Shown: positions 1-64,000 of the stretch, piece after piece
Layout of the letters: every line of letters starts with the position of its first letter
How positions within the stretch are numbered: the first letter of the stretch is position 1
Assembly (NCBI GenBank): GCA_965248765.1
Contig: CBDFKF010000003.1
Location: 386,257 to 450,256, forward strand
Source: Alphaproteobacteria bacterium
GTDB lineage: Bacteria; Pseudomonadota; Alphaproteobacteria; VGEJ01
Direction of reading: 5' to 3'
DNA length: 64,000 nt
Made by a program: the position numbers and the translations under genes
The notes under the pieces: generated by a model
What the model saw: only the letters and a program-made list of their open reading frames with translations
What the model was told of the DNA's origin: nothing
Database searches by the model: none

Positions 1-59
1 ATCTTCCTCGGGCCGATTGCCATCGCTCGCATCGAGCCGCTCGTCGCGCCCGGCTTCTA
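1..59 (+). CDS. 3' end of an upstream gene (partial, C-terminal 19 codons ending TAA)
   Basis: Open frame runs off the left edge of the window and ends with TAA at 57-59. Too short to assign a function. Confidence 0.2.
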
Positions 60-983
60 ATGCCCGGACGCTTGCGGCGGGCGACCGCTGCCGCCTTCGG
101 CCTGGCCGGCGTCGACGACCCCGCGGCGGATCTCACGGGTCCGGCGGAACAAATCCTCAAGCGCCTGGCCGTCGCCCCAGCGGATAGCGCGTTGCAGGGC
201 CGTCAGGTCCTCGGTAAATCGCCCCAACATCTCCAGCACCGCTTCGCGGTTATTGAGGAAGATGTCGCGCCACATGACCGGATCCGAGGACGCGATGCGG
301 GTGAAGTCGCGAAAGCCGCCCGCGGAGTATTTGAACACCTCGGAACGGGTCACCACCTCGAGGTCGGCGGCGGTGCCGACGATGTTGTAGGCAATGATGT
401 GCGGGAGGTGCGAGGTGATCGCCAGCACGAGATCGTGGTGATGGGGATCCATGATCTCGATCTTCATGCCGGCCCGGCGCCACAGCTCCGAGACTCGCTC
501 GACCGCCGCCTGGTTGCTCTCCGGCGGCGGTGTCACGATGCACCAGTGGCCTTCGAACATCTCGGCGAAGCCCGCATCGGGTCCGGAGTGCTCAGTGCCG
601 GCGACCGGATGTGCGGGCACGAGATGGACGCCTTCGGGCACGAGCGGCCCGAGCTCGCGGATGACGGCCTGCTTGACCGAGCCGACGTCGGTGAGGACGG
701 CACCGGGTTTCAGATGCGGGGCCACCGCAGCCCCGAGATCGGCGTAAGCGCCCAATGGTGCGCACAGAACGATGATATCGGCCTCGGCGACGCATGAGAT
801 CGGGTCGTCGTGGACGCTGTCGACGATGCCGAGCTCTTCGACCCGCGCGCGCGTTGCCGCCGAACGCGCGGTACCGGCAACGTGTCCAGCAAGTCCATCG
901 CGCCGGATGGCGCGGGCGAGCGAGGAGCCGATCAGGCCGAGCCCGATGATGGCAATGCGGTCGCAAACAACGCGGTCGGCCAC
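57..983 (-). CDS. tyrC: prephenate/cyclohexadienyl dehydrogenase
   Basis: 308 aa. N-terminal Rossmann motif IAIIGLGLIGSS and the TyrA-family core (HPVAG...H...). Lies downstream of hisC, as in alphaproteobacterial hisC-tyrC operons. Confidence 0.85.
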   Translation of the reverse strand: MADRVVCDRIAIIGLGLIGSSLARAIRRDGLAGHVAGTARSAATRARVEELGIVDSVHDDPISCVAEADIIVLCAPLGAYADLGAAVAPHLKPGAVLTDVGSVKQAVIRELGPLVPEGVHLVPAHPVAGTEHSGPDAGFAEMFEGHWCIVTPPPESNQAAVERVSELWRRAGMKIEIMDPHHHDLVLAITSHLPHIIAYNIVGTAADLEVVTRSEVFKYSAGGFRDFTRIASSDPVMWRDIFLNNREAVLEMLGRFTEDLTALQRAIRWGDGQALEDLFRRTREIRRGVVDAGQAEGGSGRPPQASGH

Positions 984-989
984 GACGCT

Positions 990-2078
990 TCACCCGCCTC
1001 CGGCGGCCAAGCGGCCCAGGGATTCGAGCAAGAGCTCGTTCTCGCTGTCACGGCCGACGGTCACCCGCAGGCAGTCGGGCAGCCCATACGCACTCATGTC
1101 GCGGACGATGATGCCGTCGCGACGGAGATGAGTGTCGGCGGCATGCGCCGCACCCTCGTCGTCGAAGCGGACCAGCACGAAGTTGCCGACGCTCGGGATC
1201 ACGGCAAAGCCGGCAGCGGTGATCCCTTCGCTCAAACGGGGCAACCAGTCGTCGTTGTGGGCGCGCGCTTTGTCGAGGTGTGCAACGTCCTCGAGGGCGG
1301 CGATGCCGGCGGCCTGGGCCGCCGCGTTGACGTTGAAGGGCTGGCGCAGCCGGTTGAGGACATCGGCGATGGCCGGCGGACAATAGGCCCAGCCGAGACG
1401 GAGCGCGGCCAGCCCATAAGCCTTAGAAAAGGTCCGAGTCATCACCACCGTCTCATAGCGGTCGACCATCTCGAGGCCCGATGAATAATCGTTGCGCTCG
1501 ACGAACTCGGCGTAGGCGGCGTCGATCACCAACAGGACGTTCGCGGGCAGCCGCCCACGCAAACGCGTGAGCTCATCGGCGGATATGTAGGTGCCCGTCG
1601 GATTGTTGGGATTGGCGAGGTAAACGACGCGAGTGCGTTCGCTGGTGTGGGCCAGCAGCGCATCGACATCGGCGCGGTAGTCGGTCTCCGGCGCGGCCAC
1701 CGGTGTTGCGCCGACGCCCTTGGCCGAGAGGCGATAGACGAGGAACCCGTACTGTGAGTAGAGCACCTCATCGCAGGGGCCGGCGTAGGCGCGGGCCAGA
1801 AGGTCGAGCAGCTCATCGGAGCCGTTGCCGCAGACGATGCGGGCCGGATCGAGCCCGTGACGGCTCGCCAGCGCGTGGCGAAGTCCTTGGACCGGTCCGT
1901 CGGGATAACGGTGGAGCGCACACCCGACCTGGCGGTATGCGGCGATCGCCTTGGGGCTGGGGCCAAGCGCCGATTCGTTGGAGGCAAGCCTGACCACCTG
2001 CTCGACGCCTTTGATGGCGGAGCCACCGCCGACGTAGGGCACGATGTCGAGGATTCCCGGGCGCGGGGTGAGGTTCAT
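990..2078 (-). CDS. hisC: histidinol-phosphate aminotransferase
   Basis: 362 aa. Class-II aminotransferase signature (LASNESALGPSP..., FSKAYGLAALRLGWA, PLP-lysine context). In synteny with tyrC. Confidence 0.85.
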   Translation of the reverse strand: MNLTPRPGILDIVPYVGGGSAIKGVEQVVRLASNESALGPSPKAIAAYRQVGCALHRYPDGPVQGLRHALASRHGLDPARIVCGNGSDELLDLLARAYAGPCDEVLYSQYGFLVYRLSAKGVGATPVAAPETDYRADVDALLAHTSERTRVVYLANPNNPTGTYISADELTRLRGRLPANVLLVIDAAYAEFVERNDYSSGLEMVDRYETVVMTRTFSKAYGLAALRLGWAYCPPAIADVLNRLRQPFNVNAAAQAAGIAALEDVAHLDKARAHNDDWLPRLSEGITAAGFAVIPSVGNFVLVRFDDEGAAHAADTHLRRDGIIVRDMSAYGLPDCLRVTVGRDSENELLLESLGRLAAGGG

Positions 2079-2098
2079 CGGCGGTCTCGGCTGCGCGC

Positions 2099-2977
2099 TC
2101 AGCGCGCCGGCGCGAGTTCGCCAGCGCGCAAAGGTCGCGGGTAGCCGCCGAGCGCGGCCACCCGGGTGACGCTGGGCGCCATCGCCTGCAACAGCTCAGA
2201 AAGGCGCGAATCGCTGCCACCGAGAAACCCGCTCACCTCGATCAGGTGAAGACAACTGCCCTCACCCCTCCGCCCCCCGAAGGTCGCCGTACAACGGCCA
2301 TCGATGGAGACGCGCCGTAGCGCCTCGGCGAGACGCGGTCGGCTGATCTGCCCGTCGGCGGCCACCACGAGCAGGCTGACGTCATCGCCGCTCTCGATAA
2401 ACGGCGCCGATCCCACGACCAAGGCCGACAGTGGCTCGAAGCGCGCGGTCTGGTCCTCGAAATAGGGCAGCCGCATGATGATCCTCGGGCCTTTCTCGGG
2501 CACATCCACGAGCTGCGGCCACCACGGCGCCTCGTCGTCCTCGGGCAGTATCGGCAGCACGCCAAAGGCGCCCGGCTCGCTCGACACCGCCCGCATCACG
2601 ACACCGGGCGAGCGATGCAGGCTCATCAGCGTCGCCGAGCCGAAATGATTGCGGGCCAGATCCCAGTAACCGACGGAGTGCTCGGGCGCGCAGATGGCCA
2701 CCGAGGTGGACACCTGCAGGCGCAGGGACGCCGCCAGGATCTCGCGCCAGATGCGGTAGATCACGGCCGACGGCAATGGCCCCGAGTGCTCGCGCAGGCG
2801 CCGCCCGATCAGCGCAGCCTCGCGCTGGGGGCGCATCGGCCCATGGCCGCCATGCCGGTCCTTCTTGGCGGCAAGGGCGATGACCACCTCTGCGCGCCGG
2901 ATCAGCCGATCGTGTATGGCGTCGTCGATATCGTCGATCTCGGCGCGAAGACGATCGAGATCAGGGCCGTCCACCAT
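2099..2977 (-). CDS. chorismate mutase family protein (AroQ CM domain plus PheA-like PDT/ACT-like C-terminal region)
   Basis: N-terminal LRAEIDDIDDAIHDRLIRRAEVV is an AroQ chorismate mutase helix. The C-terminal part resembles a degenerate prephenate dehydratase. Located upstream of hisC-tyrC. Confidence 0.6.
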   Translation of the reverse strand: MVDGPDLDRLRAEIDDIDDAIHDRLIRRAEVVIALAAKKDRHGGHGPMRPQREAALIGRRLREHSGPLPSAVIYRIWREILAASLRLQVSTSVAICAPEHSVGYWDLARNHFGSATLMSLHRSPGVVMRAVSSEPGAFGVLPILPEDDEAPWWPQLVDVPEKGPRIIMRLPYFEDQTARFEPLSALVVGSAPFIESGDDVSLLVVAADGQISRPRLAEALRRVSIDGRCTATFGGRRGEGSCLHLIEVSGFLGGSDSRLSELLQAMAPSVTRVAALGGYPRPLRAGELAPAR

Positions 2978-3054
2978 CGGCTATTCCATGGAACCATGCT
3001 GGGGTGATGACCGCTAACAAGTAGACCCGTGATCGCCAAAAATCAAAGAAAACG

Positions 3055-4296
3055 TTGACATTTGAGGGTCTTGACGCGAGGTTGCTGTCCCTCCGCGGCA
3101 GCGCCGCTCCAGGATGCCGCGCCATGGGTGAAGTCTTGCAAACCCCGCTCGACGTTCAGACCATCACGCGGTTCGGCAAGGTGGTCGAGCTCGGTGGTGA
3201 GGTGCCGTTGACGCTCGACAGCGGCGCCGAGCTCGGGCCTTTCCATATGGCCTTCCAGACCTATGGCGAGCTCAACGCCGATCGTTCCAACGCCGTGCTC
3301 GCGTGTCACGCGCTGACCGGAGATCAGCATATTGCCGGCGCCCACCCCGTCACCGGCGGCGCCGGCTGGTGGGATTACACCGTCGGACCTGGCAAACCGC
3401 TCGATACCGACCGTTTCTTCGTCATCTGCTCGAACGTGCTCGGCGGCTGTATGGGCACCGCCGGGCCCAACCAGATCGATCCGCGCACCGGCGAGCTTCA
3501 CAGCACCAGCTTCCCGGTCGTCACCATCGCCGACATGGTCCGGGCTCAGGCCATGCTCTTGGATCACCTCGGCATCGAGACCCTGTTCTGCGTCATCGGC
3601 GGCTCGATGGGCGGCATGCAGGTGATTCAGTGGGCCGCAAGCTATCCCGAACGCGTGTTCGCGGCGGTGCCGATCGCCTGCTCGGCGCGCCACTCGGCCC
3701 AGAATATCGCCTTTCACGAGGTCGGCCGACAAGCGATCATGAGCGATGCCGACTGGCAGGCCGGCAACTATCTGCAGCACGACACCATCCCACGCCAAGG
3801 GCTCGCCGTCGCGCGCATGATGGCCCACATCACCTACCTCTCCGAGGCCGCGTTAGGGCGCAAGTTCGGACGCAACCTGCAGGATCGCTTCGCCATCACC
3901 TATGGCTTCGATGCCGATTTCCAGGTTGAAAGCTACCTCCGCCACCAAGGCCAGTCTTTCGTCGAGCGGTTCGATGCCAACTCGTACCTCTACATCACCC
4001 GGGCGATGGACTACTTCGATCTCGCTGCCGACCACGGCGGCGAGTTGGCCAACGCCTTCGCTGGCACCCCTGCGCGGTTCTGTCTGATCTCCTTCACCAG
4101 CGACTGGCTGTTCCCCACCGCCGAGAACCTGACCATCGTGCACGCGTTGAATGCGGTGGCCGCCAACGTCAGCTTCGTCGAGATCGAAACCGACACCGGG
4201 CACGATGCCTTCCTGTTGGACGTGCCCGAGTTTCACGCCGCCCTGCGGGGCTTCATCAATGGCGCCGCCGCGCACCGCGGGCTGCCGGCGCCGTGA
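3055..4296 (+). CDS. metX: homoserine O-acetyltransferase
   Basis: MetX family alpha/beta hydrolase with the GGSMGGMQ nucleophile elbow and conserved C-terminus. The true start may be ATG 3124 (MGEVLQT). The stop overlaps the metW start (GTGA). Confidence 0.88.
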
Positions 4297-4931
4297 ACGA
4301 GACCGGCGCTGCGACGCCGGCGCGGGACAGGCTGCGGAGCGATCTACGGCTGGTTGCCGATCTGATTGAGCCGCAGACCCGCGTCCTCGACGTCGGCTGC
4401 GGCGACGGCGCGCTTCTCGACTACCTCGAGCACGCGAAGGGGGTGGACGCGCGCGGGGTGGAGATCAGCCAGGACGGGGTGCGCCACTGCGTCAGCCAGG
4501 GACTTTCGGTGATCCAAGGCGATGCTGACGCCGACCTCGGCGATTACCCCTCGGACGCCTTCGATTATGTGATCCTTAGCCAAACGCTGCAGACCGTGCG
4601 CGAGCCACGAACGGTGCTACAGGAGCTCACGCGTATCGGCCGGCGAGTCATCGTCTCGTTTCCCAACTTCGGATACTGGCGGGTGCGACTCTATCTGGCG
4701 GTGCGCGGGCGCATGCCGGTGACCCAGGCCCTCGGCCAGCCGTGGTACGAGACCGCCAATATCCACTTCTGCACGTTCCGCGATTTCGAGGCGCTATGCC
4801 GAGCCCTCGATGTGACGGTGCGTCGTCGGATCGCGATCGATCATCAGGGTCGGGTTGGATCATTCCCCGCCCTCGGGCCACTCGCCAACGTCTTCGGCGA
4901 AATCGGCGTCTTCGTGCTCGAGAAGCGCTGA
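4293..4931 (+). CDS. metW: methionine biosynthesis protein MetW
   Basis: 212 aa, methyltransferase-like (VLDVGCGDG). Translationally coupled to metX, the typical metXW pair. Confidence 0.85.
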
Positions 4932-4937
4932 GGAGAC

Positions 4938-5690
4938 CTAAGGGCGGCGCGCCGTCCGGCCCCGCCCGGCGACGGCAGCCGGCTGCGGCAGCGGCACCAA
5001 GAGACGTCGGCGACGGCGCGCTCTTTCAGGGGTAACGGCATAAATCTGCTTGCCGGCCTCGACCACCAGGACGCCCGAGAGCGCCGACAACCAACGCGCG
5101 CCCACGTTCTCCACCGCCGGCGCAGCGCGCAGCACCATGCGCCGGTTGACCGGTGGCATGTAGAGCGCGCCGGTCGTAAGGCCGGGCAAGAACATTGTGT
5201 CGCGCAGGAGCCTGATCAGTTGGGGCGGGCTATAGGGGTGGCCGTAGCCGAAGGGCGAGCGCGCGACCTGGGCCCAGATGCCGCGCCGGTTCGGCACGAC
5301 GGTCAATAGCCGGCCCTGCGCCGTCATCACTCGCCACACCTCGCGCATCAACGGCCGCACCTGCTCGCTCGTTTCCAGCGCGTGAACCATGAGGATGCAA
5401 TCGAAGCTGGCATCCTCGAACGGCAGTTCCTCCTCCTCGGCGAGGGTGACGAGGTTGCCGCTACCATCCGGCCAGTGCTCCACCCCCTGGTTCGCCGGCA
5501 TCACCGCGATGACGCGTTCGGCCTCTTCGCGGAACGGGCGCAGGAACGGCGTGGCATAACCGAGGCCGAGAACCCGCAGGCTGGCCGTATTGGGCCACAT
5601 CTCGCGCACGCGGCGGCGGATCATCCGACGCGCGACCTGGCCGAGGCTCGAGGCGTAGAAATGGCCAAGATCGATGACGTCAGGGCGCAT
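4938..5690 (-). CDS. class I SAM-dependent methyltransferase
   Basis: 250 aa. Methyltransferase fold motifs (VLGLGYATPFL..., FDCILMVHALE). High GC3. Confidence 0.55.
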   Translation of the reverse strand: MRPDVIDLGHFYASSLGQVARRMIRRRVREMWPNTASLRVLGLGYATPFLRPFREEAERVIAVMPANQGVEHWPDGSGNLVTLAEEEELPFEDASFDCILMVHALETSEQVRPLMREVWRVMTAQGRLLTVVPNRRGIWAQVARSPFGYGHPYSPPQLIRLLRDTMFLPGLTTGALYMPPVNRRMVLRAAPAVENVGARWLSALSGVLVVEAGKQIYAVTPERARRRRRLLVPLPQPAAVAGRGRTARRP

Positions 5691-5742
5691 GGTGGGACTC
5701 TACCATGTCGGGGCAGCGGCCCGCGGCTACAATGGTCAAACG

Positions 5743-6177
5743 ATGGAGGCGCCAACGATGGAGGCCGAGGAGGTCATCGTCCGGTACGGACTGGCGCCGC
5801 ACCCCGAAGGCGGCCATTACCGCGAGACGTACCGGGCACTGGCACCGGACGGCGGCCGCGGCGCGGTGACCGCGATCTACTACCTTTTGAAAGCCGGCGA
5901 GGTCTCGGCCTGGCACCGGATCGATGCGGTGGAGATTTGGCACTACTACGCCGGTGACCCCTTGCGGCTAGAGCTTTCATCCGACGGCATCGCGCTCACG
6001 ACCCGGCGCCTAGGCACCGGTGCGGACACCGAGCCCCAGGCCGTAGTGCCCACCGGCACGTGGCAGCGTGCGCATTCGGAAGGTGCCTGGAGCTTGGTCG
6101 GCTGCACGGTGGCGCCGGCTTTCGAGTTCGCCGGCTTTGAGCTGGCCTCGCCAGACTGGCATCCCGAGTGGGGCTAG
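5743..6177 (+). CDS. cupin domain protein (DUF985-like)
   Basis: Motif GLAPHPEGGHYRETYRA is typical of DUF985 cupins. Start chosen at ATG 5743. The ORF track extends further 5' and overlaps the divergent gene. Confidence 0.55.
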   Translation: MEAPTMEAEEVIVRYGLAPHPEGGHYRETYRALAPDGGRGAVTAIYYLLKAGEVSAWHRIDAVEIWHYYAGDPLRLELSSDGIALTTRRLGTGADTEPQAVVPTGTWQRAHSEGAWSLVGCTVAPAFEFAGFELASPDWHPEWG

Positions 6178-6187
6178 CGACGCGCCG

Positions 6188-7381
6188 TCAGACGATACCC
6201 TCGCCCAAGACCAACACGCCAAGCCCGTAGGCGCTGGCGAGGCCGACCACAAGCGCCGCCGAGCCGATACCGGTTTCGGTGAGGGCGAGGCGGCGCAGAA
6301 GCGCTTCATCGATGCGCGTCGCGGCGGCCTCGGCACCGCGTGCGAAGGCATCGGCGCCGAGGCCGTATCGTTGGAGCGTGACGCGGCAGCCTGTATCGAC
6401 CAAGTCCCGCACGAAGGATTCGTGCACGGCGAGATCGCGCGCTGCGAGCGTGTGTGGGATCTCGACCTCGAGCCGGCCGGCGAGCTCGCCCTGGGCCGAC
6501 AACAGTCGCACCAGCGCCTGGCGCCACGACGGCTCGTCAGTACCCGGCGCTCCGAGATTAAGAACGAAACGGGCGCCGTTGTGCCGCCCGACCTGGAGCA
6601 ACAGGCTGGCGAGGCGGTAGCGGGCGGCGTCGGGATCGCCGCAGTCGATAGGACGCCCGCGCCAATCGATCAGGCCGGCTCGGCACGCCCCGAGCACGGT
6701 ATCGCCGCCATCGGTCACCGATCGGAGAGCAAGGCGCAGCCGACCTCGAATCAACGCCGAGAGGAGGTCGGGTGGCGCCATCGAAACCGTAGCGGCAGGC
6801 GTCGTTGCCGGGCGGAACGGAACGAAGCGGGCGCCGCCGGTGCGGAGCGCCACGGCGATCGCCTGCTCTGCTCCGGCCATCGCCTCCCGGGCGGCCCGAG
6901 TGGCCGCGGGCAGCGCAGTCCCTCCGATCGACAAACTCACAGGGCCCGCCCACAGGCCGGCATTCGGCGCCCGCTCGCGCACCGAGCACAAGAGCTTAGT
7001 GGCAGTCGCCGCCATGGCGCCATCATCGCAGTCGTACAGCACAACGCCGAACCGGTCCTCGCCGATGCGTCCCATCGAATCGCGCGCTCGCAAAGAAAGG
7101 CCAAGTACCTGCTCGACGCCATGGACCACCGCCTCGGCGGGGGCCGGACCCTGCGCGGCGACAACGCGTGCGAGGCCATCGATACTGATGCAGAGGTAGG
7201 CGCAACTGCCACCGCTCGCTAGCGCATCGCGCAGAGCCTGGTCCAACAGCGCCCGTAGCCGCCGCCAGCTCTCGGCTGCGCGGTCGTCGCCGTCGAGCCC
7301 GGCGCCGCCCTGGTCGGCCTGCCCGTCGCGCTTGGCATTTGCCGTCATCGCCAGCCGATCCTCCCAAATCATTGCCACCAA
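6188..7381 (-). CDS. signalling protein with degenerate GGDEF-like and EAL-like regions
   Basis: 397 aa. GRIGEDRFGVVL resembles a degenerate GG(D/E)EF site. The C-terminal half is EAL-like but lacks canonical residues. High GC3. Confidence 0.45.
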   Translation of the reverse strand: MVAMIWEDRLAMTANAKRDGQADQGGAGLDGDDRAAESWRRLRALLDQALRDALASGGSCAYLCISIDGLARVVAAQGPAPAEAVVHGVEQVLGLSLRARDSMGRIGEDRFGVVLYDCDDGAMAATATKLLCSVRERAPNAGLWAGPVSLSIGGTALPAATRAAREAMAGAEQAIAVALRTGGARFVPFRPATTPAATVSMAPPDLLSALIRGRLRLALRSVTDGGDTVLGACRAGLIDWRGRPIDCGDPDAARYRLASLLLQVGRHNGARFVLNLGAPGTDEPSWRQALVRLLSAQGELAGRLEVEIPHTLAARDLAVHESFVRDLVDTGCRVTLQRYGLGADAFARGAEAAATRIDEALLRRLALTETGIGSAALVVGLASAYGLGVLVLGEGIV

Positions 7382-7559
7382 GCGTAGCTAACGTTGGTTA
7401 AGAATCACTCAAGATAGCCGGCCGCGGTCGGCGGTACTGATGCAGTCTGTATTCCCGATATGTTCCGGAATGATAAGCGGAAATCCTAATAGTTATGGTT
7501 AACGCAAGACCAACGTCGACCCACACCTCCGCCTACCTTGGGGAATCCCGTGGCACCAC

Positions 7560-7600
7560 CCGGTATTGACAATTTTTTTGTATTAAATGTTAAGTAATCT
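7560..7600 (+). promoter_or_regulatory. putative sigma70-like promoter (TTGACA ... TAAGTAAT) in an AT-rich island
   Basis: TTGACA at about 7566, followed by an AT-rich spacer and a TAAGTA/TATTAA -10 candidate. Located in a 50% GC island, 7390-7640. Confidence 0.3.
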
Positions 7601-7648
7601 TTCCACACTATCGTCGCGGGGAGACGTGGAAGCTAGGACGGGAGTGTT

Positions 7649-8098
7649 ATGCCCGCGGCGGTGGGATATGCCGCGCCGTTATCGGTTCTGCCCGATCCAC
7701 TGGCGCTGCCGAATCCAGCCAACGATGTGCTGGAGCGGCGGGATCGCGAGTCGGTCGCGCAGAGTTCGATCCGTGATGCCGATGCATCCGACGCCCGGCC
7801 GGAGCGGGCTCGGCGCGCCGGCCAGTTCCAGCGGCCGCGAAGCCGCGCTTCGGATGCTGAAACCGCGCAACGGCGTGGCAATGCTAGCCCGGAACGGCCA
7901 GGGAACGGCCGCGCGCCGCTCGGCTTCGGCGTACCGTCGAGCCCGTTTCTGACCCAGCTGATCGCCCAACAGATAATCCCCGAAGACGCGCCACCGCCAA
8001 CGGAATCGGCGGACGAGGGCATCAGCGCCTACCAGACCGTACAGCGGCAATCCGAATCGTTCTTCGGGCCGCTGATCCCGACTGAGATCCGCGTCTAG
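7649..8098 (+). CDS. hypothetical protein
   Basis: 149 aa ORF with a strong GC3 bias, downstream of a 240 bp AT-rich putative promoter region. No family recognised. Confidence 0.35.
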   Translation: MPAAVGYAAPLSVLPDPLALPNPANDVLERRDRESVAQSSIRDADASDARPERARRAGQFQRPRSRASDAETAQRRGNASPERPGNGRAPLGFGVPSSPFLTQLIAQQIIPEDAPPPTESADEGISAYQTVQRQSESFFGPLIPTEIRV

Positions 8099-8257
8099 CG
8101 GGCCGCATCACCCGCCCCACCGCAGCGACGGCGCATTTGCCGTTCGTATGACGATGTCCCTGTAACCGGGCGCGTGCGCCGTGCTATAGGCGCATCAGCA
8201 TGGCCGAGCGCTTGGGCCTGATCGAGGAAGCGGCGTCATGACAGCGAGGCTCGCGCG

Positions 8258-9238
8258 ATGAAGGTCTGCATCGTCGGCGCCGGTGCGATCGGTGGCTACA
8301 TCGCCGCCCTCTTGGCCGCCCATGGGCTTGAGGTGAGCCTGATCGCGCGCGGCCCCCACCTTGCCGCGATGCGCAAGGGTGGCCTCAAGCTCTTGATCGG
8401 CGGCGAGGAGATTGTGGTGCATCCTCAGTGCACCGACGATCCGGCCGAAGCCGGGCCGCAGGACTACGTCATCATCGCGCTCAAAGCGCATTCTGTGCCG
8501 CCCATGGCCTCGCGGCTGACGCCGTTGTTCGGGCCTGAGACCGCGGTGCTCACCGCAATGAACGGGATTCCGTGGTGGTACTTCTACCGGCTCGAAGGAC
8601 CGTTCGAGAACCGGCGGCTGGCGACCGTCGATCCCGACGGCAGCCAGTGGGACAGCATCGGGCCGGAGCGCGCCATCGGCGCGGTGCTCTACCAGGCCTG
8701 CGAGATCGCCGCGCCCGGTGTCATCCGCCACATCGTCGGCGACCGTATTCCGATCGGCGAGCCCGACGGCACCCTGTCGGAGCGCTGCGCGCGCTTGAGT
8801 GAGACGATGATCGGCGCCGGCATCAAAGCGCCGGTGCGCCCGCGCATTCGCGACGAGATTTGGATGAAGCTGTGGGGCAACCTCTCGATCAACCCGGTAA
8901 GTGTGCTGACCCAGTCGACGATGGAGACCATCGCCACCGACCCCGGCACTCACGCGATCGTGCGGGCGATGATGGTCGAAGCCCAGGCGATCGCCGACAA
9001 GCTCGGGGTGCACTTTGCTATCACCGTCGATGAGCGCATCGAGGACGCCCGTTCAGTCGGCGCCCACCGCACCTCGATGCTCCAAGACCTCGATGCCGAC
9101 CGGCCAATGGAGATCGAGGCGCTGGTCGGCGCCGTCCGAGAGCTCGGCCAGCTGGTCGAGGTGCCGACCCCGACGATCGACATGATCTACGCGCTGACAG
9201 TTCGGCGCGCGCGCGAGGCCGGCTGCTACCCGGGATGA
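8258..9238 (+). CDS. panE: 2-dehydropantoate 2-reductase (ketopantoate reductase)
   Basis: 326 aa. N-terminal VCIVGAGAIGGY Rossmann motif and the ApbA/PanE family core and C-terminal domain. Confidence 0.85.
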   Translation: MKVCIVGAGAIGGYIAALLAAHGLEVSLIARGPHLAAMRKGGLKLLIGGEEIVVHPQCTDDPAEAGPQDYVIIALKAHSVPPMASRLTPLFGPETAVLTAMNGIPWWYFYRLEGPFENRRLATVDPDGSQWDSIGPERAIGAVLYQACEIAAPGVIRHIVGDRIPIGEPDGTLSERCARLSETMIGAGIKAPVRPRIRDEIWMKLWGNLSINPVSVLTQSTMETIATDPGTHAIVRAMMVEAQAIADKLGVHFAITVDERIEDARSVGAHRTSMLQDLDADRPMEIEALVGAVRELGQLVEVPTPTIDMIYALTVRRAREAGCYPG

Positions 9239-9317
9239 GTGCAGCCGGCGCACACCAATAGCGCGCGGCATCCGATCACACTAAGCTGAGAGCGGGGCTA
9301 CGCTTATCGGGGCGGTC

Positions 9318-9452
9318 ATGCCACGTGATATCGGCGAATGGCTTGAAGGGTTGGGTCTCTCCAAGTACGCGCCCGCGTTCGCCGAACAGGAGATCGCTCT
9401 GCGCGATGTGGTGCGGCTGATGGCCAAGGCACTGCTCGAGGAGTTGGGTTGA
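9318..9452 (+). CDS. 44-aa SAM-domain-like micro-ORF
   Basis: MPRDIGEWLEGLGLSKYAPAFAEQEIALRDVVRL resembles the N-terminal SAM domain of adenylate/guanylate cyclases. Its stop overlaps the next ATG (TGATG). Could be a gene remnant. Confidence 0.3.
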   Translation: MPRDIGEWLEGLGLSKYAPAFAEQEIALRDVVRLMAKALLEELG

Positions 9453-10368
9453 TGGACCGCGACTACCCGCGCGATCTGGTCGGCTACGGCCGCAAGCTGC
9501 CGCGCGCCCAATGACCGGGCGGGGCGCGGATCGCCCTGCAGATCTCACTCGCCTACGAAGCCGGCGGCGAGGCCAGCGTCCTGCATGGCGATTCGGGATC
9601 CGAGGGCATGCTGACCGATATCGGGTTCCCGGCCGTGGAGGGCCAGCGCAGCATCCATGCCGAGGGCTCGTTCAACTACGGCAGCCGCCGTGGTATCTGG
9701 CGACTGCTCAAGATCTTCGAGGAGCGCGAAATCCGCGTCGGTGTGCTTGCGGTCGTCATGGGTCTGGTGCGCAACCCCGAGGTTGCCCAGGCCATGGCGG
9801 AGACCGGCCATGAGATCGTCAGCCATGGCTGGCGGTGGATCGACTACCAGGATGTGCCCGAGAAGGTGGAGGCTGAGCACATCCGGCTCGCGGTCGAAGG
9901 GATCGAACGGGTCTGTGGCAAGCGGCCGGTGGGCTGGTTGACCGGGCGCCCGGGTCCCAACACGCGCCGGCTCGTGGTCGAGGAGGGCGGCTTCCTCTAC
10001 GACCGCGATGCGCTCGACGATGAGGTTCCCTACTGGGTCGAGGTCGCGGGCAAGCCGCACCTCGTGATCCCCTATTCCTATGAGACCAACGATAACCGGT
10101 TCAACGAGAACAGCGGCTTCAACACCGCCGATGACTTCTTCCAATACATGCGCGATGCCTTCGACGTGCTCTACGCCGAGGGCGCGGACGAGCCGAAGAT
10201 GCTATCGCTCGGCATCCACGACCGGCTGATCGGCCGGCCCGCCAAGTCGCTCGGCCTGGCGCGCTTCCTCGATCATGTGTGCTGCGCCACGACAAGGTGT
10301 GGATCTGCACCGGCGAGGAGATCGCCCGCCACTGGATGGCGGCGCACCCCTACCGCCCCACCGCGTAA
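9452..10368 (+). pseudogene. polysaccharide deacetylase (PuuE/allantoinase-type), disrupted
   Basis: In-frame TGA at 9512-9514 inside the motif RAQ-*-PGGARIA, where Trp is expected. A 2-bp (tg) insertion near 10284 shifts the C-terminus (HV(L)RHDKVWICTGEEIARHWMAAHPYRPTA is in another frame). The domain is otherwise complete. Confidence 0.7.
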
Positions 10369-10432
10369 ATGCGGTTCCACGACACCCAGCCCGGTGCGGG
10401 GTATCCCACCGAAGGTCGGTGATCGCGCGGGA

Positions 10433-11239
10433 TCATGGATCGCCTGTCTGAGCGCGGATGGCGGCGGCATGGGCTTCCAGTTCCGCCGCCGCGGCGTCGC
10501 GCTCGACCTCGCGAAGCAGCCTGGCGTAATCGTCGAGGCTCTTGAGGAGGTTCGGGTCGTCCGGGCCGAACACCGCCTCTAGGATCGCGAGCGCGCGCTG
10601 GTAGAGGGCCTCGGCCTCATCGAAGCGGCCTTGTGCGCGATAGACGCCGGCGAGATCGCCGAGACTCACCGCGACATGGGGGTGACCCGGCCCGAGTGCG
10701 CCCTCGCGACTGGCGAAGACGCGTAGGAAGAGCGGCTCGGCCGCCGCGTGCTGCCCTTGGGCAACGTGGACTAGCGCCAGGATATTGAGGGCCTTGGTCA
10801 CGTCCGGGTGGTGCGACCCAAACGCGGCCTCGAGCAGGGCCAGCGCACGGCGAGCCAGCGGCTCGGCCTCCGCGTAGCGGCCTTGGGCGCGGTAGAGCTC
10901 GGCCATGTTGTCGAGGGTTCGGCCGACGTCGGGGTGTTCGTGTCCCAGCGCCTGTTCGGCGATCGTCAGGGTGCGGACATAGGCCGCCTCGGCCTCGGCG
11001 TAGCGCTCTTGCGCCTTGTAGAGCAGGGCCAGGTTGTTGAGCAGCGCCGCCGTGACCGCGTGGTCGGAACCGAACTCCGCCTCGCTTAAGTGCAGCGCCT
11101 CCTCGGCATGGGCCTCGGCCGCCTCATAATCGCCGGCGGCGAAGGCCCCTGAGAACCGCTCGTGCGCCGCCAAGAGCTCGGGCGACTGCCCCAGCGCGGT
11201 TAGCGGCCATAGCGCGAGGCACAGCAAGCCCGCCGCCAA
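10433..11239 (-). CDS. secreted tetratricopeptide-repeat protein
   Basis: Signal peptide followed by multiple TPR units (LNNLALLYKAQERYAEAE..., RAQGRYAEAEPL...). Confidence 0.7.
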   Translation of the reverse strand: MAAGLLCLALWPLTALGQSPELLAAHERFSGAFAAGDYEAAEAHAEEALHLSEAEFGSDHAVTAALLNNLALLYKAQERYAEAEAAYVRTLTIAEQALGHEHPDVGRTLDNMAELYRAQGRYAEAEPLARRALALLEAAFGSHHPDVTKALNILALVHVAQGQHAAAEPLFLRVFASREGALGPGHPHVAVSLGDLAGVYRAQGRFDEAEALYQRALAILEAVFGPDDPNLLKSLDDYARLLREVERDAAAAELEAHAAAIRAQTGDP

Positions 11240-11290
11240 CCATCTTGTTGCCGTGGCGGTGATGGTGATGGGATAGGGCCGGCGCCGACG

Positions 11291-12880
11291 CTAGAAGCCG
11301 AGCGCGCAGCCGTCCTTGCGCGGCTCCGATCCACCGACCAACGCACCGCGCTTCCAGTCGATCCAGATCGCCTGGCCGCCGCCGAGCGGTACCGGCGCCT
11401 CGACCACGTTGTGGCCGATGCGGCGCAGGACCTCAGCCGTCTTGGGGCTGACGCTGCGTTCGAGCTGGAGCGCCCCGTCGTAATAGAAGCCGCGTGGGCA
11501 GTCGAGCGCCTCCTGCACGTCCATGCCGTAGTCGAGCACGTTCGAGAGGACATGGGCATGCCCGGTCGGCTGATACTGCGCCCCCATCACGCCGTAGGGC
11601 ATCACCGCCCGCCGGCCCTTGGTCACCATGCCGGGGATGATGGTGTGCAGCGGCCGCTTGGAAGGAGCGATGCAGTTGGGGTGGCCGGGCTCGATGACAA
11701 AACCGGCGCCGCGGTTTTGCAGCACCACACCGGTCTTGGGGCTGACCAGGGCTGAGCCGAAGGACAGGAACGTCGAGTTTATGAACGAGATGGCGTTGAG
11801 ATCGCGATCGACCACGGTGAGATAGACGGTGGTCGCGTGCGGCAGCGCCTCGCCTTCCTCGATATCGGTGATCACCCGCTTGCGGTGGATGCGCGCGCGC
11901 TGCTCGTCGGTGTAGCCCTTCGACAGGAGCCGCCTGACCGGCACCGTCGCGTGGCCGGGGTCGGCGATGTAGGTATCGCGCGCCTGGTAGGCGATGCGCG
12001 CCGCCTCGGCCTCGATGTGGAAGCGCTCCGGCCCGATCGGGTCAAACTCGGCCATGTCGAAGCCGGAGAACAGGTTAAGCATGATCAGCGCGGTGATGCC
12101 CTGACCGTTGGGCGGGATCTGGTGGACGTCGTGGCCGGCATAACGCGTCTTGATCGGCTTGACGTAGTCGCTTTGGTGGGTCGCGAAGTCGTCGAGGGTG
12201 TGGAGGCCGCCGAGCCGCTTGAGGTAGCTCACCATGTCGCGCGCGATCGCCCCGCGGTAGAAGGCATCCGGCCCTTCCTTGGCGATCCGGCGCATGGTCT
12301 TGCCGAGCTCGGGCTGGCGGTGGATATCGCCCGTCGCTGGCGCCCGGCCGCCGGGCAGGAAGATGCGGCGCATGTTCGGATCGACCTTGAGCACATCGAC
12401 CAGCGCCGCCCAATCGTGGGCGGTACGCGGCGCGACCGGCGCACCCTCCTCGCAATAGGGGATCGCGGGTGCGAGGCACTCGCCGAGGCTGCGGGTGCCA
12501 TAGTCTTCGAGGATACGATGCCAGGCATCGACCGCCCCTGGGACCGTCACCGAATGGACGTTGCGCGGCTCGATCTTGCGCATGCCACGCTCAAGGTACC
12601 ACTCGGGACTCGCCGCCGCCGGCGCCCGGCCCGAGCCGTTGAGGCCGACAACCTCACCTTCGGCGCCCGGCACATAGAGGATGAAGCAATCGCCGCCAAG
12701 ACCGGTCGATTTTGCCTCGACCGCGCACAGGACGGCACTGGCGGTTACCGCCGCATCGACGGCATTTCCGCCTTCCTGCAACACCCGCATCGCGGCGAGA
12801 GTCGCCAGCGGATGCGACGTTGCGGCCATGCCGTTGCAGGCATGGATAGTCGAGCGGCCAGGAAGCTGAAAGTCGCGCAT
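11291..12880 (-). CDS. ggt: gamma-glutamyltransferase family protein
   Basis: GGT family motifs (ATSHPLAT, the autoprocessing Thr region and conserved C-terminal GG residues). Start taken at MRDFQLPG. The ORF track extends 20 codons further 5'. Confidence 0.85.
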   Translation of the reverse strand: MRDFQLPGRSTIHACNGMAATSHPLATLAAMRVLQEGGNAVDAAVTASAVLCAVEAKSTGLGGDCFILYVPGAEGEVVGLNGSGRAPAAASPEWYLERGMRKIEPRNVHSVTVPGAVDAWHRILEDYGTRSLGECLAPAIPYCEEGAPVAPRTAHDWAALVDVLKVDPNMRRIFLPGGRAPATGDIHRQPELGKTMRRIAKEGPDAFYRGAIARDMVSYLKRLGGLHTLDDFATHQSDYVKPIKTRYAGHDVHQIPPNGQGITALIMLNLFSGFDMAEFDPIGPERFHIEAEAARIAYQARDTYIADPGHATVPVRRLLSKGYTDEQRARIHRKRVITDIEEGEALPHATTVYLTVVDRDLNAISFINSTFLSFGSALVSPKTGVVLQNRGAGFVIEPGHPNCIAPSKRPLHTIIPGMVTKGRRAVMPYGVMGAQYQPTGHAHVLSNVLDYGMDVQEALDCPRGFYYDGALQLERSVSPKTAEVLRRIGHNVVEAPVPLGGGQAIWIDWKRGALVGGSEPRKDGCALGF

Positions 12881-12963
12881 GGGTCCCCGTCGTGTGTGGC
12901 CGAGTGGGGCAAAGTATGCACGGGGTGTCCGCCTTTGCAATCGGCGGCCCGGCGCCCCAGCGA

Positions 12964-13194
12964 TTAGCGCATGCGAACGATGAGGTACTTGATGAAGGCG
13001 TCGTCGACGCTCTGCTGGCTCGCCCTGCGCCAGACTTCGAACGCCTCCTCGTACGCGGGGAAGATGCCGCGGATGTCGAGGGCGGAGAGATCGACGAACT
13101 CGCTCGCGCGCGGGTCCTTCACGCGGCCACCGAAGACGAGATAGAGCTGTTGTTCCGCCATCGTCAGCTGTTGGCCTGTCGCGGGCACCGGCAT
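12964..13194 (-). CDS. DUF4170 domain protein
   Basis: 76 aa. LYLVFGGRVKDP is a motif typical of alphaproteobacterial DUF4170. Confidence 0.5.
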   Translation of the reverse strand: MPVPATGQQLTMAEQQLYLVFGGRVKDPRASEFVDLSALDIRGIFPAYEEAFEVWRRASQQSVDDAFIKYLIVRMR

Positions 13195-13385
13195 GCCGGA
13201 GGGGGTGCGGGCCCTGCCCGCGGTGATGTGGCGACCGGTGGTGCGGTTATATCGGCGGGAGCCATCGGCGTGAACCCTTGTCAGCCAATGTGGACCGCCC
13301 GCGGCGTCGAAGACCTTAACGAATCGCGGTTGGCCCCAAGAGCCCCTATGCTCAGCCCAACGGCGTCCACCGCCTCGGAGCTACC

Positions 13386-14180
13386 ATGACCTCAAGCGAG
13401 CGCAAGGAACCTGCCAGCCCCAGCATGCGGCTCGACGGCATGACCGCGTTGGTCACCGGCGCCGGTCGCGGCATTGGCGCGGGCTGCGCCGTTGCGATGG
13501 CCGAGGCCGGCGCCGAGCTGATCCTGATGAGCCGCACGCTCGCCGAACTCGAAGCGGTCGCCGCCGAGATCGCCGAGCGCGGCGGGCGTGCCGCGCGGTG
13601 CCTGGTCTGCGATGTCACCAACGACGCCGAACGCGCGCGCGCGTTCGCGGCAATCGACCGGCTCGATGTGTTACTGAATAACGCCGGCATCAACCAGCCC
13701 CAGACCTTCGTCGAGGTCGAGGCCGCGGTGCTCGACCGGATACTGGATGTCAACGTGCGCGCGGCGTTCCTGGTGGCGCAGGCGGCCACGCACAAGATGC
13801 TTGAGGATCCCGACCGCAAGGCCAAGGGCGGGGCGATCATCCACGTGTCCTCGGCGCTCGGCCATGTCGGCATGCCGACGCGCACAGTCTATGGCCTGAC
13901 CAAGCACGCGATCGAGGGCTTGAACAAGGCGATGGCGTGGGAGCTCGCCGCCCACGGCATTAGGGTCAACGCCGTGGCGCCGACGGTGGTCGAGACCGAG
14001 ATGACCCGGCCCTTCCTCGCCGACGAGAACTATCGCAATAGCCTCTTGAGTCGCGTCGCGCTCAGCCGGGTCGGTGCGGTGAGCGATGTCGCCGGCGCCG
14101 TCGTCTTCCTCGCCTCGCCGGCCGCCGCCTACATCACCGGGGCGAGCCTGCTCATCGACGGCGGTATGACCGCCCGCTGA
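13386..14180 (+). CDS. SDR family oxidoreductase
   Basis: TGAGRGIG cofactor motif, NNAG motif and the catalytic S...Y..K region. Confidence 0.85.
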   Translation: MTSSERKEPASPSMRLDGMTALVTGAGRGIGAGCAVAMAEAGAELILMSRTLAELEAVAAEIAERGGRAARCLVCDVTNDAERARAFAAIDRLDVLLNNAGINQPQTFVEVEAAVLDRILDVNVRAAFLVAQAATHKMLEDPDRKAKGGAIIHVSSALGHVGMPTRTVYGLTKHAIEGLNKAMAWELAAHGIRVNAVAPTVVETEMTRPFLADENYRNSLLSRVALSRVGAVSDVAGAVVFLASPAAAYITGASLLIDGGMTAR

Positions 14181-14183
14181 GAG

Positions 14184-15070
14184 TCAGTCGAAGATTTGCG
14201 TGGGCTGGCCGTCCTCGTACGCCTGCAGATTAGTCAGCTGGTGGATAATCTGAACGTACAAGCTCTGCGGCGACGCCGCGGCCGCTATCGTCCCGAGCGT
14301 CCGAGAAGGCAGTGTGCCTTCGGCGAATTCAAGCTCCAGCTCGAGAAACGCCACCAGAGCACGCTGGATCTCCAGAGCGCCACGATATTTGCCCGCCTCC
14401 GCAAATACCTCGGCTAACTCGCGGTATAGATGCGTGTTGGAGACCTCCCAATCCGACAGGGACGAGGCCTGCCGGTAGAGCGCGGCGGCCGCCGCATGGT
14501 CCCCTGCGACGCGCGCTTCGTAGGCCTTATCCAACACGCGCTGCTGTGGCCAGTCGGTGGCATCCCAATCAACGTCGGCGCCCGCATTTACCACGGGATG
14601 ATCGGGCCAAAAACGCTCGGTCCATTCGGTGGGGTCGACGCGTTGGCCGCTGAGATATATCTCAACATGCAGATAGGGCCGGATGCCAGGGAAGTCCACG
14701 GCCGCGTCTTGCGTGTGGCCGATCACCTGGCCGGCGACTACCTCGTCGCCCCAGGCGACAGTCGGCTTTAGGCCGAGTAGGCGCAGCGTCAGATCGGCCT
14801 GGGGCTCGTCGCCTTCGAGCACGCCGCCTTGCCAGTCCGACTCCATAGTGAGGTCGCTCACGACCCATGCGATACGCCCGGCGATCGGCGCGTGCACTAC
14901 TTCTCCGACGGCAAATTTTAGGTCCACTCCGGTGTGGCGTCGACCATGGTCAATGATCTCGGCGTCGTCCGGGATGAAGAGCTTCGTGCCGCCAAGCTCG
15001 ATCTCGGCGGCACGAACGGAAGCGCCAGTAACAGCGCTGGCGCCAGGTAGGCCGCCAGCGTTCTGATCAT
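14184..15070 (-). CDS. M23 family metallopeptidase (the N-terminal signal peptide is in another frame)
   Basis: HTGVDL...AG and PYLHVEI motifs of the LytM/M23 family. A signal peptide (MIRTLAAYLAPALLLALPFVPP) sits at 15070-15005 in the -1 frame relative to the domain, with no in-frame start. This is an apparent frameshift near 15005-15020. Confidence 0.6.
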
Positions 15071-15087
15071 CTCATCTCGCGGCGCTT

Positions 15088-15666
15088 CTAGGAGAGGCGG
15101 TCGCGCTCGGTCGTGGCCGGCTTGGCGAACACGCGCTGGACCATCGGTTCAAAGGCCTCGAGCGGCATGGTCGGATAGTCGGGATCGAACGACGGCTGGT
15201 CCCAACGCTCGCAGAACTCGGCGGTGAACTCGAAGTGAGGATGGCCGCGGTAGCGTTCGCGCGCGTTGCGATCGCCGCCGATGTGGTGCCAGAAGAAATA
15301 GCCTTGGAAGACACCATGGTTGGTCACCATCCAGAGGGTGCGCTCGCTCACGTACGGCTTGAGAACGGCAGCAGCAATCTCCGCGTGGTTGAGGGGCGCG
15401 AGGATGTCGCCGATATCGTGGACGACCGCCGCCACCACGACCTCCTCCTCGGCGCCATCGTTGTGGGCGCGGGTCGCGGTCTGGAGTGAATGCCCGAGCC
15501 GACTCACCTTGTAGCCACCGAACGAATCGGCGAGCGAGGCGAGGTGCGCAAGCACCCGGTCGGCAGCACCTTCGCGATACTCGACGCCGAGCTCGGAGAG
15601 GAACTGGTACTCCTCGGTGGTGCCCTCGGCCATTTCCGTGAAGTCGACGGTCTTCATTGCATTCAC
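15088..15666 (-). CDS. HD domain phosphohydrolase
   Basis: H...HD metal-binding motif (VVHDIGD) in a 192-aa HD-superfamily protein. Confidence 0.65.
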   Translation of the reverse strand: MNAMKTVDFTEMAEGTTEEYQFLSELGVEYREGAADRVLAHLASLADSFGGYKVSRLGHSLQTATRAHNDGAEEEVVVAAVVHDIGDILAPLNHAEIAAAVLKPYVSERTLWMVTNHGVFQGYFFWHHIGGDRNARERYRGHPHFEFTAEFCERWDQPSFDPDYPTMPLEAFEPMVQRVFAKPATTERDRLS

Positions 15667-16568
15667 CCTGCGTAGGGAACTTGGGGGATGCCGCGCGCGC
15701 CGGAATCGATGGCGAAGATGCTGCCGGCCAGCGGATACTCGGCGCGCTCGGCCTCATCGGCGCCATTCCAGGCGGTGACGATGTAGAGTGTCTCAAGATT
15801 CGGCCCGCCGAAGATCGCGCTGGTGATGCGCGAAACCGGCAGGTCGATCTTGCGATCGATGGTGCCATCCGGCGCGAGCCGCAGGACGCAGCTGCCGCCG
15901 TATCGGGTGTTCCAGATGAAGCCCTGGTCGTCGATCTCCGAGCCATCCGGCACACCGAGGGAGGGATCGTCGGTGGCATCGAACCAGTCGCGTCGGTTCG
16001 CGATCTCGCCGGTGGCCGCATCGAAATCGTAGGCGTAGATGATGTTGGCGAAGCTGTCGGTGAAATAGAAGGTCGTATCGTCGGGGCTCCAGACGAAAGT
16101 GTTGCAGCAGCTGATGCCGCTTTCGAACTTCTTGTAGGTGCCGTCGGGATCGAAGCGGTAGAGGTTGCCGTGCCCCATCTCGATCTCGCGGGGCGTGCCG
16201 TCGGCATCCCAGTTGTTGTACATCGAGCCAGCCCAGAACCGGCCCTGGCGGTCGGTCTTGCCATCGTTCATGCGGTTGTCAGGCAGGTCCTTTTCGGGCT
16301 CGTGGATGCGCTCCCAGAGATCGGTCGCCGGATCCCACAGGACGACGCCCTTGTCAGTGGCGAGGATCCAGCCACCCTTGGCGCGCTCGGACAGCGTCGT
16401 CACCATCTCCGGCAGATCGTGCGTAGTGACCTCGCCAGTCGCCGGACTCCAGCTGCGCACCGCGCGCGCCGGAATATCGGTCCAATAGAGACGGTTGTCG
16501 CGGGTCGACCAGATCGGCCCCTCGCACAACTCGTCCCGGCAATCGACGACGCACTCGACCTGGCTCAT
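15663..16568 (-). CDS. SMP-30/gluconolactonase/LRE family protein
   Basis: 301 aa with beta-propeller regucalcin-type repeats (EGPIWSTRDNRLYWTDI..., NDGKTDRQGRFWAG...). Confidence 0.8.
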   Translation of the reverse strand: MSQVECVVDCRDELCEGPIWSTRDNRLYWTDIPARAVRSWSPATGEVTTHDLPEMVTTLSERAKGGWILATDKGVVLWDPATDLWERIHEPEKDLPDNRMNDGKTDRQGRFWAGSMYNNWDADGTPREIEMGHGNLYRFDPDGTYKKFESGISCCNTFVWSPDDTTFYFTDSFANIIYAYDFDAATGEIANRRDWFDATDDPSLGVPDGSEIDDQGFIWNTRYGGSCVLRLAPDGTIDRKIDLPVSRITSAIFGGPNLETLYIVTAWNGADEAERAEYPLAGSIFAIDSGARGIPQVPYAG

Positions 16569-16704
16569 CGCGCTCCCCGTGCTTCTTGTTCGACGTTGGC
16601 GCGATCTTAGGCGCCGCCAGGCGCGGGCGGCAAGGGCGAAGCACCTGTGTCCCTGCTTGTCGATGCCCGGCTGGTACCGTTAGGCTCGCGACGCTTCATC
16701 CCGC

Positions 16705-17697
16705 ATGACACGCAGCGTCATGGACGATTCGATCGAACGCACCGATATCGAGGCGGCCCGGGCCGCGCTAGGCGATCTCGTCATCGAGACGCCGGTTCAC
16801 CACTGGCAGGGGCCCGAGCTCGCTGCAGCCGTCGGGCGCGAGACGGAGGTGATACTCAAGCTGGAGCTGTTCCAGCGCACCGGCACCTTCAAGCCGCGTG
16901 GCGCGCTGACCAACGTGCTGAACCTGACGCCCGATGCGTTGATGCGCGGCGTGACCGCGGTCAGTGCTGGTAACCACGCCATCGCCACCGCCTATGCGGC
17001 AAAAATCCTGGGCACCACCGCCAAGGTCGTGATGATGGACGCCGCCAATCCGCTACGCGTCGCCCTCTGTCGCGAGTATGGCGCCGAGGTGGTGCAGGTC
17101 GCCGACGTGCACACCGCGTTCGAGACGGTCAAGCGCATCGAAGCGCAAGAGGGCCGTAGCTTCGTCCACCCGTTCGAGGGCCGCTGGACCGTGCTCGGCC
17201 AAGCCACGCTCGGCCTCGAGCTATGCCGCCAGGTCGCTGACCTCGATGCGGTCATCGTGCCGATCGGCGGCGGTGGGCTGTGCGCGGGAATCGCCCGCGC
17301 GGTAAAGCTGGTACAGCCGGATTGTTTGATTTTCGGCGTCGAGCCGGAAGGAGCGGACTCGATGCATCGCAGCTTCGCCGCCGGCACTCCGCAGTCGATC
17401 GATGCCGTGCGCACCATCGCCGACAGCCTCGGCGCCCCCTACGCCGCGCCCTACAGCTTCGATATGTGCCGCCGCCACGTCGATGAGCTCACGATGATCG
17501 ACGATGCGGCGATACGGCGCGCTATGAGCCTGATGTTCCGAGAGATGAAGCTCGGAGTCGAGCCAGCGGGCGCGGCCGCCACCGCGGCGTTGACCGGGCC
17601 ACTCGCGCAGCGCCTGCGCGGCAAGCGGGTCGGCGTCATCGTCTGCGGCGCCAACATCGACATTGGGACATTCGCGGAACAAGCAGCACCCGCCTGA
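16705..17697 (+). CDS. PLP-dependent threonine/serine dehydratase family enzyme
   Basis: Lys-PLP motif FQRTGTFKPRGA and glycine-rich PIGGGGL loop. 330 aa. Confidence 0.8.
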   Translation: MTRSVMDDSIERTDIEAARAALGDLVIETPVHHWQGPELAAAVGRETEVILKLELFQRTGTFKPRGALTNVLNLTPDALMRGVTAVSAGNHAIATAYAAKILGTTAKVVMMDAANPLRVALCREYGAEVVQVADVHTAFETVKRIEAQEGRSFVHPFEGRWTVLGQATLGLELCRQVADLDAVIVPIGGGGLCAGIARAVKLVQPDCLIFGVEPEGADSMHRSFAAGTPQSIDAVRTIADSLGAPYAAPYSFDMCRRHVDELTMIDDAAIRRAMSLMFREMKLGVEPAGAAATAALTGPLAQRLRGKRVGVIVCGANIDIGTFAEQAAPA

Positions 17698-17745
17698 AGT
17701 CGACCTCGCCTCGGCGCGCTGCAGTCAGCCGCGGCGCAACCGCGT

Positions 17746-19413
17746 TTAACGTGTGGCGGGGGTCTCGTGGATCGCGGTGATGCCGGGCCCCGGTTTGCCA
17801 AAGAGGTAGCCCTGGCCGTACTCGACGCGCGCATCGATCAGGAACTTGGCTTCGTCCTCGGTTTCGACCATCTCGGCGACCGTCTGAATGCCGATGTCGC
17901 GGCACAGGCCCGCCATCGCCCGTAGAAACGCCTTACCGTTGGGCGTGGTGAGCGCCGCGCGCACATAGACGCCGTCGATCTTGACGTAGTCCACCTGCAT
18001 GGCGCGCAGGTACTGGAAGGCTGCGGCCCCCGCGCCGAAGTCGTCAAGATACACATGGTGGCCGGCCTTGCGCAGGCCTTGAATGACCTCGTTGGTTTCA
18101 TCGAGGCGGGAGATCTTGGCCGATTCGGTTACCTCGAACATGAGCTGATCGCCGACCTCGGCATGCCGGCGCAACAGCTCGTGCAGCGATTCCACGAAGT
18201 TCGGGCTCTCGAGCGAGCGCCCGGACAAATTGACGGCGATGCGTAACACATCGCCGTTGCGCTGGCCCTCGAGAATCTTGTCGATGACCCGGTTCGTCAT
18301 CGCCAGATCGAACTCGCCGATCATGTTCACCTCCTCGGCGAAGGTGATGAATTGAAATGGCGATGGGTAGCGTTCGGTCTCGCGCAGACGCACCAGTGCC
18401 TCGTGGTGGTGCAACGCGCGGCTTGCGAGGTCAACGATCGGCTGAAAGACGATGTCGAACTGCTTGTTCAAGATGGTGTTGCGAAACGCGCCGATGCGAT
18501 CGACGGTGTCGTCGAGCATCATGCGGTAGCCGTCGGAAAGATCGCTGATGGTGAAGGTCTCGCGCTCATCGGAGAAACGGTTGATGGCGTAGAGCAGCGC
18601 ACGGGCACTGTCCTCTGGGCTGACATCGCCACTCGCTTCGAGCGGCACGCTGGAAGTCTCGACAGCGATGCCCTTGTGCGCGGGATCGAACACCTGGGCC
18701 CGCTCGGCAAGCGTGCGTTCAAGTGCCGTCACGTTGAGCGATGCTTCATGGACAATGCCGTAGCGGTCGCCGCCAACGTGGCCCGCCGTATCGCCGTCGA
18801 CAGAATGCACCTGCAGGTGAGCGGCCATATCGGCCATGAAGGATTCGGCTTCCTCGCCCCCTACCTGCTCGCTGAGCTCGCCCATGCCATCGAGATCGAG
18901 AAAGGTCATGACGTAGGGCGCGGCCCCCGGAGGCGGATTCCGCAGCGCCCGGCTGGCGCGGTCGGCGAAGCCCGATTGGTTGAGGAGCCCGGTGTCGTCG
19001 TCACGGTCCTCCGGCACCTCGGTCTCTACAAGCGGCGCAAGCTTGAGCGCGTTGAGGGCAAGGAAGATGTGGTGCTGCCCTGGCAGGTGTGTGCCGGACA
19101 GGGTGACTGCCTGGGTTTTGCCGCTCGGCTGACGCAGCTGTACGCTGACCGGGCCAAAGCGCTCAGGCGCGCCGAGATCGGACAGAAGGGCGCGGATGAT
19201 GGGGCGGTTCTTCGGGGCGACGAGATCGAGAAGCGGCCGCCCAATCAGCGCATCGGGCGGCTCGCCCGAGAGCCACTGCACGGCACCCGCCGCGTACGAC
19301 ATCTTAAGGCTCTGGTCGATCTCAATCAGCGCATCGGCGTTGGCGAACGCAAAACCGACAAAGCGGTCCCGCTCCTGGCGCAGTTTATCCGTGCTTTCGC
19401 TCACCGCCACCAT
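17746..19413 (-). CDS. PAS-like / degenerate GGDEF / EAL domain c-di-GMP phosphodiesterase-type protein
   Basis: The C-terminal EAL domain has EVTE..., DDFGAG and QGYLF motifs. The central GGDRY-type degenerate GGDEF and the N-terminal PAS-like region are also present. Confidence 0.75.
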   Translation of the reverse strand: MVAVSESTDKLRQERDRFVGFAFANADALIEIDQSLKMSYAAGAVQWLSGEPPDALIGRPLLDLVAPKNRPIIRALLSDLGAPERFGPVSVQLRQPSGKTQAVTLSGTHLPGQHHIFLALNALKLAPLVETEVPEDRDDDTGLLNQSGFADRASRALRNPPPGAAPYVMTFLDLDGMGELSEQVGGEEAESFMADMAAHLQVHSVDGDTAGHVGGDRYGIVHEASLNVTALERTLAERAQVFDPAHKGIAVETSSVPLEASGDVSPEDSARALLYAINRFSDERETFTISDLSDGYRMMLDDTVDRIGAFRNTILNKQFDIVFQPIVDLASRALHHHEALVRLRETERYPSPFQFITFAEEVNMIGEFDLAMTNRVIDKILEGQRNGDVLRIAVNLSGRSLESPNFVESLHELLRRHAEVGDQLMFEVTESAKISRLDETNEVIQGLRKAGHHVYLDDFGAGAAAFQYLRAMQVDYVKIDGVYVRAALTTPNGKAFLRAMAGLCRDIGIQTVAEMVETEDEAKFLIDARVEYGQGYLFGKPGPGITAIHETPATR

Positions 19414-19445
19414 CGGCCGCGCGCAGAATGCGCTGTCACTAACAC

Positions 19446-20820
19446 ACGATATGTCCGGTTTATGTACCAGACGATCTGTCCGGATTTAGAAGCTCTCCAG
19501 GCTATGGAGGGTTTGGATGCGCCGGACAGAGCAGTTGCAGGGACTGAGATTGATGAAGTTCGAGGAGGTTTACGGCCGCACCCATCGGGGTTGCTTGAGC
19601 CAAGCCGAGGCGGCGGAGGTTCTCGGCGTTTCAGAGCGCACCTTCCGGCGCTGGCGCGACCGCTATGAGGCGGACGGCGCGGAAGGGCTCTACGATCGCC
19701 GTCTGGGCCGGGTCTCGGCGCGGCGCGCGGCGGTCGACGAGGTGACGGCGCTGTTGGCGCTGTTCGACACCCGCTACTGGGACTTCACCGCCAAGCACTT
19801 CCACGAGAAGCTGGTCGCGGACTATGCCTTCAAGCGCAGCTACAACTGGGTGCGGCTGAGCTTGCAGGCCCATGGGCGAAGACGGGCGGCGCCCAGGCGC
19901 GGGGCGCACCGGCGCAAGCGGCCGCGCCGCGCGCTGCCCGGCATGATGCTGCATCAAGACGGCTCAAGCCACGCGTGGGTCCCCGATCAGTGGTGGGACC
20001 TGATCGTCACCATGGACGACACCACCAGTGAGATCTACTCGGCCTTCTTCGTCGCCGAAGAGGGCACGATGTCGAGCTTTCAGGGGGTGTCCGAGGCGAT
20101 CCGGGCCAAGGGGCTGTTCTGCTCGCTCTATGCCGACCGCGCCGGCCACTACTGGCACACCCCTGAGGCCGGCGGCACGGTCGACAAGGACAATCCGACC
20201 CAGTTCGGCCGCGCCCTGGCCCAGCTCGGCATCGAGCTGATCCCGGCCTACTCGCCCGAGGCAAGGGGGCGCTCGGAACGCATGTTCGCCACCCTGCAGA
20301 AGCGCCTGCCCCAGGAGCTCAGGCTCGCCGGCATCACCGACATGGCCCAGGCCAACCGCTTCCTCAAGGAGCTCCACCTGCCAGGCCACAACGCCCGCTT
20401 CGCGGTGCCGCCGGAAGCCGAGGGCACCGCCTTCGTGCCCTTCGCCGGTACCCTCGACGACATCCTCTGCGTGCAGCAGGAGCGCACCGTCTCCAACGAC
20501 AACACCGTGCGCTACAAACGCCTGGTGCTGGCGATCCCGCCCGACCGCCATCGCCGCCACTACGTCAAGGCAAGGGTCCGGGTCCACGAATACCCCGACC
20601 GCACCCTCGCCGTCTTCCATGGGCCGCGCTGCCTGGCCCGATACCAGGCCGACGGATCGCCCATCAACACAAGCCACAGACAGGCCGCGTGATCCGCTTC
20701 GACGCGACCGGCCAGTGGATAAGGGGACGGCCGCTCCGCGCCCGACCCCTTATCCACTGGCCCAACAACCACAACTGAAGCGGTCAATTCATATGGTACA
20801 TAAACCGGTCAATTCAGTTT
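19446..20820 (+). mobile_element. ISNCY-family insertion sequence (about 1.37 kb)
   Basis: Imperfect terminal inverted repeats TGTCCGGTTTATGTACCAGA (19449-19468) and TGACCGGTTTATGTACCATA (rc of 20792-20811) flank a single transposase gene. A 16-bp perfect hairpin (20708-20762) lies in the 3' non-coding part. Confidence 0.75.
19517..20692 (+). CDS. ISNCY family transposase
   Basis: 391 aa. N-terminal HTH (LSQAEAAEVLGVSERTFRRWRDRY) followed by a DDE catalytic core typical of ISNCY/IS1202-group transposases. Confidence 0.8.
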   Translation: MRRTEQLQGLRLMKFEEVYGRTHRGCLSQAEAAEVLGVSERTFRRWRDRYEADGAEGLYDRRLGRVSARRAAVDEVTALLALFDTRYWDFTAKHFHEKLVADYAFKRSYNWVRLSLQAHGRRRAAPRRGAHRRKRPRRALPGMMLHQDGSSHAWVPDQWWDLIVTMDDTTSEIYSAFFVAEEGTMSSFQGVSEAIRAKGLFCSLYADRAGHYWHTPEAGGTVDKDNPTQFGRALAQLGIELIPAYSPEARGRSERMFATLQKRLPQELRLAGITDMAQANRFLKELHLPGHNARFAVPPEAEGTAFVPFAGTLDDILCVQQERTVSNDNTVRYKRLVLAIPPDRHRRHYVKARVRVHEYPDRTLAVFHGPRCLARYQADGSPINTSHRQAA

Positions 20821-22112
20821 GTTCTCGACAGCGCGCGCAGAATGCGCCCGGCAGGGATGCCGACATATGCAGGGTCTTTGACATCGACAAGGACGACCGC
20901 GAATTCATCGCCGCCAAGGCGCGCCACCGTGTCGACGGCGCGGCAGCACTCAAGTAGGCGCTCGCCAGTCAGCGTGAGAAGCCGGTCCCCAGTGGGATGG
21001 CCAAATGTGTCGTTGATGGCCTTGAAGCCATCGAGGTCAAGGAACATCACCGCGGCCATCTGATTGTGACGTCGGGCCAGTCTAATCGCGTCCTCGAGCC
21101 GGCGGTGGAACAGGTTGCGGTTGGCGAGGCCCGTCAATGGGTCGTTCAAGGCGAGCAGCCGGATGGTCTCCTCGGCTTTCTTGCGGTCGGTGATATCGCG
21201 AGCAACGCACGTGAATAGACGCTGGCTAGCGATCTGCATTTCGCTCGTCGAGAGCTCGACCGGGAACGCCTCGCCGTCCTTGCGCCGCGCCAGCTTTTCG
21301 ATCGTCGCCCCGATCAACGGGTCGCCATCGTCGAGCCGGGTGGTCAACTTGCCATCGGCGCCGGCGAGCTCGGGCACCAGACGCGTGATGTTCTGGCCGA
21401 TCGTCTCCTCTTGAGTGTAACCGAACTGGACGGTGGCCGCGGGATTGAACGAAACGATGACGCCCTCGGTATCAAAAGTGATGATGCCGTCGACAACGGT
21501 GTCGACCACTGTCTTGATGCGAATAGCGGCGGCTTCGGCGCGCTTGGCTGCCGCCTCCGCGGCCTCGCGAGCGAGAGCGAGATCGCGGGCCATTTCGGCC
21601 ATCTGCTCTGCCTGCTCTGTCAAACGCTCCTGGTCGTCTTTGAGTTCGTTAACCTCGCGTCTCAGCGCCGCGTACTCTTCGAGGCGCTTCACCTGCGTCA
21701 GCCGGGAGTCGATCGTCGCCAGCAAGAGGTCGAAATCCAGCGGCTTGGTCAGGTAGTCGTCAGCGCCAAGCCGTAGTCCGGCGAGCGCGTCCATGCGATC
21801 AGCGAGCGCGGTGAGGAAGATGAACGGAATAGCACCGAACTCGGGGTGATTTTCGCGCAGCTCGCTGAGGAGCCGGTGGCCGTCCATCCGCGGCATGGTC
21901 ACGTCGCACAGCACAAGGTCGGGGCGGTGCTTGATGATTCCTTCCAACCCCGTGCAGCCATCGCCAGCCTGAATGGTCTCATAGTTGGCGGCTTCGAGTA
22001 CCTCGACGATACGTTGCCGAATCTCGGTCTCGTCCTCGATACACAGAATCAGCGGCACGTCGCGTTCTACCTCCCCGTCGGGATGCTGGTGGGCGCTGGA
22101 AAAGATGTCCAT
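20814..22112 (-). pseudogene. response regulator receiver-PAS-GGDEF diguanylate cyclase, 3'-truncated by the IS
   Basis: REC domain (phospho-Asp at LVLCDVTMP), PAS, then a GGDEF domain with intact GGDEF. The protein ends about 55 aa early (…RILRALS-RTN*) and the last codons and stop come from the IS inverted repeat. Confidence 0.75.
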
Positions 22113-22435
22113 CGCACCGCCTCAGCCATGCGTCGCCGCGGGGCCCTCCGGCGTCGCGACTGCGGCATCACGCTCTGAATCCGCGCCCATGCGGCTCTTT
22201 TGATAACGAATCAGAAACCATACGGCAAAGGTCGAGCCGACGCCTTCGGGACTTTTCACCATCAGGGCGGCGCCATGCAGCTCGACGAAATTGCCGTACG
22301 AGATCGCGCCCGCCGCCGGTGCGGGAATTCCCCTGCAGATCTAGGCACGGCGCCGCCAGCCGCCGCCACGCTTGGGTTTGACCTGATCGCGGCAACAATC
22401 GAGACTGCTGAGCGTTGAGGTTGCACGTGCGGGGG

Positions 22436-23371
22436 ATGCCGACCGATTCGTTTCATAAGGCCGCAGTGTTGTTGTTCGATCAGCAACACAACGTCCGGCA
22501 GGCAACGCGCATCGCCCTAGGCGCCGTGGGCTTCAAGGAGATCGACGATACCCACGACTTCGCCGCATTCGAGGAGCGGGCGGGCCAGCGCGACTATGAG
22601 CTGCTGATCGCCGAGATCCACGGCGTTGACGGCGATTCGTGCGGACTGGTCCACCGCATCCGCCACAACGAGGCGGGCCGCAATCCCTTCATCCCTATCA
22701 TCCTGACTGCCTGGAACCCGTCGCGCGAGCTCGCCATGCAGGCCATCGACTCAGGAGCCGACGATCTTCTGAGCAAGCCTCTCTCGACTGCCCAAATCAG
22801 CAATCGAATCACGACGCTGGTACGTATCCGTAAGCGGTTCATCGTGACCACGGACTACGTCGGGCCGGACCGCCGCAACGACTCGACCCGGGCTTCCGAC
22901 ATAGAGACGATCGAGGTACCGAACGTACTCAGGGCCAAGGTCGACAACGACCCAGCCGCCGCCGCACCCGAGGCCGTCGAAGCGGCCCTGGAGGCAATCA
23001 ACATGCAGAAGCTGCAGCGGCACGATTTTCAGATCGGCGTGCTCGTGGCGTTCATCGTCGAGAGTTACGAAGGCGGTGGCCCCGAGACCCGCGCTGCCGA
23101 CCTCGACCGCCTGCTGCACGTGACCGCGGACCTGAGCCGGCGCATCCAAGGCACGGCATATGCCCATATTTCGAGCTTGTGCCAGGCGCTTGCCAGGATC
23201 GCACGGTCGATAAGCGCGGCGGTGGATGCGCCGCCGGGCAAGGACGTGAAGCTGCTGGACCAGACCGCGATGGCGATCCACCTCGCCTTCGATCCCGAAA
23301 CCGACTCCGCTGCAGTTGCGGCCGACATCGCAACGACCATCGGCACGATTAAGAAGCGCGGGCGCCACTGA
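22436..23371 (+). CDS. response regulator (atypical receiver domain plus an uncharacterised C-terminal domain)
   Basis: The receiver fold spans VLLFDQQHNVRQ…LLIAEIHGVDGDSCGL…SKPLS. The C-terminal roughly 170 aa is unassigned. Start set at MPTDSF. Confidence 0.55.
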   Translation: MPTDSFHKAAVLLFDQQHNVRQATRIALGAVGFKEIDDTHDFAAFEERAGQRDYELLIAEIHGVDGDSCGLVHRIRHNEAGRNPFIPIILTAWNPSRELAMQAIDSGADDLLSKPLSTAQISNRITTLVRIRKRFIVTTDYVGPDRRNDSTRASDIETIEVPNVLRAKVDNDPAAAAPEAVEAALEAINMQKLQRHDFQIGVLVAFIVESYEGGGPETRAADLDRLLHVTADLSRRIQGTAYAHISSLCQALARIARSISAAVDAPPGKDVKLLDQTAMAIHLAFDPETDSAAVAADIATTIGTIKKRGRH

Positions 23372-23407
23372 CGCGGGCGTACCACTCGGTTGTCCGCTTG
23401 TGGCCGC

Positions 23408-24412
23408 CTAGCGGCTGAGCTCGCGCCTTACGGTCTGTGCAAGCCCGTCGCCGTCGAGACCATAGTGTCGGTAGAGATGTGTCGGTGGGCCGAGGAGGAT
23501 ATATTCGTCCGGCACGCCGATCCGGACCAGACGCACGCCGGCACCGGCCTCGGCCAGTACCTCGGCTACGGCGGAGCCGAACCCGCCGGTCACGTTGTGC
23601 TCTTCGGCCGTGAACAACACAGCCTGGTCCTTGGCCGCCTCGAGGATGACGGCGCGATCGATGGGCCGGATCGAGTACAGGTCAACGACACGCAGCGCGA
23701 TCCCGTCGTCGGTGAGGATCGCGGCCGCATCGCGCGAAGCGCGGACGAGGTTGCCGATGGCGAATACGGTCGCATCGCGCCCATCACGCAGCACGTTCGA
23801 GCCGCCGATCCGCCAAGTGGGTGGCGCATCGTACACGTCGGCCTCGCGGCCGCGGCCCACCCGGAAATAGATCGGCCCGTCGTGGTCGATCGTGGTCCGC
23901 AACGCGGCCCTGATGGCGTTGGCATCGCACGGCGCCATCAGCGTCAGGTTGGCCATGGTCCGCAGCACGCCAATGTCCTCGTTGCTGTGGTGCGACGTAC
24001 CGTAAAACCCCATGGCGATACCGGAATGGGTGCCGACCATGCGCACCTTCAGGCGCGGATAGCAGATGTCGTTGCGGATGTTCTCGCAGCCCATGAGGGC
24101 GAGGAAGAACGAATAGTTCGAGATGTAGGGCGTGAACCCGACCGTCGCGAGCCCGGCGGCGGCGCCGATCATGTTGCGCTCGGCAATGCCGAAATTGTAG
24201 TAGCGATCGGGGAAGCGCGCGCCGAAGTTGTTGACCCGCGTCGGCCCGCCGAGATCGGCCGTCAGCACGACGATGTCGTCACGACCCGCATCGGCCATGT
24301 CGATCAGCACGTCGCCGGTAGGCAGCGCCTTCGACAGATCGAGGGCGCCGACCATGTCCCAGGATTCGGCGTCGAAGCCGGGACCGACCGTGGTGCCCGC
24401 CACCTCAGCCAC
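23408..24412 (-). CDS. transketolase, C-terminal subunit
   Basis: Pyrimidine-binding and C-terminal transketolase domains (IVVLTADLGGPTRV, GIAERNMIGAAAGLA, GTHSGIAMGFYGTSHH). Confidence 0.85.
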   Translation of the reverse strand: MAEVAGTTVGPGFDAESWDMVGALDLSKALPTGDVLIDMADAGRDDIVVLTADLGGPTRVNNFGARFPDRYYNFGIAERNMIGAAAGLATVGFTPYISNYSFFLALMGCENIRNDICYPRLKVRMVGTHSGIAMGFYGTSHHSNEDIGVLRTMANLTLMAPCDANAIRAALRTTIDHDGPIYFRVGRGREADVYDAPPTWRIGGSNVLRDGRDATVFAIGNLVRASRDAAAILTDDGIALRVVDLYSIRPIDRAVILEAAKDQAVLFTAEEHNVTGGFGSAVAEVLAEAGAGVRLVRIGVPDEYILLGPPTHLYRHYGLDGDGLAQTVRRELSR

Positions 24413-25056
24413 CGTCGTCGAGCCCCCCTTGCGATCTCCGCCAACGCGCGGTCCCTATCGTCGGGTCCGAGGAAGACGAGATGCCATTGCCAGGTGCCTT
24501 CCATGAACGAGACGCCCTTGCCGGCAACGGTGTGCGCCAGCACGACCCGCGGGCCATCGCCCGGCGCGTTCAGCGCCTGATTGAGCGCGGTGAGGACGGC
24601 GTCGAGGTCATGACCGTCCTCGAGCTCGATCACGCGCCATCGGAACGCGCGCCACTTGTCGGCCAGCGGGCGGCTATCCATGACCTCCGCGGTCGGTCCG
24701 TCCGAGCCGACGGTGTTGATGTCGACGATGGCGACCAGGTTGGCAAGCCGGTAGTGGCCGGCCGACATCGCGGCTTCCCAGACCTGCCCCTCGCACATTT
24801 CGCCGTCGCCCATGAGACAGACGACGCGGGCCGGTGAGCCCCGCGCTGCCAAGCCCAGGGCCATGCCGACCGAGACCGAGAGGTTGTGGCCGATCGACCC
24901 GGACGAGAAGTCCGCCCCAACCACCTTGCGCATGTCGGGGTGATCTCCGAGCGGACTGCCAAGGCGCGTGTAGGAGTCGAGCACCTCTCTGGGGAAGAAG
25001 CCGAGATCCGCCAGCACCGGATAAAGGCCGATTGCGGCATGGCCCTTGCCCATCCA
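24304..25056 (-). pseudogene. transketolase N-terminal subunit, distal part (interrupted by IS1182-family element)
   Basis: Begins mid-domain (GKGHAAIGLYPVLADLGFF…GDGEMCEGQVWEAAM, the TPP-binding GDG motif). The first 69 codons lie at 26616-26822 on the other side of the IS. Confidence 0.8.
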
Positions 25057-26612
25057 GACCGTGTGGAAACTCTGGGTGGCGGGGATGGAGGTTTAGGTAA
25101 CCATGATTTGCGGCGATCCCACGTAATCTGGCGGTTTGGCGCCGGTAGCCCTGTGGAAGGGGCTCCAGGCCTCCGTGGATCGATGTGCGGCGCTCGATTT
25201 TGGCCTGATTCCCGTCTCATGCCCTCGCGGCGGCGATCAAGGCGGGAACACCTACCAGCGAGATCGCGCGGCGGATGTTGTAAGCCAGCGCCGTGATGCT
25301 GAACTCGCCGCGCACGTTCTCCAGCCGCCGGGTCAGGAAGGCACCCTGGCCCATCCATTGTTTGATTGAGCCGAAGGGATGCTCGACGCTTTCACGGCGC
25401 GCATCGAGCAGCTCCGGGCGGGCCGCCAATCGTTCTGCCATGCGCTCCAGGATCGCTTCGGCGCTTGCGCTTGCTGTGTAGCGCCAGGCGTTGGCCGTCG
25501 GGGCAGATGTAAATGTCCTCGCCGCCGTCATAGCGGAAGCGTTCCTTGGGAAAGAGCCCCTGGCTCACCGTGGATCCGCGCTGGGGCTTGGGCACATGCG
25601 GCACGACGCCGGCATTCTCGCAGGCCTCGATATCCTCGATCTTGAAGTAGCCCGCGTCGGCGACCGCGTCGATCCGATCGACGGCCAGGTTCCGACGGGC
25701 CACCACCGCCGTCTCGGCCAATAGACCGAGATCGCTGACCTTGTTATGGACCTGCTGCTCGGCGATCAGTTTGTGCTTGGCGTCCACGGCGATCTGAATG
25801 TTGTAGCCGACACCGACCCGGGTCTCGGCGTACATCGCCCGGCTGTCCGGATCCGTCAAAGAGAGCTGGTCCTCGCCACTCGCAGCCAGCGCGTCTCGAT
25901 GTTCCTCAAACCGCTCACGCCGCCCTTGGATCGCAGCGATCTTCTCCTGGATATGCTCCACCTCGCCGCCGCCGGTGCCGCCCTCGTCTTGCTCGTCGGC
26001 CTCGTCGAGCCGGTCGAGATAACGCGACAACCTCTCGTCGCTCTCGGCCAACGCCTTCGCCAGCTTCGCTTTGGTGAAGTTCCGCTTCCGGCTGTTCACT
26101 GCCTTGATCCGTGTACCGTCAACCGCCACCAGCTCGCGTCCGAACAGCTCCAGTTCGCGGCATAGCCTCACGAACTCCCGAAACACCTGTCGGAAGGCCG
26201 CCCGATTGATCCGCCGGAAATCGGCGATCGTCTTGAAGTCTGGCGACAAACGCCGCAACAGCCAGATCACTTCGAGATTACGCTTGCTCTCTGCCTCCAG
26301 CCGGCGGCTCGAACGTACCCGATTGAGATAGCCGTATATGTAGAGCTTCAGCAGGTCCGCCGGATCGTAGCCGGGACGACCTATCGCCTTCGCCGCGGCG
26401 CGCTCGAAACCAGCGGCCGCTAGGTCCAAACCATCCACGAAGGCATCGATGAAACGGACCGGGTTATCCCGGCCCACGTAATCGTCCACTGCTTCCGGCA
26501 GAAGCAGAACCTGAGAGCGGTCAACGCCAGGAATGTGTCTCATGGCGGACCCTAACATCGCCATGAGACGGACGGAATCCCCCGCCACCCAGAGTTTCCA
26601 CACGGTCTGCAT
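25057..26612 (-). mobile_element. IS1182-family insertion sequence (about 1.56 kb) inside the transketolase N-subunit gene
   Basis: Perfect 30-bp terminal inverted repeats CAGACCGTGTGGAAACTCTGGGTGGCGGGG at 25058-25087 and rc at 26583-26612. The flanking sequences (ttcaccATG | gATGggcaag) indicate a target duplication of about 3-4 bp. The host reading frame is restored across the junction (DRDRFTM-GKGHAA). Confidence 0.8.
25217..26564 (-). pseudogene. IS1182 family transposase (frameshifted near 25500)
   Basis: N-terminal motifs RSQVLLLPEAVDDYV…YDPADLLKLYIYGYLNRVRSSRRLE…DFKTIADFRR and C-terminal VEHPFGSIKQWMGQGAFLTRRLENVRGEFSITALAYNIRR are in two different frames. The upstream part is read as a fusion with the transketolase fragment in the ORF track. 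Confidence 0.7.
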
Positions 26613-26822
26613 GGTGAAGCGGTCGCGATCGGTCCAATCGGGCTGATCGGCGCGGATGTTCAGAAGCTGGTAGTAGAGCACCGTCACGAGTTCGGCCATG
26701 GAGAACGCCGAGCCATAGTGACCCGAGCCGCAGATGTCGGTGAGCCGCACGGTCTCGCGGCGGATCATCTTGGCTTTCTCGACCAGCTCGGCCTTGGCGA
26801 TGTTGCGAACGGGGCGCGACAT
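26613..26822 (-). pseudogene. transketolase N-terminal subunit, 5' fragment (first 69 codons)
   Basis: ELVEKAKMIRRETVRLTDICGSGHYGSAFSMAELVTVLYYQLL…PDWTDRDRF is the canonical transketolase N-terminus, ending at the IS inverted repeat. Confidence 0.8.
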
Positions 26823-26916
26823 ATCGTTCTATCCGCGGGGGGTAACGGGCTAAGAGTGTGCCAGAGCGGATCAGAAAAGTGGACCAAGCGCGTAAGCGGA
26901 ACCCCAGGAGGGTGGG

Positions 26917-28230
26917 ATGCGGCGCGAAGAGATGATCATGGTTGGCTTTTGCGACTATGCCGGCAAGGTCCAGGCCAAGGGCTTTGCCGCGGCCGACTGG
27001 GGTGCGCGCCGCCACCAGGGCATTGGCCTTGCCAAGACCAATCTCATGATCAACGCGCTCGGGCAGATCGCGGCCTCGCCGTGGGGCCCGCGCGGCGACC
27101 TCGTGGTCATCCCCGATCCGGACACCCGTATCCGGCTCACCTTCGACCCGGACGATCCGGTCGAGCACACCTTCCTCGGCGATGTCCGCAACACCGATAA
27201 CACGCCATGGGCCGGCTGCCCGCGGAGCTTTCTGCGTTCAGCGCTCGCCGACCTCGAGACCGAGGCCGGGTTGCGCGTGCTCTCGGCCTTCGAGCACGAG
27301 TTCCACTACTCCGGGGCCGAGTCGCGCATCGGCGATGCCTATGCGCTCGAGTCGGTGCGCTCGACCGGGGTCTTCGTCGAAGCACTGTTCGCGGCGTTGC
27401 GCGCGGGCAACGTCGAGCCCGACACCTTCCTGCCAGAGTACGGGCCGCAGCAGTTCGAGCTCACCCACAAGCCCGCGCTCGGACTCGCCGCCGCCGACCG
27501 CGCCGTCCGCCTGCGCGAAATCACCCGGCTGGTCGCGCGACGGCTCGGCCACCGCGCCTGCTTTTCGCCCGTGGTCACCCGCAACTTCGTTGGCAACGGC
27601 CTGCACATCCACTTCAGCCTGATCGACGAGCGAGGCCAGCCCGCCGGCTATGACGCCGAACGGCCCCACGGCATCAGCGCGGTAGCCGGGGCCTTCGTCG
27701 CCGGCGCGCTGCGCCAGCTCCCGGCGTTGTGCGCGTTCACCGCGCCCAGTGTCATCTCCTACGAACGTCTGCGCCCCAATAGCTGGAGCGCCGCCTATAA
27801 CAACCTCGGGCGCCGCGACCGCGAGGCGGCGATCCGGCTGTGCCCGGTGTTCGAGGAGGCCGGCATCGCCACCGAGCGCCAATACCACTTTGAGCTCCGC
27901 GCCTGCGATGGCGCGTCGAACCCCTACTTCGCCCTGGGTGCGCTCGTCCGCGCCGGGCTCCAGGGCATCCGCGACGGCTTGGCGACGCCGGAGCCGACGT
28001 TGGAGGGGCCCGAAGCGCTCTCCGAGCCGGAGCGGGCGCGCCGCGGCATCACCCGCCTGCCGCAGTCGCTCGATGAGGCGCTCATCGCCCTGGAATCCGA
28101 TGCGATCGCCAACGCCTGGTTCACGCCCGAGATCCTGGGCGCCTACGTCATGCTCAAGCACGGCGAGATCGAGGGCCTGCGCGAGTGCGACGCGGACGAG
28201 ATCTGCGAGCGCTATCGCCAGGCCTATTGA
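26917..28230 (+). CDS. glutamine synthetase family protein (GlnA-like catalytic domain)
   Basis: 437 aa with a GS catalytic domain (EHEFHYSG…, NGLHIHFSL ATP/glutamate-site motifs). Resembles gamma-glutamyl-amine synthetases. Confidence 0.75.
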   Translation: MRREEMIMVGFCDYAGKVQAKGFAAADWGARRHQGIGLAKTNLMINALGQIAASPWGPRGDLVVIPDPDTRIRLTFDPDDPVEHTFLGDVRNTDNTPWAGCPRSFLRSALADLETEAGLRVLSAFEHEFHYSGAESRIGDAYALESVRSTGVFVEALFAALRAGNVEPDTFLPEYGPQQFELTHKPALGLAAADRAVRLREITRLVARRLGHRACFSPVVTRNFVGNGLHIHFSLIDERGQPAGYDAERPHGISAVAGAFVAGALRQLPALCAFTAPSVISYERLRPNSWSAAYNNLGRRDREAAIRLCPVFEEAGIATERQYHFELRACDGASNPYFALGALVRAGLQGIRDGLATPEPTLEGPEALSEPERARRGITRLPQSLDEALIALESDAIANAWFTPEILGAYVMLKHGEIEGLRECDADEICERYRQAY

Positions 28231-28262
28231 ATCGCCGCGTGCCAACCGGCAGGAGACATGAC

Positions 28263-29096
28263 GTGCCGACTCAAGAAGAAAAGGCGACGGCGTTCCAGGA
28301 ACTGCACACGCGTTCCGGTGCCTTCATCGTGCCGAACCCCTGGGATGCCGGCACCGCGCGGATGCTTGCCGCGTTGGGCTTCGAAGCGCTGGCGACGACC
28401 AGCTTGGGTGTCGCCAACATGCTGGGCCGCAGTGATGGCACCGGGGCGGTCACCGCCGACGACATCGTCGAGAATTGCCGGATGATCACCGCGGCGAGCC
28501 CGCTGCCGGTCACCGCGGATTTGGAGAACTGCTTCGCCGATGAGCCGCGCGCCGCGGCCGAGATGATCGGCCGTGCCGCGGAAGCCGGCATCGTCGGCGG
28601 CTCGATCGAGGATTTCACTGGCGATCCGCGCAAGCCCATCTATGAATTCGACCACGCCGTAGAGCGAGTGCAGGCGGCGGTGGAGGCGGCACGCGCGCTG
28701 CCGTTTTCCTTCGTGCTGACGGCACGGGCGGAGAATCTACTGCGCGGCCGCGACGACCTCGACGACACCATCCGGCGCTTGCAGGCCTTCGAGGCGGTCG
28801 GCGCCGATGTCCTCTACGCGCCCGGCACCCGGGACCTCGACACGCTTCGCACCGTTGTTGCCGCCGTCACCAAACCGGTGAACGTCGTCATGGGCCTCGC
28901 CGATCCGGCGATCACCGTCGATCAGCTCTCAGCGGTCGGCGTCCGGCGAATCAGCGTCGGCGGTGCGCTGTCGCGCATCGCCCTGGCCGCCTTCCTGAAG
29001 GCGGCGCGCGAGATGCAGGACGACGGCCGGTTCACGTTTATCCGCGACATGGTCCCCGTGAGCGAGCTTAGAGACATGTTCCAGGATGAGGACTGA
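28263..29096 (+). CDS. isocitrate lyase/PEP mutase family protein
   Basis: PEP mutase/ICL superfamily (FIVPNPWDAGTARM…, EDF…KP). Start set at GTG 28263 after an AGGAGA ribosome-binding site. Confidence 0.7.
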   Translation: MPTQEEKATAFQELHTRSGAFIVPNPWDAGTARMLAALGFEALATTSLGVANMLGRSDGTGAVTADDIVENCRMITAASPLPVTADLENCFADEPRAAAEMIGRAAEAGIVGGSIEDFTGDPRKPIYEFDHAVERVQAAVEAARALPFSFVLTARAENLLRGRDDLDDTIRRLQAFEAVGADVLYAPGTRDLDTLRTVVAAVTKPVNVVMGLADPAITVDQLSAVGVRRISVGGALSRIALAAFLKAAREMQDDGRFTFIRDMVPVSELRDMFQDED

Positions 29097-30185
29097 AACG
29101 ATGGCGGATGCGCTGCGCACACATCTTCAAGGCATTCTCGATGACTACGTCGAGCGTGGGATCATCGGCGTCTCACTGGCGGTGAGCGTGCCCGGCGAAG
29201 GCGAGATTCTGCAGGCGAGCGGTGTTGCCGACCGAGCTGCCGGCTCGGCCATGACCCCCGATCATCTCTTTCGGATCGGCAGCAATACCAAGACCTTCGT
29301 CGCCGCGGCGTTGCACCAGCTCATCGCCGAGGGCGGCGTCGATCTCGACGCGCCGGTCAGCCGCTGGTTCCCCGAGCTGCCCAAGGCCGACGTGATCACC
29401 GTTGGCGCGCTGATCAATCACCGCAGTGAGCTGCCCGAGTTTGAGTACGACATTCCGATCATCTCCGACCGCGTATGGACGCCCGAGGAGGGTGTCGCGT
29501 TCGCCTTCGAGGTCGGCGAGCAGAAGGAGCCCGGCGGCGAGATGGCATACAGCAACACCGGCTACGTCCTGGCCGGCATGATCATCGCGGCCGAGACCGA
29601 CGCGCCACTGTCGCGGCGTATTCGCACGCACATCTTGGAACCGTTGGGCCTGCACCACACCTGGATCGGCTCCGATGAGGCCTTCCCCGTTGAGCGGCTG
29701 GCGCGGGCTACATGCACCCCGACGAGGACGGCCACCGTTTATGGGACCTGCGCGATGTGCCGGACCAGGGAGACGAGCCGCGGGATGCGACCGAGTGGTT
29801 CCCGCTCTCCGGCGCCGGCGCCGCCGGCGATATGATCTCGACGCCGCGCGATACCGTCCACTGGCTCCAGGGCCTGTTCGGCGGTCGGGTGCTCGACGAG
29901 CGGGGCCAATGGGAAATGACCGGCAATCTGATGCCGGCGAGCTTCCCGGGCACGCCGTTCTCGCACAACGGCCACGGCATCCTGGTCTTCACGTTCGGCG
30001 ACGACCTCGCGGTCAAGGGCCATGGCGGCGGCATGCCGGGCCACGTCACCTGGATGGCCCACGATGAGCAAAGCGGCACCACCGCCGCGCTGTTTCAGAA
30101 CTCCTGTGCGAGCGACATGCATGCCTTCCAGAGGGGCGGCATTCGCGAGCCCTTCGAGGCGGTCTTCCGCACCGCGCGCGCCTGA
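29086..30185 (+). CDS. serine hydrolase (beta-lactamase-related family), frameshifted near 29700
   Basis: SxxK motif (RIGSNTKTF), YSNTGY motif and HGGG(M)PG motif. The reading frame shifts by +2 between ...FPVERLAR and GYMHPDEDGH, creating two ORFs (29086-29835 and 29712-30185). Confidence 0.7.
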
Positions 30186-30201
30186 GGAGGCCCGAGCGCG
30201 C

Positions 30202-30657
30202 TCAGCCGCGACCGCGGTAGGGCTGCACCTGCTGATCGGGGATCCACACGCCTTCCGGTGGTGAGCCGGTCTGAAAGAAGACGTCGATCGGCATGCCGCC
30301 ACGCGGATACCAGTAGCCGCCGATCCGCAGCCACACCGGCGCGATGGTCTCGACGATCCGTCGCCCAATGTTGACGGTGCAGTCCTCGTGAAAGGCGCCG
30401 TGGTTGCGGAACGAGCCGAGGTAGAGCTTCAGCGATTTGCTCTCAACCAGATAGGCGTCGGGGACGAAGTCGATGACGAGGTGGGCGAAGTCGGGTTGTC
30501 CCGTCACAGGGCACATGCTGGTGAACTCGGGGCAGGTAAAGCGCACGAGGTAGTGGACATCGCGGCTGGTGTTGTCGATGCGCTCAAGGACGGCCTCGTC
30601 GGGCGAGGTGGGCAGCTCGACGGACCGACCCAGCTGTGTCAGTTCTTGCTCGTTCAT
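30202..30657 (-). CDS. queF: NADPH-dependent 7-cyano-7-deazaguanine reductase
   Basis: 151 aa type-I QueF with the catalytic Cys in [18 protein letters not shown] and a conserved QueF motif. Confidence 0.85.
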
Positions 30658-30688
30658 GTCATCGGATGTCCCGCAGCGGGACCCTCGC

Positions 30689-30922
30689 CTAGCTCAGATA
30701 CATGCAGCGCATGAGGCCGAGCTCGCGATTCATGGCATCGAGCGATTCGTTGAGGCGATCAACCCGTTTGCCGGCATCGTCCAGCTTGCCCTCCAGGGCC
30801 TTCATTCGGACCAGAATGCTCCCGGTCGCGCTCCGCGTCGCCAGGGCCACGTTGCGCAGGTCCTCGGCGATATGCGATTCGAGCCTGCTGATCTGTTTCT
30901 CGATGTCGGTAATGTCGGTCAT
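30689..30922 (-). CDS. hypothetical small coiled-coil protein
   Basis: 77 aa ORF at the left edge of the phage-remnant region. No family recognised. Confidence 0.3.
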
Positions 30923-30997
30923 GCCCCTTCTTCCCCTGCCGCGCGCGGTGCGACCGGTGTGCTAGCACAGATGGGCAGCCTTCGGGTCGTGTTTCGG

Positions 30998-31040
30998 ACT
31001 TGACGGGAGGGCGCGGCGCAAAGAGAATCGGAACATAAGA
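30998..31040 (+). promoter_or_regulatory. putative promoter TTGACG-17 bp-GAGAAT upstream of the HTH gene
   Basis: ttgacgggagggcgcggcgcaaagagaat has sigma70-like spacing about 30 bp upstream of ATG 31067. Confidence 0.3.
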
Positions 31041-31066
31041 AGAACATACCGACAGGACGGGACGCC

Positions 31067-31417
31067 ATGACGATGTGGGACCTGCACCAAACGGCGAAGT
31101 TCCTGCGGGTGACGCCGGCGACGCTGGAAACGATGCCCGATGGTCCGCCCTACCGGCGCGACCGCGATGCACGGTCCTGGTATCAGCCCGCCGACGTCAT
31201 CAAGTGGAAGCGGGGCCACCGGTGGGACCGCGCCGCAAGCGCGCCGCGGCAGCCGAGCACGGCGCCACCGCGCAGCCGTGAGGACTTGATCGCGATCATC
31301 ACCGAAGTGCTGTGCGAAGAGACGATCAGCTTCTCGGCCGACGAAGCGCGCCGTGCGGCAGTCGGCGTCCTCGACCGGCTGAAGCAGGCCGGCGTCGCCA
31401 TGCGCGCGATCCGATGA
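31067..31417 (+). CDS. helix-turn-helix DNA-binding protein (excisionase/AlpA-like, phage-related)
   Basis: LHQTAKFLRVTPATLETM is an HTH motif in a 116 aa protein next to phage genes. Confidence 0.45.
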   Translation: MTMWDLHQTAKFLRVTPATLETMPDGPPYRRDRDARSWYQPADVIKWKRGHRWDRAASAPRQPSTAPPRSREDLIAIITEVLCEETISFSADEARRAAVGVLDRLKQAGVAMRAIR

Positions 31418-31439
31418 TCGATCCTTCACCACAACCACG

Positions 31440-31600
31440 CCGCCCCCAAATGTCTCCCGCCCACTCGACGGGGGAGGGTTGGGGTGGGGGTGACTTCCGA
31501 ACCAGGGCCGACGATGCGTCGACTGCGTATGATCGCCGCCCCCTCCCCCCGACCCCCTCCCTCACAGGGGATGGGGAGACGACCGCTCTCAGCCGCGCCC
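31440..31600. repeat. pair of strand-asymmetric C-run/G-run imperfect hairpin repeats between convergent genes
   Basis: tctcccgcccactcgacgggggagggttggggtggggg and cccctccccccgaccccctccctcacaggggatggggag. C-rich arms face G-rich arms. Possible bidirectional terminator or REP-like element. Confidence 0.35.
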
Positions 31601-31607
31601 CGACATC

Positions 31608-32054
31608 CTAGAGCGCGAGCCGGCGGGGCGGCTGCAGCACGGCTCGCGGATCGTCGCGCCAGATCTCGGGCTGGACATCGATGTAGAGCTCGACATCGTT
31701 GCCGTCGGGATCGCACAGATAGATGCTGTGGCTGACCGTGTGGTCCGCCGTTCCGGCGATCTCGATGCCGTTCTCTTGCAGCTCGGCGAGGGCCGATCGC
31801 AGCTGCTCATCGCTCGTGCCGATCTTGACGCCGAAGTGATACATGCCGACGCGGCGGCCCTGGGGAATCGCGGCGGCGTCCGCGCCGACCTCGATCAGCA
31901 ACAGCTCGTGGTGCGTGCGCCCCGTGGTGAAGGCGGCGACCGGCCCCTGCACCCCGTCGATCTCCGCCCAACCCAGGACATCGCGATAGAACCGGCGGGA
32001 GCGCTCCAGATCGCGCACATAGAGGACGACGTGCCCAAGCTCCTTGATCTCCAT
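31608..32054 (-). CDS. VOC family protein (glyoxalase/bleomycin resistance/dioxygenase fold)
   Basis: 148 aa. HVVLYVRDLERSRRFY… and the second βαβββ module are present. Confidence 0.75.
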   Translation of the reverse strand: MEIKELGHVVLYVRDLERSRRFYRDVLGWAEIDGVQGPVAAFTTGRTHHELLLIEVGADAAAIPQGRRVGMYHFGVKIGTSDEQLRSALAELQENGIEIAGTADHTVSHSIYLCDPDGNDVELYIDVQPEIWRDDPRAVLQPPRRLAL

Positions 32055-32183
32055 CTGCGCCTCCCGCTTTGCCGCTCGTCAAGGCCCCCAGCCTAGAGCG
32101 AAACGGGCCTCACCGGACTCACGAATTTTCTGGTGGTGCCGCGCCGCATTGCGCAAGTGCCCTGGCCCGTCTAGGAAAGCCCG

Positions 32184-32948
32184 TGGCAGGGCGTCTGGAG
32201 AATCGGATCGCGATCGTCTGCGGCGCGGCGGGCGGGCATCGGCGCGGGCATCGCCGAGGTGTTTCTTGAGGAGGGCGCCAAGGTCGCCATCGCCGATCGC
32301 GAGGCGGCGGCCGGCAGAGCCACCGCGGAGCGCCTTTCGGCCAAGGGCGAGACCGCGTTCGTTGCCTGCGATGTTAGCAGCGCCGATGAGGTGACGGCGC
32401 TGGTCGCCACCGTGCTCGACCGCTTCGGCTGCATCGACATCCTGCATCAGAACGCCGGCATCTTCCCCGAGACCGCGCTCGCCGACATCTCGGTCGACGA
32501 ATGGGACGCGGTGCTGGGCGTCAACCTGCGCGGCTGCTTCCTCACCGCCCAGGCCTGCCTTGGCCCCATGAAGACACAAGGCTACGGGCGTATCGTCTTC
32601 ACCTCCTCGATTACCGGACCGCGAGTCACGGCACCCGGTCACGCCCACTATGCGGCGAGCAAGGGCGGCATCAACGGGCTGATCCGCTCGGCCGCGCTCG
32701 AGTTCGCGCCCTTCGGCATCACCGTCAACGGCGTCGAGCCCGGCAACATCCTGACCGAGGGCATGCGCGAGCACCGCAGCGAGGCATTCATCCGCCAGAT
32801 GGAGCGTTCGGTGCCGTTGGGGCGCCTCGGTACCCCGCGCGATATCGCCGAGGCCTGCGCCTTCCTCGCCTCCGAGGCCGCCGGTTACATCACCGGCACG
32901 ACGCTGATCATCGACGGCGGCCAGATCCTCTCCGAAAGCAAGGTCTAG
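32184..32948 (+). CDS. SDR family oxidoreductase, frameshifted in the Gly-rich cofactor motif
   Basis: The body is a canonical SDR (NAG, S…YxxxK, PG motifs). The N-terminus reads AIVCGAAGGHRRGHRRGVS*, whereas the correct frame gives CGAARGIGAGIAEVFLEEGAKVAIADRE. The indel lies in a gcggcgggcgggc run near 32235. Confidence 0.7.
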   Translation, partial: WQGVWRIGSRSSAARRAGIGAGIAEVFLEEGAKVAIADREAAAGRATAERLSAKGETAFVACDVSSADEVTALVATVLDRFGCIDILHQNAGIFPETALADISVDEWDAVLGVNLRGCFLTAQACLGPMKTQGYGRIVFTSSITGPRVTAPGHAHYAASKGGINGLIRSAALEFAPFGITVNGVEPGNILTEGMREHRSEAFIRQMERSVPLGRLGTPRDIAEACAFLASEAAGYITGTTLIIDGGQILSESKV

Positions 32949-33077
32949 CCCACCCACACCAGCCCGGCCCGCCGCGCCGGCTCGCGCCAATCATCTCCGA
33001 ATAACATAAATATGGTAATATTCGACCTTGATGATATAATGAACCTCAAGAAACCTATATCTATGAGGAATACACCG

Positions 33078-33660
33078 ATGCTCAAGCCGCTGGGCCAGCG
33101 CCAGCTCGACGCCATACGCGACGATCCCATCTACTTCGACGGCGACCATCCCGATCATGACGCCTACGTCGCGATGGTGGATGGCGAGTATCGCCGCGTC
33201 TACAGCCCCGGATTGCAGCAGGCGACGCTCAAACAGGACCGGCCGCGCCTCGGTCCGGCAGCGATCCAGATCAAACGCACGGCCGGACCGGATACCGCCA
33301 GAAACGATCCAAACGACGTCAAGGTGCTCAAGGAGGCGTTCGACGGCCTTGGCGCATTTGACATGGGCACCAAAAGGAAGCCCGGCGACGCCAGCGAAGA
33401 CAGCAAGCTTCGCGCGGCGATCTGCGGCTTTCAACGCGCGCACGGACTGAAGGCCGACTGCGAGGTCACGCCCAACGGCCCTACCCTCAAAGCCCTACGG
33501 GTCGCCGCCGTCGAATCGAACGAGGAAGTGCCACCGGTACCGCGCAGCAAGCCACCGGCGCCACGGGATGTTTGGCCGCCGGTACCGCAGCGTAAACCGC
33601 GACCGCCTGCTGGCGATCCGGGTGCAATATTCCTCGCGGGAATTCGAGGGGCAGAGAATA
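33078..33660 (+). CDS. peptidoglycan-binding-domain protein (3' end uncertain)
   Basis: PG_binding_1-like motif (LRAAICGFQRAHGLKADCEVTPNGPTLKAL) and a Pro-rich C-terminus. AT-rich promoter-like region and GAGGA ribosome-binding site upstream. The frame has no stop until 34049 and runs antisense through the protease fragment, so the true C-terminus is probably lost. Confidence 0.45.
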
Positions 33661-33666
33661 GCCTGC

Positions 33667-34047
33667 TCAAATCTGTACACGCAGATGCCCGGCCCGGATA
33701 TCGCGCCAGACATCCTCGATGTCGCCGCGCTCGCTCATGCGCAGCGTGGCGATGCCGCGGCCGTTTTCGATGCGGGCGGACTCGGGCGCCACCGAGCCGA
33801 TCACGGCGTCGAGGTCGCGCAGCTCATGGACCCGCAGGAACGGTGCGCCGGCGTTCAACCGGTCGAGCCGGACATGGGCCGGATCGAGGCTCAGTTCCTC
33901 GTCATAGGCCTCGCCGAAGAAGGGCACCCGGCGGATCCGCGCGCCGGTCGACCAGATCACCTCGACGGTGCGCTCCTTGGCGTCAACTGAGTTCGGGGCA
34001 AGTTCCGCCGCCCGGCGCATCGCCGGCAACTCGATGGTGTGTTTCAT
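33667..34047 (-). CDS. phage head-maturation/prohead protease-like N-terminal fragment
   Basis: 126 aa. Located directly downstream of the portal gene, where lambda-like phages encode the protease. ERTVEVIWSTGARIRR…VRLDRLNAGAPFLRVHE resembles HK97/U35-type prohead proteases. Truncated. Confidence 0.4.
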   Translation of the reverse strand: MKHTIELPAMRRAAELAPNSVDAKERTVEVIWSTGARIRRVPFFGEAYDEELSLDPAHVRLDRLNAGAPFLRVHELRDLDAVIGSVAPESARIENGRGIATLRMSERGDIEDVWRDIRAGHLRVQI

Positions 34048-34067
34048 AGGGTGTCCTTTCGGAAAGA

Positions 34068-35610
34068 TCAGATGTCTGAGACCTCGCGCAAGGACCGCTC
34101 GGTCTCGTCATCGTCGGGCGGATCGCCTGCGTCGTTGGCTTGCGCGACGCCGGTCTTGGTGACCCGCCTCGGGTCGGAATCGAGCACGATGCCAAGCTCA
34201 TCGAGCTTCTCGTTCATGGCCGCGATCTCGGCCAGCACCGCGTCGGGGTTGCGGCCCTTGCGCGCGATCGCCTCGGCCAGGGTCGTGGTGCCCGAGCGCA
34301 GCGCCAGCAGATCGGCCATGGCGTCTTTCTGCGGGTCGACCGCCTCGAACTCGGGCGGCGACCAGTCGACGCGCACGATGGGCTCGGGGACATGCCCCGC
34401 CGCCCAGGCGGCCTCGGTAAACCAGCGCCACACCGGCGTACAGAACATCGGGATGAAGAGCTGCCACTGGACCGCATCGATCATGCGGCGGAACTCAACC
34501 AGCCCGGCCCGGATCGAGGAGTAGTTGACCTGACTTAGATCGCCGGTCAGCAGCTCGTAGGGCACCCGGAACCCGGCGCCAACGGTATGCAGGCTCGCCC
34601 GCTTGTACTCGGCGTAGCCGCCGGTGGCGGCCGGCTGGTTGAAGCGGATCTCCTTGCTGCCGCGGGCATAGGCGATGAGGCCGGGCTCGAACTGCTCGAC
34701 ATGGTTACCGTCGGCGTCCACCACCGTCGGCGCGATGCCCTGCTCGGCCTCGTCTGCGCCGAGCACAATGGCGGTCACGCAGGCCTCGGTCTTCTTGCGC
34801 ACGATCTCGGCGACCTCGTAGTCGTCGACATCGCGAAGCGCCCGGATGACCGGCGCGCCCCACGGCACGCCGCGGGCCTGGGTGCGCTGCTTCTCGTAGA
34901 CATGGGCGATCTCGGCCGCCGGCACCGGCTTGCTCTTGAAGCCGCCGCGTCCGCCGCCGACGAGGGCGCCGAAGGCATCGCCCGGATGACGGTCATGGAG
35001 CCAGTAGGCGCGGCGCTTGCCCAGCGCGTCGAACTCAATCCCCTGCACCGCCTGACGACCGTTACCGAGGGCGCCGGTCTTGCCTGCATCCAGAAAATCC
35101 GCCTCGAGCACCTGCAGTTGGACCGGGACCGCGAGGCCGTCGGAAGCCCGGCGGGCGCGCCGGCGCACCAGCACCTCACCGGCTTCGACCATCTCGTGGC
35201 ACGCAAGCGTCTGCAGGCCGTAGAAATCGAGCTGACCGTCACTGTCACAAGCGCCGGTCCAGTCCTCCCACAGCTTGTTGACGGTCTTGTCGAGCGGCCT
35301 CGTCGCCGGTCGCGGCGCGCGGCATGATGCCGGCGCCGACGATGTTGTTGACCAGCACCGCCACCGCCTTGGCGGCGTGCGGGTTGTTGCGCACCAGATC
35401 GCGCATGCGGTCGCGCAGGAGCGCGCCGGCCACCGCGATCTCACCGTCGGCCGAGCTCGCCGCCGCACGCCAGCCCTCGGTACGCCGGCCCCTGGCCGCG
35501 CCCTCGTAACCCCGGGTGAGCCCCTCGAAGGCCTGGCGGGCCAAGAGACGCCGCGTCGCCGCACGGGGCGATACCGTGGCGATCGCCCGGTCGAACCAGC
35601 TCGCGCCCAT
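34068..35610 (-). pseudogene. phage portal protein, lambda (gpB) family, frameshifted near 35300
   Basis: The C-terminal 400 aa carry lambda-portal motifs (…QVNYSSIRAGLVEFRRMIDAVQ…). The N-terminal 121 aa (MGASWFDRAI…GDEAAR) are in another frame (ORF 35245-37086) and join at …GDEAAR | PLDKTVNKLWEDW. Start overlaps the gpW stop (ATGA). Confidence 0.75.
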
Positions 35611-35819
35611 CAGCGGTCGCCCCGCTTGAACCGGGCATAGCCCACCATCGGAGATGCCTTGCCAGTGCTGCCGATGGCGCGCTCGATGGTGCGGATACGG
35701 GCCAGCAGGTCCTGGGCGGAGCCGTATTCGACGGACTTGCCGTCGTAGCTCACGCGCAGCGTGCCGCTGGCGTAGGCGCGCCGCAGCGCCGCCAGCTCCG
35801 TCTCGGTCCAGTCGCTCAT
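35610..35819 (-). CDS. phage head-tail joining protein gpW family
   Basis: 69 aa. MSDWTETELAALRRAYASGTLRVSYDGKSVEYGSAQDLLARIRTIERAI matches the gpW fold family, and it is placed between terL and portal as in lambda. Confidence 0.6.
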   Translation of the reverse strand: MSDWTETELAALRRAYASGTLRVSYDGKSVEYGSAQDLLARIRTIERAIGSTGKASPMVGYARFKRGDR

Positions 35820-35821
35820 TC

Positions 35822-37844
35822 CAACCATCCTCCCGGTGGCCCAGCCAGTCCGAGCGCCGCTTGTTGCCGGTAGGCGCCGATGGCGGCCGGTTGACGATGC
35901 CGGCGGTCGCGTCACCGTCGCCGGCGACGCCCGCCTGCGCCTCGAGATCGGCCCACTTGGCCTCGCCCCAGCGGTCGGCGCCGGCGATCCAGGCGGCGGC
36001 CCGGGCATAGACCCGGCAATCCAGCGCCTCGTTGCGCTCGCGCATCTTCTGCCATTCGAGCCGGGCGAAGCCGCGCCGTGTGCGCACCGTCACCAGCTGC
36101 TCGGCGACGAACTGCTTGAGCCATTCGTCCTCGATCCAGTGGGGCAGATGCACGCTGCCCGACGGATACACCTTGCCCTCGGCGCGCTCTTCTTCGGTCG
36201 GGCGTTCGAGCCTCAGGAAACGATAGGTCTCGGCCTTGAAGGTCGAGACGGCGACGGTCCAGAGCCGGGCGCCGCGACGCAGCCGCTTGCCGCCGTCGGA
36301 AACATCGACATAGGTCGGCCCCGAGACCGGGCTCGACCGGTTGAAGCCGTCGGTGCCCTTGACCGGGGCGACTTGCACGATCCCGGCGCGCCGTGCCCAG
36401 GCGTAGACGGCGGTCGGCTCGTAACCGGTATCGATGGAAAGCTTCGCCAGACCCAGCGCGGCGGCGTTCTCATGGGGCCAGGTTTGGCCAAGCAGCCGGT
36501 CGAGTTCGGCCCAAGGCTCGGCTCGCTCGGGCCGCCCTCGATGACGACATGATCGATCAGCCAGCTTTCCAGGCCGCGGCCCCAGACCCAGACATCGACC
36601 TCGATACGGTCCTTCTGCACGTCCGCGCCGGCGGTGAGGAAGAGCCCGCCGGCGGGCACCGTGCCCGGCAACCAGCGCTCCCGGCGATCGTAGAGCCGCT
36701 GCCAGTCGGGCGCTTCGCCGCTCTCGACCCAGGTCTCGCCGAGGATGGTGTTCTTGAACGCACGGACGCGCTCCAGGTCGCTCGAACCGGTGGCGCTCCC
36801 TGTCGCGCCGTCGGACCCTTGGGCCGCCACCCAGGCGCGCGCGATGGCCTCCCATGAAAGCCAGCCGACCGGCGAATAGAGCGCCGAGAGATGAAACCCG
36901 ATGGTCGTGGGATCGGTTGCTTCCGCCGTCGCCCGCCACTCGCCCGCCGCCAGCATCGCCGTCTTGTGGTGCTCGGCGATCGCCTCGTCGCAGGATGCGC
37001 AATGGTAGGCCGCCGTCTCGGGCTTGCCCTTGTCCCAGCGGAGCCGCTCGAAGGCGAGCCATTGCCGATGTCCGCAATGGGGGCACGGCACGAAGTAGCG
37101 ACGCTGGTCCGAGGCCTCGTACTCGCGCTCGATGCGCGAAAAGCCCTTTACCGTCGGCGTCGAGATCAGCAACACCTTGCGCCGGTGGGCGAAGGTGAGC
37201 GAGCGGGCTTCCGCCAGCGTCACCGGGTCGCCTTCCTCGTCCGCCGAGGCCGGATAGGCGTCGACCTCGTCCAGGAGGATGTAGCGCGCCGGGATCGAGC
37301 GCAGACCGACCGCCGAGTTGGCCCCGGTCATGATCAGGATGCCGCCGGCGAACTCCTTCGACAGCATGGTGTTGCCGGCATCGCGCGAATGCGCCGGCCG
37401 GACCAAACCTCGGAGCGCCGCGCTCTCCTCGATCAGCGGATCGATGCGCTGGCGCGAGTTGCGCTTGGCCAGCTCCACCGTCGGCTGGACCGCCAGCATC
37501 GGTCCCGGCGCCTGGTGGATGACAAAGCCGATAAAGTTATTGGCTCCCTCGGTCGCGCCGACCTGTGCTGCCTTCATGAACACCACCCGCCGGCACGGAT
37601 CCGCCGGTGACAGCGCGTCCATGATGGCCCGCATGTAGGGCGTGCGTGCGATGCGGTAGCGCCCCGGCTCCGCCGACGCCCTTGCTGCCAGCATGCGGTG
37701 CCTCTCGGACCATTCCGAGACGCTCAACAGCGGGTCCGGCGTCAACCCGTCGCGCCAGGCGCGGGCGATGTCGTCCGCGCCGGCGAAGGCCTCAGCGGAA
37801 CTCGGGCCGGATCTCGGCGAGCTCATTGAGATGATCTCGGACAT
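35822..37844 (-). pseudogene. phage terminase large subunit, GpA (lambda) family, frameshifted near 36535
   Basis: N-terminal ATPase (…VVFMKAAQVGATEG…) and the LLDEVDAYP and CPHCGHRQ zinc-finger motifs lie in ORF 36213-37844. The C-terminal nuclease part (…ERAEPWAELDRLLGQTW…TGYEPTAVYAWARR…) continues in ORF 35245-37086. A 1-nt deletion relative to the duplicate copy at 49341 sits in a ggcggccc run. The 3' end is approximate. Confidence 0.75.
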
Positions 37845-38370
37845 GGGCCTCCAGAACCTTCTGCATGGCGTGCGTATCGAGGCCGAGATCGGCCGCCATC
37901 AGGGCGGCGACGCGGGCCGGCCAGTTGACCCAGGCATCGCGCTCACGGCGCGCGAGGCGGAACACCTCGACCGTCGCGTGGGCCCGGTCGACCACTTCCT
38001 CGCGCAGGCGCTGCACCTGAATGCGAGCCCGCTGCGCCTTGGCGATCTCGTGCGCGGTGCGCGCCTGGGTGAAGGTTGCGGCCCCTTGCGGGGCGGGTTC
38101 GGTTGCGGCGGGCGGTGGTGCTCCGGCAGCCTCGCCACCGGGCTTGTCCGGATCGGAGGCCCGTGGGGTCTCGTCAGCTTGTGCGGGCTCGTCCTCGGGC
38201 GGCTCGGACCGGCGCGCCGGATCGGTTCGAGCGTCCCATTGGGCGTCCGCCTTGTCCGGATCGAGGGTGCCGTCGGGCTCGGGCGTGAGCCGGCCCGCGC
38301 GGATCGCCTTCATCACCGCGACGTGGCTCACCCCGCGCCGGCGCGCGTATTCCCGCAGCGATACGCCCAT
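37792..38370 (-). CDS. phage terminase small subunit (HTH-containing)
   Basis: N-terminal HTH LREYARRRGVSHVAVMKAIRAGRL. Overlaps the terL start by about 50 bp. 192 aa. Confidence 0.55.
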   Translation of the reverse strand: MGVSLREYARRRGVSHVAVMKAIRAGRLTPEPDGTLDPDKADAQWDARTDPARRSEPPEDEPAQADETPRASDPDKPGGEAAGAPPPAATEPAPQGAATFTQARTAHEIAKAQRARIQVQRLREEVVDRAHATVEVFRLARRERDAWVNWPARVAALMAADLGLDTHAMQKVLEAHVRDHLNELAEIRPEFR

Positions 38371-38470
38371 GCTCGTGGAACCTTAAAATAGCATTGGATT
38401 CATTGGCTTAAGCGCTTGCCTTCGGGTCGGAACAGAGCGTGTATGACGTTGCAATCAAAGGAAGAAAACG

Positions 38471-38998
38471 ATGGCCCAGACACTCACCGGCACCGAACGC
38501 GACGCGCTCACCGCGGCCGCCAAGCGCCCGGACGGGCGCATCCACCCGCTGCCCAAAAACATCGATGCCGACTTGCTGGTCGGCGGTCTCGTTGTGCGCG
38601 ACCTGATCGAGCAGGTGCCCGACGAGCGCCCCGGCTTCGATCCCTTCCTGCGCATCAACTACCAAGGCCTCAAGGCGCTGCATGCCGATCCGGACGGGAG
38701 CGCATCGGCCGACGAGCCGGGCGGCAAGACCGCACTCGAAACCTTCATCGCCGGCCAGTACGAGTTCGACGACCTGCTCGGGCGGCTGAGAGACGCGTGC
38801 GGCGTTCACTTCAACGTCGACCCCGAGCGGGTCGATTGGGCCGCCGTCGGGACGCTCTACATGCGCCTCGCCAGCCTGCGCACCCTTTGCGACCACGTCT
38901 TCAAGGAAGGCGAGCACGCCGAACCGGCGGGCGGTCACGACGGACACGCTTTCAACGCGGACGGCCGCAAGGTCGCCGTCTGCGTGCCAACCGACTGA
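38471..38998 (+). CDS. DUF3489-related protein (N-terminal paralog of the next gene)
   Basis: The N-terminus ERDALTAAAKRPDGRIHPLPKNI parallels ILSAAAQRDDGSIHPLPKTL of the downstream gene. The C-terminus diverges. Confidence 0.5.
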   Translation: MAQTLTGTERDALTAAAKRPDGRIHPLPKNIDADLLVGGLVVRDLIEQVPDERPGFDPFLRINYQGLKALHADPDGSASADEPGGKTALETFIAGQYEFDDLLGRLRDACGVHFNVDPERVDWAAVGTLYMRLASLRTLCDHVFKEGEHAEPAGGHDGHAFNADGRKVAVCVPTD

Positions 38999-39106
38999 CT
39001 GGCGCCCACTCCCCTCCGGCCCCGACCGGGTTCACCCGGCGGGGCTTCGGGCAGTAGCGGCGCCGCGACGGTCGCGGCGCGCTCAACCGAAGGAGGGAGC
39101 GATCCC

Positions 39107-39679
39107 ATGAAACTCACCGACACCAAAATGATCATTCTCTCGGCCGCCGCCCAGCGCGACGACGGCTCGATCCACCCGCTGCCCAAGACGCTCAAGGGCG
39201 GGGCCGTCACCAAGGTCACCGGCGCGCTGCTGCGCCGTGGCCTGATCGCCGAGGCGCCGCGCCGGAACGGTACTGCCATCGGCGAGACCAACTTCGCCAT
39301 CACGGCCGAGGGCGCGCTCGCCATCAACGTCGAGCCGGCCGAGTGTCCCCATTTATCCGACACGGGCGCACAGGTGGCCGACGGTGGCCGGGAGGCCGAG
39401 CCGGCGGCGGACATCCCGCCCAAGGCGAAGAAGGCCGCCACGGGCCGCGGCACGGCGAAGGGGCCGGTCAAGGTCCGCACCGGCACCAAGCAGGCTCTCG
39501 TGGTCGAGATGCTGCGGCGGCCCGAAGGCGCGACCGTCGATCAGATCATGGAGGCCACCGGCTGGCAGCGCCACACGGTGCGCGGCGCCTTCGCCGGCGC
39601 GCTCAAAAAGAAACTCGGCGTCACCGTCACCTCGGAAAAGGTAGCGGATCGCGGTCGCATCTACCGCGTTGCCGGTTGA
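39107..39679 (+). CDS. DUF3489 domain protein
   Basis: The C-terminal signature ATGWQRHTVRGAFAGALKKKLGVTVTSEK…RIYRV is characteristic of DUF3489, which is common in alphaproteobacterial prophages and ICEs. Confidence 0.6.
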   Translation: MKLTDTKMIILSAAAQRDDGSIHPLPKTLKGGAVTKVTGALLRRGLIAEAPRRNGTAIGETNFAITAEGALAINVEPAECPHLSDTGAQVADGGREAEPAADIPPKAKKAATGRGTAKGPVKVRTGTKQALVVEMLRRPEGATVDQIMEATGWQRHTVRGAFAGALKKKLGVTVTSEKVADRGRIYRVAG

Positions 39680-39691
39680 TGGGTCTCCCCA

Positions 39692-39912
39692 TGAAAACCA
39701 TCAGGATCAGTGACGCGACCTATCGCGCCATCACCGAAGAGGCGATCTATCCGTTCCACTCGACGGCCAGGCGGCTGCCAGACGGCGACTGGCTCGTCGA
39801 GATTGCCGACGACACCTGCGAGCGCATTGAGAGCGCTCGCCTGCCGGGCGAGACCGACGACGACACCATCCTGCGGGCGCTCCACGTCCACTCCGGTCGG
39901 CCGGACAACTGA
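39692..39912 (+). CDS. hypothetical small protein (73 aa)
   Basis: ATG 39692 with GC3-rich codons (MKTIRISDATYRAITEEAIYPFHSTARRLPDGDWLVEIADDTCERIESARL…). The ORF track shows a longer overlapping frame. Confidence 0.35.
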
Positions 39913-40074
39913 GGCCGATCGCTCGACCGACACCGCCGTCCCTCGCGGGACGGCGGTGTCACGTTCGGATGCCGAAGAGCGGGAACACCAGCATCTGCAT
40001 CGTTACGGCAAAACCGTAGCCAACCGCCACATTGGTCACCGCCTCAATGAGCGACATCGCTCGCGACTGCCGCC

Positions 40075-40422
40075 TCATGCCGCGGCCCGCTCGGCGCCGT
40101 CGGCGACCGCGTCGAACGTCTTGCCGTCGCCGTCGAGGGTCGCGGCCTGACCCGTCCAGTCCTGCCAGCGCTTCACGATCACGTCGCAATAGCCGGGGTC
40201 CGACTCCACGAGGCGGGCAACCCGCCCGGTCTTCTCGGCCGCGATCAGCGTCGAGCCGGAGCCGGCGAAAGGATCGAGCACCACGTCGCGGCTCTTCGAC
40301 GAGTTGCGCAGTGCGCGCTCGATCAAGGCCACCGGCTTCATGGTCGGATGCAGATCGTTGCGCGCCGGCTTGTCGACGAACCAGACGTCGCCCTGGTCGC
40401 GGGTTACCACCCAGGTTACCAC
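40075..40422 (-). pseudogene. DNA N4/N6-methyltransferase C-terminal fragment
   Basis: HPTMKPVALIERALRNSSKSRDVVLDPFAGSGSTLIAAEKTGR equals the C-terminal motif block (FxGxG) of PF01555 methylases. The N-terminal DPPY half is missing. It abuts an AT-rich patch and tandem repeats. Confidence 0.6.
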
Positions 40423-40475
40423 CCTGATCTTGATCTAAGTCTTTGTAATGTCGTTATTTTCTCCGCCGGGCGCAG

Positions 40476-40515
40476 GTGGCAACCGGTGGTAACCCAGTGG
40501 TAACCCAGTTTTTCG
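40476..40515. repeat. tandem direct repeats GGTGGCAACC / GGTGGTAACCCAGT / GGTAACCCAGT followed by a T5 run
   Basis: Three related units read directly from the sequence at 40476-40508, then ttttt. Iteron-, operator- or terminator-like. Confidence 0.4.
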
Positions 40516-40624
40516 GCCTGTCGCTGGCGCGATTTCGCGCTGAGCCCGCCCACTTGCGTTTGACGCCAGGAAGGACCCGCAATATCAATGTGTTAGGCAG
40601 GTCCGTGGTCCCATGTCGGGATCG

Positions 40625-41299
40625 TCACGCCGCCTCACGCGGCATCGTCGAACCGAGCCTTGAGAGTTCGCCACGCGTGCGCGGCAACCAGAGGGACCAC
40701 GCCGTTACCGCAGAGCCGAAGGCGGTCCACCCGGTGGGCCGGCCCATCAGAGTCTCGACGAACAGCGGGTTCAAGGTCCGGCGCGCACCGGAGGAATCGC
40801 CGCCAGCCGTCCCGGTCTTCAGGACCTGGCGGCCAAGCAGGCCGTTCACCGGCGTGTTGGCAAGCGTCGTCGCTCCGTCCTTGTGATCCCGTGCCGTCGG
40901 CGTCATCCAGCGCCGCGCGCTGGCTCGCGCGACCTCGTCGAGCCCGATCTGTTTCTTGCTTCCGTCCGGCGCCTGCCCGGTAGCCGACGTGCCCGGCGGG
41001 TTGACCCGGCCGCCGTTCGGAACGTTCGGTGTCGGCCACAGCCGCGCCCGATGGTCGAGGTCGGCATCCCGCCGCTTGCCGGCGCTCGGTTTGCTGCCGT
41101 CGCTCGCCTTCGGCGTCGGCCAACCCAGCGCCTGGTCGGCGAGGTTGACGGTGTGGTTCCCGGCCAGCCGCTTCTCCGGGGTCTGCGCGCCGCCACGGCG
41201 GCTGTCGTCGGTCGGCGTCCGCCACGCCCGCATCATCTCGGTCCGGTTGCCGCCGCTGGAGCGCTTCCCCGAACAGGCCCTCGGCGTTGGCCACGTCAT
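40625..41299 (-). CDS. hypothetical protein with four W(P/T)TP-x-(A/S/R)-x-D-x-K/N-G-type repeats
   Basis: WRTPTDDSRRGG, WPTPKASDGSKP, WPTPNVPNGGRV and WMTPTARDHKDG repeats, plus C-terminal LNPLFVETLMGRPTGWT. Possibly part of a phage DNA-modification enzyme. Not confidently assigned. Confidence 0.4.
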   Translation of the reverse strand: MTWPTPRACSGKRSSGGNRTEMMRAWRTPTDDSRRGGAQTPEKRLAGNHTVNLADQALGWPTPKASDGSKPSAGKRRDADLDHRARLWPTPNVPNGGRVNPPGTSATGQAPDGSKKQIGLDEVARASARRWMTPTARDHKDGATTLANTPVNGLLGRQVLKTGTAGGDSSGARRTLNPLFVETLMGRPTGWTAFGSAVTAWSLWLPRTRGELSRLGSTMPREAA

Positions 41300-41710
41300 A
41301 CACCGAAACTCTGAAGACTGGCGCAGTTGCGTGGTCCCGAAGAGAGCGCAGGCCGTGCCTTTCCATGACGGGACGACTATAGTCCTTGCGCAAAGGTCAC
41401 ACTCAAATCCCTGTGCACTAAAGGGTTTGTTGCCGGCCCGCGGAGTTGCGTGTCTGGTTGCGACACGACGTGGCGGTGCCGGAATTCCTCAACGAGTTCG
41501 CTTCGCTTGACGATAAGGTAGGGGGTTCTATTGTGCCCGGCACTAGCCCGAACATTCCCCTCTCTGAGTGGAATAACCGACGTGACCAGGCAATGCTGAC
41601 GGGTCCCCGTTGGCGTTCGTGTGGTACGCGGCGATGCAGCCCGTTGCGCATCGACATTGCCGCGAGGGATCTGTTCCGACGTTGGAATAAATTTTAGAGG
41701 AGTATGGAGA

Positions 41711-42850
41711 ATGAGAAAAATCGGGCCCGACTCAATCAGAGTGGCCATCGCCGGCGTCGGCAACTGCGCGAGTTCCCTTGTCCAGGGGTTGGAATACTAC
41801 CGGGGCCGTAACGAGGAGTCATTCAGCGGTCTTATGAACGCAAAGATCGGCAACTGGGGGCCGAGCGACATCGAGATCGTGGCCGCCTTCGATATCGACC
41901 GCCGCAAGGTGGGTAAGTTGGTGGAGGAGGCGATTTTCGCCCAACCCAACTGCACCAAGGTCTTCCAGAGCACCCTGCCGGTATCCGACGTGGTGGTGCG
42001 GATGGGGCCGGTTCTCGACGGAGTGGCGCCTCACATGGCCGACTATCCCGATGACGAGGCTTTCCGACCTTCCAACGAGCAACCGGTCGATGTTGTCCAG
42101 GTCCTCAAGGAGGCCGAGGCCGAAGTTCTGGTCTGCTACATACCGGTAGGTTCGGAAGAGGCGGTTCGGCACTATGCCCGGGCCTGCCTGGAGGCCGGAG
42201 TGGCCATGGTCAACTGCGTTCCGGTTTTTATCGCCTCCGACCCCGAATGGGTTGAGAAATTCTGTCACGCCGGCCTGCCCATCGTCGGCGACGACATCAA
42301 AAGCCAGGTCGGCGCCACCATCGTGCATCGAACCCTGACCCGCCTGTTCGGTGACAGGGGCGTGCCACTTGACAGAACCTATCAGTTGAACACGGGCGGC
42401 AACACGGACTTTCTCAACATGAAGGCCCTCGATCGACTGAAGTCCAAGAAGGTTTCCAAGACGGAATCCGTGCAGTCGCAGTTGGACGAACGTCTGGAAT
42501 CCCGGGACATCCATATCGGACCGTCCGATTACGTGCCGTGGCAGGACGACAACAAGGTCGCTTTCATCCGCATGGAGGGGCGCGGCTTCGGGGACGTGCC
42601 GTTGGAACTGGAACTCAGACTGTCGGTCCAGGATTCCCCCAACAGCGCGGGCGTGGTCATCGATGCCATCCGTTGCGCCAAGCTGGGGCTGGAGCGCGCA
42701 ATCGGCGGCTCCTTGGAAGCCGCTTCCGCCTATTACATGAAGAGCCCGCCGAAGCAGATGCGTGATTCGTTGGCCTATGAATTGACCGACGCATTTATTC
42801 AAGGCGGAGATGTCGGCGAGGGGACATCTCGAACGGACGCCGATGACTAG
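41711..42850 (+). CDS. ino1: myo-inositol-1-phosphate synthase (bacterial/archaeal type)
   Basis: NAD-binding N-terminus IAGVGNCASSLVQGLEYY and conserved catalytic region (…NTGGNTDF…). Start at ATG 41711 after a GGAG ribosome-binding site. Local GC is about 58-60% against 68% background. Confidence 0.85.
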   Translation: MRKIGPDSIRVAIAGVGNCASSLVQGLEYYRGRNEESFSGLMNAKIGNWGPSDIEIVAAFDIDRRKVGKLVEEAIFAQPNCTKVFQSTLPVSDVVVRMGPVLDGVAPHMADYPDDEAFRPSNEQPVDVVQVLKEAEAEVLVCYIPVGSEEAVRHYARACLEAGVAMVNCVPVFIASDPEWVEKFCHAGLPIVGDDIKSQVGATIVHRTLTRLFGDRGVPLDRTYQLNTGGNTDFLNMKALDRLKSKKVSKTESVQSQLDERLESRDIHIGPSDYVPWQDDNKVAFIRMEGRGFGDVPLELELRLSVQDSPNSAGVVIDAIRCAKLGLERAIGGSLEAASAYYMKSPPKQMRDSLAYELTDAFIQGGDVGEGTSRTDADD

Positions 42851-43665
42851 GTCGTGGACTCATAATGCCTGAGCCACAGACGTATGGAAGCAAGTGCCAC
42901 GGCGGCGAGGAAATTTCTGGCGAGTTTGTCGTAGCGCGTGGCGACGCGTCTGAAGTGTTTGATCTTGTTGAAGAAGCGCTCAACGAGGTTGTGTTGGCGG
43001 TAGAGCTCCGGAGCAACGTAGCGTGGCATCCGTACATTGCTCTGCGAGGGGATGTGGGCGGTGGCGCCGGTGTTCTCGATCAGCTCGATGAGGCAGCGGG
43101 CACTGTAGCCGCGGTCGGCGATGACATCACGCGCCAGGCGCAGTCCTTCGAGCAGCACCGGGGCTGTGGTCTTGTCGGAGGCCTGGCCGGCAGTGAGCAG
43201 CAAGCGCACCGGCAGGCCCCTGGCATCCACCACCGTGTGGATCTTGGTGCTCAGTCCTCCACGAGAACGACCGATGGCGTGATCCGGACCCCCTTTTTTC
43301 CCCCGGCGGCGTGTTGATGCGCGCGTACAATCGAGGAGTCGATGAGGTGAAGAGAGGCGGGCGATTTCTCGGCGAGAGCCTCGAACACACGCAGCCACAC
43401 GCCGGCCTTGGCCCAACGATTGAACCGGTTGTAGACCGTCGTGTGGGGCCCGTAGCGCCTCGGCAGATCGCGCCACGGCGAGCCCGTGCGCAGGGTGTAG
43501 AAGATACCGTCCACCACACGGCGGTCGTCCACACGCGGCACTCCGCGTGGCTTGTTCGGAAGCAACGGCGCGATGATCGCCCACTCCGCGTCGCTCAGAT
43601 CGAAACGTGCCATTCTCAAGCTCCCACAATTTGGGAACTTGAATCATATCTCCCCGTAAAGGGGA
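42840..43665 (-). mobile_element. IS5-family (IS427-group-like) insertion sequence immediately 3' of ino1
   Basis: Two overlapping transposase frames with an A6G slippery site. Boundaries are approximate because the inverted repeats were not confidently resolved. Confidence 0.65.
42847..43619 (-). CDS. IS5 family transposase OrfAB (programmed -1 frameshift)
   Basis: orfA (43251-43619, MRMARFDLSDAEWAIIAPLLP…) and orfB (…GKKGGPDHAIGRSRGGLSTKIHTVVDARGLP…DDE…). The GGGGAAAAAAGGGGG heptamer region lies at about 43293-43307 on the coding strand. Confidence 0.75.
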
Positions 43666-43674
43666 ATCCCCTTT

Positions 43675-44559
43675 ATGGGTACAAGACCTAGACGCGACGG
43701 TCGGGCTGCCAACAATGGTCCGGGCGGTGGCAACACAGTCCGGACTGTGGACGCGCCGTGGGTGGAGCTGCTGCTCGCGCTCCACTGCCAGGTGCGGAAC
43801 GCGCTCGCGAAGGCCGGCCGCGGCAGCACCGGGGCCACCAACCCCAAGGGCGACGAGGTCAAGGTCTTCGACCTCGCCGCCAACGACGCGGCAGTGGCCT
43901 GCCTGAAGGCGGCGGCGGTTCCGCTGATTGTCCAATCGGAAGAGGCCGAGCCCCTGGAAATCGGCCGCGACCGGCCCCGCTATCGACTGATCCTCGATCC
44001 CGTGGACGGCTCCGACAACCGGGCGCGCGGGCTGCCGTGATCGGCCTTGTCTTGCGCCGTGCTGCCGGTCGACGCCCCCTTGCATCCCGACTGGGTCGAG
44101 GCGGCCCTGGTCGGGCCGCTCGAGGAGGAAACGCCCCTGATCGCGCTCAGGGGCTCCGGCGCCTGGCGCGGGAACGACCGGCTCGAATCCTCGGACGTTC
44201 GCGGCATCGCCGAGGCCATGATCTCGGTCGAGCTCAATCACTTTTCTTCGCCACCGGGCTTCGCCCGCATGATGGCCGCCGCCAGGGGGGTGCGGTGCTA
44301 CGGTTGCGCGTCCCGAGCCCTCTCCCTGGTTGCCGCTGGCGCCACCGACGCCCATGTGGACGTGCGTCGCCGTCTGACGGCGGAAAGCTATCTCGCCGCC
44401 GCGCGGCTGGTGACCGAGGCGGGGGGATGGATTGGCGGCCTCGACGGCACGCCCCTGGCGGAGGCCGAAGGCTTGACCGACCGCATCTGCTTGATCGCGG
44501 CGGCGAGCCGGGATCTGTACGACGAAATCGTGGAGGTCTTGGGCGATGAAGGACACTGA
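43675..44559 (+). pseudogene. inositol monophosphatase (IMPase/FBPase) family phosphatase with an in-frame TGA
   Basis: DPVDGS motif (metal-binding DPIDGT). TGA at 44038-44040 interrupts the conserved block GLP-*-SALSCAVL. The downstream part (44041-44559) is in the same frame. Confidence 0.7.
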
Positions 44560-45911
44560 GTTGGCGAACGCGGCGCCGGAGGTGGCGCTGATATTGGCCG
44601 CCGGGCTGGGGATCGCGGCTTCGTCCGCAAATCAACACGCCGAAGCCCCTGATCAGGGTGCTCGGACTGAGCCTCGCCGAAAGGGTCATCTGCACGTTGC
44701 TGGCTGCCGATGTTTGGCGGTTCCTCGTCACCCTAGGCCATGAGGCCGAAAGGGTCAGGGCGCATTTTTCCGATATCGCCCGGCGTCGCGGTGTCACGGT
44801 CGACTTCGTCGAAGTCGAGGGCTGGGAGCGGGGTAACGGCGCCAGCGCCCTTGCGGCTAAGGCTCACATCGGCGACGCGCCTTTCTTCGTGGTCATGACC
44901 GACCATCTTTTCGACCCCGGGATTGCGGGGGCACTGACCGACGACCCGCCCGCACCAGGAGAAATGTGCCTCGCCGTGGACTGTGACAAGGACGCCATCT
45001 TCGATCTCGACGATGTCACCCGAGTCAAGATCGACGACGGACGCATTCAGGCGATCGAGAAAAACCTTGGCGATTGGGATGCAGGCGACGTCGGGGTCAT
45101 GCTCTGCACGTCGGGCCTGTATGAGGGTCTCGAGCGCGCGGCGGCAAGAAACGAGCATGGGCTTTCCGACGGGCTCAGGGAACTGGCGGGCGAAGGCCGG
45201 GCGAGAACCGTCGATGTGACTGGAATGTCATGGCTCGACGTGGACACGCCCGACGCATTGCGTGAAGCCGAACGACGTCTGATGCGCGACCAGGGTCGCA
45301 AGACCCGGGACGGGCCGGTGTCGCGCCATCTCAACCGGCCGGTTTCCCGGTGGTTGAGCCGCTATCTGGTGCGCACAACGGTGACGTCCAACCAAATCTC
45401 TCTGATCTCGTGGATGCTGTCGTGCGTTGCCGCAGGATTGATGGCTGTGAGCGGTTATCCTGCTCTGGCCGCCGGTGGCGCCTTGGCTCAACTGGCCTCG
45501 ATCATCGACGGCTGCGATGGCGAGATCGCCCGGTTGAAACGATCCCAGAGCGAGTTTGGCGGCTGGTTCGACGCGGTCCTCGACCGGTATGCCGATGCCT
45601 TTCTCTTGTTCGGCCTGATGTGGCACGAATATGCCGCGACCGGCACGAATCTACCCGTCGTGCTGGGGTTCGCGGCGATTATGGGGTCGTTCCTGAACAG
45701 CTACACGGCCGACAAATACGACGGCCTGATGGCCAGGAAATTCCCTGGCGTTGTCTATCTCAGGCTGGGCCGGGACGTCCGGGTTTTCGTCATCTTCCTC
45801 GGCGCCCTTTTGAATCAGCCCTTGCTCACCCTGGGCGTTATTGCATTAGTGATGAATGTGGAAGTGGTCCGGCGGATCGGTGTTAGTTCCCGCGCGGACG
45901 AAAAACGATGA
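44546..45911 (+). CDS. bifunctional nucleotidyltransferase / CDP-alcohol phosphotransferase (IPCT/DIPPS-like), frameshifted in the N-terminal G-loop
   Basis: N-terminus MKDTELANAAPEVALILAAGLG then frame +1 gives SRLRPQINTPKPLIRVLG (NTP-transferase motif). The C-terminal membrane domain has DGCDGEIARL…G…D…D, the CDP-alcohol phosphotransferase signature. An indel sits in a ggggatc run near 44615. Confidence 0.75.
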
Positions 45912-46953
45912 AGCACCCCCCTGAATTCCGCGGGTTCGAGAGAAGCCGGGAATGACCGGCGGGACGGGATCGGGACCGTCGTCAGCTTCTCCAAAGGACA
46001 CGACGAGGACAACCCAGGCACCCTGGATCCTGAGATGCGGGAATTCGCTCTCGGGATCTACCGTCTCGACGACCGTCCGATTGTAGTTACCGACGTGGAT
46101 CGGGTGCTGGACATCACGGTCCAATAAGAATGGATCAAATATCAGCCAATCGGGCACCAATGTTGTGAGACGATGAGAAAGCCAGGAATTGAGATCGGGG
46201 ACAGATTGGTGAAGCTTGGGGGGCTGAAACTGTTTTGATCGTGCAGCGGTTCGTCAATCCTCCTGGTCTGCCCCGGCATGTTGAGCTGAAAGCCCAGGGG
46301 CATCTCGACCGAAAAATCACGCTGTCCGTATCAACCATCATGGACCGGAATTTGTACCGGCGGGTCGAGAAACACTGATCAAGGATTGTGGTATTATACA
46401 AAGAAGGGGTACGAAAAATTTGCCATGTCTGACGTTGCCGATCGGAAAGCGTTCGTTCAAGGTGTGATGGGTAAGGTGGATTCAACGATTGAGAGTTCGC
46501 TTCCAGTCTTTTCGGGGGGTGTCAACGGCGGAGCAAAAAGGGACCCCGTGGCGGAGTAAAAAGGGACCACTTGGCGGCTGCGGGCTTGTCCTCGTAGTCC
46601 ATGGGAGGGCCCCGCGCGCGACGCGGCGTGCCCACAACAGGCTGACGCGGCGGCGCGCGCACGGTCTGTCTCGCCGCGGCCGATGACTGGCTCAACCAGA
46701 ACGAGACCGACGAGCGCGCGCACAAGAGCCGGGGCTGGCTCAATCAACCGGCAACCGAGAAGCAGATGCGCTACCTCCCGCCGGCATGCCGCCACGACTA
46801 CGGCATGAACCGTTATCAGGCATCGGCGCTGCTCACCTTCACCTTCAACAAGCAAGCGATCCGCCGGCTGGTCATGAACGCGGCGGGCGACCAGAGAGAG
46901 GCCGCGTGATGGTTGTCCCACGGCCGCACTCACTCACTCCCATTGGAGTCGTG

Positions 46954-47412
46954 CTAGGCGACCCCGACAACCAGACGCTTGCCGAACACCGCCAGCGCGT
47001 CCTCGATACGTCCGATCTTCGAGGCGTGCTCCGGGTTCAAGAGGCGCCGAACGTCGCTTTCGTGGACCCCCATATGCTTGGCCAAGGCGACCTTGGTCAT
47101 GCCCGAGGTGCGCAGTTCGATATAAAGCGCCGCCTTGGCAGCGATCACCGCCGGCGCTGCGACCATCGGGCGCCCGCGCGCCGGCGACGGCGCGGGGATT
47201 TCGGCCCCTTCGATCATGGTGGTGGCGAGAAGTTCGCGCAGGAGGTCCGACGCTTCCGTCAGCGCCTCGTCACGATCAGCCCCGTCGGTCGCACCCCATC
47301 CGAAATCGGGGAGGGTTACGACAACGCGCCCGTCCTCGTCAGTTTCCAATTTTGCGGGGTAGGCAAACGCCGCCCGCGATGCTGGATATCGTGCCATAGC
47401 GACCTGCCTCAC
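46954..47412 (-). CDS. hicB: type II toxin-antitoxin system HicB family antitoxin
   Basis: N-terminal HicB/UPF0150 fold (ARYPA…LETDEDGRVVVTLPDFGWGATDGADRDEALTEA) plus a C-terminal Xre-type HTH. Confidence 0.75.
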   Translation of the reverse strand: MRQVAMARYPASRAAFAYPAKLETDEDGRVVVTLPDFGWGATDGADRDEALTEASDLLRELLATTMIEGAEIPAPSPARGRPMVAAPAVIAAKAALYIELRTSGMTKVALAKHMGVHESDVRRLLNPEHASKIGRIEDALAVFGKRLVVGVA

Positions 47413-47424
47413 AGTTTTGAAACG

Positions 47425-47643
47425 TTATATCTCATCGCGTTTCAGCCCGAGGTCACGGAGCATCTTGCGAAGCAACCCCTTGCCAATTTCCTTCTTGCGG
47501 TCTTTGACCGTCGTCTTTCGGTCGCCGTAGTACAGCGTGCCGTGGCTACCGGGGCCTTCGGTGGCGGCGAAATAGACCTCGACGCCCCTCAGACGCCCAA
47601 GCTTCCGAATGGCACGTATGATTGGGCTCCCGTCATGATCCAA
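47425..47643 (-). CDS. hicA: type II toxin-antitoxin system HicA family toxin
   Basis: 72 aa. GSHGTLYYGDRKTTVKDRKKEIGKGLLRKMLRDLGL is the HicA dsRBD-like motif. Immediately upstream of hicB. Confidence 0.75.
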   Translation of the reverse strand: MDHDGSPIIRAIRKLGRLRGVEVYFAATEGPGSHGTLYYGDRKTTVKDRKKEIGKGLLRKMLRDLGLKRDEI

Positions 47644-47908
47644 ATATCGTGCATTTATGCGCGATTGTCAAGAGGATAATCGGGCAGTTTTGCTCGAAGA
47701 ACGGACCAGACCTCAACACATTCGATGTAAAGGAAGTCATTTAATGCGTCCTCTGATTCGTAGGCTATTTCGACCGCTACGCCAGCGCTGGCGCTGGTAG
47801 ATGACGACGAGGGCAGCAGGGACATGAGCGACAACGCGAAGCCCGATTTATGGGTCGGCGAATGCGAGGGGATGTGCGGCGTATGACCGTCCGGTCCTCA
47901 CCGGCGAC

Positions 47909-49130
47909 GTGTTCAACCGCTTGGCCGAGCTGCCGGACGAGAGCGTGCATTGCGCGGTCACGAGCCCGCCATACTTTGCCCTTCGGGATTACGGCGTCGA
48001 GGGTGCCATCGGCCTCGAGCCGACTTTCGACGAGCACCTCGAGGTCATGGTCCGCGTGTTCCGCGAGGTCCGGCGCGTCCTGAGAAAAGACGGGACGCTC
48101 TGTCTCAACTACGGCGACGCCTACGCCGGTTCAACCAACGGACGCTCGGCCGCCGACACGAAGGCTCTCGGCAAGGATGACCGCACCTTCCGCGACAAGC
48201 CGTTCTCGACCGTGGGCGGCGTGTTCAAGCCCAAGGACTTGATGATGATGCCCGGCAGGGTCGCGATGGCGCTTCAGGCGGACGGCTGCGACGTCGCCGC
48301 CGCCAGGGCGATCGATCGGGCGATGGAACGGATCGCTGAGGCCTGCGGCGACGCCCCGATCCCCGACCGGGTGCGCGTGACGCTCGAAGCCCTTCGAGCC
48401 GAATATGCCGAAGCCAAGGGGCACTCGTGGTGGCTGCGCAGCAGAGATCGTCTGGCACAAGCCGAATCCACGGCCGGAATCCGCGAAAGATCGGCCAACC
48501 AGCGCGCATGAGAAGGTCTATCTGCTCACCCGGAGCGCCCAGTACTTCTACGACGCCGAAGCGGTCCGTACCCCGGAGACCGGCGGCGCCCACGCTCGGC
48601 GCAAGGATGGGGAATACAAGCCCGCCAAGGGATCGGACCCGAGCAACCGCCGCGCCGGGACGTGGAAGGAACGGTCAGTGAAAATGCCCGACGGCTGGGA
48701 CACCGGCCCAGGCGCTCACGACAGTTTCCACTGGAAAGGTCGTGAAAAGGGCAAGCGAGCGCAGCCACCGCGCCATGAAGCGCACGGTCCGATGCACAAT
48801 GGGCTTGCAGCGTTGGACGAAGTTCCCAAGGCCGAGCAACAGGCGAATGGCGCGAACCTCCGCAACGTCTGGACTATCGCGATCGAGCCTTTTGCTGGCG
48901 CTCATTTTGCCACCATGCCTACGGCCGCGGTCGAGCCCTGCATCAAGGCGGGCTGTCCGGCAGGTGGCGTGGTGCTGGACCCCTTCGCCGGCGCCGGCAC
49001 CGTAGGTCTGGCCGCCGACCGCCTCGGCCGCGATGCGATCCTGATCGAGATCAACCCCGAATATGCCGACATGGCACGCAACCGGATTGCCGATGACGCG
49101 GGCATGTTCGCGGAAGTGGCGGCAGAATGA
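47909..49130 (+). CDS. phage-type DNA N4/N6-methyltransferase, frameshifted near 48430
   Basis: GTG start. TSPPY motif IV in frame 1 (47909-48511). EIVWHKPN and the C-terminal PFAGAGTVG (FxGxG) are in frame 2 (48405-49130). Confidence 0.75.
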
Positions 49131-49261
49131 GAGACGATCTGAGTGCCCTTGATTGGGCCAAGCTGGTGGTTGCCATTGTGGCTGTATTTGCCCCCATTTT
49201 AGCGGCGGGCATCCCGTTTGTTCACATGGTGTGGACGTTCTGGGCGGAGCTGCTGCTATGA

Positions 49262-49640
49262 CGTGGATGACCGCCGGCGCCGACGTGCAGAAGGACCGCA
49301 TCGAGGTCGATGTCTGGGCCTGGGGCCGCGGCCTCGAGAGCTGGCTGATCGAGCATATCGTCATCGAGGGCGGGCCCGAGCGGGCCGAACCCTGGGCCGA
49401 ACTCGACCGGCTGCTCGGCCAAACCTGGCGCTATGAGAACGGCGCCGCGCTGGCGCTCACCAAGCTCGCCATCGACACCGGCTACGAGTCGACCGCGGTC
49501 TATGGCTGGGCGCGCCGCGCCGGCGTCGCGCAGGTGGCCCCGGTCAAGGGCGCCGACGGCTTCAACCGGTCGAGCCCGGTCTCGGGTCCGACCTATGTGG
49601 ATGCGTCCGACGGTGGCAGGAGGCTGCGCCGCGGCAGTAA
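49262..49640 (+). repeat. inverted duplicate of an internal terminase large-subunit fragment
   Basis: TAGADVQKDRIEVDVWAWGRGLESWLIEHIVIEGGPERAEPWAELDRLLGQTW…GPTYVDASDGG corresponds to terL at about 36270-36640. It is about 90% identical at protein level and has the intact frame. Flanking sequence is unrelated. Confidence 0.7.
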
Positions 49641-49947
49641 ACAGCATGCCCGCCTCGATGCGCCCGTAGACGGTGAAGATCATTGCCTCGGCCGCCGGCA
49701 CCGTGGCCCCGACGGCGGCGGCGAAACGGTTCGCCAGCAATGCCCGGCGCCAATCCGCGAGCACCCACGCACGCAACGCCAGGCCTTGGTCGGCATAACA
49801 GCCGATAGTCACCTCGAGCGCGCGTTCGAGCTCGAAGTCGGCATCCAGCAAATCCGCGATCATGCGAAAGCAATCGACCCGCGCTTTGCGGCCGAACGCC
49901 AGCTTGGCGAGCCGCCTCTGGAAGGCGCGCGGCACAGCGGCGTTCAT
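49640..49947 (-). pseudogene. GspF/PilC/PilR-like inner-membrane platform protein, N-terminal fragment
   Basis: MIADLLDADFELERALEVTIGCYADQGLALRAWVLADWRRALLANRF resembles the T2SS/T4P GspF N-domain. Truncated where the terminase fragment starts. Confidence 0.4.
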
Positions 49948-50531
49948 CGCACCCCGCCATCGACGACGGTGAGCGGCGCCGCGAGTTCCCGTTCCGTGCG
50001 CGCCCCCTTGATGAGCGCGTCGAACGGATCGACGGCGCCCTCAGCCACCAGGCGCCAAATCTTCGTGCCGATCGGTGTACCGCCCATCCCATCGCGCCAC
50101 CAGGCCAAGGCGCCGAGCGGATTACAATCCCGCACGAAACCCAAATACCTCTCGTCAGGCAGGATCATCTCGGCCACCGCCTGTTGGCCCGTGTAGCCGT
50201 TCCAGGCCGCCTCAGCCAGCGCGGGGCTCGCGCCGGAAGTTCATGGCGCCGCCCCGGCGCCGGTGTCGATGAACTGCAGCACTTCGCGCGCCGTAGCGGC
50301 GGCGCGGATCTTCGAGACCATGCGGAAGGCCGGGTACACCCGGCAGAAATCCGTCAGCGTCTTGGCGAAGTGCTCCCTGGTTCCCGTGGGCCGCACCGCG
50401 CCTGAAATACGATAGTCCACCGGATCCTCGATCGTGACCAAATTAGGCTCGTTCCCCATCTCAACCATCTGCAAGTACAGCTTGCCACCGCCCGCGCGAT
50501 CAGGGGCGGCCGTGCCCGCCTTGCGCCCCAA
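49944..50531 (-). pseudogene. GspE/PilB/PilQ-type secretion ATPase, degenerate fragments
   Basis: LVTIEDPVDYRISG…AKTLTDFCRVYPAFRMVSKIR parallels the GspE xxTIEDPVEY…ALR..LRqDPDvImvGEiRD block. Only fragments survive, in more than one frame. Confidence 0.4.
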
Positions 50532-50546
50532 GAGGGCTCGTAATTT

Positions 50547-51365
50547 TCATGGCGTGGCCACCGCGCCCGGCGCCGGGCCATAAGGCAGCAACGCGTCCTC
50601 CACACCTGCTATCCACACCCCGGGCGGGCGGACGCCGATCCGCTCGATACGACCCCCGCCGGGCAGCGGATCGCCCACCCGCACGAACCACACGCCGCTG
50701 CCGTCGGTAACCCCGGCGCGCAGATCAGCCCCGCTGCCGATAATCGAAAACCAGACAAAGGATGGCGGCGGCGGCAGCTTCGTCTCGCGGGGTCCCGTGG
50801 GCTGCGCGCCGGGCTCGGCCTCACCGGCCTCGCCACCCGCCGCCCCGCCGGTCAAACGGGACAACAGCACAGGCGCCGTCCCCGGCGCGTCCGCCTCGGC
50901 GGCGGCCGGCTCCGCCTTCTCGCCCGGCGGCGCCCAAAGCTCCTCGAGCCTCGCATCCATCTGATAGACATCGGCAATCACCTTCTGGCGCCCATGGCAC
51001 AGCTTCAGCATCTCACGCTCGATCGCGAGTGCCGCCAACGCGTCATCCTCGTCGGCCGCATCCGCCAACAGCCCCGTCAGGACGTCACGCGGACAGGCAG
51101 GGATGCCGTCCGAACCCGACACAGCCTCCGGCGCCTCCACGCCATCCTCCAACTGTCCGAGAAGCCGGCTTGCGCCGGGCGAGGGCGCCTGCGGCGCCGC
51201 TGCCGGCGCAGGCTCACTTGCCGGCGGGAGAACCGGCAACAGCGCCTCCTGAGCCAACAACTCGCCGGCAGACAGCGTCGCCACGGCCAGCGTCAGACAG
51301 AGGCCGGCACGAGCCGCGGCGCCGCAGGCCCAGGAAACAGCCCGGATCATTGCGACAGCGTCCAA
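50547..51365 (-). CDS. secreted Pro/Ala-rich protein with a PilP-like C-terminal beta domain
   Basis: Signal peptide, low-complexity linker, then C-terminal FVWFSIIGSGADLRAGVTDGSGVWFVRVGDPLPGGGRIERIGVRPPGVWIAGVE resembling pilus-assembly PilP. Confidence 0.4.
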   Translation of the reverse strand: MDAVAMIRAVSWACGAAARAGLCLTLAVATLSAGELLAQEALLPVLPPASEPAPAAAPQAPSPGASRLLGQLEDGVEAPEAVSGSDGIPACPRDVLTGLLADAADEDDALAALAIEREMLKLCHGRQKVIADVYQMDARLEELWAPPGEKAEPAAAEADAPGTAPVLLSRLTGGAAGGEAGEAEPGAQPTGPRETKLPPPPSFVWFSIIGSGADLRAGVTDGSGVWFVRVGDPLPGGGRIERIGVRPPGVWIAGVEDALLPYGPAPGAVATP

Positions 51366-52555
51366 CCGACATGGGCGGCAAGCTCGTCCCAGGGATAGGC
51401 GTTCGTGCGGTCGATCCCTTCAAGGTTGACGTGCAGCCGTCCGCGCGACCACCACCACGTGCCGGGCACATCTTCCCCGTCCGTGGTCCGGGCAACGAGC
51501 TGGCCGCCCTCAGCGAACCCGAACGCCACCCGCTCGCGCTCCAGGAAGGGCAGCACCACGTCCTCGCCGCGTCCGACGACCCAGTCCATCATCTGCATCG
51601 CCGCGTAGCGCTCGCCGGTGGCAAGAAAGGGCAGCGCAAACCCCAGGAAGTAGGTGCGCTTCTCCGGCAAGTGCTCGTATTGAAGGTTGAGTTTCTTCCC
51701 GTCGCCCGAGGCGACGAGATAGCCGATATCCTCAATCGCGCCGTCGGCGTTAAGCCGCCACAACTCATCGCGCTCCGGATTGAGCACGAGCACGAATCGT
51801 GGCCCGGTGAAATCAACCAGCACCCGGCCATCGTTCTCAATCAGGAATTGCTTCAGCGCCGCCGCCGGAAAGGTCGGCCCACCGTCCGCTGCCCCCATGC
51901 CGGTGCCGCCAGGCGTTGGCGGTTCCGAACCCATGAGCCCGCGAAGCGGCGCATCGGGGTCCTGAACCATGAGTTTATCGAAACGCTTGGCGGTCTGCTT
52001 CTCGTTGATCGGCAGGTCGGCGGGAAGAGCCAGCTTCGGGCAAGCATCCTTCAACACCCGTGGCCAGCTATCTTGGACCCAGCCGACCGCCGCATGGTAC
52101 CAAGCCATTGTCTTCCGATCCCAAAATTCGTCGTGCACCATCCCGGTTTGAGGGTTGTAAAAGATCGGCCTGTGACGCTTCTTCTCGGCCGGATCAGGCT
52201 TTTTGCCCACCTTGTATTGGTTGTAGAGAGCACGGTACCGATCGGACTTCGCCATCCGCCAACGCTCATTGATGGCCTGATATCGGCCCCGCACACGTTG
52301 GCACGTATGGATATCGCCGTTCGGGTCATGATAGTGCGCCCAGACAAACTTACGATCCGACGCGCGCCTAGCAAGAGGTCTCTGCAGCACCCAAACCCGC
52401 CCGGTAAGCAATTCTTCAAAGAACTCCGGGCCATGGGAACTGTAGTTCTGGTACCGAACATTATCTTTTGCCTTAGTGCTGGCGCTCCATGTCATCGCAA
52501 AAGCAGCCATCAAACATACGGCGGCAACCGTTGCCGTCCTTGTGGCTATCATCAT
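51347..52555 (-). CDS. hypothetical secreted protein (402 aa)
   Basis: N-terminal signal peptide. No recognised domain. Lower local GC. Part of the pilus-like cluster. Confidence 0.45.
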   Translation of the reverse strand: MMIATRTATVAAVCLMAAFAMTWSASTKAKDNVRYQNYSSHGPEFFEELLTGRVWVLQRPLARRASDRKFVWAHYHDPNGDIHTCQRVRGRYQAINERWRMAKSDRYRALYNQYKVGKKPDPAEKKRHRPIFYNPQTGMVHDEFWDRKTMAWYHAAVGWVQDSWPRVLKDACPKLALPADLPINEKQTAKRFDKLMVQDPDAPLRGLMGSEPPTPGGTGMGAADGGPTFPAAALKQFLIENDGRVLVDFTGPRFVLVLNPERDELWRLNADGAIEDIGYLVASGDGKKLNLQYEHLPEKRTYFLGFALPFLATGERYAAMQMMDWVVGRGEDVVLPFLERERVAFGFAEGGQLVARTTDGEDVPGTWWWSRGRLHVNLEGIDRTNAYPWDELAAHVGWTLSQ

Positions 52556-52620
52556 CCGGTCCTTGCTCCTTCAGCCACACTCTGCATGCTAGACTATCCC
52601 CCTCGTTAGTCCCCTGAACT

Positions 52621-53850
52621 TTAAGCTCCACCACCGCCCTCTGGACATACTGTGGGGCCGGGGGAGTGGCTGGGCCCACAGCCCCCACAAGGCGCGGGGC
52701 CGCTTGGCCCCGAACCGGGCCCCGGACCGGGCCCCGGATTGGGCCCCGCGGCGGTCACGCAGGTATCGGCGTCAAGCACCCAGTTGGTGTAGCCGATGTT
52801 GATTATGGGCTGCATATCCCACGCGAACTGAGTCGAACGCTCGATCCTCGTACGCTGCAATGTAATGGAACCGGTTTGCCCCGCTGGGCAACTCTCGGCA
52901 CTTGCCTCCGTAAAACTGTTCTCGAGGATCGCCGGCGTCGGCGTCACCGGCGCCAGCCCCGTCCAGCAACTCGACGAGACGAACTGCGGCGCACCCAGCG
53001 TTGTGCCACCCGCCGTCACGGTCTTCAGGCGCCGCCAGATATCACGCCCCTCCATCGTGCGGTTGTGCGGCGGGCCCGCGAACCAGGAACAGACATTGCT
53101 ATAGTGCTCCCACTCACTGTAGTCGGTCCGGCAGGCATCAATGAAGACCTGCCAAGGGCCGTTAACCGGCGCGCCGACGTCATCGCCGCGGGCGTTGCGA
53201 TCCTGGCTCACCTCGCGGATCATCGTCCGCCCGGCGCCGTGGCTGCCAGACGGGCAGGCATCGAGCCGGCGCTCGCGGGTAACGCGGGCAGTTATCTGCC
53301 CGTAGGGGTCGGGCACGAGGCCGGCAAGGGCGGCCCGTCCCTCCGGCAAGGCGCCGCCGAACGACGCAGCCGACAAACAGGCGGCCAGAGCCACGTCGGC
53401 ACGGCCCACCGCACCCTCCGCCACCCCGCCCTCGAGCCAGTGCAGCACCGGCGGCCGGCCGCCGACCCCGTCCGAGCCGTAGGTATGCGGCGCCGCATGA
53501 ACCGCCCGGTGATCGGTGCCAACCCCCTTGAGGGTTTCCGGCTCCAAATATACCAGCAGAGTGTCGTCGCAGTACCGCGCCCGGACGCCGCGGGTCGTTC
53601 ACGAATCGAGCCATCTTGTCGCCGCCGGCGGCACCGCCCCCGTCCACACGGTGGCCGCGGTCGATTCGTCGCGAATGAAGTTCTCGAGATGGCGGTAGGC
53701 GACATCAACCGCCCGGGCGTGCGCCAAGCTCTCCTGGCGATAAACCGCCGCCGATCCCTCTTCTCGTGCTCCTGCCGGCGTGGCCGCGAACAGCGCGACG
53801 ACGCAAACGACCCCCAGCAGCCAACTGGCGTAACGGCTAAAGTGCTTCAT
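52621..53850 (-). CDS. hypothetical secreted protein with a Cys-rich, Gly-Pro-repeat C-terminus (apparent frameshift near 53550-53600)
   Basis: Signal peptide at 53850 (MKHFSRYASWLLGVVCVVALFAATPAGA). The body is in ORF 52621-53547. The tail is …GPNPGPGPGPGSGPSGPAPCGGCGPSHSPGPTVCPEGGGGA. Confidence 0.4.
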
Positions 53851-55024
53851 TCTTTCCTCCCATCAGTTCCTCAAACCGGGATTCCAACATCGATACCGGC
53901 GCCACCGGCCGGCCCTCGAGACGCCACCCGCCCTCCACCGCGCGGACGAGCTCGACGATCTCCAAAGCGGCGATCTCCGCGGCGTCGTCCGCGATCGGAC
54001 CCAGCGCATCCTCGCTCTCGATGCGCACCATCCAGGTGCCGTCCTGCGCGCGCGCATACTTGATCTGCGCCCCGTGCACGCCGAAGCGGCGGTCCACCGC
54101 CCGGCGAAACGCCAGGAACGGCGGAGCAGGCGGAACCTCAGTCGTCAGCACGGGCCCGAGCAGCAGCAGGCCCCAGGCCCGCCCGCCCGTGACCGCAGCC
54201 GCATACCAGCCCGAAAGATGGCGCTCGGCGATCTGCCGGTGCAGCGGTTCGGCATGCCCCGCCTTGAGCCGCCAGCGCACCAGTAGCACCGCACGGTCCG
54301 TGACCTCCGGGCGCAGCGCCGTCAGCGCGGGATCCGCAAACCGCGCCGCACACGACAGCCGCTCGATCTCCCACGCCGCCAAATAAGGCGGCTGCTCCCG
54401 CAACACCCGCCGGCAGGCCTCGATCAGCACCACACTGTCAACGGCCGCGCTAACCCGGGGCGGGGGCGCTTCCGCGACCACCGGCGCGAGCGGTCCCATC
54501 ACCAAACTCGTGATCTCATCCCAATAAACCCAGCCCAGCCCCGCGCCAAACAGGCTCAGTCCGACGATGACCGACGCCGCTATCCCGCCCGCGGTGAACC
54601 GCACCGCCAGCGCCGGCTTCAGCACCATCTCCGGCTCGATCGCAAGCGCCGCCGGATCGATCTCCCGAGCGCCCTCGACCAAACCAGGCGTTGCATAGAG
54701 CGACCAACCCAGTGCCCGCGCGCGGCCAAACGCCGCCAGAGCCGACCCGCGGTCCCCGAACACCTCATCGCCATCGGCGAGAACCGCGCCGTTGCGCGCC
54801 TTCACGAGCGCATACCTGACCGCGGCGTCGTCCGCGACCAGCGCCATCCAAAAGTCTTCCTTGATGTGACGCACCAGAGCCGGCACCCCGTCGGGCTTCT
54901 CGCCGCCGGCCGACTCGTCGGCCGCCGCATAGCCCGTTTGCGCGCCCCAATGTACGATCCAAGGGCCGAATTTGCGCGCATCGGCCGCGCTGGCCAGCGC
55001 GCCGCCGCGATCGAGCCAGAACAA
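53837..55024 (-). CDS. hypothetical membrane protein (one central TM helix), pilus-cluster associated
   Basis: 395 aa. The TM segment is GGIAASVIVGLSLFGAGLGWVYW. No family recognised. Confidence 0.4.
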   Translation of the reverse strand: MFWLDRGGALASAADARKFGPWIVHWGAQTGYAAADESAGGEKPDGVPALVRHIKEDFWMALVADDAAVRYALVKARNGAVLADGDEVFGDRGSALAAFGRARALGWSLYATPGLVEGAREIDPAALAIEPEMVLKPALAVRFTAGGIAASVIVGLSLFGAGLGWVYWDEITSLVMGPLAPVVAEAPPPRVSAAVDSVVLIEACRRVLREQPPYLAAWEIERLSCAARFADPALTALRPEVTDRAVLLVRWRLKAGHAEPLHRQIAERHLSGWYAAAVTGGRAWGLLLLGPVLTTEVPPAPPFLAFRRAVDRRFGVHGAQIKYARAQDGTWMVRIESEDALGPIADDAAEIAALEIVELVRAVEGGWRLEGRPVAPVSMLESRFEELMGGKNEAL

Positions 55025-55391
55025 CCCGGCCGCAAACCTCCGTCCCTTGATCTCCAGGACCTGTTACGACATTAACGACGACGGCGCGCCCGAGCTGTTC
55101 GTCTACCTCGGGCTGGGGACCTGGACATGCGGATCGGCCGGTTGCGAGCTCCTCATCTTCGAGGGCCCGCCGGGCGCGCGAACGGAGTTCTCCGGGATGG
55201 CCTCGGGCGATACCCTACGCGTATGGATCAACCCGGAGACCGGCCACAAGACGGGCTACGCGCACATGGCTGGCCTGCGCTGGACCGGTACCGATTACGA
55301 GTGGTTCTGCTACCGTCGGTGCTTCCCGCGCTGCTAGCCTCGGCCGCGATGCGAGGTCGGGACGGATAGGACCGGCGGCGGCCCCGCGCCG

Positions 55392-55940
55392 CTACTCGGC
55401 GAACTTGATGAGCCGGCCTTGGACGGTGCGCTCGACGACACCGCCGACGATGCGGCGGAAGTCGAGCGCCATGCCGCTCGGCGAGAGCGTGCGCTCGTAA
55501 ACCTGCATCGTGTAGGCGCCGTCGGCGGCGATCGTGAGCACGCTCATGCTCAGCGTGTGCTCGCGGATGTGGGCCCAGGCAAAGGCACCTCCGTCCATCG
55601 GATCGCCGTTGGCCTCGCCGCGGAAGACGCCAGCCCGACCGGTGCCGACAAAGCGCATACGGCTGGATTTGCGCACCTCGGTCGGGTTCTCGGGATCGCC
55701 CTTCTGGTGCAGGATGGTGGTCCAAGCGATGTCGAAGCCGCTGCCCGACGGCCGGATCGTCACGTCGAGGTCGCGCATCGTGACCGCAAAGGTGACGCTG
55801 ACCGTGCTCTCCGAGATGGCGCTTCCCTGCCAGGTGCCGGCGAAGGCCTGAATCGAGAGGTCGCGAGTCTGCGCCGCCGCCGTCCCGCCAAGCCAGAGCG
55901 CCACCAAGCCCGCCGCCAGCGCGGTCATCACCTTTGTCAT
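55392..55940 (-). CDS. hypothetical secreted protein
   Basis: 182 aa with signal peptide MTKVMTALAAGLVALWLGGTAAAQ. Confidence 0.5.
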   Translation of the reverse strand: MTKVMTALAAGLVALWLGGTAAAQTRDLSIQAFAGTWQGSAISESTVSVTFAVTMRDLDVTIRPSGSGFDIAWTTILHQKGDPENPTEVRKSSRMRFVGTGRAGVFRGEANGDPMDGGAFAWAHIREHTLSMSVLTIAADGAYTMQVYERTLSPSGMALDFRRIVGGVVERTVQGRLIKFAE

Positions 55941-55954
55941 TACCTTCGTACTCC

Positions 55955-56827
55955 TCAGGGCCAGCTTACGAGCGGCGGCAGGGACATCAGGATAGCCTCC
56001 GGGTTGCCCCCGGTCTTGAGGCCGAACTGGGTGCCGCGGTCATAGAGCAGGTTGAACTCGACGTAGCGGCCGCGGCGTTGGAGCTGATGGGCGCGCTCGG
56101 CCTCGGTCCAGCCCTCGTTCATCCGCCGCCGTACAATCTCAGGGTACACATCCAAGAAAGCTATTCCCACATCGCGGGTGAAGGCGAAGTCTTTCTCCCC
56201 GTCCCCGGTGTCAAGATTGTCAAAGAAGATGCCGCCGATGCCCCGCGCCTCGTTGCGGTGGGGCAGGAAGAAGTACTCATCGCACCAGGCCTTGAACCGC
56301 GCGTAGTAGGCGCCGTCGTGGCGGTCGCAGGCGGCCTTCAGCGCCCCATGGAAGGTCGCGGTCTCGGCGGCGTCCGGATAGATCGGTGTGAGATCGGCGC
56401 CGCCGCCGAACCAGCTCACGCTCGTCGCGATGTGGCGGGTATTCATGTGAGCCGCCGGGACGAGCGGTGAGCGCATGTGGGCAACGATGGAGACACCGCT
56501 CGCCCAAAAGCGCGGATCATCCGCCGCACCGGGCATGCGATCACGGTACTCCGCCGAGAATTCGCCGAACACGGTCGAGACGTTCACGCCCACCTTTTCG
56601 AATACCCGCCCGTGCATCAGAGCCATGACGCCGCCGCCGCCGCCGGGCCGCGTCCAGGCCGTGCGCTCGAAGCGCCCCGGGGCGTACGTGGGCGCGTCCG
56701 CGCCTGCGTATTCGTCCTCGATCGCCTCGAAGGCAGCACAGAGCCCATCGCGCAGCTCGGCAAACCAGGCGGCCGCCCGCTCCTGCAACGGGCCGACCTC
56801 GCTCGCGGCGGGGCGGATACTGGACAT
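55955..56827 (-). CDS. hemF: oxygen-dependent coproporphyrinogen III oxidase
   Basis: HemF family motifs (…[16 protein letters not shown]…, [50 protein letters not shown]). Start at MSSIRP. The ORF track extends 5'. Confidence 0.85.
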
Positions 56828-56898
56828 CGCCCGGATTATGGGGAAAATGGCGCGCGCGTTCACGAAAACTTGTGCATCGCACCCTTCAAGGGGACTCC

Positions 56899-57447
56899 AT
56901 GACGACAATGGCGGGGGACGGCGGCCACGCGGCCGATGGGTCGCGGCGCGATTTCTTGTATGTGGCGACCGGCACCGTCGGCGCCGTCGGGGCCGCACTC
57001 GCGATTTGGCCGCTGATCGACCAGATGAACCCGGCCGAAGACGTGCTCGCGCTCGCCTCGACCGAGGTTAACCTGACCGCGATCGAGGTCGGCCAGAGCA
57101 TCACCGTGGTGTGGCGCGGCAAGCCGGTCTTCGTCCGCCGCCGCACGGCCGAAGAGGTCGCCGCGGCCGAAGGAACCGACGTGGACAGCCTGCCCGACCC
57201 GCAGGACGACAGCGCTCGGGTCCAGCAGCCCGAATGGCTTATTCTGGTCGGCGTCTGCACCCATCTCGGCTGCATTCCACTCGGCCAGAAAGGGACCGAT
57301 CCGCGCGGCGACTGGGGCGGCTGGTTCTGCCCGTGTCATGGCTCGCACTACGATACCTCGGGCCGCATCCGCAAGGGCCCGGCGCCAGCGAACCTCGCGG
57401 TGCCCCCCTATGAGTTCCTCGACGAGAGCACGATCAAGATCGGCTAG
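56899..57447 (+). CDS. petA: ubiquinol-cytochrome c reductase Rieske iron-sulfur subunit
   Basis: Tat-type RRDFLY signal anchor. Rieske boxes CTHLGC and CPCHGS. Confidence 0.85.
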
Positions 57448-57493
57448 GGATCAGGATCCGCTAAGCAACAAGAACGGTAAGAGGCCCGTGCTC

Positions 57494-58744
57494 ATGGCAT
57501 CAGGCGGCTTTCAGTCGAGCAACAAGATCGTCCAGTGGATAGAATACCGGCTGCCGATCTTCAGCTTCCTCGACCATTCTGTCGGCACCCAGTACCCGTC
57601 GCCGAAGAACCTGAACTACTGGTGGAACTTCGGCTCGCTCGCCGGCATCGCGCTGGTGATCCAGATCATCACCGGCATCGTTCTGGCCATGCACTACGTG
57701 CCGCACGGCGACATGGCCTTCGACAGCGTCGAGCGCGTCATGCGCGACGTGAACTACGGCTGGCTGATCCGCTACATCCATTCGAACGGCGGCTCGATGT
57801 TCTTCGCCGTCGTGTACATCCATATTTTCCGCGGCCTTTACTACGGCTCGTACAAGTTCCCACGCGAGCTCTTGTGGTGGCTCGGTCTGGTCATCGCGAT
57901 CCTGATGATGGCGACGGCCTTCATGGGCTACGTGCTGCCATGGGGCCAGATGAGCTACTGGGCCGCCACCGTGATCACCAACCTGTTCTCGGCCATCCCG
58001 TGGGTGGGGCCGGCGTTAACCGAATGGCTGTGGGGCGGCTTCGTCGTCGCGACGCCAACGCTGACCCGCTTCTACAGCCTTCACTATCTCTTGCCGTTCG
58101 TGATCGTCGGCGTCGTGATCGTGCACATCTGGGCGCTGCACGTGCACAAATCGAACAACCCGCTCGGCATCGAGATGAAGGGGCCCAAGGATCAGATCCC
58201 CTTCCACCCCTACTACACCGTGAAGGACCTGTTTGGCTTGGGGGTGTTCCTCATCATCTTCGGCTTCTGGGTGTTCTACTTCCCGAACTACCTGAGCCAT
58301 CCCGACAATTACATCCCAGCCAATCCACTGCAGACGCCGCCGCATATCGTGCCGGAGTGGTACCTGTTGCCGTTCTACGCGATCCTGCGCGCCATCCCGT
58401 CGAAGCTCGGCGGCGTCATCGCGATGGCCGCATCGCTCGCGATCCTGTTCCTGGTGCCGTGGCTCGATACCTCGCGGGTGCGCTCCGGCGCCTTCCGTCC
58501 CATCTTCAAGCAGTTTTACTGGCTGTTCGTGCTGGATGTACTGGTGCTCGGCTACATCGGCTCGCAGCCGCCCGAGGGCATCTTCATCCACATCGGGCGC
58601 ATCGCGACGGCCTACTACTTCGTCCACTTCATTCTGATCCTGCCGATCGTCGGCTGGGTCGAACGACCACGTCCGCTACCCGATTCGATATCCGCCGCGG
58701 AGGGCGCCGAAGAAGGGCGCCCGGTGGCGCAGGCGGGGGAGTGA
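57494..58744 (+). CDS. petB: cytochrome b
   Basis: Canonical cytochrome b (WNFGSLAG…, LAMHY, haem-ligand His pairs, PEWY motif). Start at MASGGFQ. Confidence 0.9.
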
Positions 58745-58749
58745 CGGTC

Positions 58750-59535
58750 ATGCGGAGCGTGGTGGGGATGACCGCAAGGGCCGCCGCGGCAGTAGCCTTC
58801 AGCATTGCCCTGTGGCTTGGCGCGGGAAGTACCGCACAAGCGGCCGAGGGGGCTCAGTTCGAGTCGCGGAGCTGGTCGTTCTACGGCCTGTTCGGCACTT
58901 ACGACCGCGGTGCGTTGCAACGCGGCTTTCAGGTCTATGCGGAGGTCTGCTCCGCCTGTCACGGGCTTAACCGCATCGCCTTTCGCAACCTGATCGACCT
59001 CGGTTTCTCCGATGCCGAGGCCAAGGCGATCGCGGCAAGCTATGAGGTCGAGGACGGCCCCGATGCAGAGGGCGAGATGTTCTTCCGGCCGGGCCGGCTC
59101 GCCGATCGCTTTGTGCCGCCGTTCGCGAACGATAATGCGGCGCGGGCCTCGAACAATGGGGCCCTGCCGCCCGACCTCTCGCTCATCATCAAGGCACGCC
59201 AGGGCGGCCCCGACTACCTCTATGCCCTTCTCGTCGGCTACGCCCACCCGCCCGGTGGCGAGGAATTAGCGGACGGCATGAGCTATAATCTCGCCTTCCC
59301 CGGCCACCAGATCGCGATGCCGCCACCGCTGTTCGCCGACGGCGTCGAGTTCGCCGACGGCACGTCAGCGACCGTCGCGCAGATGGCCGACGACGTGAGC
59401 CATTTCCTCGCGTGGACGTCCGAGACCAAGCTCGAGGAACGCAAGCGGCTCGGCCTCAAGGTGATGATCTTCCTGATCATCATGACGGCGCTCCTGTATG
59501 CCGTGAAGCGCCGCGTCTGGTCAGACCAGCACTAG
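58750..59535 (+). CDS. petC: cytochrome c1
   Basis: Signal peptide, CSACH haem-binding motif and C-terminal membrane anchor. Follows petB by 5 bp. Confidence 0.85.
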   Translation: MRSVVGMTARAAAAVAFSIALWLGAGSTAQAAEGAQFESRSWSFYGLFGTYDRGALQRGFQVYAEVCSACHGLNRIAFRNLIDLGFSDAEAKAIAASYEVEDGPDAEGEMFFRPGRLADRFVPPFANDNAARASNNGALPPDLSLIIKARQGGPDYLYALLVGYAHPPGGEELADGMSYNLAFPGHQIAMPPPLFADGVEFADGTSATVAQMADDVSHFLAWTSETKLEERKRLGLKVMIFLIIMTALLYAVKRRVWSDQH

Positions 59536-59593
59536 CAACACGCCGACCCGCGACGCGGCCTTAGCCACAAGCGGGCCGATTCGCGCATCACTC

Positions 59594-60277
59594 CTAAGCC
59601 GCCTCGGGACCCGGGGGCGGGGTCGCGAAGTGACCACGCTTGACGTAGAGCCGACACGCCCCAGCCGCGGCAAGCGGTCGCGCATGGCCGATCGGCGAGC
59701 GTATCCAGGTACCCGTGCCGTGCAACCCAAGGGCGCCGGTGCAGGCGCCATCGAGGACGAAGATCTCCTCTCCTCCGGGCAGCTCGCGCGCCGGCAACAT
59801 GGCACCTGGGCTGAGCCGGTACAGCGCCGCGGATTCCGCTTCGTAGCGGTGCAGAGGCATGATCTCGATCCCCGTCCGCGACGTCGATCGCCATAGGTCC
59901 TCGCGCGTTGTGTCGATGCGGACGAACTCCTGATCGCCCGCATGCATCCACCACAGCTTGACGAAGATGGCGGTGCCATCGGCCGAATGCGGCGCATGGC
60001 GCGAGCCGACGGGATTGCGCACATAGGTGCCGGTTGGGAAGTCGCCGGCCTCGTCCGAAAACGTCCCCTCCAGCACGATGAACTCCTCGCCGCCGCTATG
60101 GATGTGGGGGGCGAAAGAGCTTTCGGGGGCGTAGCGCACGATGCTGGTGACGCGCGCGACCTCCTCGCCGTCGCGTTCGAGCATGCGCCGCTCTACGCCG
60201 GCGAGCGGCGAGGGAATCCAAGGGAGAGTGCTGCTGTCCACCAGGGCCGGGCGCGACAGATCGGCGTTGATCTTCAT
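59594..60277 (-). CDS. cupin domain protein (ChrR-like C-terminal cupin)
   Basis: 227 aa with two cupin-like halves (HSGGEEFIVLEG…). Confidence 0.55.
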   Translation of the reverse strand: MKINADLSRPALVDSSTLPWIPSPLAGVERRMLERDGEEVARVTSIVRYAPESSFAPHIHSGGEEFIVLEGTFSDEAGDFPTGTYVRNPVGSRHAPHSADGTAIFVKLWWMHAGDQEFVRIDTTREDLWRSTSRTGIEIMPLHRYEAESAALYRLSPGAMLPARELPGGEEIFVLDGACTGALGLHGTGTWIRSPIGHARPLAAAGACRLYVKRGHFATPPPGPEAA

Positions 60278-60403
60278 CCAGTGATTGCCTCGGGCATGAA
60301 ATTTTTTTCGAGGTTAGCACGGCCGTCGGGCCGCGTGCTCGGGTGGGTGCAGCAGCCGCGACGATGGGTTACCGTCGCCGCTTTCGCCACGGGAGGACGC
60401 GAA

Positions 60404-61315
60404 ATGCGGGTGTTCGTAACGGGAGCGACGGGCTATGTCGGCAACGCGGTGGCCGAGGTGCTGCTGGGGGCCGGCCATGCGGTCACAGGGCTCGTTCGGA
60501 CCGAGGAGAAGGCGAAGGCGCTGCGGAACCGCGGGGCAGCGGCCATCGTCGGCGATATCACCGAGCCGGCAAGCTACCGCGAGGAAGCGGCATCGCACGA
60601 AGCGATCATCCACGCTGCGGCGGTCGCCGACGGCATGGCCGAGGCCGACCGCACGGCGGTCGATGCCCTGATCGACGCGGCGCAGCAGGGCGCCGGTGTC
60701 CGATCGCTCATCTATACGTGCGGCTATCTGGTGGTCGGCGAGACCGGTGACGAGGCGGTCGGGGAGGATGCGCCCACCGATCACCCGATCGCGCTCGTGG
60801 CATGGCGCCCACCGCACGAACGGGCGGTGCTGGCGGCGGCGACCGATACCCTGGCGACCGCGTCCATTCGCCCGGGCTGGGTCTACGGTGGACCGGCGGG
60901 CTACGGCGGCGCTCACGTTAGCCAGTACTTTCAACGAGCTGAGAGCGAAGGGGCGGCGTCACATGTCGGCGATGGCGCCAACTATCAGTCGATGATCCAC
61001 CGCAACGACCTCGCCGAGCTCTATCGCCTCGTTCTTGACCGCAAGGCCCGCGGGGTTTTCCACGGCGTGGATGGAACGCCGGTGACGCTCGGCGAGGTGG
61101 CCGCCGCGGCAAGCCGGGCAGCAGGCGGCGAAGGGCGGACCCGCCAGATCCCGCTCGAGGAGGCGAAGGCCGAGATGGGGCTGTTCGCAGATGTCCTGGT
61201 AGCCAACCAACGGGTGATCGCGCCGCGTGCCAAGGCCGAGGTCGGCTGGAAGGCCGCGCGGCCACCGTTCACCGAGGGAGCGGAGCGGGCCTACGCCGAA
61301 TGGAAAGCCGGCTGA
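60404..61315 (+). CDS. NAD(P)-dependent epimerase/dehydratase (NmrA-like atypical SDR)
   Basis: MRVFVTGATGYVGNAV Rossmann start. About 300 aa. The ORF track extends 5', but ATG 60404 is preceded by GGAGGA. Confidence 0.7.
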   Translation: MRVFVTGATGYVGNAVAEVLLGAGHAVTGLVRTEEKAKALRNRGAAAIVGDITEPASYREEAASHEAIIHAAAVADGMAEADRTAVDALIDAAQQGAGVRSLIYTCGYLVVGETGDEAVGEDAPTDHPIALVAWRPPHERAVLAAATDTLATASIRPGWVYGGPAGYGGAHVSQYFQRAESEGAASHVGDGANYQSMIHRNDLAELYRLVLDRKARGVFHGVDGTPVTLGEVAAAASRAAGGEGRTRQIPLEEAKAEMGLFADVLVANQRVIAPRAKAEVGWKAARPPFTEGAERAYAEWKAG

Positions 61316-61361
61316 GGACGCTTCACATCAGGATGGACGCCGTCCCTTATTCAACAGCCGG

Positions 61362-61991
61362 CTAGTCCGGCTTAGGGATCCAGAGGCCTTTCTGCACTGC
61401 CGGCCTGGCGTGGATCGCATCGAACCAGCGCTTAAGGTGCGGGAAATCGTCAAAGCCGATGTCGTGCCAATCGTAGCGGAACACCCAGGGGAAGGTCGCA
61501 ATATCGGCGATCGAGTAGTCGTCAACCAGAAACTCCCGATCGCTTAGGCGTTTATCCAAAACGCCGTAGAGCCGGCGCGTCTCGGTCTGGTAGCGGTTGT
61601 ACGAATAGGGCTTGTCGGCCTGCTTGCCCCGGAAGTGATGAAGCTGGCCGAACATCGGTCCGACACCGCCCATTTGGAACATCAGCCACTGGATGACGTC
61701 GTAGCGGCGACGATGATCGGTGGGGAAGAAGCGGCCGGTCTTGTCGCCAAGGTACATCAGCATCGCGCCGGACTCGAAGAGCGTGTACGGCCCGCCCTCC
61801 GCATCCTGGTCGATCATGGCCGGGATCTTGCCGTTGGGGTTGATCGCCAGGAAATCGGGCGCGAACTGATCGCCCTTGGCGATGTTGATGGGATGGACGG
61901 TGTAGGCGAGCTCGACCTCCTCGAGCATGATCGTCGCCTTACGGCCGTTGGAGGTGAGCCAGGTGTAGAGCTCGATCATTGCATCACTCAC
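61362..61991 (-). CDS. glutathione S-transferase
   Basis: GST N-terminal thioredoxin-like domain and a C-terminal helical domain. 209 aa. Confidence 0.75.
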   Translation of the reverse strand: MSDAMIELYTWLTSNGRKATIMLEEVELAYTVHPINIAKGDQFAPDFLAINPNGKIPAMIDQDAEGGPYTLFESGAMLMYLGDKTGRFFPTDHRRRYDVIQWLMFQMGGVGPMFGQLHHFRGKQADKPYSYNRYQTETRRLYGVLDKRLSDREFLVDDYSIADIATFPWVFRYDWHDIGFDDFPHLKRWFDAIHARPAVQKGLWIPKPD

Positions 61992-63421
61992 AATTTGTCG
62001 GCGAGCGGAGGCTTCCGCTGGGTCCAGGTCCGCGCAGTCTCGAGCTGGTAGCCGAGACGGAATAGGGTCGCCTCATCGCCGTGTCTGGCCACCAGCTGGA
62101 CCGCCACCGGGGTGCCTTTACCCGAGAGGCCGATGGGGAGCATCATCGCCGGCTGGCCGGTGTGGTTGAACCACACCGTAAAGGGGCTGAACCGGGCGAT
62201 GCGGTCCCAATACTCATCGACGTCGTCCATCATCATATCGAGCCAGCCGAGTTCGGGCGGGTCCATCGCCAGGCCCGGCGTCACCAGTACATCGTAGGTG
62301 CGGTGGAACGCCGCCATCTGGCGCCCGAGGTGATGGGCGGTCATCACCGCGCGCTGGTACAACGGCGCCGCCATTGCCTCGCCCATCTCAGCGGTCTTGC
62401 GCGTGACCGTCTCGACCTCGTCCGGACCGGGACGACGGCCCGAGGGGTGGCTAGCCAGCATGACCGCGAGATTGGTCGCGATGATGGTGCGGAAGGCCGG
62501 CTGGATCGCCTCACCCTCGATCTCGGGGTCGGCCTCTTCGACGTTGTGGCCAAGCTCCTTCAACAGGTACACGGTCTCGTTCAGCACGCGCATTGGCACA
62601 TCGCCAATCGGGACGCCGTTCGGCGCTTTCGAGGTGTAGGCGATGCGCAACTTATCCGGCTTTTCCCCGATCTCCTCGAGAAAGGGACGTGCGGGTGGTG
62701 GCGCGACATACGGATCGCCCTCGCCGGGTCCGGAGGTAGCATCGAGGAGCGCGGCGGAATCGCGCACCGTCAGGGTCACCGCATGCTCCTGCGCCAAGCC
62801 CGCCAGGCCCTCGCCGAGGTAGGGCGCGAAGGTGTTGCGCCCGCGGGTCGGCTTGAGGCCGACCAAGCCGCAGCAGGCGGCCGGCGCGCGGATCGAGCCG
62901 AAGCCGTCGCTGGCGTGGGCCATCGGCAGGATCCGTGCGCCCACCGCGGCAGCAGCGCCGCCGCTCGAGCCGCCGGATATCAGGTCGGTGTTCCAGGGAT
63001 TGCGCGTCGGACCATGGAACTGCGGCTCGCAGGTGAGGCTCGCGCCCAGCTCGCAGGTGTTGGTCTTGCCGAAGATGACAAGCCCGGCCTTCTTAAGCCG
63101 GAGGACCATCTCGCTGTCGCGGGGCGGGACCTGATCGGCGAAGAAGCGGCTGCCGCGGGTGGTGGGCACGCCGGCGAGCGATGCGGAAAGCTCCTTGAGC
63201 AGGTAGGGCACGCCTTTGAGCGGGCCGTCGGGCAGGCCGTCATCGATCGCCTTGCGACCGTGGTCATAAAGCTTGGTGACGACCGCGTTGATCTCCGGGT
63301 TGCGGGCCTCGACCCGCGCAATCGCCTCCTCCAAGAGCGCGAGTGGCGTGATCTCGCCCCGACGCACGAGGCGCGCAAGGCCAACGGCGTCATGGAACTC
63401 ATAATCGTCGAATTTACCCAC
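61988..63421 (-). CDS. amidase (amidase-signature family)
   Basis: [11 protein letters not shown] plus the Ser-cisSer-Lys triad context ([15 protein letters not shown]). Confidence 0.85.
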
Positions 63422-63439
63422 GCGGTCCCTCCCCCACGC

Positions 63440-63880
63440 TCAAGCTGCGCCGGCCCGGCGCCAGACAAGACGGTTGGTCATCGTGGCGCCGGATGCCGTG
63501 GTCTGGCGCGCGCTCAACACCATCACATCGCCGCGGTAGTCGATCTCCCGAGTTTGGGCAGTGCCCACGAAGTCGGGGTTGAGCGCCTGTTCTATCTCGT
63601 GGACCATCTCGCCGTCCGCAAGCCGCCATCGGCCAGCGTAGCCGAAGTAGCCATCGAAGGCGGCCGCCCGCTCAGCCTCGGGCGCCTTGCGGGCGTTCGC
63701 ATTCGAAAGCGAGGCGCGGCCTGCGCGCATGATGGAAACTGCCATGGCGCCGTCGGCGGCGTAGATAAGAACGCCCTGCGCGCCCTCGCCAAACGGCCGG
63801 CTCAGGGTGCGACCGTCGTCGTACTCGATCGTCCAGTCATCGAGCTGCCAACTGCCGATCAGTTCGTGCGGTTTGATCAT
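63440..63880 (-). CDS. lipocalin-like domain protein
   Basis: 146 aa. LIGSWQLDDWTIEYDDGRT…GVLIY is typical of small bacterial lipocalin-like/DUF proteins. Confidence 0.45.
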   Translation of the reverse strand: MIKPHELIGSWQLDDWTIEYDDGRTLSRPFGEGAQGVLIYAADGAMAVSIMRAGRASLSNANARKAPEAERAAAFDGYFGYAGRWRLADGEMVHEIEQALNPDFVGTAQTREIDYRGDVMVLSARQTTASGATMTNRLVWRRAGAA

Positions 63881-64000
63881 GGCTGCATAATATCAGGCCT
63901 ATGGCGCGGCTGGTGGCGCCCGCCTTGTCAGGCAGTGGCTGCCCCGCCAAGATGCGGGCACATACGAAACCCTTGGGGGAGAACGATGAGCGAGGCCAAG

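Follow-up and report, generated by a model that had tools for sequence, protein, structure and literature searches.

Genuine gene decay driven by insertion sequences (IS) in an uncultured alphaproteobacterial lineage (G+C around 66%) is, taken as a whole, the probable explanation for the many broken genes in the 64-kb stretch of DNA analysed here, referred to below as the window. At least 14 of its approximately 60 genes are disrupted or fragmentary (about fifteen are broken). Eight related contigs, drawn from six other metagenome assemblies, served for comparison. Five of these contigs (L069-L073, from four assemblies) are about 99% identical to the window over the core, and three (L076, L077 and L078) cover the inositol operon at 98-99% identity. 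The data examined comprise the 64 kb and approximately 150 kb of related loci, and the evidence on IS load and pseudogenes is local to these. Frame splits were checked in three ways: by following Pfam profile coordinates from one frame into the next, by tblastn searches using intact relatives and by three-frame reading.

Comparison with close relatives, one of the checks proposed in an earlier note on this DNA, gave the same answer throughout. All covering relatives have the intact allele at 9514, 10280, 15012, 29705, 32233-6, 44039 and 44611, and the uninterrupted allele at the sites of the IS1182, ISNCY and IS5 elements. The covering relatives being intact at every testable site, the lesions are therefore private to the lineage of the window; every lesion that could be compared with a close relative was shown to be derived as well. 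For the same reason, no small lesion has been seen again in a second assembly of this haplotype. Only protein homology polarises the lesions of the prophages (terL, portal, methylase), of the IS1182 transposase and of the Cys-rich gene, the closest relative being at 89% for terL and 62% for the Cys-rich gene.

Three IS elements interrupt or abut genes and have target duplications (of 16, 4 and 4 bp), as had been claimed. They and the genes discussed with them are:

19434..20830, forward strand: ISNCY/IS1202-family IS (ISTde1-like) with an intact 391-aa transposase and TGT termini
20814..22112, reverse strand: truncated REC-PAS-GGDEF gene, ending after GGDEF profile position 94 (Pfam)
24304..26800, reverse strand: transketolase N-terminal-subunit gene, split by IS1182, with the break at profile position 60/61
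25055..26609, reverse strand: IS1182-family IS with terminal inverted repeats and the 4-bp target duplication CATC/CATG
42851..43687, reverse strand: IS5-family IS with a CTAG target duplication, at the MIPS stop codon

The 16-bp duplication of the ISNCY element is perfect (19418-19433 and 20832-20847), its ends are TGTCAC and TGTCGA, and its transposase scores 343.6 bits with NCBIfam NF033594 (cut-off 250); in the alignment with relatives the insertion is absent from L069, L070, L072 and L073. The transposase belongs to a cluster of 18 variants at ≥90% identity, most of them on one 2.94-Mb contig. Within the IS1202 family, direct repeats of 15-17 bp and TGT ends characterise the ISTde1 subgroup (10.1101/2022.12.17.520857). 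With the ISTde1 subgroup the present element shares an ISNCY-type transposase, an N-terminal HTH, 5′-TGT termini and a 16-bp direct target repeat, but its host is an alphaproteobacterium, and the likeness is one of transposase profile, ends and repeat size. The REC-PAS-GGDEF gene has lost 271 nt (its 3′ end and intergenic region) that are retained in L069, where the gene runs through to the full GGDEF C-terminus; this deletion had not been itemised earlier. With the ISNCY element removed in a reconstruction, the gene still ends prematurely.

The IS1182 element, with terminal arms of 40 nt that are 93% complementary, is flanked by positions 7-60 and 61-267 of the Transketolase_N profile, and the gene is uninterrupted (285 aa) in L070 and L072. 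Its own transposase (295.3 bits with NCBIfam NF033551, cut-off 270) is split over two frames near 25460-25500. The IS5 element (135.9 bits with NCBIfam NF033580, cut-off 110) lies upstream of the inositol monophosphatase-family (IMPase) gene or inside its first 14 codons; CTAG stands on both sides of it here and as a single copy in L077, and the insertion is absent from L076, L077 and L078.

Outside these elements, four frameshifted genes can be compared with the core relatives:

9452..10370, forward strand: PuuE-like polysaccharide deacetylase pseudogene with two lesions (Pfam PF01522, three-frame reading)
14184..15071, reverse strand: M23 peptidase pseudogene, in which a 1-nt deletion at 15012 parts the signal peptide from the catalytic domain
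29086..30185, forward strand: beta-lactamase-family serine hydrolase pseudogene with a G missing at 29705 (GGGG to GGG)
32183..32948, forward strand: SDR pseudogene with a 1-nt (G) insertion at 32233-32236, within the TGxxxGIG cofactor motif

The first deacetylase lesion, not itemised before, is a nonsense codon at 9512-9514 (TGG to TGA; TGG in L071), and the second is a TG insertion at 10280-10284 (GTG to GTGTG); the absence of this TG from L070 and L071 bears out the tg insertion that had been reported in gtgtg at 10284. In the M23 gene the signal peptide MIRTLAAYLAPALLLALPFV sits in a different frame from the peptidase body, and the missing base is present in L069, L070 and L071; the intact protein of L069 has 261 aa, of which residues 21-260 match 15011-14292. 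Positions 3-197 of PF00144 lie in one frame of the serine hydrolase gene and 207-310 in another; L069, L072 and L073 have the extra G, and in P0001 ERLARGYMHPDEDG is read in frame. For the SDR, L069, L072 and L073 each lack the extra base, and their 254-aa protein is intact. The deacetylase, M23 and serine hydrolase genes have each been independently broken in relatives too.

Within 2 kb, the inositol operon combines the IS5 element with a nonsense codon and a frameshift:

43693..44559, forward strand: IMPase gene with an in-frame TGA at 44038-44040
44546..45911, forward strand: IPCT/DIPPS gene (nucleotidyltransferase and CDP-alcohol phosphatidyltransferase) with a 1-nt insertion at 44608-44611

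The IMPase nonsense codon, another lesion not itemised earlier, arose from TTA (Leu in three relatives) by a T to G change; the description of the nonsense changes as G-to-A thus fits the deacetylase (TGG to TGA) and not this gene. The IPCT insertion lengthens GGG to GGGG, and the G is absent from L076, L077 and L078, each of which encodes 454 aa. The L076 locus has at least 13 transposase-related genes and a reverse-transcriptase gene among 23 called genes.

The operon is part of a larger island, which contains or borders on the following features:

33681..55059, no strand: lineage-specific island of 21.4 kb, delimited by alignment blocks with L069, L072 and L073 and by tblastn
34068..35610, reverse strand: lambda-type portal gene with a frame switch at ~35287-35300
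35839..37844, reverse strand: GpA-type terL with a 1-nt deletion at 36531-36535 (GGCCC here, GGGCCC in relatives)
40105..40413, reverse strand: ParB-N6/N4 DNA methylase remnant, a C-terminal 103-aa fragment (Pfam positions 140-220/221)
47894..49130, forward strand: frame-split phage N6/N4 DNA methylase, with the switch between 48295 and 48441
49264..49713, forward strand: internal fragment of a second terL, nuclease domain only
50241-50546: gene fragment
52621..53862, reverse strand: secreted Cys-rich protein gene with an in-frame TGA at 53599-53601 replacing a conserved Trp

The island, made up of two prophage remnants, the inositol-phosphate operon and genes of unassigned kind, takes the place of approximately 1.3 kb of core DNA, and both flanking genes are truncated. 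By tblastn, 33078-33680 retains residues 1-201 of a 352-aa protein at the left border and 54933-55334 retains residues 200-334 of a 334-aa protein at the right. This gene pair had not been itemised, nor had the fragments at 40105-40413, 49264-49713 and 50241-50546. For the portal protein, one frame encodes the N-terminus (profile 1-71) and another the body (profile 26-354), and the prophage ends just downstream. In terL, for which L075 and L077 served as DNA references, tblastn places residues 1-427 in frame -3 and 425-624 in frame -2, with the switch at 36528-36537 and no in-frame stop before gpW. Positions 1-61 and 77-220 of PF01555 fall in separate frames of the phage methylase, the lesion probably being an extra base in CAGCAGAGATC; the remnant at 40105-40413 matches residues 304-406 of a 421-aa homologue with 93% identity (tblastn). 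The stretches 38471-38995 and 39107-39676 do not represent a lesion; they are two separate genes.

The earlier note had listed at least ten genes as split between frames, and nine of the ten are indeed split where it had placed them. The tenth, the Cys-rich gene (placed at about 53570), does not contain a frameshift: its TGA stands where five of five homologues, aligned across the stop, have Trp. Residue 1 of the downstream ORF aligns with residue 80-100 of the homologues themselves (from 1.84 billion representatives).

The lesions of sister strains from other samples are different ones and often fall in the same genes; IS insertions, kilobase deletions, a duplication and frameshifts in these strains also hit genes that are intact in the window. 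Specifically, the serine hydrolase gene carries an IS1595 in L069, L072 and L073, L070 has an IS256 insertion, L071 has IS3 and IS1595 in panE and M23, and L072 has three IS630 copies; the families found in the relatives' loci are IS256, IS3, IS1595, IS630, IS1182, IS21, IS110, IS66 and IS6. Deletions among the relatives remove 6589-9514, 21522-22472 and 23707-28787, and queF has a 19-nt duplication. Some frameshifts are common to assemblies of different samples, namely a GT loss at 19087, a T loss at 27562 and, in the PEP-mutase gene, a 16-nt gain and a GT loss. Judging by contig naming, these assemblies come from different assemblers. Since such frameshifts are shared between independent assemblies, lineage-specific indels are therefore real in the population. 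The earlier suggestion of genuine pseudogene accumulation is thereby sustained: IS insertions, deletions, nonsense substitutions and the TG slippage were verified against close relatives, in which the same process has run independently. Comparison with the relatives shows most of the disruption in the region to be, in all appearance, biological.

Seven of the 12 small lesions lie in mobile or island DNA, which makes up 38% of the sequence (not significant; binomial estimate p ~0.12). Counted only at positions covered by at least two relatives, the sites where the window differs from every covering relative comprise 62 nonsynonymous and 53 synonymous changes, plus 26 in intergenic DNA; codon positions 1/2/3 account for 27/35/53. 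These counts point to what may be weak purifying selection, although the elevated ratio also occurs in ordinary close strains. Indeed, a nonsynonymous-to-synonymous ratio near 0.4 is also found between very close strains of ordinary bacteria.

As for the mechanism, several IS families would be transposing in an actively decaying genome, accessory DNA would be removed by kilobase deletions, and point lesions would pile up in genes no longer under selective protection. Selection would be relaxed on the transketolase/GS/PEP-mutase/serine-hydrolase cluster, M23, the deacetylase and the c-di-GMP signalling genes, as well as on the inositol-phosphate operon and the defective prophages. After a first hit on a functional unit later hits would be neutral, and the two deacetylase lesions and three inositol-operon lesions would follow because of this neutrality. 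Given relaxed selection and neutral further hits, most 1-nt indels would then be ordinary replication-slippage mutations fixed by drift rather than errors of assembly.

The alternative that survives best, and is nonetheless unlikely, keeps the IS insertions, the deletions, the nonsense codons and the TG insertion as real events but takes the majority of the 1-nt frameshifts (M23, serine hydrolase, SDR, IPCT, terL, portal, methylase) for consensus errors of a long-read metagenome assembly. Four to five of these indels lengthen or shorten a short G or C run and the single-base indels are all private to the window's assembly, in which they resemble the homopolymer artefacts of long-read or flow-based sequencing. 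The relatives' contig names hint (by naming only) at long-read assemblers, and low-coverage relatives (2x and 4x in the contig names) have many private 1-nt homopolymer indels, seven of them in 11 kb of L071, that look like read errors, so such data can contain artefacts. Yet the window has fewer private indels per kb than every relative, and the runs affected in it are short, at 2-4 bases: the contexts are G4 to G3, G2 to G3, G3 to G4, GGGCCC to GGCCC and (TG)2 to (TG)3, and the M23 deletion lies outside any repeat. The window has 14 runs of at least six bases in total, and across its contexts the indels are not concentrated in long homopolymers. Moreover, of the four core genes with frameshifts, three have also been knocked out in relatives by IS or deletion (estimated p ~0.04-0.1 for random placement, with small numbers), the IPCT frameshift shares its operon with a nonsense codon and an IS, and approximately 28 kb of housekeeping genes (hisC, tyrA, metXW, panE, GGT, queF, hemF, petABC, amidase and others) contain no small lesion. 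Indels in G/C runs, read in the earlier note as the signature of indel-prone sequencing chemistry, find no support as a diagnostic sign: replication slippage leaves the same trace, and the frameshifted genes are multi-hit or independently broken in other strains. Assembly error may still account for a few of the private 1-nt indels.

It is much less probable that the contig merges co-existing strains of a polymorphic population into one consensus, with some indels as artefacts of chimeric haplotypes. At least six related haplotypes do occur across samples, and two pairs of contigs come from one sample each (L076 with L077, L071 with L073), but the other haplotypes agree with one another at each lesion site and none has the window's allele, a mixed consensus would normally adopt the majority (intact) allele, and the IS elements have clean junctions flanked by exact target duplications. 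Functional recoding, by which programmed frameshifts or UGA read as Trp or selenocysteine would leave the genes normally expressed, is the least credible of all: two of the three in-frame TGAs stand at conserved Trp positions and orfA and orfB of the IS5 element occupy two frames (programmed frameshifting is common in IS5-type transposases), but the third TGA replaces Leu, the intact hemF ends in an ordinary TGA stop, three-frame reading found no slippery motif common to the shift sites, and 99%-identical strains have TGG, TTA or an open frame at every testable site, the interruptions therefore not being conserved features.

Gene decay driven by IS elements, the explanation preferred here, is apparently a further example of a known process and needs no new mechanism. 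The closest known parallels are genomes rich in pseudogenes and expanded by IS elements, from bacteria that recently became host-restricted or bottlenecked: Sodalis glossinidius, the Sitophilus endosymbiont SOPE, Shigella, Burkholderia mallei, Bordetella pertussis, Mycobacterium ulcerans and M. leprae. In common with them, the region has several IS families active together, inactivation by IS, deletion, frameshift and nonsense, defective prophages, strain-specific lesions, spared housekeeping genes and, perhaps, weak purifying selection. It differs in that the lineage has no documented host or bottleneck, its G+C is still high (66%), the strains are metagenome assemblies rather than isolates, and the likeness is drawn from 64 kb and ~150 kb. 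A more ambitious reading, held tentatively and with rather more doubt than confidence, is that the window and its relatives are a population-level snapshot of the earliest reductive evolution, possibly in a symbiont, with at least six co-sampled haplotypes, 99% identical, in each of which a burst of many IS families is independently knocking out the same accessory gene clusters.

Annotation pipelines and MAG quality scores would take such a region for an error-ridden assembly. If the lesions are real, a high-G+C uncultured alphaproteobacterium joins the few cases in which decay can be watched between near-identical strains, and parallel independent hits on the same genes mark functions that have become dispensable. 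If the snapshot reading is true, public metagenomes would already contain a naturally replicated experiment that shows in what order, and how repeatably, genes are lost.

The window has a G+C content of 64-70% along its whole length, and about 85 ORFs scanned against Pfam and NCBIfam yield an alphaproteobacterial gene map; tRNA and Rfam scans returned no match. Housekeeping genes lie at both ends (tyrA, hisC, chorismate mutase, metX, metW, panE and GGT on one side; hemF, petABC, GST and amidase on the other), accessory metabolic and c-di-GMP signalling genes occupy the middle, and a block at about 33.7-55.1 kb carries two prophage remnants, a myo-inositol-phosphate operon (MIPS, IMPase, IPCT/DIPPS) and genes without known identity. 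At 6188-8100 there is a weak GGDEF-EAL ORF (E about 1e-10 and about 1e-7), followed by some 700 bases without a clear coding frame, and this region may be an older, more eroded pseudogene; a segment overlapping it (6589-9514) is deleted in one relative (L070). The 44-codon plus-strand ORF at 9320-9450 covers no more of a SAM domain than its beginning (MPRDIGEWLEGLGLSKYAPAFAEQEI...) and is probably what is left of a longer signalling gene; another relative (L071) encodes a comparable 44-aa SAM_1/SAM_2 product.

Frame-split genes were recognized by a Pfam profile that runs on from one frame into another on the same strand, which is the case in six genes:

Genes of the window with a profile continued in another frame
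Serine hydrolase: PF00144 positions 3-197, then 207-310
Methylase: PF01555 positions 1-61, then 77-220
terL (GpA nuclease): profile positions 1-118, then 113-291
Portal: PF05136 positions 1-71, then 26-354
IS1182 transposase: profile continues across two frames
IPCT: profile continues across two frames

Three-frame reading places the M23 signal peptide and the SDR N-terminus (RLENRIAIVCGAAGG) out of frame with the remainder of their genes, and agrees to within a few bases with the frameshift coordinates proposed in an earlier, sequence-only note. The Cys-rich gene, which that note had also counted as frame-split, is instead interrupted by a single TGA (53599-53601) between two ORFs in the same frame; in a search of 1.84 billion representative proteins its homologues align to the downstream ORF from residue 1, at their own residue 80-100, and all five aligned homologues have Trp opposite the TGA. 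Additional lesions are a TGA in place of a conserved Trp codon in the deacetylase and an internal TGA in the IMPase gene, and fragments of a ParB-methylase, a second terL and a T2SSE-type ATPase are also present. Two further candidates were discarded: hemF, suspected of a C-terminal frameshift from a partial Pfam match, reads on to a normal ...SLPPLVSWP stop, and 38447-38998 and 38999-39679, between which a nonsense codon had been considered, are two separate genes, as they also are in locus L075.

Close relatives were reached only via a large protein collection and exact-protein look-ups; a one-genome-per-species scan with the GS-like protein gave nothing above 55% identity. Specifically, the repaired serine hydrolase, used as a homology query, led to a 410-kb ENA contig that encodes a protein 98% identical to it, exact-protein look-ups then yielded L069-L073, five loci in four assemblies whose identity to the window core is about 99%, and MIPS as query yielded L076-L078, three loci that span the inositol operon and match it at 98-99% identity. 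Wherever a site can be compared, each relative that covers it has an uninterrupted allele:

Alleles at sites of lesions in the window
9514: TGA in the window, TGG in relatives
10280: an extra TG in the window, none in relatives
15012: a base missing in the window, an extra base in relatives
29705: GGG in the window, GGGG in relatives
32233-6: one base longer in the window, one base shorter in relatives
44039: TGA in the window, TTA in relatives
44611: GGGG in the window, GGG in relatives

The M23, SDR, IMPase and IPCT proteins are full length in relatives, and in terL, where the relatives are 88% identical, GGCCC in the window stands against GGGCCC, with one clean frame switch by tblastn. This uniformly uninterrupted state indicates, from sequence comparison, that the window lesions are derived and private to this lineage.

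The three IS elements of the window are likewise absent from the comparable loci of relatives:

IS elements in the window
19434-20830: ISNCY type, TGT at both ends, perfect 16-bp flanking repeat
25055-26609: IS1182 family, long terminal inverted repeats, between transketolase_N profile positions 60 and 61
42851-43687: IS5 family, CTAG duplicated at the MIPS stop codon

At the IS1182 site relatives have an unbroken CCCATCGTGAAG in a 285-aa gene, and thus the element is flanked by a 4-bp target duplication. A full-length IS1182-family element in L072 has no DNA similarity to the window's copy and therefore cannot be used to define the lesion in that copy. The ISNCY element, with its 16-bp repeat and TGT ends, resembles IS1202-family elements of the ISTde1 subgroup, whose repeats are 15-17 bp long (10.1101/2022.12.17.520857). 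Its excision in silico still does not restore the neighbouring upstream REC-PAS-GGDEF gene, and 271 nt with the end of that gene are absent from the window and present in L069.

The 21.4-kb island (33681-55059) is absent from all five core relatives. Its insertion was not clean: it stands in place of about 1.3 kb of core sequence that all five carry, and at the borders (33681 and 55059/55060) a PG-binding-domain gene is truncated to residues 1-201 of 352 and a 334-aa gene to residues 200-334. The operon at 41711-45911 (MIPS, IMPase, IPCT/DIPPS) comprises the enzymes for di-myo-inositol phosphate, which is known as a solute chiefly in hyperthermophiles; the bearer here is an alphaproteobacterium of 66% G+C. 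Three relatives (L076, L077 and L078, at about 10001-13360) have the operon intact, and one sample has it on two contigs, once beside the same prophage module as in the window. On the minus strand at 35800-35880, terL has no in-frame stop before gpW, and the sole nearby TGA overlaps the gpW ATG as ATGA in a different frame from terL; this run-on may stem from a mosaic junction or from another small lesion near 35830-35845. In the phages whose terL is closest, gpW and portal are only 40-48% identical to those of the window. At 50241-50546 lies a T2SSE/VirB11-type ATPase fragment of 101 aa, several large ORFs around the Cys-rich gene (272, 402 and 408 aa; 50547-55063) have no Pfam or NCBIfam match, and the whole stretch (50241-55063) may be what is left of a module for secretion or conjugation.

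Gene decay is not confined to the window, as each of the relatives is damaged in its own way in genes that the window keeps intact:

Damage in relatives
IS1595: within the serine hydrolase gene, three strains
IS256: adjoining the SDR gene at 13.4 kb
IS3 and IS1595: in panE and M23
IS630: three copies
Deletions: 2.9, 0.95 and 5.1 kb
19-nt duplication: in queF
17-nt repeat: 1, 2 or 3 copies, varying among strains
16-nt insertion and 2-nt deletion: PEP-mutase gene

Several genes (deacetylase, M23, serine hydrolase, REC-PAS-GGDEF and the transketolase/GS/PEP-mutase cluster) are broken by different events in several strains. Some frameshifts are shared: a GT loss at 19087 is common to L069, L070 and L072, and a T loss at 27562 to L070 and L072. 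These come from different samples, with contig names that suggest different assemblers, and other covering assemblies keep the window's allele at 18924 and 27562, which argues that the shared indels are inherited variants, not context-specific errors. The 17-nt tandem repeat at 30729 (unit TTCATGGCATCGAGCGA; ORF 30689-30961, minus strand), which changes the frame, has one copy in the window, two in L073 and three in L069.

Other differences are of less certain effect. At 22821 one extra G in all four covering relatives splits a 318-aa response-regulator ORF into genes of 100 or 120 aa and 175 aa, 10 nt apart; either of the two states may be ancestral. L070 and L072 share paired +1/-1 differences from the window at 24256/24423 (167 nt apart, at the transketolase subunit gene junction) and at 26837/26847 (10 nt apart, upstream of the GS gene), which could be compensating frameshifts or homopolymer length variants. 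The L076 locus (1-21140 of ERZ26167216 ctg495758, 2.92 Mb, with 87.54x in the contig name) is very IS-dense: at least 13 of its 23 called genes are transposase-related (IS256 twice, IS630, IS66, IS6/IS240-type, IS1595, IS21 helper twice, IS110 and IS3), and another has a reverse-transcriptase domain (RVT_1).

Basecalling error cannot explain the IS insertions, deletions, nonsense substitutions and multi-base changes. Most of the small window lesions are probably real, although each is seen in a single assembly only, a circumstance that also speaks for most 1-nt indels being artefacts; the low-coverage relatives, indeed, clearly hold private homopolymer indels resembling read errors. However, the 1-nt indels of the window lie in runs of 2-4 bases or in no run (long homopolymers are few), fall in functional units with other lesions or in genes independently broken elsewhere, and are entirely missing from about 28 kb of housekeeping genes, while private indels per kb are fewer in the window than in every relative. 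This favours real mutation, and an artefactual origin for most of them seems unlikely. Methylation-related basecalling error at GATC was dropped, since GATC, which four indel sites adjoin, occurs 548 times in 64 kb (a mild excess over 431 +/- 17 in dinucleotide-preserving shuffles), and at one per 117 bases such adjacency is unremarkable. UGA-to-Trp reassignment is dismissed, as a relative carries TGG and at least one intact gene (hemF) stops at TGA.

At sites where the window differs from every relative, the substitutions (62 nonsynonymous and 53 synonymous; 27/35/53 by codon position) suggest weak constraint. The nonsynonymous excess is greatest in the GS, transketolase, GGDEF, serine hydrolase and M23 genes, and changes in petB, petC, GGT and queF are mostly synonymous.

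Early genome decay with many IS elements is known from recently host-restricted or bottlenecked bacteria. As judged from the 64-kb window and the relatives' loci, the pattern would match this IS-rich stage, and the finding is another instance of a known process rather than a new mechanism. Its interest lies in parallel gene loss that is resolved by strain and visible in public metagenomes.

Follow-up and report, generated by a model that had tools for sequence, protein, structure and literature searches.

Nonsense codons, short indels, IS insertions and leftover gene fragments make up the standard picture of gene decay, which is already known. The gene families concerned in the present locus (PuuE-like allantoinase, IMPase, IPCT/DIPPS and CheW) are likewise all known already. 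The set of MIPS, IMPase and IPCT/DIPPS genes for the synthesis of di-myo-inositol-phosphate is known from hyperthermophiles. IPCT/DIPPS has also been reported outside the hyperthermophiles, in deep-sea Thaumarchaeota (PMC7265257, PMC10773090).

The stretch of DNA analyzed here (64 kb in length and referred to below as the window) has a GC content of about 66%, and its nearest matches are alphaproteobacterial. The metX and metW genes were about 75% identical to Azospirillum replicons in a search of a plasmid collection, and a scan of GTDB genomes located the closest PuuE loci in alphaproteobacterial genomes, the homologs showing at most 69% identity. The window probably derives from an uncultured alphaproteobacterial lineage. 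A first-pass annotation had drawn attention to in-frame TGA codons in a PuuE-type deacetylase and in an IMPase, both at positions where Trp was said to be expected, and to an in-frame continuation beyond the stop codon of DIPPS, and had offered nonsense pseudogenes or localized stop-codon readthrough as alternatives. Genuine pseudogenes, produced by ordinary gene decay, explain the TGAs with a probability that we place at about 0.86. The coordinates of the features are collected in Table 1.

Table 1. Disrupted genes, lesions, insertion sequences and gene remnants in the window.
Feature	Position	Strand	Evidence
PuuE-type (allantoinase/polysaccharide-deacetylase family) gene, probable pseudogene	9452..10368	+	TIGR03212, PF01522, 17 homologs, L082
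Nonsense TGA for invariant Trp21 (TGG to TGA, G to A)	9512..9514	+	Homolog alignment, L082
+2 frameshift, GTGTG versus GTG in relatives (TG dinucleotide duplication)	10277..10281	+	L082, Viterbi
IS1182-like element splitting transketolase N-terminal subunit	about 25061-26611		Transketolase_N (7-267/334) spans junction
Beta-lactamase-family hydrolase, -1 frameshift	near 29700		PF00144 (3-310/329), one match across
Truncated prohead protease remnant	33670-34047		
Lambda-type phage portal, frameshift	near 35295		PF05136, 1-354/354
GpA large terminase, one G lost	near 36521		Comparison with second terminase fragment at 49300-49470
MIPS (myo-inositol-1-phosphate synthase), first cassette gene, apparently intact	41735..42850	+	TIGR03450
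IMPase, first 13 codons + 2 nt (MSARGHLERTPMT..), severed by IS	42810..42850	+	L081, L084, P0001
IS5-family insertion sequence, 837 bp, in IMPase codon 14	42851..43687	-	CTAG duplication, inverted repeats, transposase domains
IMPase-family gene, remainder, probable pseudogene	43688..44559	+	Pfam PF00459, NCBIfam NF009321
Nonsense TGA for Leu (TTA to TGA, T to G at 44039)	44038..44040	+	Homologs, L081, L084
Bifunctional IPCT/DIPPS-like gene (cytidylyltransferase + CDP-alcohol phosphatidyltransferase), frameshifted, probable pseudogene	44546..45911	+	NF041135, Pfam, homologs
+1 frameshift, GGGG versus GGG in relatives, around codon 22 of IPCT/DIPPS	44608..44611	+	L081, L084
3' remnant of cheW-like gene (last ~50 codons + TAA)	45963..46127	+	HMMER, Pfam on hits, BLASTP
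DNA methylase, frameshift	near 48442		PF01555, 1-220/221
Secretion-ATPase fragment with internal TGA	49944-50546		

Use of TGA in the window

Sixteen ORFs, with a total length of 17,964 nt, were covered essentially end to end by their family profiles and were taken as the full-length set, which comprises the housekeeping genes tyrC, hisC, metX, metW, panE, ggt, petA, petB and hemF, among others. TGA terminates 9 of these 16 ORFs and is the commonest stop among them. The matches of hisC, metX, metW and panE extended to the ends of their family profiles, with TGA as the stop. Genome-wide recoding, which the first-pass annotation had considered unlikely, is indeed at odds with these counts. Its examples of TGA as a stop held for metX and panE, whose profile matches end there, but not for the SDR gene (32259-32948), which ends with TAG. 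Four more in-frame TGAs, flanked on either side by coding signal (at 990, 22122, 38996 and 63440), were examined as further candidates and were rejected, as each is an ordinary stop that separates two neighbouring genes lying in one frame.

Local decoding of TGA, by a near-cognate tRNA-Trp, a suppressor tRNA, selenocysteine insertion or a partial reassignment of TGA to Trp, would provide full-length PuuE and IMPase products together with an extended DIPPS. The regular use of TGA as a terminator in the same window argues against this explanation, as does the lack of any visible apparatus. No tRNA genes were found in the 64-kb window, and hence no suppressor tRNA was seen there; Rfam matches were likewise absent from the window. 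The 64 nt on the 3' side of the three TGAs (PuuE-like, IMPase and DIPPS) gave fold z-scores of -0.87, +0.61 and -0.81 versus shuffled controls, values which are in no way unusual. Selenocysteine was rejected on the first two of these values and the lack of an Rfam match, together with the homologs, which carry W or L at the two internal TGA sites.

The PuuE-like deacetylase gene

The ORF of the deacetylase gene starts at ATG 9452. Its repaired translation matched the NCBIfam profile for allantoinase PuuE (TIGR03212) over positions 1-297 of 297, with an E-value of 3.6e-122, and also matched Pfam PF01522 (Polysacc_deac_1). The score of 407.1 bits falls just below the curated equivalog cut-off of 424.6, and the gene is therefore best called PuuE-like. 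The TGA reported for this gene is in frame (...GRKLPRAQ*PGGARIALQ..., in which the asterisk is the stop), and the residue expected at this position is Trp, which occupies the column in 17 of 17 homologs from genome loci, within a conserved PxWPGxA motif. A metagenome contig, L082, encodes an intact 307-aa protein (P0121) that is 90% identical to the PuuE-like gene, and carries CAATGGCCGGGC (TGG) where the window has CAATGACCGGGC. The proposed TGG-to-TGA transition was thus confirmed for this gene.

A second lesion, which the first-pass annotation had overlooked, stands 27 codons upstream of the natural stop. The window reads GATCATGTGTGCTGCGCCAC at this site, as compared to GATCAC--GTGCTGCGCCAC in L082. 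When one TG is deleted, the gene reads into LDHVLRHDKVWICTGEEIARHW, which is the C-terminus conserved in the family and agrees with the homologs, and segmentation by codon usage (Viterbi) located the switch of frame at 10278/10279. Consequently, even if the TGA were read through, the last 27 residues of the product would still be wrong, because of the +2 frameshift.

UGA followed by C is a weak termination context in E. coli. The TGA of the PuuE-like gene stands at a Trp position with C as the next base, and low-level insertion of Trp is conceivable here. As a weaker addition to the reading of the gene as a pseudogene, such near-cognate insertion may occur at the UGA-C, without rescue of the frameshifted protein.

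Two further observations concern this gene and its surroundings. The PuuE C-terminus is also frameshifted in a homolog from a nanopore MAG (L001), and a 44-aa stump of a SAM-domain protein is located directly upstream of the PuuE-like gene.

The inositol-phosphate cassette

The cassette was compared with two contigs from independent samples, L081 (1.7 kb) and L084 (6.1 kb), which are 98-99% identical to the window and provide the ancestral DNA. Homology between the window and L084 is limited to positions 41687-46395, a segment of roughly 4.7 kb that contains the cassette. In L083 and L084 as well, the cassette adjoins transposase genes, and these neighbours suggest that the segment is mobile or often transferred. 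The first gene, encoding MIPS, matched NCBIfam TIGR03450 over profile positions 1-355 of 355 (3.1e-139) and is 99% identical to its counterpart in L084.

The IMPase gene is divided by an insertion sequence, which had gone unnoticed in the first-pass annotation. Its intact relative P0001 begins with MSARGHLERTPVTSRDGRAANN, and both L081 and L084 are uninterrupted across the break point. The inserted element is bordered on both sides by a 4-bp CTAG target duplication and has imperfect terminal inverted repeats, while its transposase spans two frames and carries the Pfam domains DUF4096 and DDE_Tnp_1; with transposase, inverted repeats and target duplication all present, it is an insertion sequence of the IS5 family. 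The site is empty in L081 and L084, and the alignments on its two sides overlap by 4 nt, which corresponds to the target duplication.

In a protein search, the IMPase pseudogene was 98% identical to P0001, an intact protein of 302 aa. The TGA reported for IMPase is also in frame (...NRARGLP*SALSCAVL...), but the residue to be expected there is Leu. P0001, P0002, P0004, P0018, P0042 and P0066 all read GLP-L-SALSCAVL at the site, and both L081 and L084 have TTA. The view that Trp is expected at both TGAs therefore held for the PuuE-like gene only, whereas for IMPase neither the Trp position nor the TGG-to-TGA transition was borne out: all of the inspected homologs carry Leu, and the change from the TTA of the relatives is a T-to-G transversion.

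The IPCT/DIPPS gene matched NCBIfam NF041135 with an E-value of 2.7e-68, the match reaching position 415 of the 419 in the profile, and its repaired protein contains the NTP_transf_3 and CDP-OH_P_transf domains. NF041135 is a Thermococcales equivalog, and the score (230.9 bits) is far below the curated cut-off of 580, for which reason the gene is designated IPCT/DIPPS-like. Close homologs bear the JGI name CDP-L-myo-inositol myo-inositolphosphotransferase. Near the start of the gene, the window reads GCTGGGGATC versus GCT-GGGATC in L081 and L084. Repair of this +1 frameshift, another lesion that the first-pass annotation had overlooked, yields an N-terminus in which AAGLGSRLRPQINTPKPLI agrees with P0258 and P0259, and AAGLGSRLRPQINTPKPLIRVLGL with intact homologs of 454 aa. 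In all, three independent inactivating events (IS insertion, nonsense codon and +1 frameshift) are found in the cassette within 1.8 kb. Since the match to NF041135 is so far below its cut-off, the intact version of the cassette is only provisionally assigned a product of the di-myo-inositol-phosphate pathway type.

The state of the cassette bears directly on local decoding of TGA. The TGA site in IMPase corresponds to Leu, and thus to neither Trp nor Cys; the gene is moreover without its start and first 13 codons owing to the insertion sequence, and the adjacent IPCT/DIPPS gene is frameshifted near its own start. A decoded TGA would still leave a broken product in both cases, since the PuuE-like gene remains frameshifted and IMPase remains split by the insertion sequence.

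The open stretch downstream of the DIPPS stop

The DIPPS stop (TGA 45909-45911) is followed by an open stretch in the same frame, as the first-pass annotation had stated, although its figures required correction: the stretch comprises 71 codons (45912-46124, with TAA at 46125-46127) rather than about 73, and its GC3 is 0.71 rather than about 0.85. The GC content by codon position (0.67/0.43/0.71) is coding-like, a pattern that would be expected of a DIPPS extended by readthrough. The homologs argue otherwise. TGA 45909-45911 is where DIPPS naturally terminates, and the gene in L084 is called to the same stop. A query of 526 aa, made up of the repaired protein plus the tail, was used in a homolog search. 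The best 120 homologs have lengths of 441-473 aa, and their coverage of the query, never above 86%, corresponds exactly to the portion that precedes the stop; a match to the 71-codon tail was absent from all 120. Homology to L083, which is 84% identical, ends at 45879. A C-terminal extension of DIPPS is ruled out by these lengths and coverages, and the proposed in-frame continuation was not upheld.

With just the 71-aa tail as the query, an exhaustive HMMER search detected 57 representative proteins at E<=1e-3, in which tail residues 18-70 align to the C-terminal ends of proteins of many lengths. The longer matches carry the Pfam CheW domain (PF01584), and the matched region lies within the last third of the domain. 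In BLASTP, the tail showed 57% identity to P0381 (5e-18). When the 71-aa tail by itself was scanned against Pfam, no match was obtained at E<=0.01, and no further CheW pieces were found in the window. On these alignments, the tail is the 3' stump of a cheW-like (chemotaxis) gene, which shares the DIPPS frame by chance. This origin had escaped the first-pass annotation. A gene on the minus strand (ORF 45846-46160) was also considered as the source of the coding-like signal and was rejected, as it has no family match and the CheW match in the plus frame accounts for the signal. The junction of DIPPS and cheW is common to the window and to L084 (98.6% identical), and is therefore older than the other lesions.

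Taken with the evidence from the two other genes, these results leave functional recoding extremely improbable. The TGAs are not always at Trp positions, TGA is a normal terminator in the window, and the decoded products would not be intact. Localized readthrough, one of the alternatives offered in the first-pass annotation, is thus unsupported, and the TGAs reflect neither a variant code, nor selenocysteine, nor programmed readthrough.

Other broken genes and remnants

A survey of broken genes, in which segmentation by codon usage (Viterbi) was followed by Pfam scans of the repaired translations, revealed at least six further cases in the window: four frameshifted genes, one frameshifted transposase and one transketolase subunit split by an insertion sequence. 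The transposase of the IS1182-like element that splits the latter gene is itself frameshifted. Over the whole window there are three IS elements, of which two interrupt genes; the nonsense codons number two and the frameshifts at least six, and remnants of cheW, SAM-domain, protease and ATPase genes are present as well. The density of disrupted genes amounts to at least eight, plus the remnants, in 64 kb.

Gene decay or sequence error

The point lesions comprise both TGAs and the short indels. Sequencing or polishing could have introduced all of them, or a part, in which case the genes would be intact in vivo. Short runs of G are error spots for some sequencing technologies. Three of the indels lie at such runs: IPCT/DIPPS has gained a G (GGG to GGGG), and one G is missing from the beta-lactamase-like gene (GGGG to GGG) and one from the terminase (GGG to GG). 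The source contig, at 804,933 nt, is long and hence possibly derived from long reads. Near-identical IMPase alleles in other public assemblies of the lineage contain frameshifts at homopolymers of the sort that long reads typically produce at low coverage (at a G6 run in P0066 and P0242, and at a T7 run in P0243), and the frameshifted PuuE C-terminus of the nanopore homolog L001 points in the same direction. In addition, no second assembly with the same TGA alleles was found, and scans of JGI metagenomes for either allele at both TGA sites returned nothing.

The distribution and nature of the lesions argue against such errors. The IS insertions in IMPase and in the transketolase N-terminal subunit are structural changes that bear target duplications and inverted repeats, and base-calling errors cannot produce them. 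Both TGAs are substitutions and the indel in the PuuE-like gene is a dinucleotide duplication, neither of which is a typical homopolymer error. The lesions are concentrated in genes with other damage, as the PuuE-like gene has two and the inositol cassette three, whereas the 16 checked ORFs (17,964 nt, with 135 runs of at least 4 nt) contain none. No indels were present at any of the 85 runs of at least 5 nt, and in the 3.9 kb shared with L081 and L084 all 14 runs of at least 5 nt (14 of 14) are of equal length in the window. An origin of the lesions in the assembly or consensus is accordingly unlikely, and the lesions are presumably real in the organism.

Gene decay, in contrast, has several lines of evidence in its favour. 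Family homology flanks the lesions, as seen in the repaired translations of the PuuE-like gene (1-297/297), IMPase (PF00459) and the IPCT/DIPPS domains. The lesions are derived, in that TGG is present and the additional TG absent in L082, while L081 and L084 have TTA and GGG and lack the insertion sequence. They are also multiple, the PuuE-like gene and the cassette having two and three, respectively. The first-pass alternative of nonsense pseudogenes is thus strongly supported, by further independent lesions in both TGA-bearing genes and by intact sense codons in their close relatives. A hand estimate of the clustering of lesions, based on their spacing, was not significant alone, and the argument for decay therefore rests on the multiple lesions per gene and the structural IS insertions. 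A window-specific dN/dS analysis offered too few sites, some of them of ambiguous polarity, to demonstrate relaxed selection.

The course of events may be reconstructed as follows. The PuuE-like gene would have lost its function through the TGG-to-TGA change at Trp21 and the duplication of TG. In the cassette, an IS5-family element would have entered CTAG inside codon 14 of IMPase, in which TTA (Leu) also became TGA, and an additional G at about codon 22 of IPCT/DIPPS would have shifted its frame. The insertion probably came earlier and the point lesions afterwards. Both TGAs would then be ordinary nonsense mutations in genes freed from selection, and the products of the TGA-bearing genes are expected to be non-functional. 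A broader scenario, in which the entire genome is in a phase of IS-driven decay and is losing an acquired di-myo-inositol-phosphate cassette, for example upon niche restriction or a bottleneck, is possible but rather doubtful.

The main consequence concerns annotation. Public gene calls treat fragments as proteins, as in the 324-aa ORF at 9608-10579 and the 121-aa ORF at 43675-44037, and thereby mask the probably dead state of the allantoinase-like gene and of the whole inositol-phosphate cassette. The finding adds nothing to the subject of the genetic code. If the density of pseudogenes proved to be genome-wide, the organism would provide a modest example of IS-driven decay and of the loss of an acquired compatible-solute pathway.

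Comparison with known systems

The resemblance to genetic code 4, UGA readthrough or selenocysteine is superficial, in that one TGA of the window is at a Trp position. In contrast to those systems, TGA is the main stop in the window and the second TGA takes the place of a Leu codon; the window is also without a SECIS-like structure or suppressor tRNA, and the genes concerned are frameshifted and IS-split as well.

Relative to PuuE allantoinase (TIGR03212), the repaired gene aligns end to end and retains the PxWPGxA motif save for the stop codon. It differs in being broken twice and in its score, which is under the cut-off, and no purine-catabolism gene occurs among its identified neighbours.

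The cassette shares with the di-myo-inositol-phosphate gene set the same order of Inos-1-P_synth, Inositol_P and NTP_transferase fused to CDP-OH_P_transf. The copy in the window, however, is inactivated and flanked by transposase genes, and resides in a probably alphaproteobacterial genome of ~66% GC.

The closest counterpart is found in the disrupted (unitary) pseudogenes of bacteria. As in these, homology in the window runs across the lesions, which close relatives lack; genes or operons carry several independent lesions each, insertion sequences are accompanied by target duplications, and gene remnants lie nearby. From such pseudogenes, as they occur in genomes under relaxed selection or IS expansion, the window shows no substantive difference.

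Interrupted genes and gene fragments

Several further genes of the window were found to be split, frameshifted or truncated (see the table). The gene for the N-terminal subunit of transketolase is divided by an IS1182-like element, whose own transposase carries a frameshift near position 25462, while the C-terminal subunit (23411-24412) looks intact. The intact ISNCY-family transposase represents the third IS type of the window. In the serine hydrolase gene, the frameshift is inferred to stem from a change of GGGG to GGG; a Pfam scan gave a single PF00144 match (3-310/329) that spans the repaired junction.

Features of the window bearing fragments, interruptions or mobile elements
Feature	Position	Strand	Details
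44-aa ORF	9318-9452	+	SAM_1 match, profile positions 5-46 of 64
ISNCY-family transposase, intact	19517-20689	+	NF033594, 2-357/368
Transketolase N-terminal subunit gene, split	24307-26828	-	Contains IS1182-like element
IS1182-like element	about 25061-26611		Inverted repeats GTGTGGAAACTCTGGGTGGCGGGG
Beta-lactamase-family serine hydrolase	29086-30182	+	-1 frameshift near 29700
Prophage remnant	33667-38370	-	Small terminase (putative), GpA large terminase, small ORF, lambda-family portal, prohead protease
N6/N4 DNA methylase, frameshifted	47876-49126		
Second large-terminase fragment	49256-49635	+	88% identity to 36271-36635 (-), inverted orientation
Type II/IV secretion ATPase fragment	49944-50546	-	Weak T2SSE match, profile 164-236/370
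ORF with predicted signal-like N-terminus	52747-53860	-	In-frame TGA at 53599-53601

The stop codon (TGA) of the short SAM_1 ORF shares bases with the start codon (ATG) of the PuuE-like gene; the ORF looks like what is left of a larger SAM-domain gene. Most of the secretion ATPase is missing, and the remaining fragment is interrupted by a TGA at 50241-50243; the TGA at 50547-50549 is the stop of the upstream ORF. In the ORF with the signal-like N-terminus, a coding-like signal was observed on either side of the TGA, and a search of this ORF for a family match found none. It may constitute either one broken gene or two separate genes.

In the prophage remnant, frameshifts were located in the large terminase (near 36521) and the portal (near 35295), and the prohead protease is truncated after about 126 aa. 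The small terminase, for which no family match was obtained, was assigned putatively from its position. The second large-terminase fragment is situated in a separate mobile region, adjoining the DNA methylase.

Public gene calls and alleles of the inositol-phosphate segment

In the public gene calls of the contig, two pseudogene fragments are annotated as proteins. P0139 (324 aa, 9608-10579), from the PuuE-like gene, starts at an internal Met and crosses the frameshift into an unrelated tail, and P0241 (121 aa, 43675-44037) corresponds to the IMPase stretch between the IS and the TGA. Near-identical IMPase alleles from other public assemblies (P0066, P0242 and P0243, relatives of 43688-44559) contain different frameshifts, in a G6 run (P0066 and P0242) or a T7 run (P0243); the contig of P0242 is labeled with 3x coverage. 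The frameshifts probably stem from errors in long reads and not from parallel decay.

The segment comprising MIPS, IMPase, IPCT/DIPPS and the cheW stump (41687-46395) shares 98.6-99% identity with the relative L084, but lies between different flanks. Transposase genes also adjoin the MIPS/IMPase/IPCT-DIPPS segment in L084 and in the more distant relative L083, and metagenomes very commonly contain homologs at 80-86% identity (4067 matches, E<=1e-10). Together, these observations suggest a widely transferred inositol-phosphate solute cassette of non-thermophilic bacteria.

Follow-up and report, generated by a model that had tools for sequence, protein, structure and literature searches.

The main finding of this work is the identification of an IS1182-family element that was in all likelihood already defective and non-autonomous when it transposed into codon 70/71 of tktN, the gene for the N-terminal subunit of a split transketolase, in an uncultured alphaproteobacterium, a reading to which we assign a probability of roughly 0.88. 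All positions refer to the window, that is, the whole 64-kb stretch of DNA that was analysed. Integration duplicated GATG, the 4-bp centre of the site CTTCAC-GATG-GGCAAG, and split tktN into a 71-codon head and a headless 3' part, the head reading via the left inverted repeat into a truncated transposase. Since an internal deletion takes the catalytic glutamate out of the reading frame and thereby prevents self-mobilisation, the transposase would have been provided in trans by an intact copy located elsewhere. The insertion would inactivate the enzyme, and polarity would probably lower the expression of tktC, the gene for the C-terminal subunit; as its role is most likely accessory, the loss of the enzyme would probably be tolerated.

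The insertion is documented by an uninterrupted orthologous locus (L124, encoding the protein P0127), which is 98.3-98.5% identical to the window across the flanks and in which the empty site reads TTCAC-GATG-GGCAAG. This locus bears out the clean insertion into a transketolase N-subunit gene that a sequence-only reading of this DNA had proposed. When the window was compared with L124 by BLAST, the two matching segments overlapped by GATG at the empty site (L124 positions 10210-10213), which indicates that the target duplication is 4 bp long; of the 3-4 bp given in that reading, the short duplication stands, with a length of 4 bp rather than 3. The left copy of the duplication, at 26610-26613 (-), reads CATG where the empty site has GATG, and the right copy, at 25051-25054 (-), is GATG as in the empty site. 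One base in four is mismatched between the two copies, which requires a later point mutation or imprecise repair. Duplications of 4 bp were also found around the same IS or its close relatives at other loci, namely CATC/CATC at L122 and L123, GATC/GATC at L205, CACC/CACC at L206 and GGTG/GGTG at L207. Excision of the element yields DRDRFTMGKGHAA, exactly as in the intact orthologue P0127 (98% identical), and the same sequence occurs in 41 of the 46 orthologues of other species; the restoration of the frame on removal, which had also been claimed, is confirmed by the uninterrupted sequence carried by P0127 and L124. That a repeated IS was misplaced within tktN by the assembly is scarcely credible. 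Some noise in the assembly is hinted at by other frameshift-like defects, an extra G at 24423-24428 and a split beta-lactamase-family gene at 29712-29835, but the two junctions are precise to the base and carry the 4-bp duplication typical of this IS, a mis-join would create no target duplication, and the flanks are collinear with L124.

As delimited by its inverted repeats and by alignment to full-length copies, the whole element extends over 1555 bp, at 25055-26609 (-). The repeat search placed the left inverted repeat (IRL), which measures 30 bp and lies at the end where the transposase starts, at 26580-26609 (-) and its perfect complement (IRR, 30 bp) at 25055-25084 (+); the repeats read CAGACCGTGTGGAAACTCTGGGTGGCGGGG at both element ends, and a 30-bp match was obtained in 0 of 100 shuffles. 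Perfect repeats of 30 bp had been noticed before, and this part was right, while the coordinates then assigned to them (25058-25087 and 26583-26612) were 3 bp off. Ends longer by 5 nt (CCATC/GATGG), prompted by the inverted-repeat-like flanks, were ruled out, because the empty site of L124 has those bases and because tktN, and likewise istA, a second gene hit by this IS, is restored when no more than CAGACC...GGTCTG plus 4 bp is excised. In metagenome contigs, the outer 18 nt of IRL, CAGACCGTGTGGAAACTC, are conserved at over 120 ends of IS elements; in the relatives at L001, L122 and L123, IRR departs from IRL beyond position 18 and exceeds it by 2 nt. Outside gaps of 107 nt and 2 nt, the window element shares 97.4-98.9% identity with the full-length copies at L122, L123 and L205, and the full-length relatives (n = 5) measure 1664-1679 bp. 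The window element is a non-autonomous deletion derivative of an IS of about 1664 bp. A tblastn search with the intact transposase found no second copy of the IS within the 64-kb window. An exact search with a 22-nt IS end gave 0 matches in GTDB species-representative genomes, which means that the source species, with this IS, is absent from that set.

The truncated transposase ORF (383 aa; 25392-26543 (-); PF05598, PF01609 and NF033551) comprises DUF772 and the first two Asp residues of the DDE triad; its last part is the frameshifted tail ...KRKRRSDPGAHGRTIGGPPGAARCAP. Alignment to full-length copies places the junction of a 107-nt internal deletion, with CG microhomology, at 25460-25461 (-); these 107 nt, present in all five full-length relatives, are absent from the window copy, and their loss takes out DLFFASYANRAACKECQLKSKCTKSAFRRVLRYVD and changes the frame. 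The transposase frame is indeed broken, as had been noted, the lesion being an internal deletion and not the simple frameshift described. An out-of-frame remnant of the transposase C-terminus follows at 25217-25459 (-), matching PF13751 (DDE_Tnp_1_6) and positions 410-487 of NF033551, and bears an R-x3-E-x6-K motif (RRESVEHPFGSIK). The glutamate of the DDE triad lies in this segment, out of frame after the junction 25461/25460, and the window copy has no uninterrupted transposase ORF with the full D, D, E triad by which autonomy was judged. Against NF033551 (cut-off 270 bits) the 383-aa ORF reaches 295.5 bits, aligning to positions 3-384 of the 488 in the model, compared with 384.4 bits for the intact relative P0003 (477 aa, 99% identical).

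The window ORF is identical to the public protein P0121, and the same frameshifted tail also occurs in P0123 (an R289W variant), P0124 (5'-truncated) and P0126 (a relaxase fusion), the multiplicity of the deleted form being known from protein sequences only. These four proteins share source labels and are listed with NCBI/ENA contigs of 2.94 and 0.80 Mb (0.80 Mb for P0124), and on this basis they probably come from one public assembly. As the tail is common to at least three other loci, the deletion would predate the insertion into tktN, and the element would have been defective already on entering the gene. Rearrangement, not transposition, could be the origin of some of the other deleted loci, which are remnants truncated at the 5' end. 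With its intact, perfect ends, the window copy could be mobilised in trans. An alternative course, in which an autonomous IS inserted and later gained a private frameshift that left a dead, immobile relic, would agree with the broken transposase frame and with the lack of an intact copy in the 64-kb window. We consider it very unlikely, since the break is a 107-nt deletion, its exact tail recurs in P0123, P0124 and P0126, which makes the deletion older than the insertion, and both 30-bp ends are perfect, as mobilisation in trans requires. For the same reasons, the earlier suggestion that the copy is now immobile finds no support, the recurrent tail and the perfect ends fitting mobilisation in trans.

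The 5' part of tktN (codons 1-71) lies at 26610-26822 (-) and the 3' part, from Met71, at 24304-25053 (-). Both pieces match Pfam Transketolase_N (PF00456), at profile positions 6-58 and 62-267, in agreement with the previous assignment of the flanking gene to the transketolase N-subunit; that reading had also been correct in placing codons 1-69 at 26616-26822 and the restart of the gene at ATG 25053. The tktN head is in frame through IRL into the transposase ORF, giving a 476-aa ORF (25392-26822). The gene bears two more lesions, which, together with the mismatched duplication, leave the description of the insertion as recent unsupported. At 24423-24428 (-), alignment to L124 and to orthologue C-termini reveals six consecutive G, one more than in the orthologue. 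The extra G moves the frame by +1, the final residues LDDGG* being replaced by a 39-aa tail that overlaps tktC, and the ORF runs past the orthologous tktN stop (TGA, 24405-24407) on to 24304; in 42 of 46 orthologues the tail past WQWH measures 25-26 aa. This six-G run could be an assembly indel. The other lesion is a GTC (Val) codon at 24475-24477 (-), a position occupied by Gly in 46 of 46 orthologues (WQWHLG[FY]LG). A scan of 24300-27000 found no promoter-like or terminator-like sites.

The gene for the C-terminal subunit, tktC (23408-24412 (-); PF02779 and PF02780), is apparently intact, with a likely start at GTG 24403, where the orthologue has ATG. In this split layout Transketolase_N (PF00456) is encoded by tktN, and Transket_pyr and Transketolase_C by tktC, the two genes being adjacent and overlapping; the pair is kept in 79 of 80 related loci checked. 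The best NCBIfam model, NF004559 'transketolase', gives 252.1 bits for the N half and 212.7 bits for the C half, the simple sum of 465 remaining below a cut-off of 488 that is set for a single chain, and each half falls under every NCBIfam transketolase equivalog cut-off. The tktC half also scores 180.6 bits against the DXS model. Among 47 species representatives (65-79% identity), the neighbours of the pair include a short-chain dehydrogenase (37 of 47), a DctP TRAP binding protein (20), LysR (20), DctQM (11) and a DRL-type oxidoreductase (11), a context that looks like an accessory catabolic cluster. The dehydrogenase, TRAP and LysR neighbours are absent from the window and from L124, and in the window the pair is accompanied by a GlnA-like gene, a PEP-mutase-family gene and a response regulator. 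Judging from the context in relatives, the interrupted enzyme is most likely an accessory, substrate-specific transketolase and not the housekeeping one of the pentose-phosphate pathway. Its designation as a central pentose-phosphate enzyme in the sequence-only reading is unsupported, given the sub-cut-off scores and the dehydrogenase, TRAP and LysR genes around the pair in the 47 relatives.

That the insertion abolished the sole, central pentose-phosphate transketolase, with major metabolic consequence, is in our opinion highly improbable. Both halves clearly belong to the transketolase family (252 and 213 bits against NF004559), and tblastn with tktN and tktC found no second transketolase within the 64-kb window; however, the genome comprises at least 3.7 Mb, both halves score below the single-chain equivalog cut-off of 488, and the neighbours in the 47 relatives are not pentose-phosphate or Calvin-cycle genes. 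In addition, the bacterial split transketolases known from characterisation are extra enzymes beside a full-length Tkt, as for instance Salmonella TktC (STM2340/2341) and, in D-apiose catabolism, the apulose-4-phosphate transketolase AptA/AptB, and the window pair likewise consists of an N half and a C half encoded by adjacent genes. As with these split transketolases, the pair in relatives is found with transporter and dehydrogenase genes; in contrast to the apiose pathway, no kinase or isomerase of that pathway was seen, and the neighbours include a TRAP transporter and a short-chain dehydrogenase. A literature search found, within the library covered, no paper joining 'apulose' with 'transketolase'.

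With regard to the choice of target, an 11-mer, CTTCACGATGG, is common to the insertion sites of this element in tktN and IS21 istA. The sequence CTTCAC-GATG-G occurs in tktN and in istA of IS21-type elements, and the istA site has been struck independently, in both orientations, at least twice and probably three times. The tktN target is an imperfect palindrome, CTTCAC-GATG-GGCAAG, centred on GATG, and relatives of the window IS sit in CAAAAAC-CACC-GTTTTTG and CAAAC-GGTG-GTTTG. Family-wide, the flanks form an inverted motif, and a palindrome-type tetranucleotide is preferred, CTTG, CAAG and CATG accounting for 53 of 113 flanks. The flank motif GTGCRAAAWTC-WWG, found on both sides and much stronger family-wide, would represent a target consensus about 24 bp in length; a palindrome of the form GTGCAAAAATC-WWG-GATTTTTGCAC is a candidate target. 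The possibility that GTGCRAAAWTCWWG, located outside the ends of other members, forms part of the element was considered and appears unlikely, since copies that agree in their inner sequence carry differing versions of it. On the other hand, 480 kb of family-member loci contained no palindrome that was unoccupied. We tentatively propose, at what we regard as slightly less than even odds, that this IS1182 subgroup is a sequence- or structure-directed inserter that would recognise a perfect or imperfect palindrome and duplicate its 4-bp centre, CTTCAC-GATG-G being a secondary preferred site of the window element. If this is true, the tktN knock-out would be a predictable hot-spot event and not a random one.

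The knock-out itself is a routine insertion-sequence event in an IS-rich, uncultured alphaproteobacterial genome and has little bearing on central metabolism. Its modest value lies in the clean pair of empty and filled sites, by which both the ends of an undescribed IS1182-family element and its 4-bp duplication are established, in a deletion derivative that is unable to make transposase and yet is found at several loci, and in the data that it adds on palindrome-centred targeting in a family with a poorly characterised insertion mechanism.

The placement in the IS1182 family, proposed earlier, is sustained by a transposase score above the NF033551 cut-off. The Pfam architecture, with DUF772 and DDE_Tnp_1 in the 383-aa ORF and DDE_Tnp_1_6 in the remnant, is the same as that recorded for homologues, and those at 73-76% identity carry the NCBI name 'IS1182 family transposase'. 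Megablast of the IS against plasmids returned partial matches only, none above 74% identity, in Rhizobium and Agrobacterium; as DNA identity to its nearest relatives on plasmids is only about 72%, the element is an undescribed member of the family. The IS1182 family (ISfinder; NCBI NF033551) is related to the IS5 family, and its elements range in ISfinder from about 1.3 to 1.95 kb and have variable target duplications; the window element shows terminal inverted repeats, a length within this range and a target duplication. A typical member has one DDE transposase, in a full length of about 1.66 kb here, whereas the window copy is a 107-nt deletion derivative without active transposase. Elements of the IS5 group make a 4-bp duplication of a palindromic tetranucleotide, for instance YTAR, and both this duplication and the preference for palindrome-type tetranucleotides are seen in the family of the window IS, which differs from that group in its transposase family model and in a target context that reaches about 10 nt on each side of the tetranucleotide. 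A parallel to the putative target consensus, about 24 bp long, is offered by IS30 with its palindromic hot spots. A palindromic target has precedents within the IS1182 family itself, since a passage of PMC5678879 that cites Siguier et al. attributes the targeting of palindromes to some of its members. IS1272, an IS1182-family element of Staphylococcus, transposes by a 'stem-loop/IR-replacing' mechanism in which the target stem-loop is deleted and no duplication is made (PMC5678879). Relatives of the window IS share with IS1272 a preference for palindromic or hairpin-like targets, but the window IS deletes nothing and instead duplicates the central 4 bp of the palindrome.

The gene for the N-terminal subunit of a split transketolase-family pair (tktN, minus strand) is genuinely interrupted by an IS; the insertion is precise and of an ordinary kind. 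The head of tktN is a minus-strand ORF with its ATG at 26822 (MSRPVRNIAK...PDWTDRDRFTM), and the 3' part is a minus-strand ORF at 25053-24304 starting MGKGHAAIGLY. The 69-aa head and the downstream ORF align with positions 6-58 and 62-267 of the Pfam Transketolase_N profile, respectively, in keeping with the identification of the host gene as a transketolase N-subunit in the sequence-only reading; the next gene, tktC (23408-24412, minus strand), carries Transket_pyr and Transketolase_C (Pfam). The inserted element covers 1555 bp (25055-26609, minus strand). Its left inverted repeat (IRL, 26609-26580, minus strand, CAGACCGTGTGGAAACTCTGGGTGGCGGGG) lies directly 3' of the ATG of Met71 (26612-26610), and its right repeat (IRR, 25084-25055) is the perfect reverse complement of CAGACCGTGTGGAAACTCTGGGTGGCGGGG, followed by a G and then ATG GGC AAG GGC CAT... 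(MGKGHAAIGLY...). The perfect 30-bp pair is therefore as first described, except that its coordinates had been placed 3 bp too high. With up to three mismatches allowed, the repeat has only these two matches in the window, and no matching repeat was found in 100 shuffles.

A search with the restored TktN protein retrieved an uninterrupted orthologue (P0127, 285 aa, 98% identical) that reads ...DRDRFTMGKGHAAIGLY... across the insertion site, the sequence expected if removal of the element restores the frame. Its contig (L124, ENA ERZ25070998) keeps the gene order of the window over the PEP-mutase family, GlnA-like, tktN, tktC and response regulator genes, and BLAST between the two gave two segments of 98.3-98.5% identity, which stop at window 26610 and resume at 25054. 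The segments share exactly four bases in L124, GATG (10210-10213, within TTCAC GATG GGCAAG), and therefore the insertion duplicated 4 bp. A short duplication of 3-4 bp had been proposed; it exists, but its size is exactly 4 bp and its copies in the window, GATG on the right and CATG on the left, are one base apart. The left-copy difference is a synonymous ACG to ACC change, and the mismatch is presumably a later substitution. Elsewhere, the element itself and its close relatives are flanked by clean 4-bp duplications: CATC/CATC at loci L122 and L123, GATC/GATC at L205, CACC/CACC at L206 and GGTG/GGTG at L207. Together, the inverted repeats and the empty-site comparison bear out a precise insertion into the host gene.

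The element is a previously undescribed member of a known IS type. Its transposase ORF (26543-25392, minus strand, 383 aa) contains DUF772 and DDE_Tnp_1, with DDE_Tnp_1_6 on a separate 104-aa ORF in a different frame. Assignment to the IS1182 family held, since the N-terminal fragment scored 295.5 bits (model positions 3-384) on NCBIfam NF033551 ('IS1182 family transposase'), above the cut-off of 270 bits; the C-terminal remnant scored 54.7 bits (positions 410-487) and P0003, an intact relative 99% identical and, like other intact relatives, of 477 aa, scored 384.4 bits (positions 3-487). The transposase frame is broken, as had been noticed, but the lesion is a 107-nt deletion: the same 107 nt are missing from the window copy in five of five alignments to full-length copies (1664-1679 bp), with CG microhomology at the junction (25461/25460). 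This deletion removes DLFFASYANRAACKECQLKSKCTKSAFRRVLRYVD and throws the catalytic glutamate motif segment RRESVEHPFGSIK out of frame, and therefore no active transposase can be made from the window copy. Since the element ends are intact and perfectly matched, the copy is better described as non-autonomous than, as previously suggested, immobile.

The public protein cluster around the window transposase ORF has five relevant members, probably all from one assembly: P0121, which matches the window ORF at every residue; P0002, called from a later start and so shorter, whose remaining 360 residues match; P0123, the same protein with R289W; P0124, which is 5'-truncated and has the same W; and P0126 (1614 aa), in which a conjugative-relaxase-like protein is fused at transposase residue 9 and the final 375 residues agree fully with those of the window ORF. 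All five are listed as NCBI/ENA, the longest contig being 2.94 or 0.80 Mb (0.80 Mb for P0124). The frameshifted tail ...KRKRRSDPGAHGRTIGGPPGAARCAP is common to all five, and its presence across distinct proteins therefore places the identical deletion at at least four distinct loci. On the simplest reading of these protein sequences, the 107-nt deletion would be older than the tktN insertion, inherited and not acquired in place: transposase supplied in trans by an intact copy would have copied a non-autonomous derivative to new sites, and the element would already have been defective on entering tktN.

In the window, IRL has no stop codon in the tktN frame (CAG ACC GTG TGG...), which yields a TktN(1-71)-transposase fusion ORF of 476 aa (25392-26822); an IstA-transposase fusion ORF of 603 aa is found at L122 (2501-4312). 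The fusion is not conserved, because TGA occupies that position in other IS copies. A scan of the region for promoter-like and terminator-like sites found none. Mobile DNA is plentiful here, and the window also holds a prophage remnant and a separate DDE_Tnp_1 transposase of 569 aa (34068-37844 and 42847-44556); the remnant has a lambda-type portal, and a terminase GpA nuclease domain joined in one ORF to the start of a portal.

The interrupted gene carries further lesions. Six G are present at 24423-24428, versus five in L124 (the 98% orthologue) and in all orthologues, and the resulting +1 frameshift turns the terminal LDDGG* (the last five TktN residues) into a 39-residue tail, so that the TGA no longer couples to the start codon of tktC. 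At codon 24477-24475 the window has GTC (Val), at a position that is Gly in 46 of 46 orthologues, within WQWHLG[FY]LG. The extra G and the Val change may be signs that an already dead gene is decaying; the six-G indel may instead be a homopolymer assembly error, because a nearby beta-lactamase-family gene is also split between two frames. That beta-lactamase/serine-hydrolase-family gene (29086-30185) is divided between frames that overlap, at 29086-29835 and 29712-30185, and the called product of its L124 orthologue has 291 aa. Under both readings there is no confident basis for the first description of the insertion as recent.

The interrupted enzyme is probably accessory. The TktN homologues retrieved, each of about 284 aa, are directly followed by the C-terminal-subunit gene in 79 of 80 related loci (GTDB species representatives), and the nearest named relatives (70-79% identity) are Alphaproteobacteria: Rhodovibrio, Elioraea, Microbaculum, Geminicoccaceae and Acetobacteraceae MAGs. 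This places the source in the same class, without a close representative among them. Around the pair in the 47 closest loci (GTDB relatives L125-L171, pair near position 8001), a short-chain dehydrogenase lies immediately upstream in 37, a DctP-type TRAP binding protein and a LysR regulator occur in 20 each, and a DctQM permease and a DRL-type (DXR-like) oxidoreductase (PF21135) in 11 each. This neighbourhood looks like an accessory catabolic cluster, not the pentose-phosphate pathway, and hints that the relatives have a catabolic or salvage pathway yet to be characterised. Both transketolase halves also score below every NCBIfam transketolase equivalog cut-off. In the window and L124 the pair is without these neighbours, standing between the GlnA-like gene and the response regulator; no second transketolase was found within the 64-kb window, a result that covers this stretch and not the rest of the genome. 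Inactivation of a central enzyme is therefore an unsupported and less likely reading. At 26917-29096, the GlnA-like gene, divergent from tktN, best matches gamma-glutamylputrescine synthetase (267 bits versus a cut-off of 650) and overlaps the PEP-mutase/isocitrate-lyase-family gene by 46 nt; in L124 it is called in two pieces.

The choice of target is one mildly interesting thread. The flanks in tktN are partly inverted (CTTCAC-GATG-GGCAAG), and the same IS lies within istA of IS21-type elements at L122 (2813-4476), L123 (2435-4098), L205 (1435-3098) and L001 (right end at 4598). The istA site, ...GGC TAC AC(C/G) ATC | GTG AAG GAC... (GGYT|IVKDY), reads CTTCAC-GATG-GTGTAG on the other strand, and the 11-mer CTTCACGATGG is common to both sites. 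The IS is reversed at the same istA position in L001, and both duplication copies in L205 are GATC instead of CATC; the istA site was therefore hit independently no fewer than two times, and probably three. The relatives at L206 and L207 (about 88.5% identity) lie in short hairpin-like palindromes, each centred on its duplicated 4 bp. The conserved 18-nt tip CAGACCGTGTGGAAACTC has 113 distinct flanks in the metagenome loci L002-L121; across these, G-T-G-C-R-A-A-A-W-T-C-W-W-G precedes both IS ends in inverted orientation, the last four bases being mostly CTTG, CAAG or CATG, and copies with identical interiors carry differing versions of this motif. These inverted flanks, present even with identical interiors, suggest that this IS1182 subgroup likely prefers palindromic targets, with a consensus about 24 bp long (GTGCRAAAWTC-WWG on each side). 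The 480 kb of metagenome loci examined contained no unoccupied palindrome. Two IS ends stand head to head at L025 (about 1640-1670) with a 4-bp CAAG spacer (...CACACGGTCTG CAAG CAGACCGTGTGG...), as might result from a tandem or nested insertion or resemble a circle junction. At L207 (1420-1465), IRL has a 15-nt tandem duplication (GAAAACTCTGGGTGC twice) resembling IRL-side duplications reported for IS1272. The palindrome-centred targets agree with the published statement that palindromes are the targets of some IS1182-family members (PMC5678879). Unlike IS1272, which replaces a stem-loop and leaves no duplication (PMC5678879), the window element and its relatives leave a 4-bp duplication.

Follow-up and report, generated by a model that had tools for sequence, protein, structure and literature searches.

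A probable di-myo-inositol phosphate cassette, horizontally acquired and now decaying, in an uncultured marine alphaproteobacterium

Hyperthermophile gene sets for di-myo-inositol phosphate (DIP), such as the Thermotoga maritima cluster, combine a myo-inositol-1-phosphate synthase (MIPS), an IPCT/DIPPS protein and an IMPase-type phosphatase. IPCT/DIPPS islands are already known from cold deep-sea microbes as well: those of non-thermophilic Thaumarchaeota from hadal and deep sediments (with IMPase) have been read as osmolyte or pressure adaptation (PMC7265257, PMC8397731, PMC10773090). CDP-inositol also serves a lipid route, which has been demonstrated with BEPIS of Rhodothermus marinus and suggested for the alternative cluster of Bacteroides/Prevotella; two papers report MIPS+IPCT+transferase operons in Alphaproteobacteria (PMC4587543, PMC9246714, each citing Jorge et al. 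2015). Among single enzymes, the closest comparisons are two Archaeoglobus fulgidus proteins, the validated IPCT/DIPPS AF0263 (PDB 4MND; IPCT domain 2XME) and AF2299 (PDB 4O6M), a CDP-alcohol phosphotransferase whose physiological substrates are not established (PMC4634129).

Here we describe a dead bacterial copy of a MIPS-containing cassette, caught while being lost, within a 64,000-nucleotide stretch of DNA (the window). The host is an uncultured marine alphaproteobacterium of non-thermophile type, its cytochrome b finding close matches in uncultured Alphaproteobacteria only. Positions 41711-45911 hold three same-direction genes, for MIPS, a phosphatase and a fused cytidylyltransferase/CDP-alcohol phosphotransferase, which most likely represent a self-contained DIP-type operon that was horizontally acquired and is now decaying. 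Start and stop codons overlap at both gene junctions, and the cassette genes form a compact 3.4-kb unit; the three identities, proposed earlier in a sequence-only reading, are borne out by Pfam and NCBIfam matches. As in the hyperthermophile DIP sets, the same three enzyme families are present and the phosphatase is of the archaeal/thermophile IMPase-FBPase type; unlike them, this unit is overlapping and mobile, and MAGs from cold water and sediment that span many phyla carry it. With the Thaumarchaeota islands it shares a fused IPCT/DIPPS, an extra IMPase nearby, small acquired size and a non-thermophilic host, whereas it is bacterial, includes MIPS, is near-identical across bacterial phyla and is being lost. 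The rarity outside thermophiles implied by the sequence-only reading does not hold, since the fused-protein family comprises about 480 clusters (50% identity) at E<=1e-30 and the closest copies are from cold marine environments, in addition to the published deep-sea islands.

The only intact cassette gene in the window is that for MIPS, a myo-inositol-1-phosphate (inositol-3-phosphate) synthase of 379 aa (41711..42850, plus strand), whose ATG is preceded by GAGGAG. It matches PF01658 (E 3e-34) and the full TIGR03450 model (464 bits over 1-355, below the cutoff of 638), and is 98-99% identical to the copies in the three closest loci (L001-L003), with four amino-acid changes specific to the window. 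The ATG of the phosphatase pseudogene (42843..44559, plus strand) overlaps the MIPS stop; almost every cassette conserves an in-frame GTG at -63, which also overlaps the MIPS stop, and in several relatives the -0 position has no start codon. With its in-frame TGA taken as Leu, the product scores 122 bits on NF009321, and its closest PDB matches are P. horikoshii PH1897, P. furiosus 1xi6, M. jannaschii MJ0109 and A. fulgidus AF2372; its role is presumed to be that of a DIPP phosphatase.

The fused gene (44546..45911, plus strand; frameshifted, 454 aa once repaired) begins inside the phosphatase 3' end with a 14-nt overlap and joins NTP-transferase and CDP-OH-P-transferase domains in one protein. 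The CDP-alcohol signature D-GC-DG-EI-AR-x8-G-x3-D-x3-D lies at 45507-45584, confirming the motif noticed earlier (DGCDGEIAR...G...D...D), and the proposed IPCT/DIPPS architecture is upheld, each half scoring best on the IPCT/DIPPS model NF041135: the N-terminal half reaches 114.5 bits (runner-up 66) and matches 2xme at E 1.6e-22, and the membrane half reaches 131.8 bits, where archaetidylinositol-P synthase gives 86 and PIP synthases give 60-65. These membrane-half scores set the protein apart from CDP-DAG-dependent PIP synthases, in a comparison that comprised neither the characterised Rubrobacter, Aquifex and Thermotoga enzymes nor Rhodothermus BEPIS, and its N-terminal half is IPCT-like. 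Relative to AF0263, domain order is the same and residues 14-424 are colinear (4mnd, E 1e-51), with the GxGxRL nucleotidyltransferase motif, the full D1xxD2GxxAR...G...D3xxxD4 signature and NRxxS, PNQ, DGCDGEIAR, YTxxK and RDxR in both; identity is however only about 30-35%, the window host is of non-thermophile type, and the window copy is a pseudogene known from sequence. Across 77 family members there is little or no variation in the acceptor-site motifs NRxxS, PNQ, DGCDGEIAR, SYTxDK and RDxR, and all five are common to AfDIPPS and AF2299. Remote relatives with a fused HAD phosphatase retain SYT-x-x-K/R and GRDxR, which fits a phosphorylated product requiring a phosphatase.

From these homologies we infer the chemistry of the enzymes, and the product with it. 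In intact copies, MIPS would convert glucose-6-P to L-myo-inositol-1-P, and the N-terminal IPCT domain would use CTP to turn this into the activated form, CDP-inositol; from there the inositol-phosphate would be passed by the six-helix DIPPS domain to a second inositol-1-P, forming DIPP, and the IMPase-family enzyme would remove the remaining phosphate to yield DIP, an anionic compatible solute, as the predicted end product.

Three observations count against a DIP product. In PDB comparisons the membrane half is nearer AF2299 (136 bits) than AfDIPPS, the validated AF0263 (82 bits), with PIPS at 31 bits; the repaired protein scores 231 bits on NF041135 (positions 29-415 of 419), far under the equivalog cutoff of 580, though that model is Thermococcales-specific; and in a group further removed, whose fused protein is 45-54% identical, MIPS and the fused gene occur without an adjacent phosphatase.

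Two other products deserve weighing. In a Kennedy-like route, inositol-phosphate would pass from CDP-inositol onto diacyl- or dialkyl-glycerol or ceramide, a possibility we consider unlikely. It draws on the MIPS+IPCT+transferase operons mentioned above, Alphaproteobacteria included (PMC4587543, PMC9246714), on a Sphingomonas megaplasmid operon (L081, which by gene content appears to be of the BEPIS type) whose NTP-transferase is 34% identical to the window's IPCT half, and on relatives at 38-42% identity fused to LPG_synthase_TM, which suggest a membrane-lipid role for part of the superfamily. The lipid operons of Rhodothermus, Bacteroides/Prevotella and Sphingomonas resemble the cassette in combining MIPS, an IPCT-like protein and a CDP-alcohol transferase, yet their genes are separate, there is no IMPase, and the transferase is related by the generic signature only and lacks DIPPS-type acceptor motifs. 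In particular, the stand-alone Sphingomonas transferase shows an identity of only 27% across 104 aa and reaches 23.5 bits with the DIPPS half of NF041135, where the window has 131.8; it contains a 38-residue insertion and is missing NRxxS, PNQ, DGCDGEIAR, SYTxDK and RDxR; the LPG-fused relatives are likewise missing SYTxDK and RDxR. Furthermore, a CDP-inositol lipid route needs no phosphatase, whereas the cassette contains an overlapping IMPase-type gene; its membrane domain is the six-helix core alone, typical of soluble-acceptor transferases (PMC4634129); and lipid genes are not recurrent in the flanks of cassette loci. If the membrane domain were AF2299-like rather than AF0263-like, the product would be another soluble inositol phosphodiester, for example glycero-phospho-inositol or a further-modified DIP. 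AF2299 is indeed the best structural match to the membrane half (residues 254-444) and was crystallised with CDP-glycerol (PMC4634129), and the two A. fulgidus proteins are similarly distant (0.62 for AF2299 and 0.65 for AfDIPPS). AF2299 shares all the acceptor-region motifs, but they occur in AfDIPPS too. What makes this product improbable as well is that the match is confined to AF2299 residues 175-364, that the AF2299 cytosolic domain is truncated and without a match to the window's complete IPCT-type cytidylyltransferase, and that MIPS is the only precursor supplier in the cassette, with no glycerol-phosphate cytidylyltransferase.

Having set these alternatives against the DIP-type operon, which we continue to prefer, we turn to its decay. 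An IS5-family element (IS5_3/IS427-like; 839 bp; 42850..43688, minus strand), the only copy in the window, has inserted into a CTAG overlapping both the stop codon of MIPS and codon 3 of the phosphatase gene. Its minus-strand orfA (43251-43619) and orfB (ending at 42847-9) score 136 and 153 bits on NF033580, with PF13340 and PF01609 matches, and their frames meet at an A6G slippery run at about 43285-43300 on that strand. The imperfect terminal inverted repeats (GGTCGTGGACTCATAA and GGTCTTGTACCCATAA) and the TA duplicated at 42848-9 and 43689-90, read from the sequence, mark a real insertion, and the ~99% identical cassettes of L001-L003 lack the element and are continuous across the CTAG site. 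The IS5 element and HicAB module reported earlier as flanking are both present, the IS however lying inside the cassette. It separates the phosphatase after codon 2 (codon 3 is split; reading resumes at 43689). A premature TGA at 44038-44040, a TTA to TGA change, replaces a Leu (TTA, TTG or CTG) found in 34/34 relatives. The fused gene has gained one G in the run 44608-44611 (GGGG in the window, GGG in relatives), a +1 frameshift, and has lost an invariant proline at residue 281 (P281S; Pro in 76/76 relatives). Together these lesions make the pathway non-functional in the window. Inactivation, suspected earlier as partial, is thus real and was understated, two of the three genes being disabled; the osmolyte or inositol-lipid capability earlier credited to the organism does not follow from a locus of pseudogenes.

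Elsewhere the cassette is widespread. Of 80 loci, at least 30 contain it as a contiguous block, with MAG loci labelled as many phyla, and homology among loci ends at the cassette edges; no conserved genes are shared among the flanks, where the most recurrent Pfam families are transposases and integrases. Identity to the window is 98.9-99.2% for the intact cassettes of L001, L002 and L003, whose flanks have a GC of 60%, 52% and 50%, and such near-identical copies in unrelated marine bacteria indicate that the cassette moves between phyla. Several carriers are contigs of chromosome scale, which excludes mis-binning as the cause. Horizontal acquisition, as proposed earlier, is therefore supported by comparison of loci rather than by GC. 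The purported 58-60% GC island in a 68% chromosome is a weak signal: the window averages 66.2%, MIPS is at 60.3%, the fused gene at 62.0% and the phosphatase at 70.6%, and the cassette minus the IS is at 63.8% against 66.6% in the remaining window. Host genes are equally low (cytochrome b 61.6%, a GGDEF gene 62.3%), GC3 ranges overlap (cassette 74-86%, host 75-86%), and across hosts cassette GC is 52-70% against flank GC of 41-72%, the cassette forming a high-GC island in most other hosts. Composition on its own does not mark the island. Purifying selection acts on the cassette in other hosts (dN/dS of 0.11-0.25 between divergent cassettes). Among the three near-identical copies there are about 29 non-synonymous and 18 synonymous changes for the three genes together, with a fused-gene dN/dS > 1 on small counts; this excess suggests that even intact copies of the recent lineage may be under relaxed selection.

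Could the window's locus be functional, its frameshift and TGA being artefacts of sequencing or assembly, or else recoding events? The extra G does extend a short G homopolymer (GGG to GGGG), the right end of the IS brings an in-frame ATG (43675) from which the phosphatase could restart, and the distant two-gene cassettes need no dedicated phosphatase nearby. We nonetheless regard this as very unlikely, given three independent lesions plus loss of an invariant Pro inside 3 kb, an IS with proper termini, and a TGA at an invariant Leu, so that relatives have no Sec or readthrough codon there; the adjacent terminase, methylase and IS/transketolase chimera are likewise frameshifted or fragmented, fitting a pseudogene-rich genome. 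Scarcely credible is the view that the three genes are a native core of an alphaproteobacterial lineage. Cassette GC and GC3 do fall inside the host range, cassette GC matches flank GC in the high-GC alphaproteobacterial loci L005, L010, L021, L039, L043 and L050, and the related L021 contig (cytochrome b 76% identical) carries the cassette too; this type of cassette may have originated in Alphaproteobacteria. Against a native origin, however, the window is without synteny outside the cassette to any carrier, L021 included; the 99% copies occur where flank GC is 50-60%; the cassette sits between prophage remnants with a foreign cheW fragment; and identity to L021 is higher for the fused protein (83%) and for MIPS (85%) than for cytochrome b.

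Returning to the acquired operon, its neighbours in the window lie outside the pathway. The HicAB toxin-antitoxin pair (HicB, 46954-47412, PF15919/PF13560; HicA, 47425-47643, PF07927; both minus strand and at or just below Pfam cutoffs) is a neighbour outside the cassette, the region 46954-47643 not being found in any cassette-bearing locus compared. A plus-strand fragment at 45963..46130 (translation ...LDPEMREFALGIYRLDDRPIVVTDVDRVLDI*), which by eye resembles a CheW-like C-terminus, is instead hitch-hiking DNA that moves with the cassette: it is common to L002 and L003 at 96-99% downstream of their fused genes, and L026 carries it in the corresponding position at about 60% aa.

Three co-oriented genes occupy 41711-45911 of the window, a cassette recovered both by ORF listing and by family searches: a MIPS gene (41711-42850, 379 aa; PF01658, and TIGR03450 at 464 bits over the full length), an IMPase/FBPase-family phosphatase gene that survives as two ORF pieces of the same frame (43675-44040 and 44047-44559) divided by a TGA at 44038-44040, and a nucleotidyltransferase/CDP-alcohol phosphotransferase fusion whose ORF pieces (44546-44743 and 44658-45911) lie in different frames. 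MIPS, IPCT/DIPPS and an IMPase-type phosphatase together form the classical di-myo-inositol phosphate (DIP) set of hyperthermophiles, and the classical distribution of DIP is among (hyper)thermophiles. The DIP set is encoded together: the genes form one contiguous run in a single orientation, with overlaps between start and stop codons. With its TGA read as Leu, the phosphatase fits the archaeal bifunctional IMPase/FBPase model best (122 bits), and its best enzyme matches come from Pyrococcus, Methanocaldococcus and Archaeoglobus.

Once its frame is repaired, the fused protein is colinear with the IPCT/DIPPS of Archaeoglobus fulgidus (AF0263, PDB 4mnd; AfDIPPS) over residues 14-424 (E 1e-51), and it also matches the isolated IPCT domain, 2xme (E 1.6e-22). 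Taken alone, the N-terminal half scores 114.5 bits on the IPCT/DIPPS model NF041135 against 66 bits for the next family, so an IPCT-type nucleotidyltransferase domain is present. The C-terminal half is a CDP-alcohol phosphotransferase domain of the six-helix type, recognized by a complete signature (DGCDGEIARLKRSQSEFGGWFDAVLD, 45507-45584, of the form D1xxD2GxxAR...G...D3xxxD4), by a PF01066 match and by NF041135. This half alone reaches 131.8 bits on NF041135, against 86 for archaetidylinositol-phosphate synthase (AIPS) and 60-65 for phosphatidylinositol-phosphate synthase (PIPS); among PDB entries the membrane half prefers AF2299, a CDP-alcohol phosphotransferase of A. fulgidus (136 bits), to AfDIPPS (82 bits) and to a PIP synthase (31 bits). 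On these scores, and with the IPCT domain present, we rejected a CDP-DAG-dependent PIPS or AIPS. A grouping with those enzymes was looked for and not seen, each half scoring best on NF041135, and the IPCT/DIPPS architecture proposed by the sequence-only reading thus stands, as do its identities for all three genes, on family, NF041135 and PDB matches. The whole fused protein scores 231 bits on NF041135, under the equivalog cutoff of 580; because that model was built for Thermococcales only, the shortfall rules out the label of Thermococcales equivalog and not membership of the family. At the level of sequence, homology to the solved IPCT/DIPPS and AF2299 structures is unambiguous.

Among the three genes only MIPS keeps an intact reading frame. 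An IS5-family element inserted between MIPS and the phosphatase (42850-43688, minus strand) splits codon 3 of the latter, although its right end happens to provide an in-frame ATG at 43675. Further into the same gene, the TGA at 44038-44040 corresponds to TTA in the three nearest copies and to TTG or CTG in others, the site encoding Leu in 34 of 34 relatives. The fused gene reads GGGG at 44608-44611 where relatives have GGG, a +1 frameshift; removal of one G restores ...ALILAAGLGSRLRPQINTPKPLIRVLG... and with it a 454-aa protein and its LAAGLGSRL motif. Even so repaired, the protein carries Ser at residue 281 (P281S), a position that is Pro in 76 of 76 relatives. We considered whether the TGA might encode selenocysteine or be read through, and whether the fused gene might use programmed frameshifting, and rejected both, since relatives have Leu at the former site and no extra base at the latter. 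Within 3 kb the locus thus combines an insertion, a nonsense codon, a frameshift and a damaging substitution. The osmolyte capability that had been attributed to the organism is not borne out, given a phosphatase both IS-split and interrupted by TGA and a frameshifted fused gene: the DIP pathway is dead in this genome.

The inserted element has two minus-strand ORFs, 43251-43619 and roughly 42847-43299, that match NF033580 at 136 and 153 bits, both above cutoff, and whose frames join at an A6G slippery run. Its ends are terminal inverted repeats, GGTCGTGGACTCATAA and GGTCTTGTACCCATAA, and a duplicated TA lies on both sides, in a CTAG target. A preference for CTAG with a short TA duplication is characteristic of the IS5_3 (IS427-like) group, and it is to this group of the IS5 family that the element belongs by its two-frame DDE transposase, inverted repeats and TA duplication. 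The CTAG target falls exactly in the overlap of MIPS stop and phosphatase start. Nearly all cassettes keep a GTG that is in frame and overlaps the stop codon of MIPS (G-GTG-AnT-AG); its counterpart in the window is ATG 42843. Several relatives lack a start codon farther downstream, at the site of the first plausible internal GTG, and the phosphatase most likely starts, as far as such conservation indicates, 63 nt upstream of that site. These 63 nt 3' of the start are highly conserved across cassettes (site 42843-42850 and its equivalents in loci L001-L028), which, with the stop/start overlap, suggests translational coupling.

Base composition offers less than was first claimed. The locus had been described as a 58-60% GC island in a 68% GC chromosome; MIPS (60.3%) and the fused gene (62.0%) are indeed low, but the window stands at 66.2% and the phosphatase at 70.6%, so that the signal was overstated. 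With the IS (62.1%) removed, the cassette has 63.8% GC against 66.6% for the remaining window. Furthermore, low-GC host genes equal the cassette (cytochrome b, 61.6%; a GGDEF regulator, 62.3%) and GC3 ranges overlap, so composition alone is insufficient to establish foreign origin. The proposed horizontal origin is nevertheless right on other evidence: DNA similarity to the window ends at the cassette edges in every locus, and copies of about 99% identity sit in hosts of differing flank GC.

These comparisons draw on a scan of one genome per species, which yielded 80 loci. At least 30 of the 80 carry the same cassette in one contiguous piece and in the order MIPS, phosphatase, fused gene. In a group of more distant loci (45-54% identity), among them SAR324, Nitrospinota, Atribacterota, Actinomycetota and ANME-1 archaea, MIPS and the fused gene occur without the phosphatase. 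Metagenomes contain thousands of close relatives of the fused protein, whose wider family comprises approximately 480 clusters at E<=1e-30, and the rarity initially ascribed to the cassette was accordingly exaggerated. The window copy has three intact counterparts at 98.9-99.2% identity: L001, labelled as Alphaproteobacteria (flank GC about 60%), L002, labelled as Thermodesulfobacteriota (52-54%), and L003, a 1.7-Mb chromosome with the same phylum label (about 50%). Several carriers, including OZ245933, OZ252054, OZ244621, OZ253470 and OY760176, are contigs of chromosome scale, and the spread is therefore not explained by mis-binning. Across carriers the cassette ranges from 52 to 70% GC and its flanks from 41 to 72%; it is a high-GC island in most hosts and equals host GC in high-GC alphaproteobacterial carriers, for which reason high-GC Alphaproteobacteria may be the original home of this cassette type.

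Flanking genes are unconserved, the commonest recurring families being transposases and integrases; no conserved mobile vehicle recurs in the flanks, only an excess of assorted genes of these kinds. Searches of IMG/VR viral contigs yielded no copy and those of PLSDB plasmids no full-length copy, and Rfam and tRNA scans of the window returned no match, hence no riboswitch and no tRNA integration site. Just 3' of the fused gene, at 45963-46130, lies a fragment similar to the C terminus of a CheW-like protein. It has moved together with the cassette in the window, L002 and L003 and occurs again beside the cassette in locus L026 (1850-2075); it looks like a relic of an earlier genomic context. In L001, two identical, inverted IS6/IS26-type transposase genes (9445-10140 and 11842-12537) lie on either side of a prephenate dehydratase gene directly after the intact cassette, an arrangement that resembles a composite transposon.

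Between divergent cassettes, fused-gene dN/dS is 0.11-0.25, which argues that the gene is maintained by selection in other hosts; judging from such divergence, the cassette is under purifying selection in most carriers. Within the near-identical trio, the three genes together show about 29 nonsynonymous and 18 synonymous differences, with pairwise fused-gene dN/dS above 1 on these small counts, and this suggests relaxed constraint in the recently spread lineage.

Could the cassette instead make an inositol lipid? Two papers describe inositol lipids formed from CDP-inositol in Rhodothermus marinus, propose the same for a Bacteroides/Prevotella cluster, and report homologous CDP-inositol operons in Alphaproteobacteria (PMC4587543, PMC9246714). 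Our plasmid search returned one operon that fits the type reported for Alphaproteobacteria, on a Sphingomonas parapaucimobilis megaplasmid (L081; NZ_CP155750.1, 301402-304069), which encodes MIPS, an IPCT-like NTP-transferase and a CDP-alcohol transferase that stands alone, and no phosphatase. The NTP-transferase and the IPCT half encoded in the window are 34% identical; the CDP-alcohol transferase shares only 27% identity over 104 aa, scores 23.5 bits on the DIPPS half of NF041135 and lacks NRxxS, DGCDGE, SYTxDK and RDxR. All four motifs show little or no variation across 77 family members and are common to AfDIPPS and AF2299; the comparison covered these proteins and L081. With a fused architecture, an IMPase present and a transferase judged against the Sphingomonas type, a BEPIS-type operon was rejected. 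In PIP synthases, an arginine pair binds the phosphate of inositol-1-P (PMC4634129), and by analogy the NRxxS, SYTxDK and RDxR motifs of the acceptor region plausibly mark an inositol-phosphate acceptor. The acceptor motifs and the phosphatase inside the cassette favour a soluble phosphorylated product over a lipid: intact copies would make phosphorylated DIP (DIPP), which would then be dephosphorylated to DIP.

The wider family varies around this theme. Relatives fused to a HAD phosphatase (P0286, P0298, P0299, P0312 and P0380) retain the acceptor motifs as SYT-x-x-K/R and GRDxR; in those fused to LPG_synthase_TM (P0355 and P0357) SYTxDK and RDxR are gone, a hint of a distinct branch that may act on lipids. 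DUF4202 is a third, C-terminal domain in the distant relatives P0252 and P0266, the HAD and LPG_synthase_TM fusions being likewise C-terminal. Some cassette variants have an extra PfkB-family sugar kinase gene inside the cassette (L014:6955-7914, L016:7006-7914, L018:6112-7197), which could encode a putative inositol kinase supplying inositol-phosphate to the pathway. On one Thalassospiraceae MAG contig (L029), the fused gene occurs in tandem (162-1466 and 1606-2952), the copies 71% and 75% identical to the query.

Fused IPCT/DIPPS genes with an extra IMPase have been described in small acquired islands of hadal and deep-sediment Thaumarchaeota, where they are read as an osmotic or pressure adaptation (PMC7265257, PMC8397731, PMC10773090), and DIP genes are mentioned for SAR116 (PMC12262181). 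The locus in the window shares with those islands the fused IPCT/DIPPS and IMPase but is inactivated, and we therefore regard it as an inactivated example of an already described locus type. Within a limited literature search, we found no description of the compact bacterial three-gene cassette or of its near-identical cross-phylum copies. Record names indicate that carriers would inhabit deep-sea crust, vent, seep, sediment and sponge environments, and the name of one 99%-identical copy refers to Langseth Ridge, a sampling site of Arctic deep-water sponge grounds (PMC8826442). Overall, the sequence-only reading served well on gene identity, architecture and horizontal origin, and overreached on the organism's capability, the size of the GC signal and rarity.

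The interest lies in cross-phylum mobility rather than in the decayed window copy: bacteria whose flanks lie 16 GC points apart share a 3.4-kb operon for enzymes of hyperthermophile type, with nucleotide identity reaching 99%. It is quite possible, if a little short of probable, that the cassette is a promiscuous plug-in module for DIP, a solute taken as a marker of high-temperature life, and that cold-water bacteria of different phyla living side by side in deep-sea sponges, crust and sediment are now exchanging it. Purifying selection would preserve it in many hosts while others discard it, the window representing the discard step. If intact copies make DIP at near-zero temperatures, bacteria of the deep sea would use DIP generally, as a pressure or osmotic solute spread by recent inter-phylum transfer. 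The wider pattern raises the questions of whether DIP is heat-specific and of which solutes deep-sea and sponge-associated bacteria use, and the cassette offers a clean way to mark gene flow that has recently crossed phyla in such communities. For the window genome the consequence is slight, as the pathway is dead; the right annotation is one gene, two pseudogenes and an IS, not an osmolyte capability.

The cassette host is evidently an uncultured alphaproteobacterium; cytochrome b in the window has close matches only among uncultured Alphaproteobacteria, and the best named relatives, Marinibaculum and Oceanibacterium, are 70-74% identical. The cassette sits between prophage remnants. Upstream are gpA terminase and portal genes (35245-37844, minus strand) together with a DUF3489 gene and a methylase fragment (minus strand); HicAB, a methylase gene with a frameshift (47909-49130) and another gpA nuclease fragment follow downstream. 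The remnants are lambda-type, span 35245-38370 and 47909-50196 in opposite orientation, and include several frameshifted or fragmented genes. The terminase fragments of the two remnants, at 36271-36635 and 49270-49635, are 86-93% complementary and constitute an inverted repeat with 12.6 kb between its arms. We considered synteny with the related L021 genome, including a segment flipped by this 36.3/49.3-kb repeat, and dropped the idea because only one gene matched (61393-61979).

Elsewhere in the window, a 476-aa minus-strand ORF (25392-26822) joins an N-terminal transketolase fragment to IS5-type transposase domains (DUF772, DDE_Tnp_1), probably by insertion of an IS into the transketolase gene, and is a further sign of a pseudogene- and IS-rich genome. 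Two adjacent small paralogues (38471-38998 and 39107-39679), the second with DUF3489, share a conserved N-terminal segment and contain a direct repeat of 78% identity (38507-38556 and 39137-39186).
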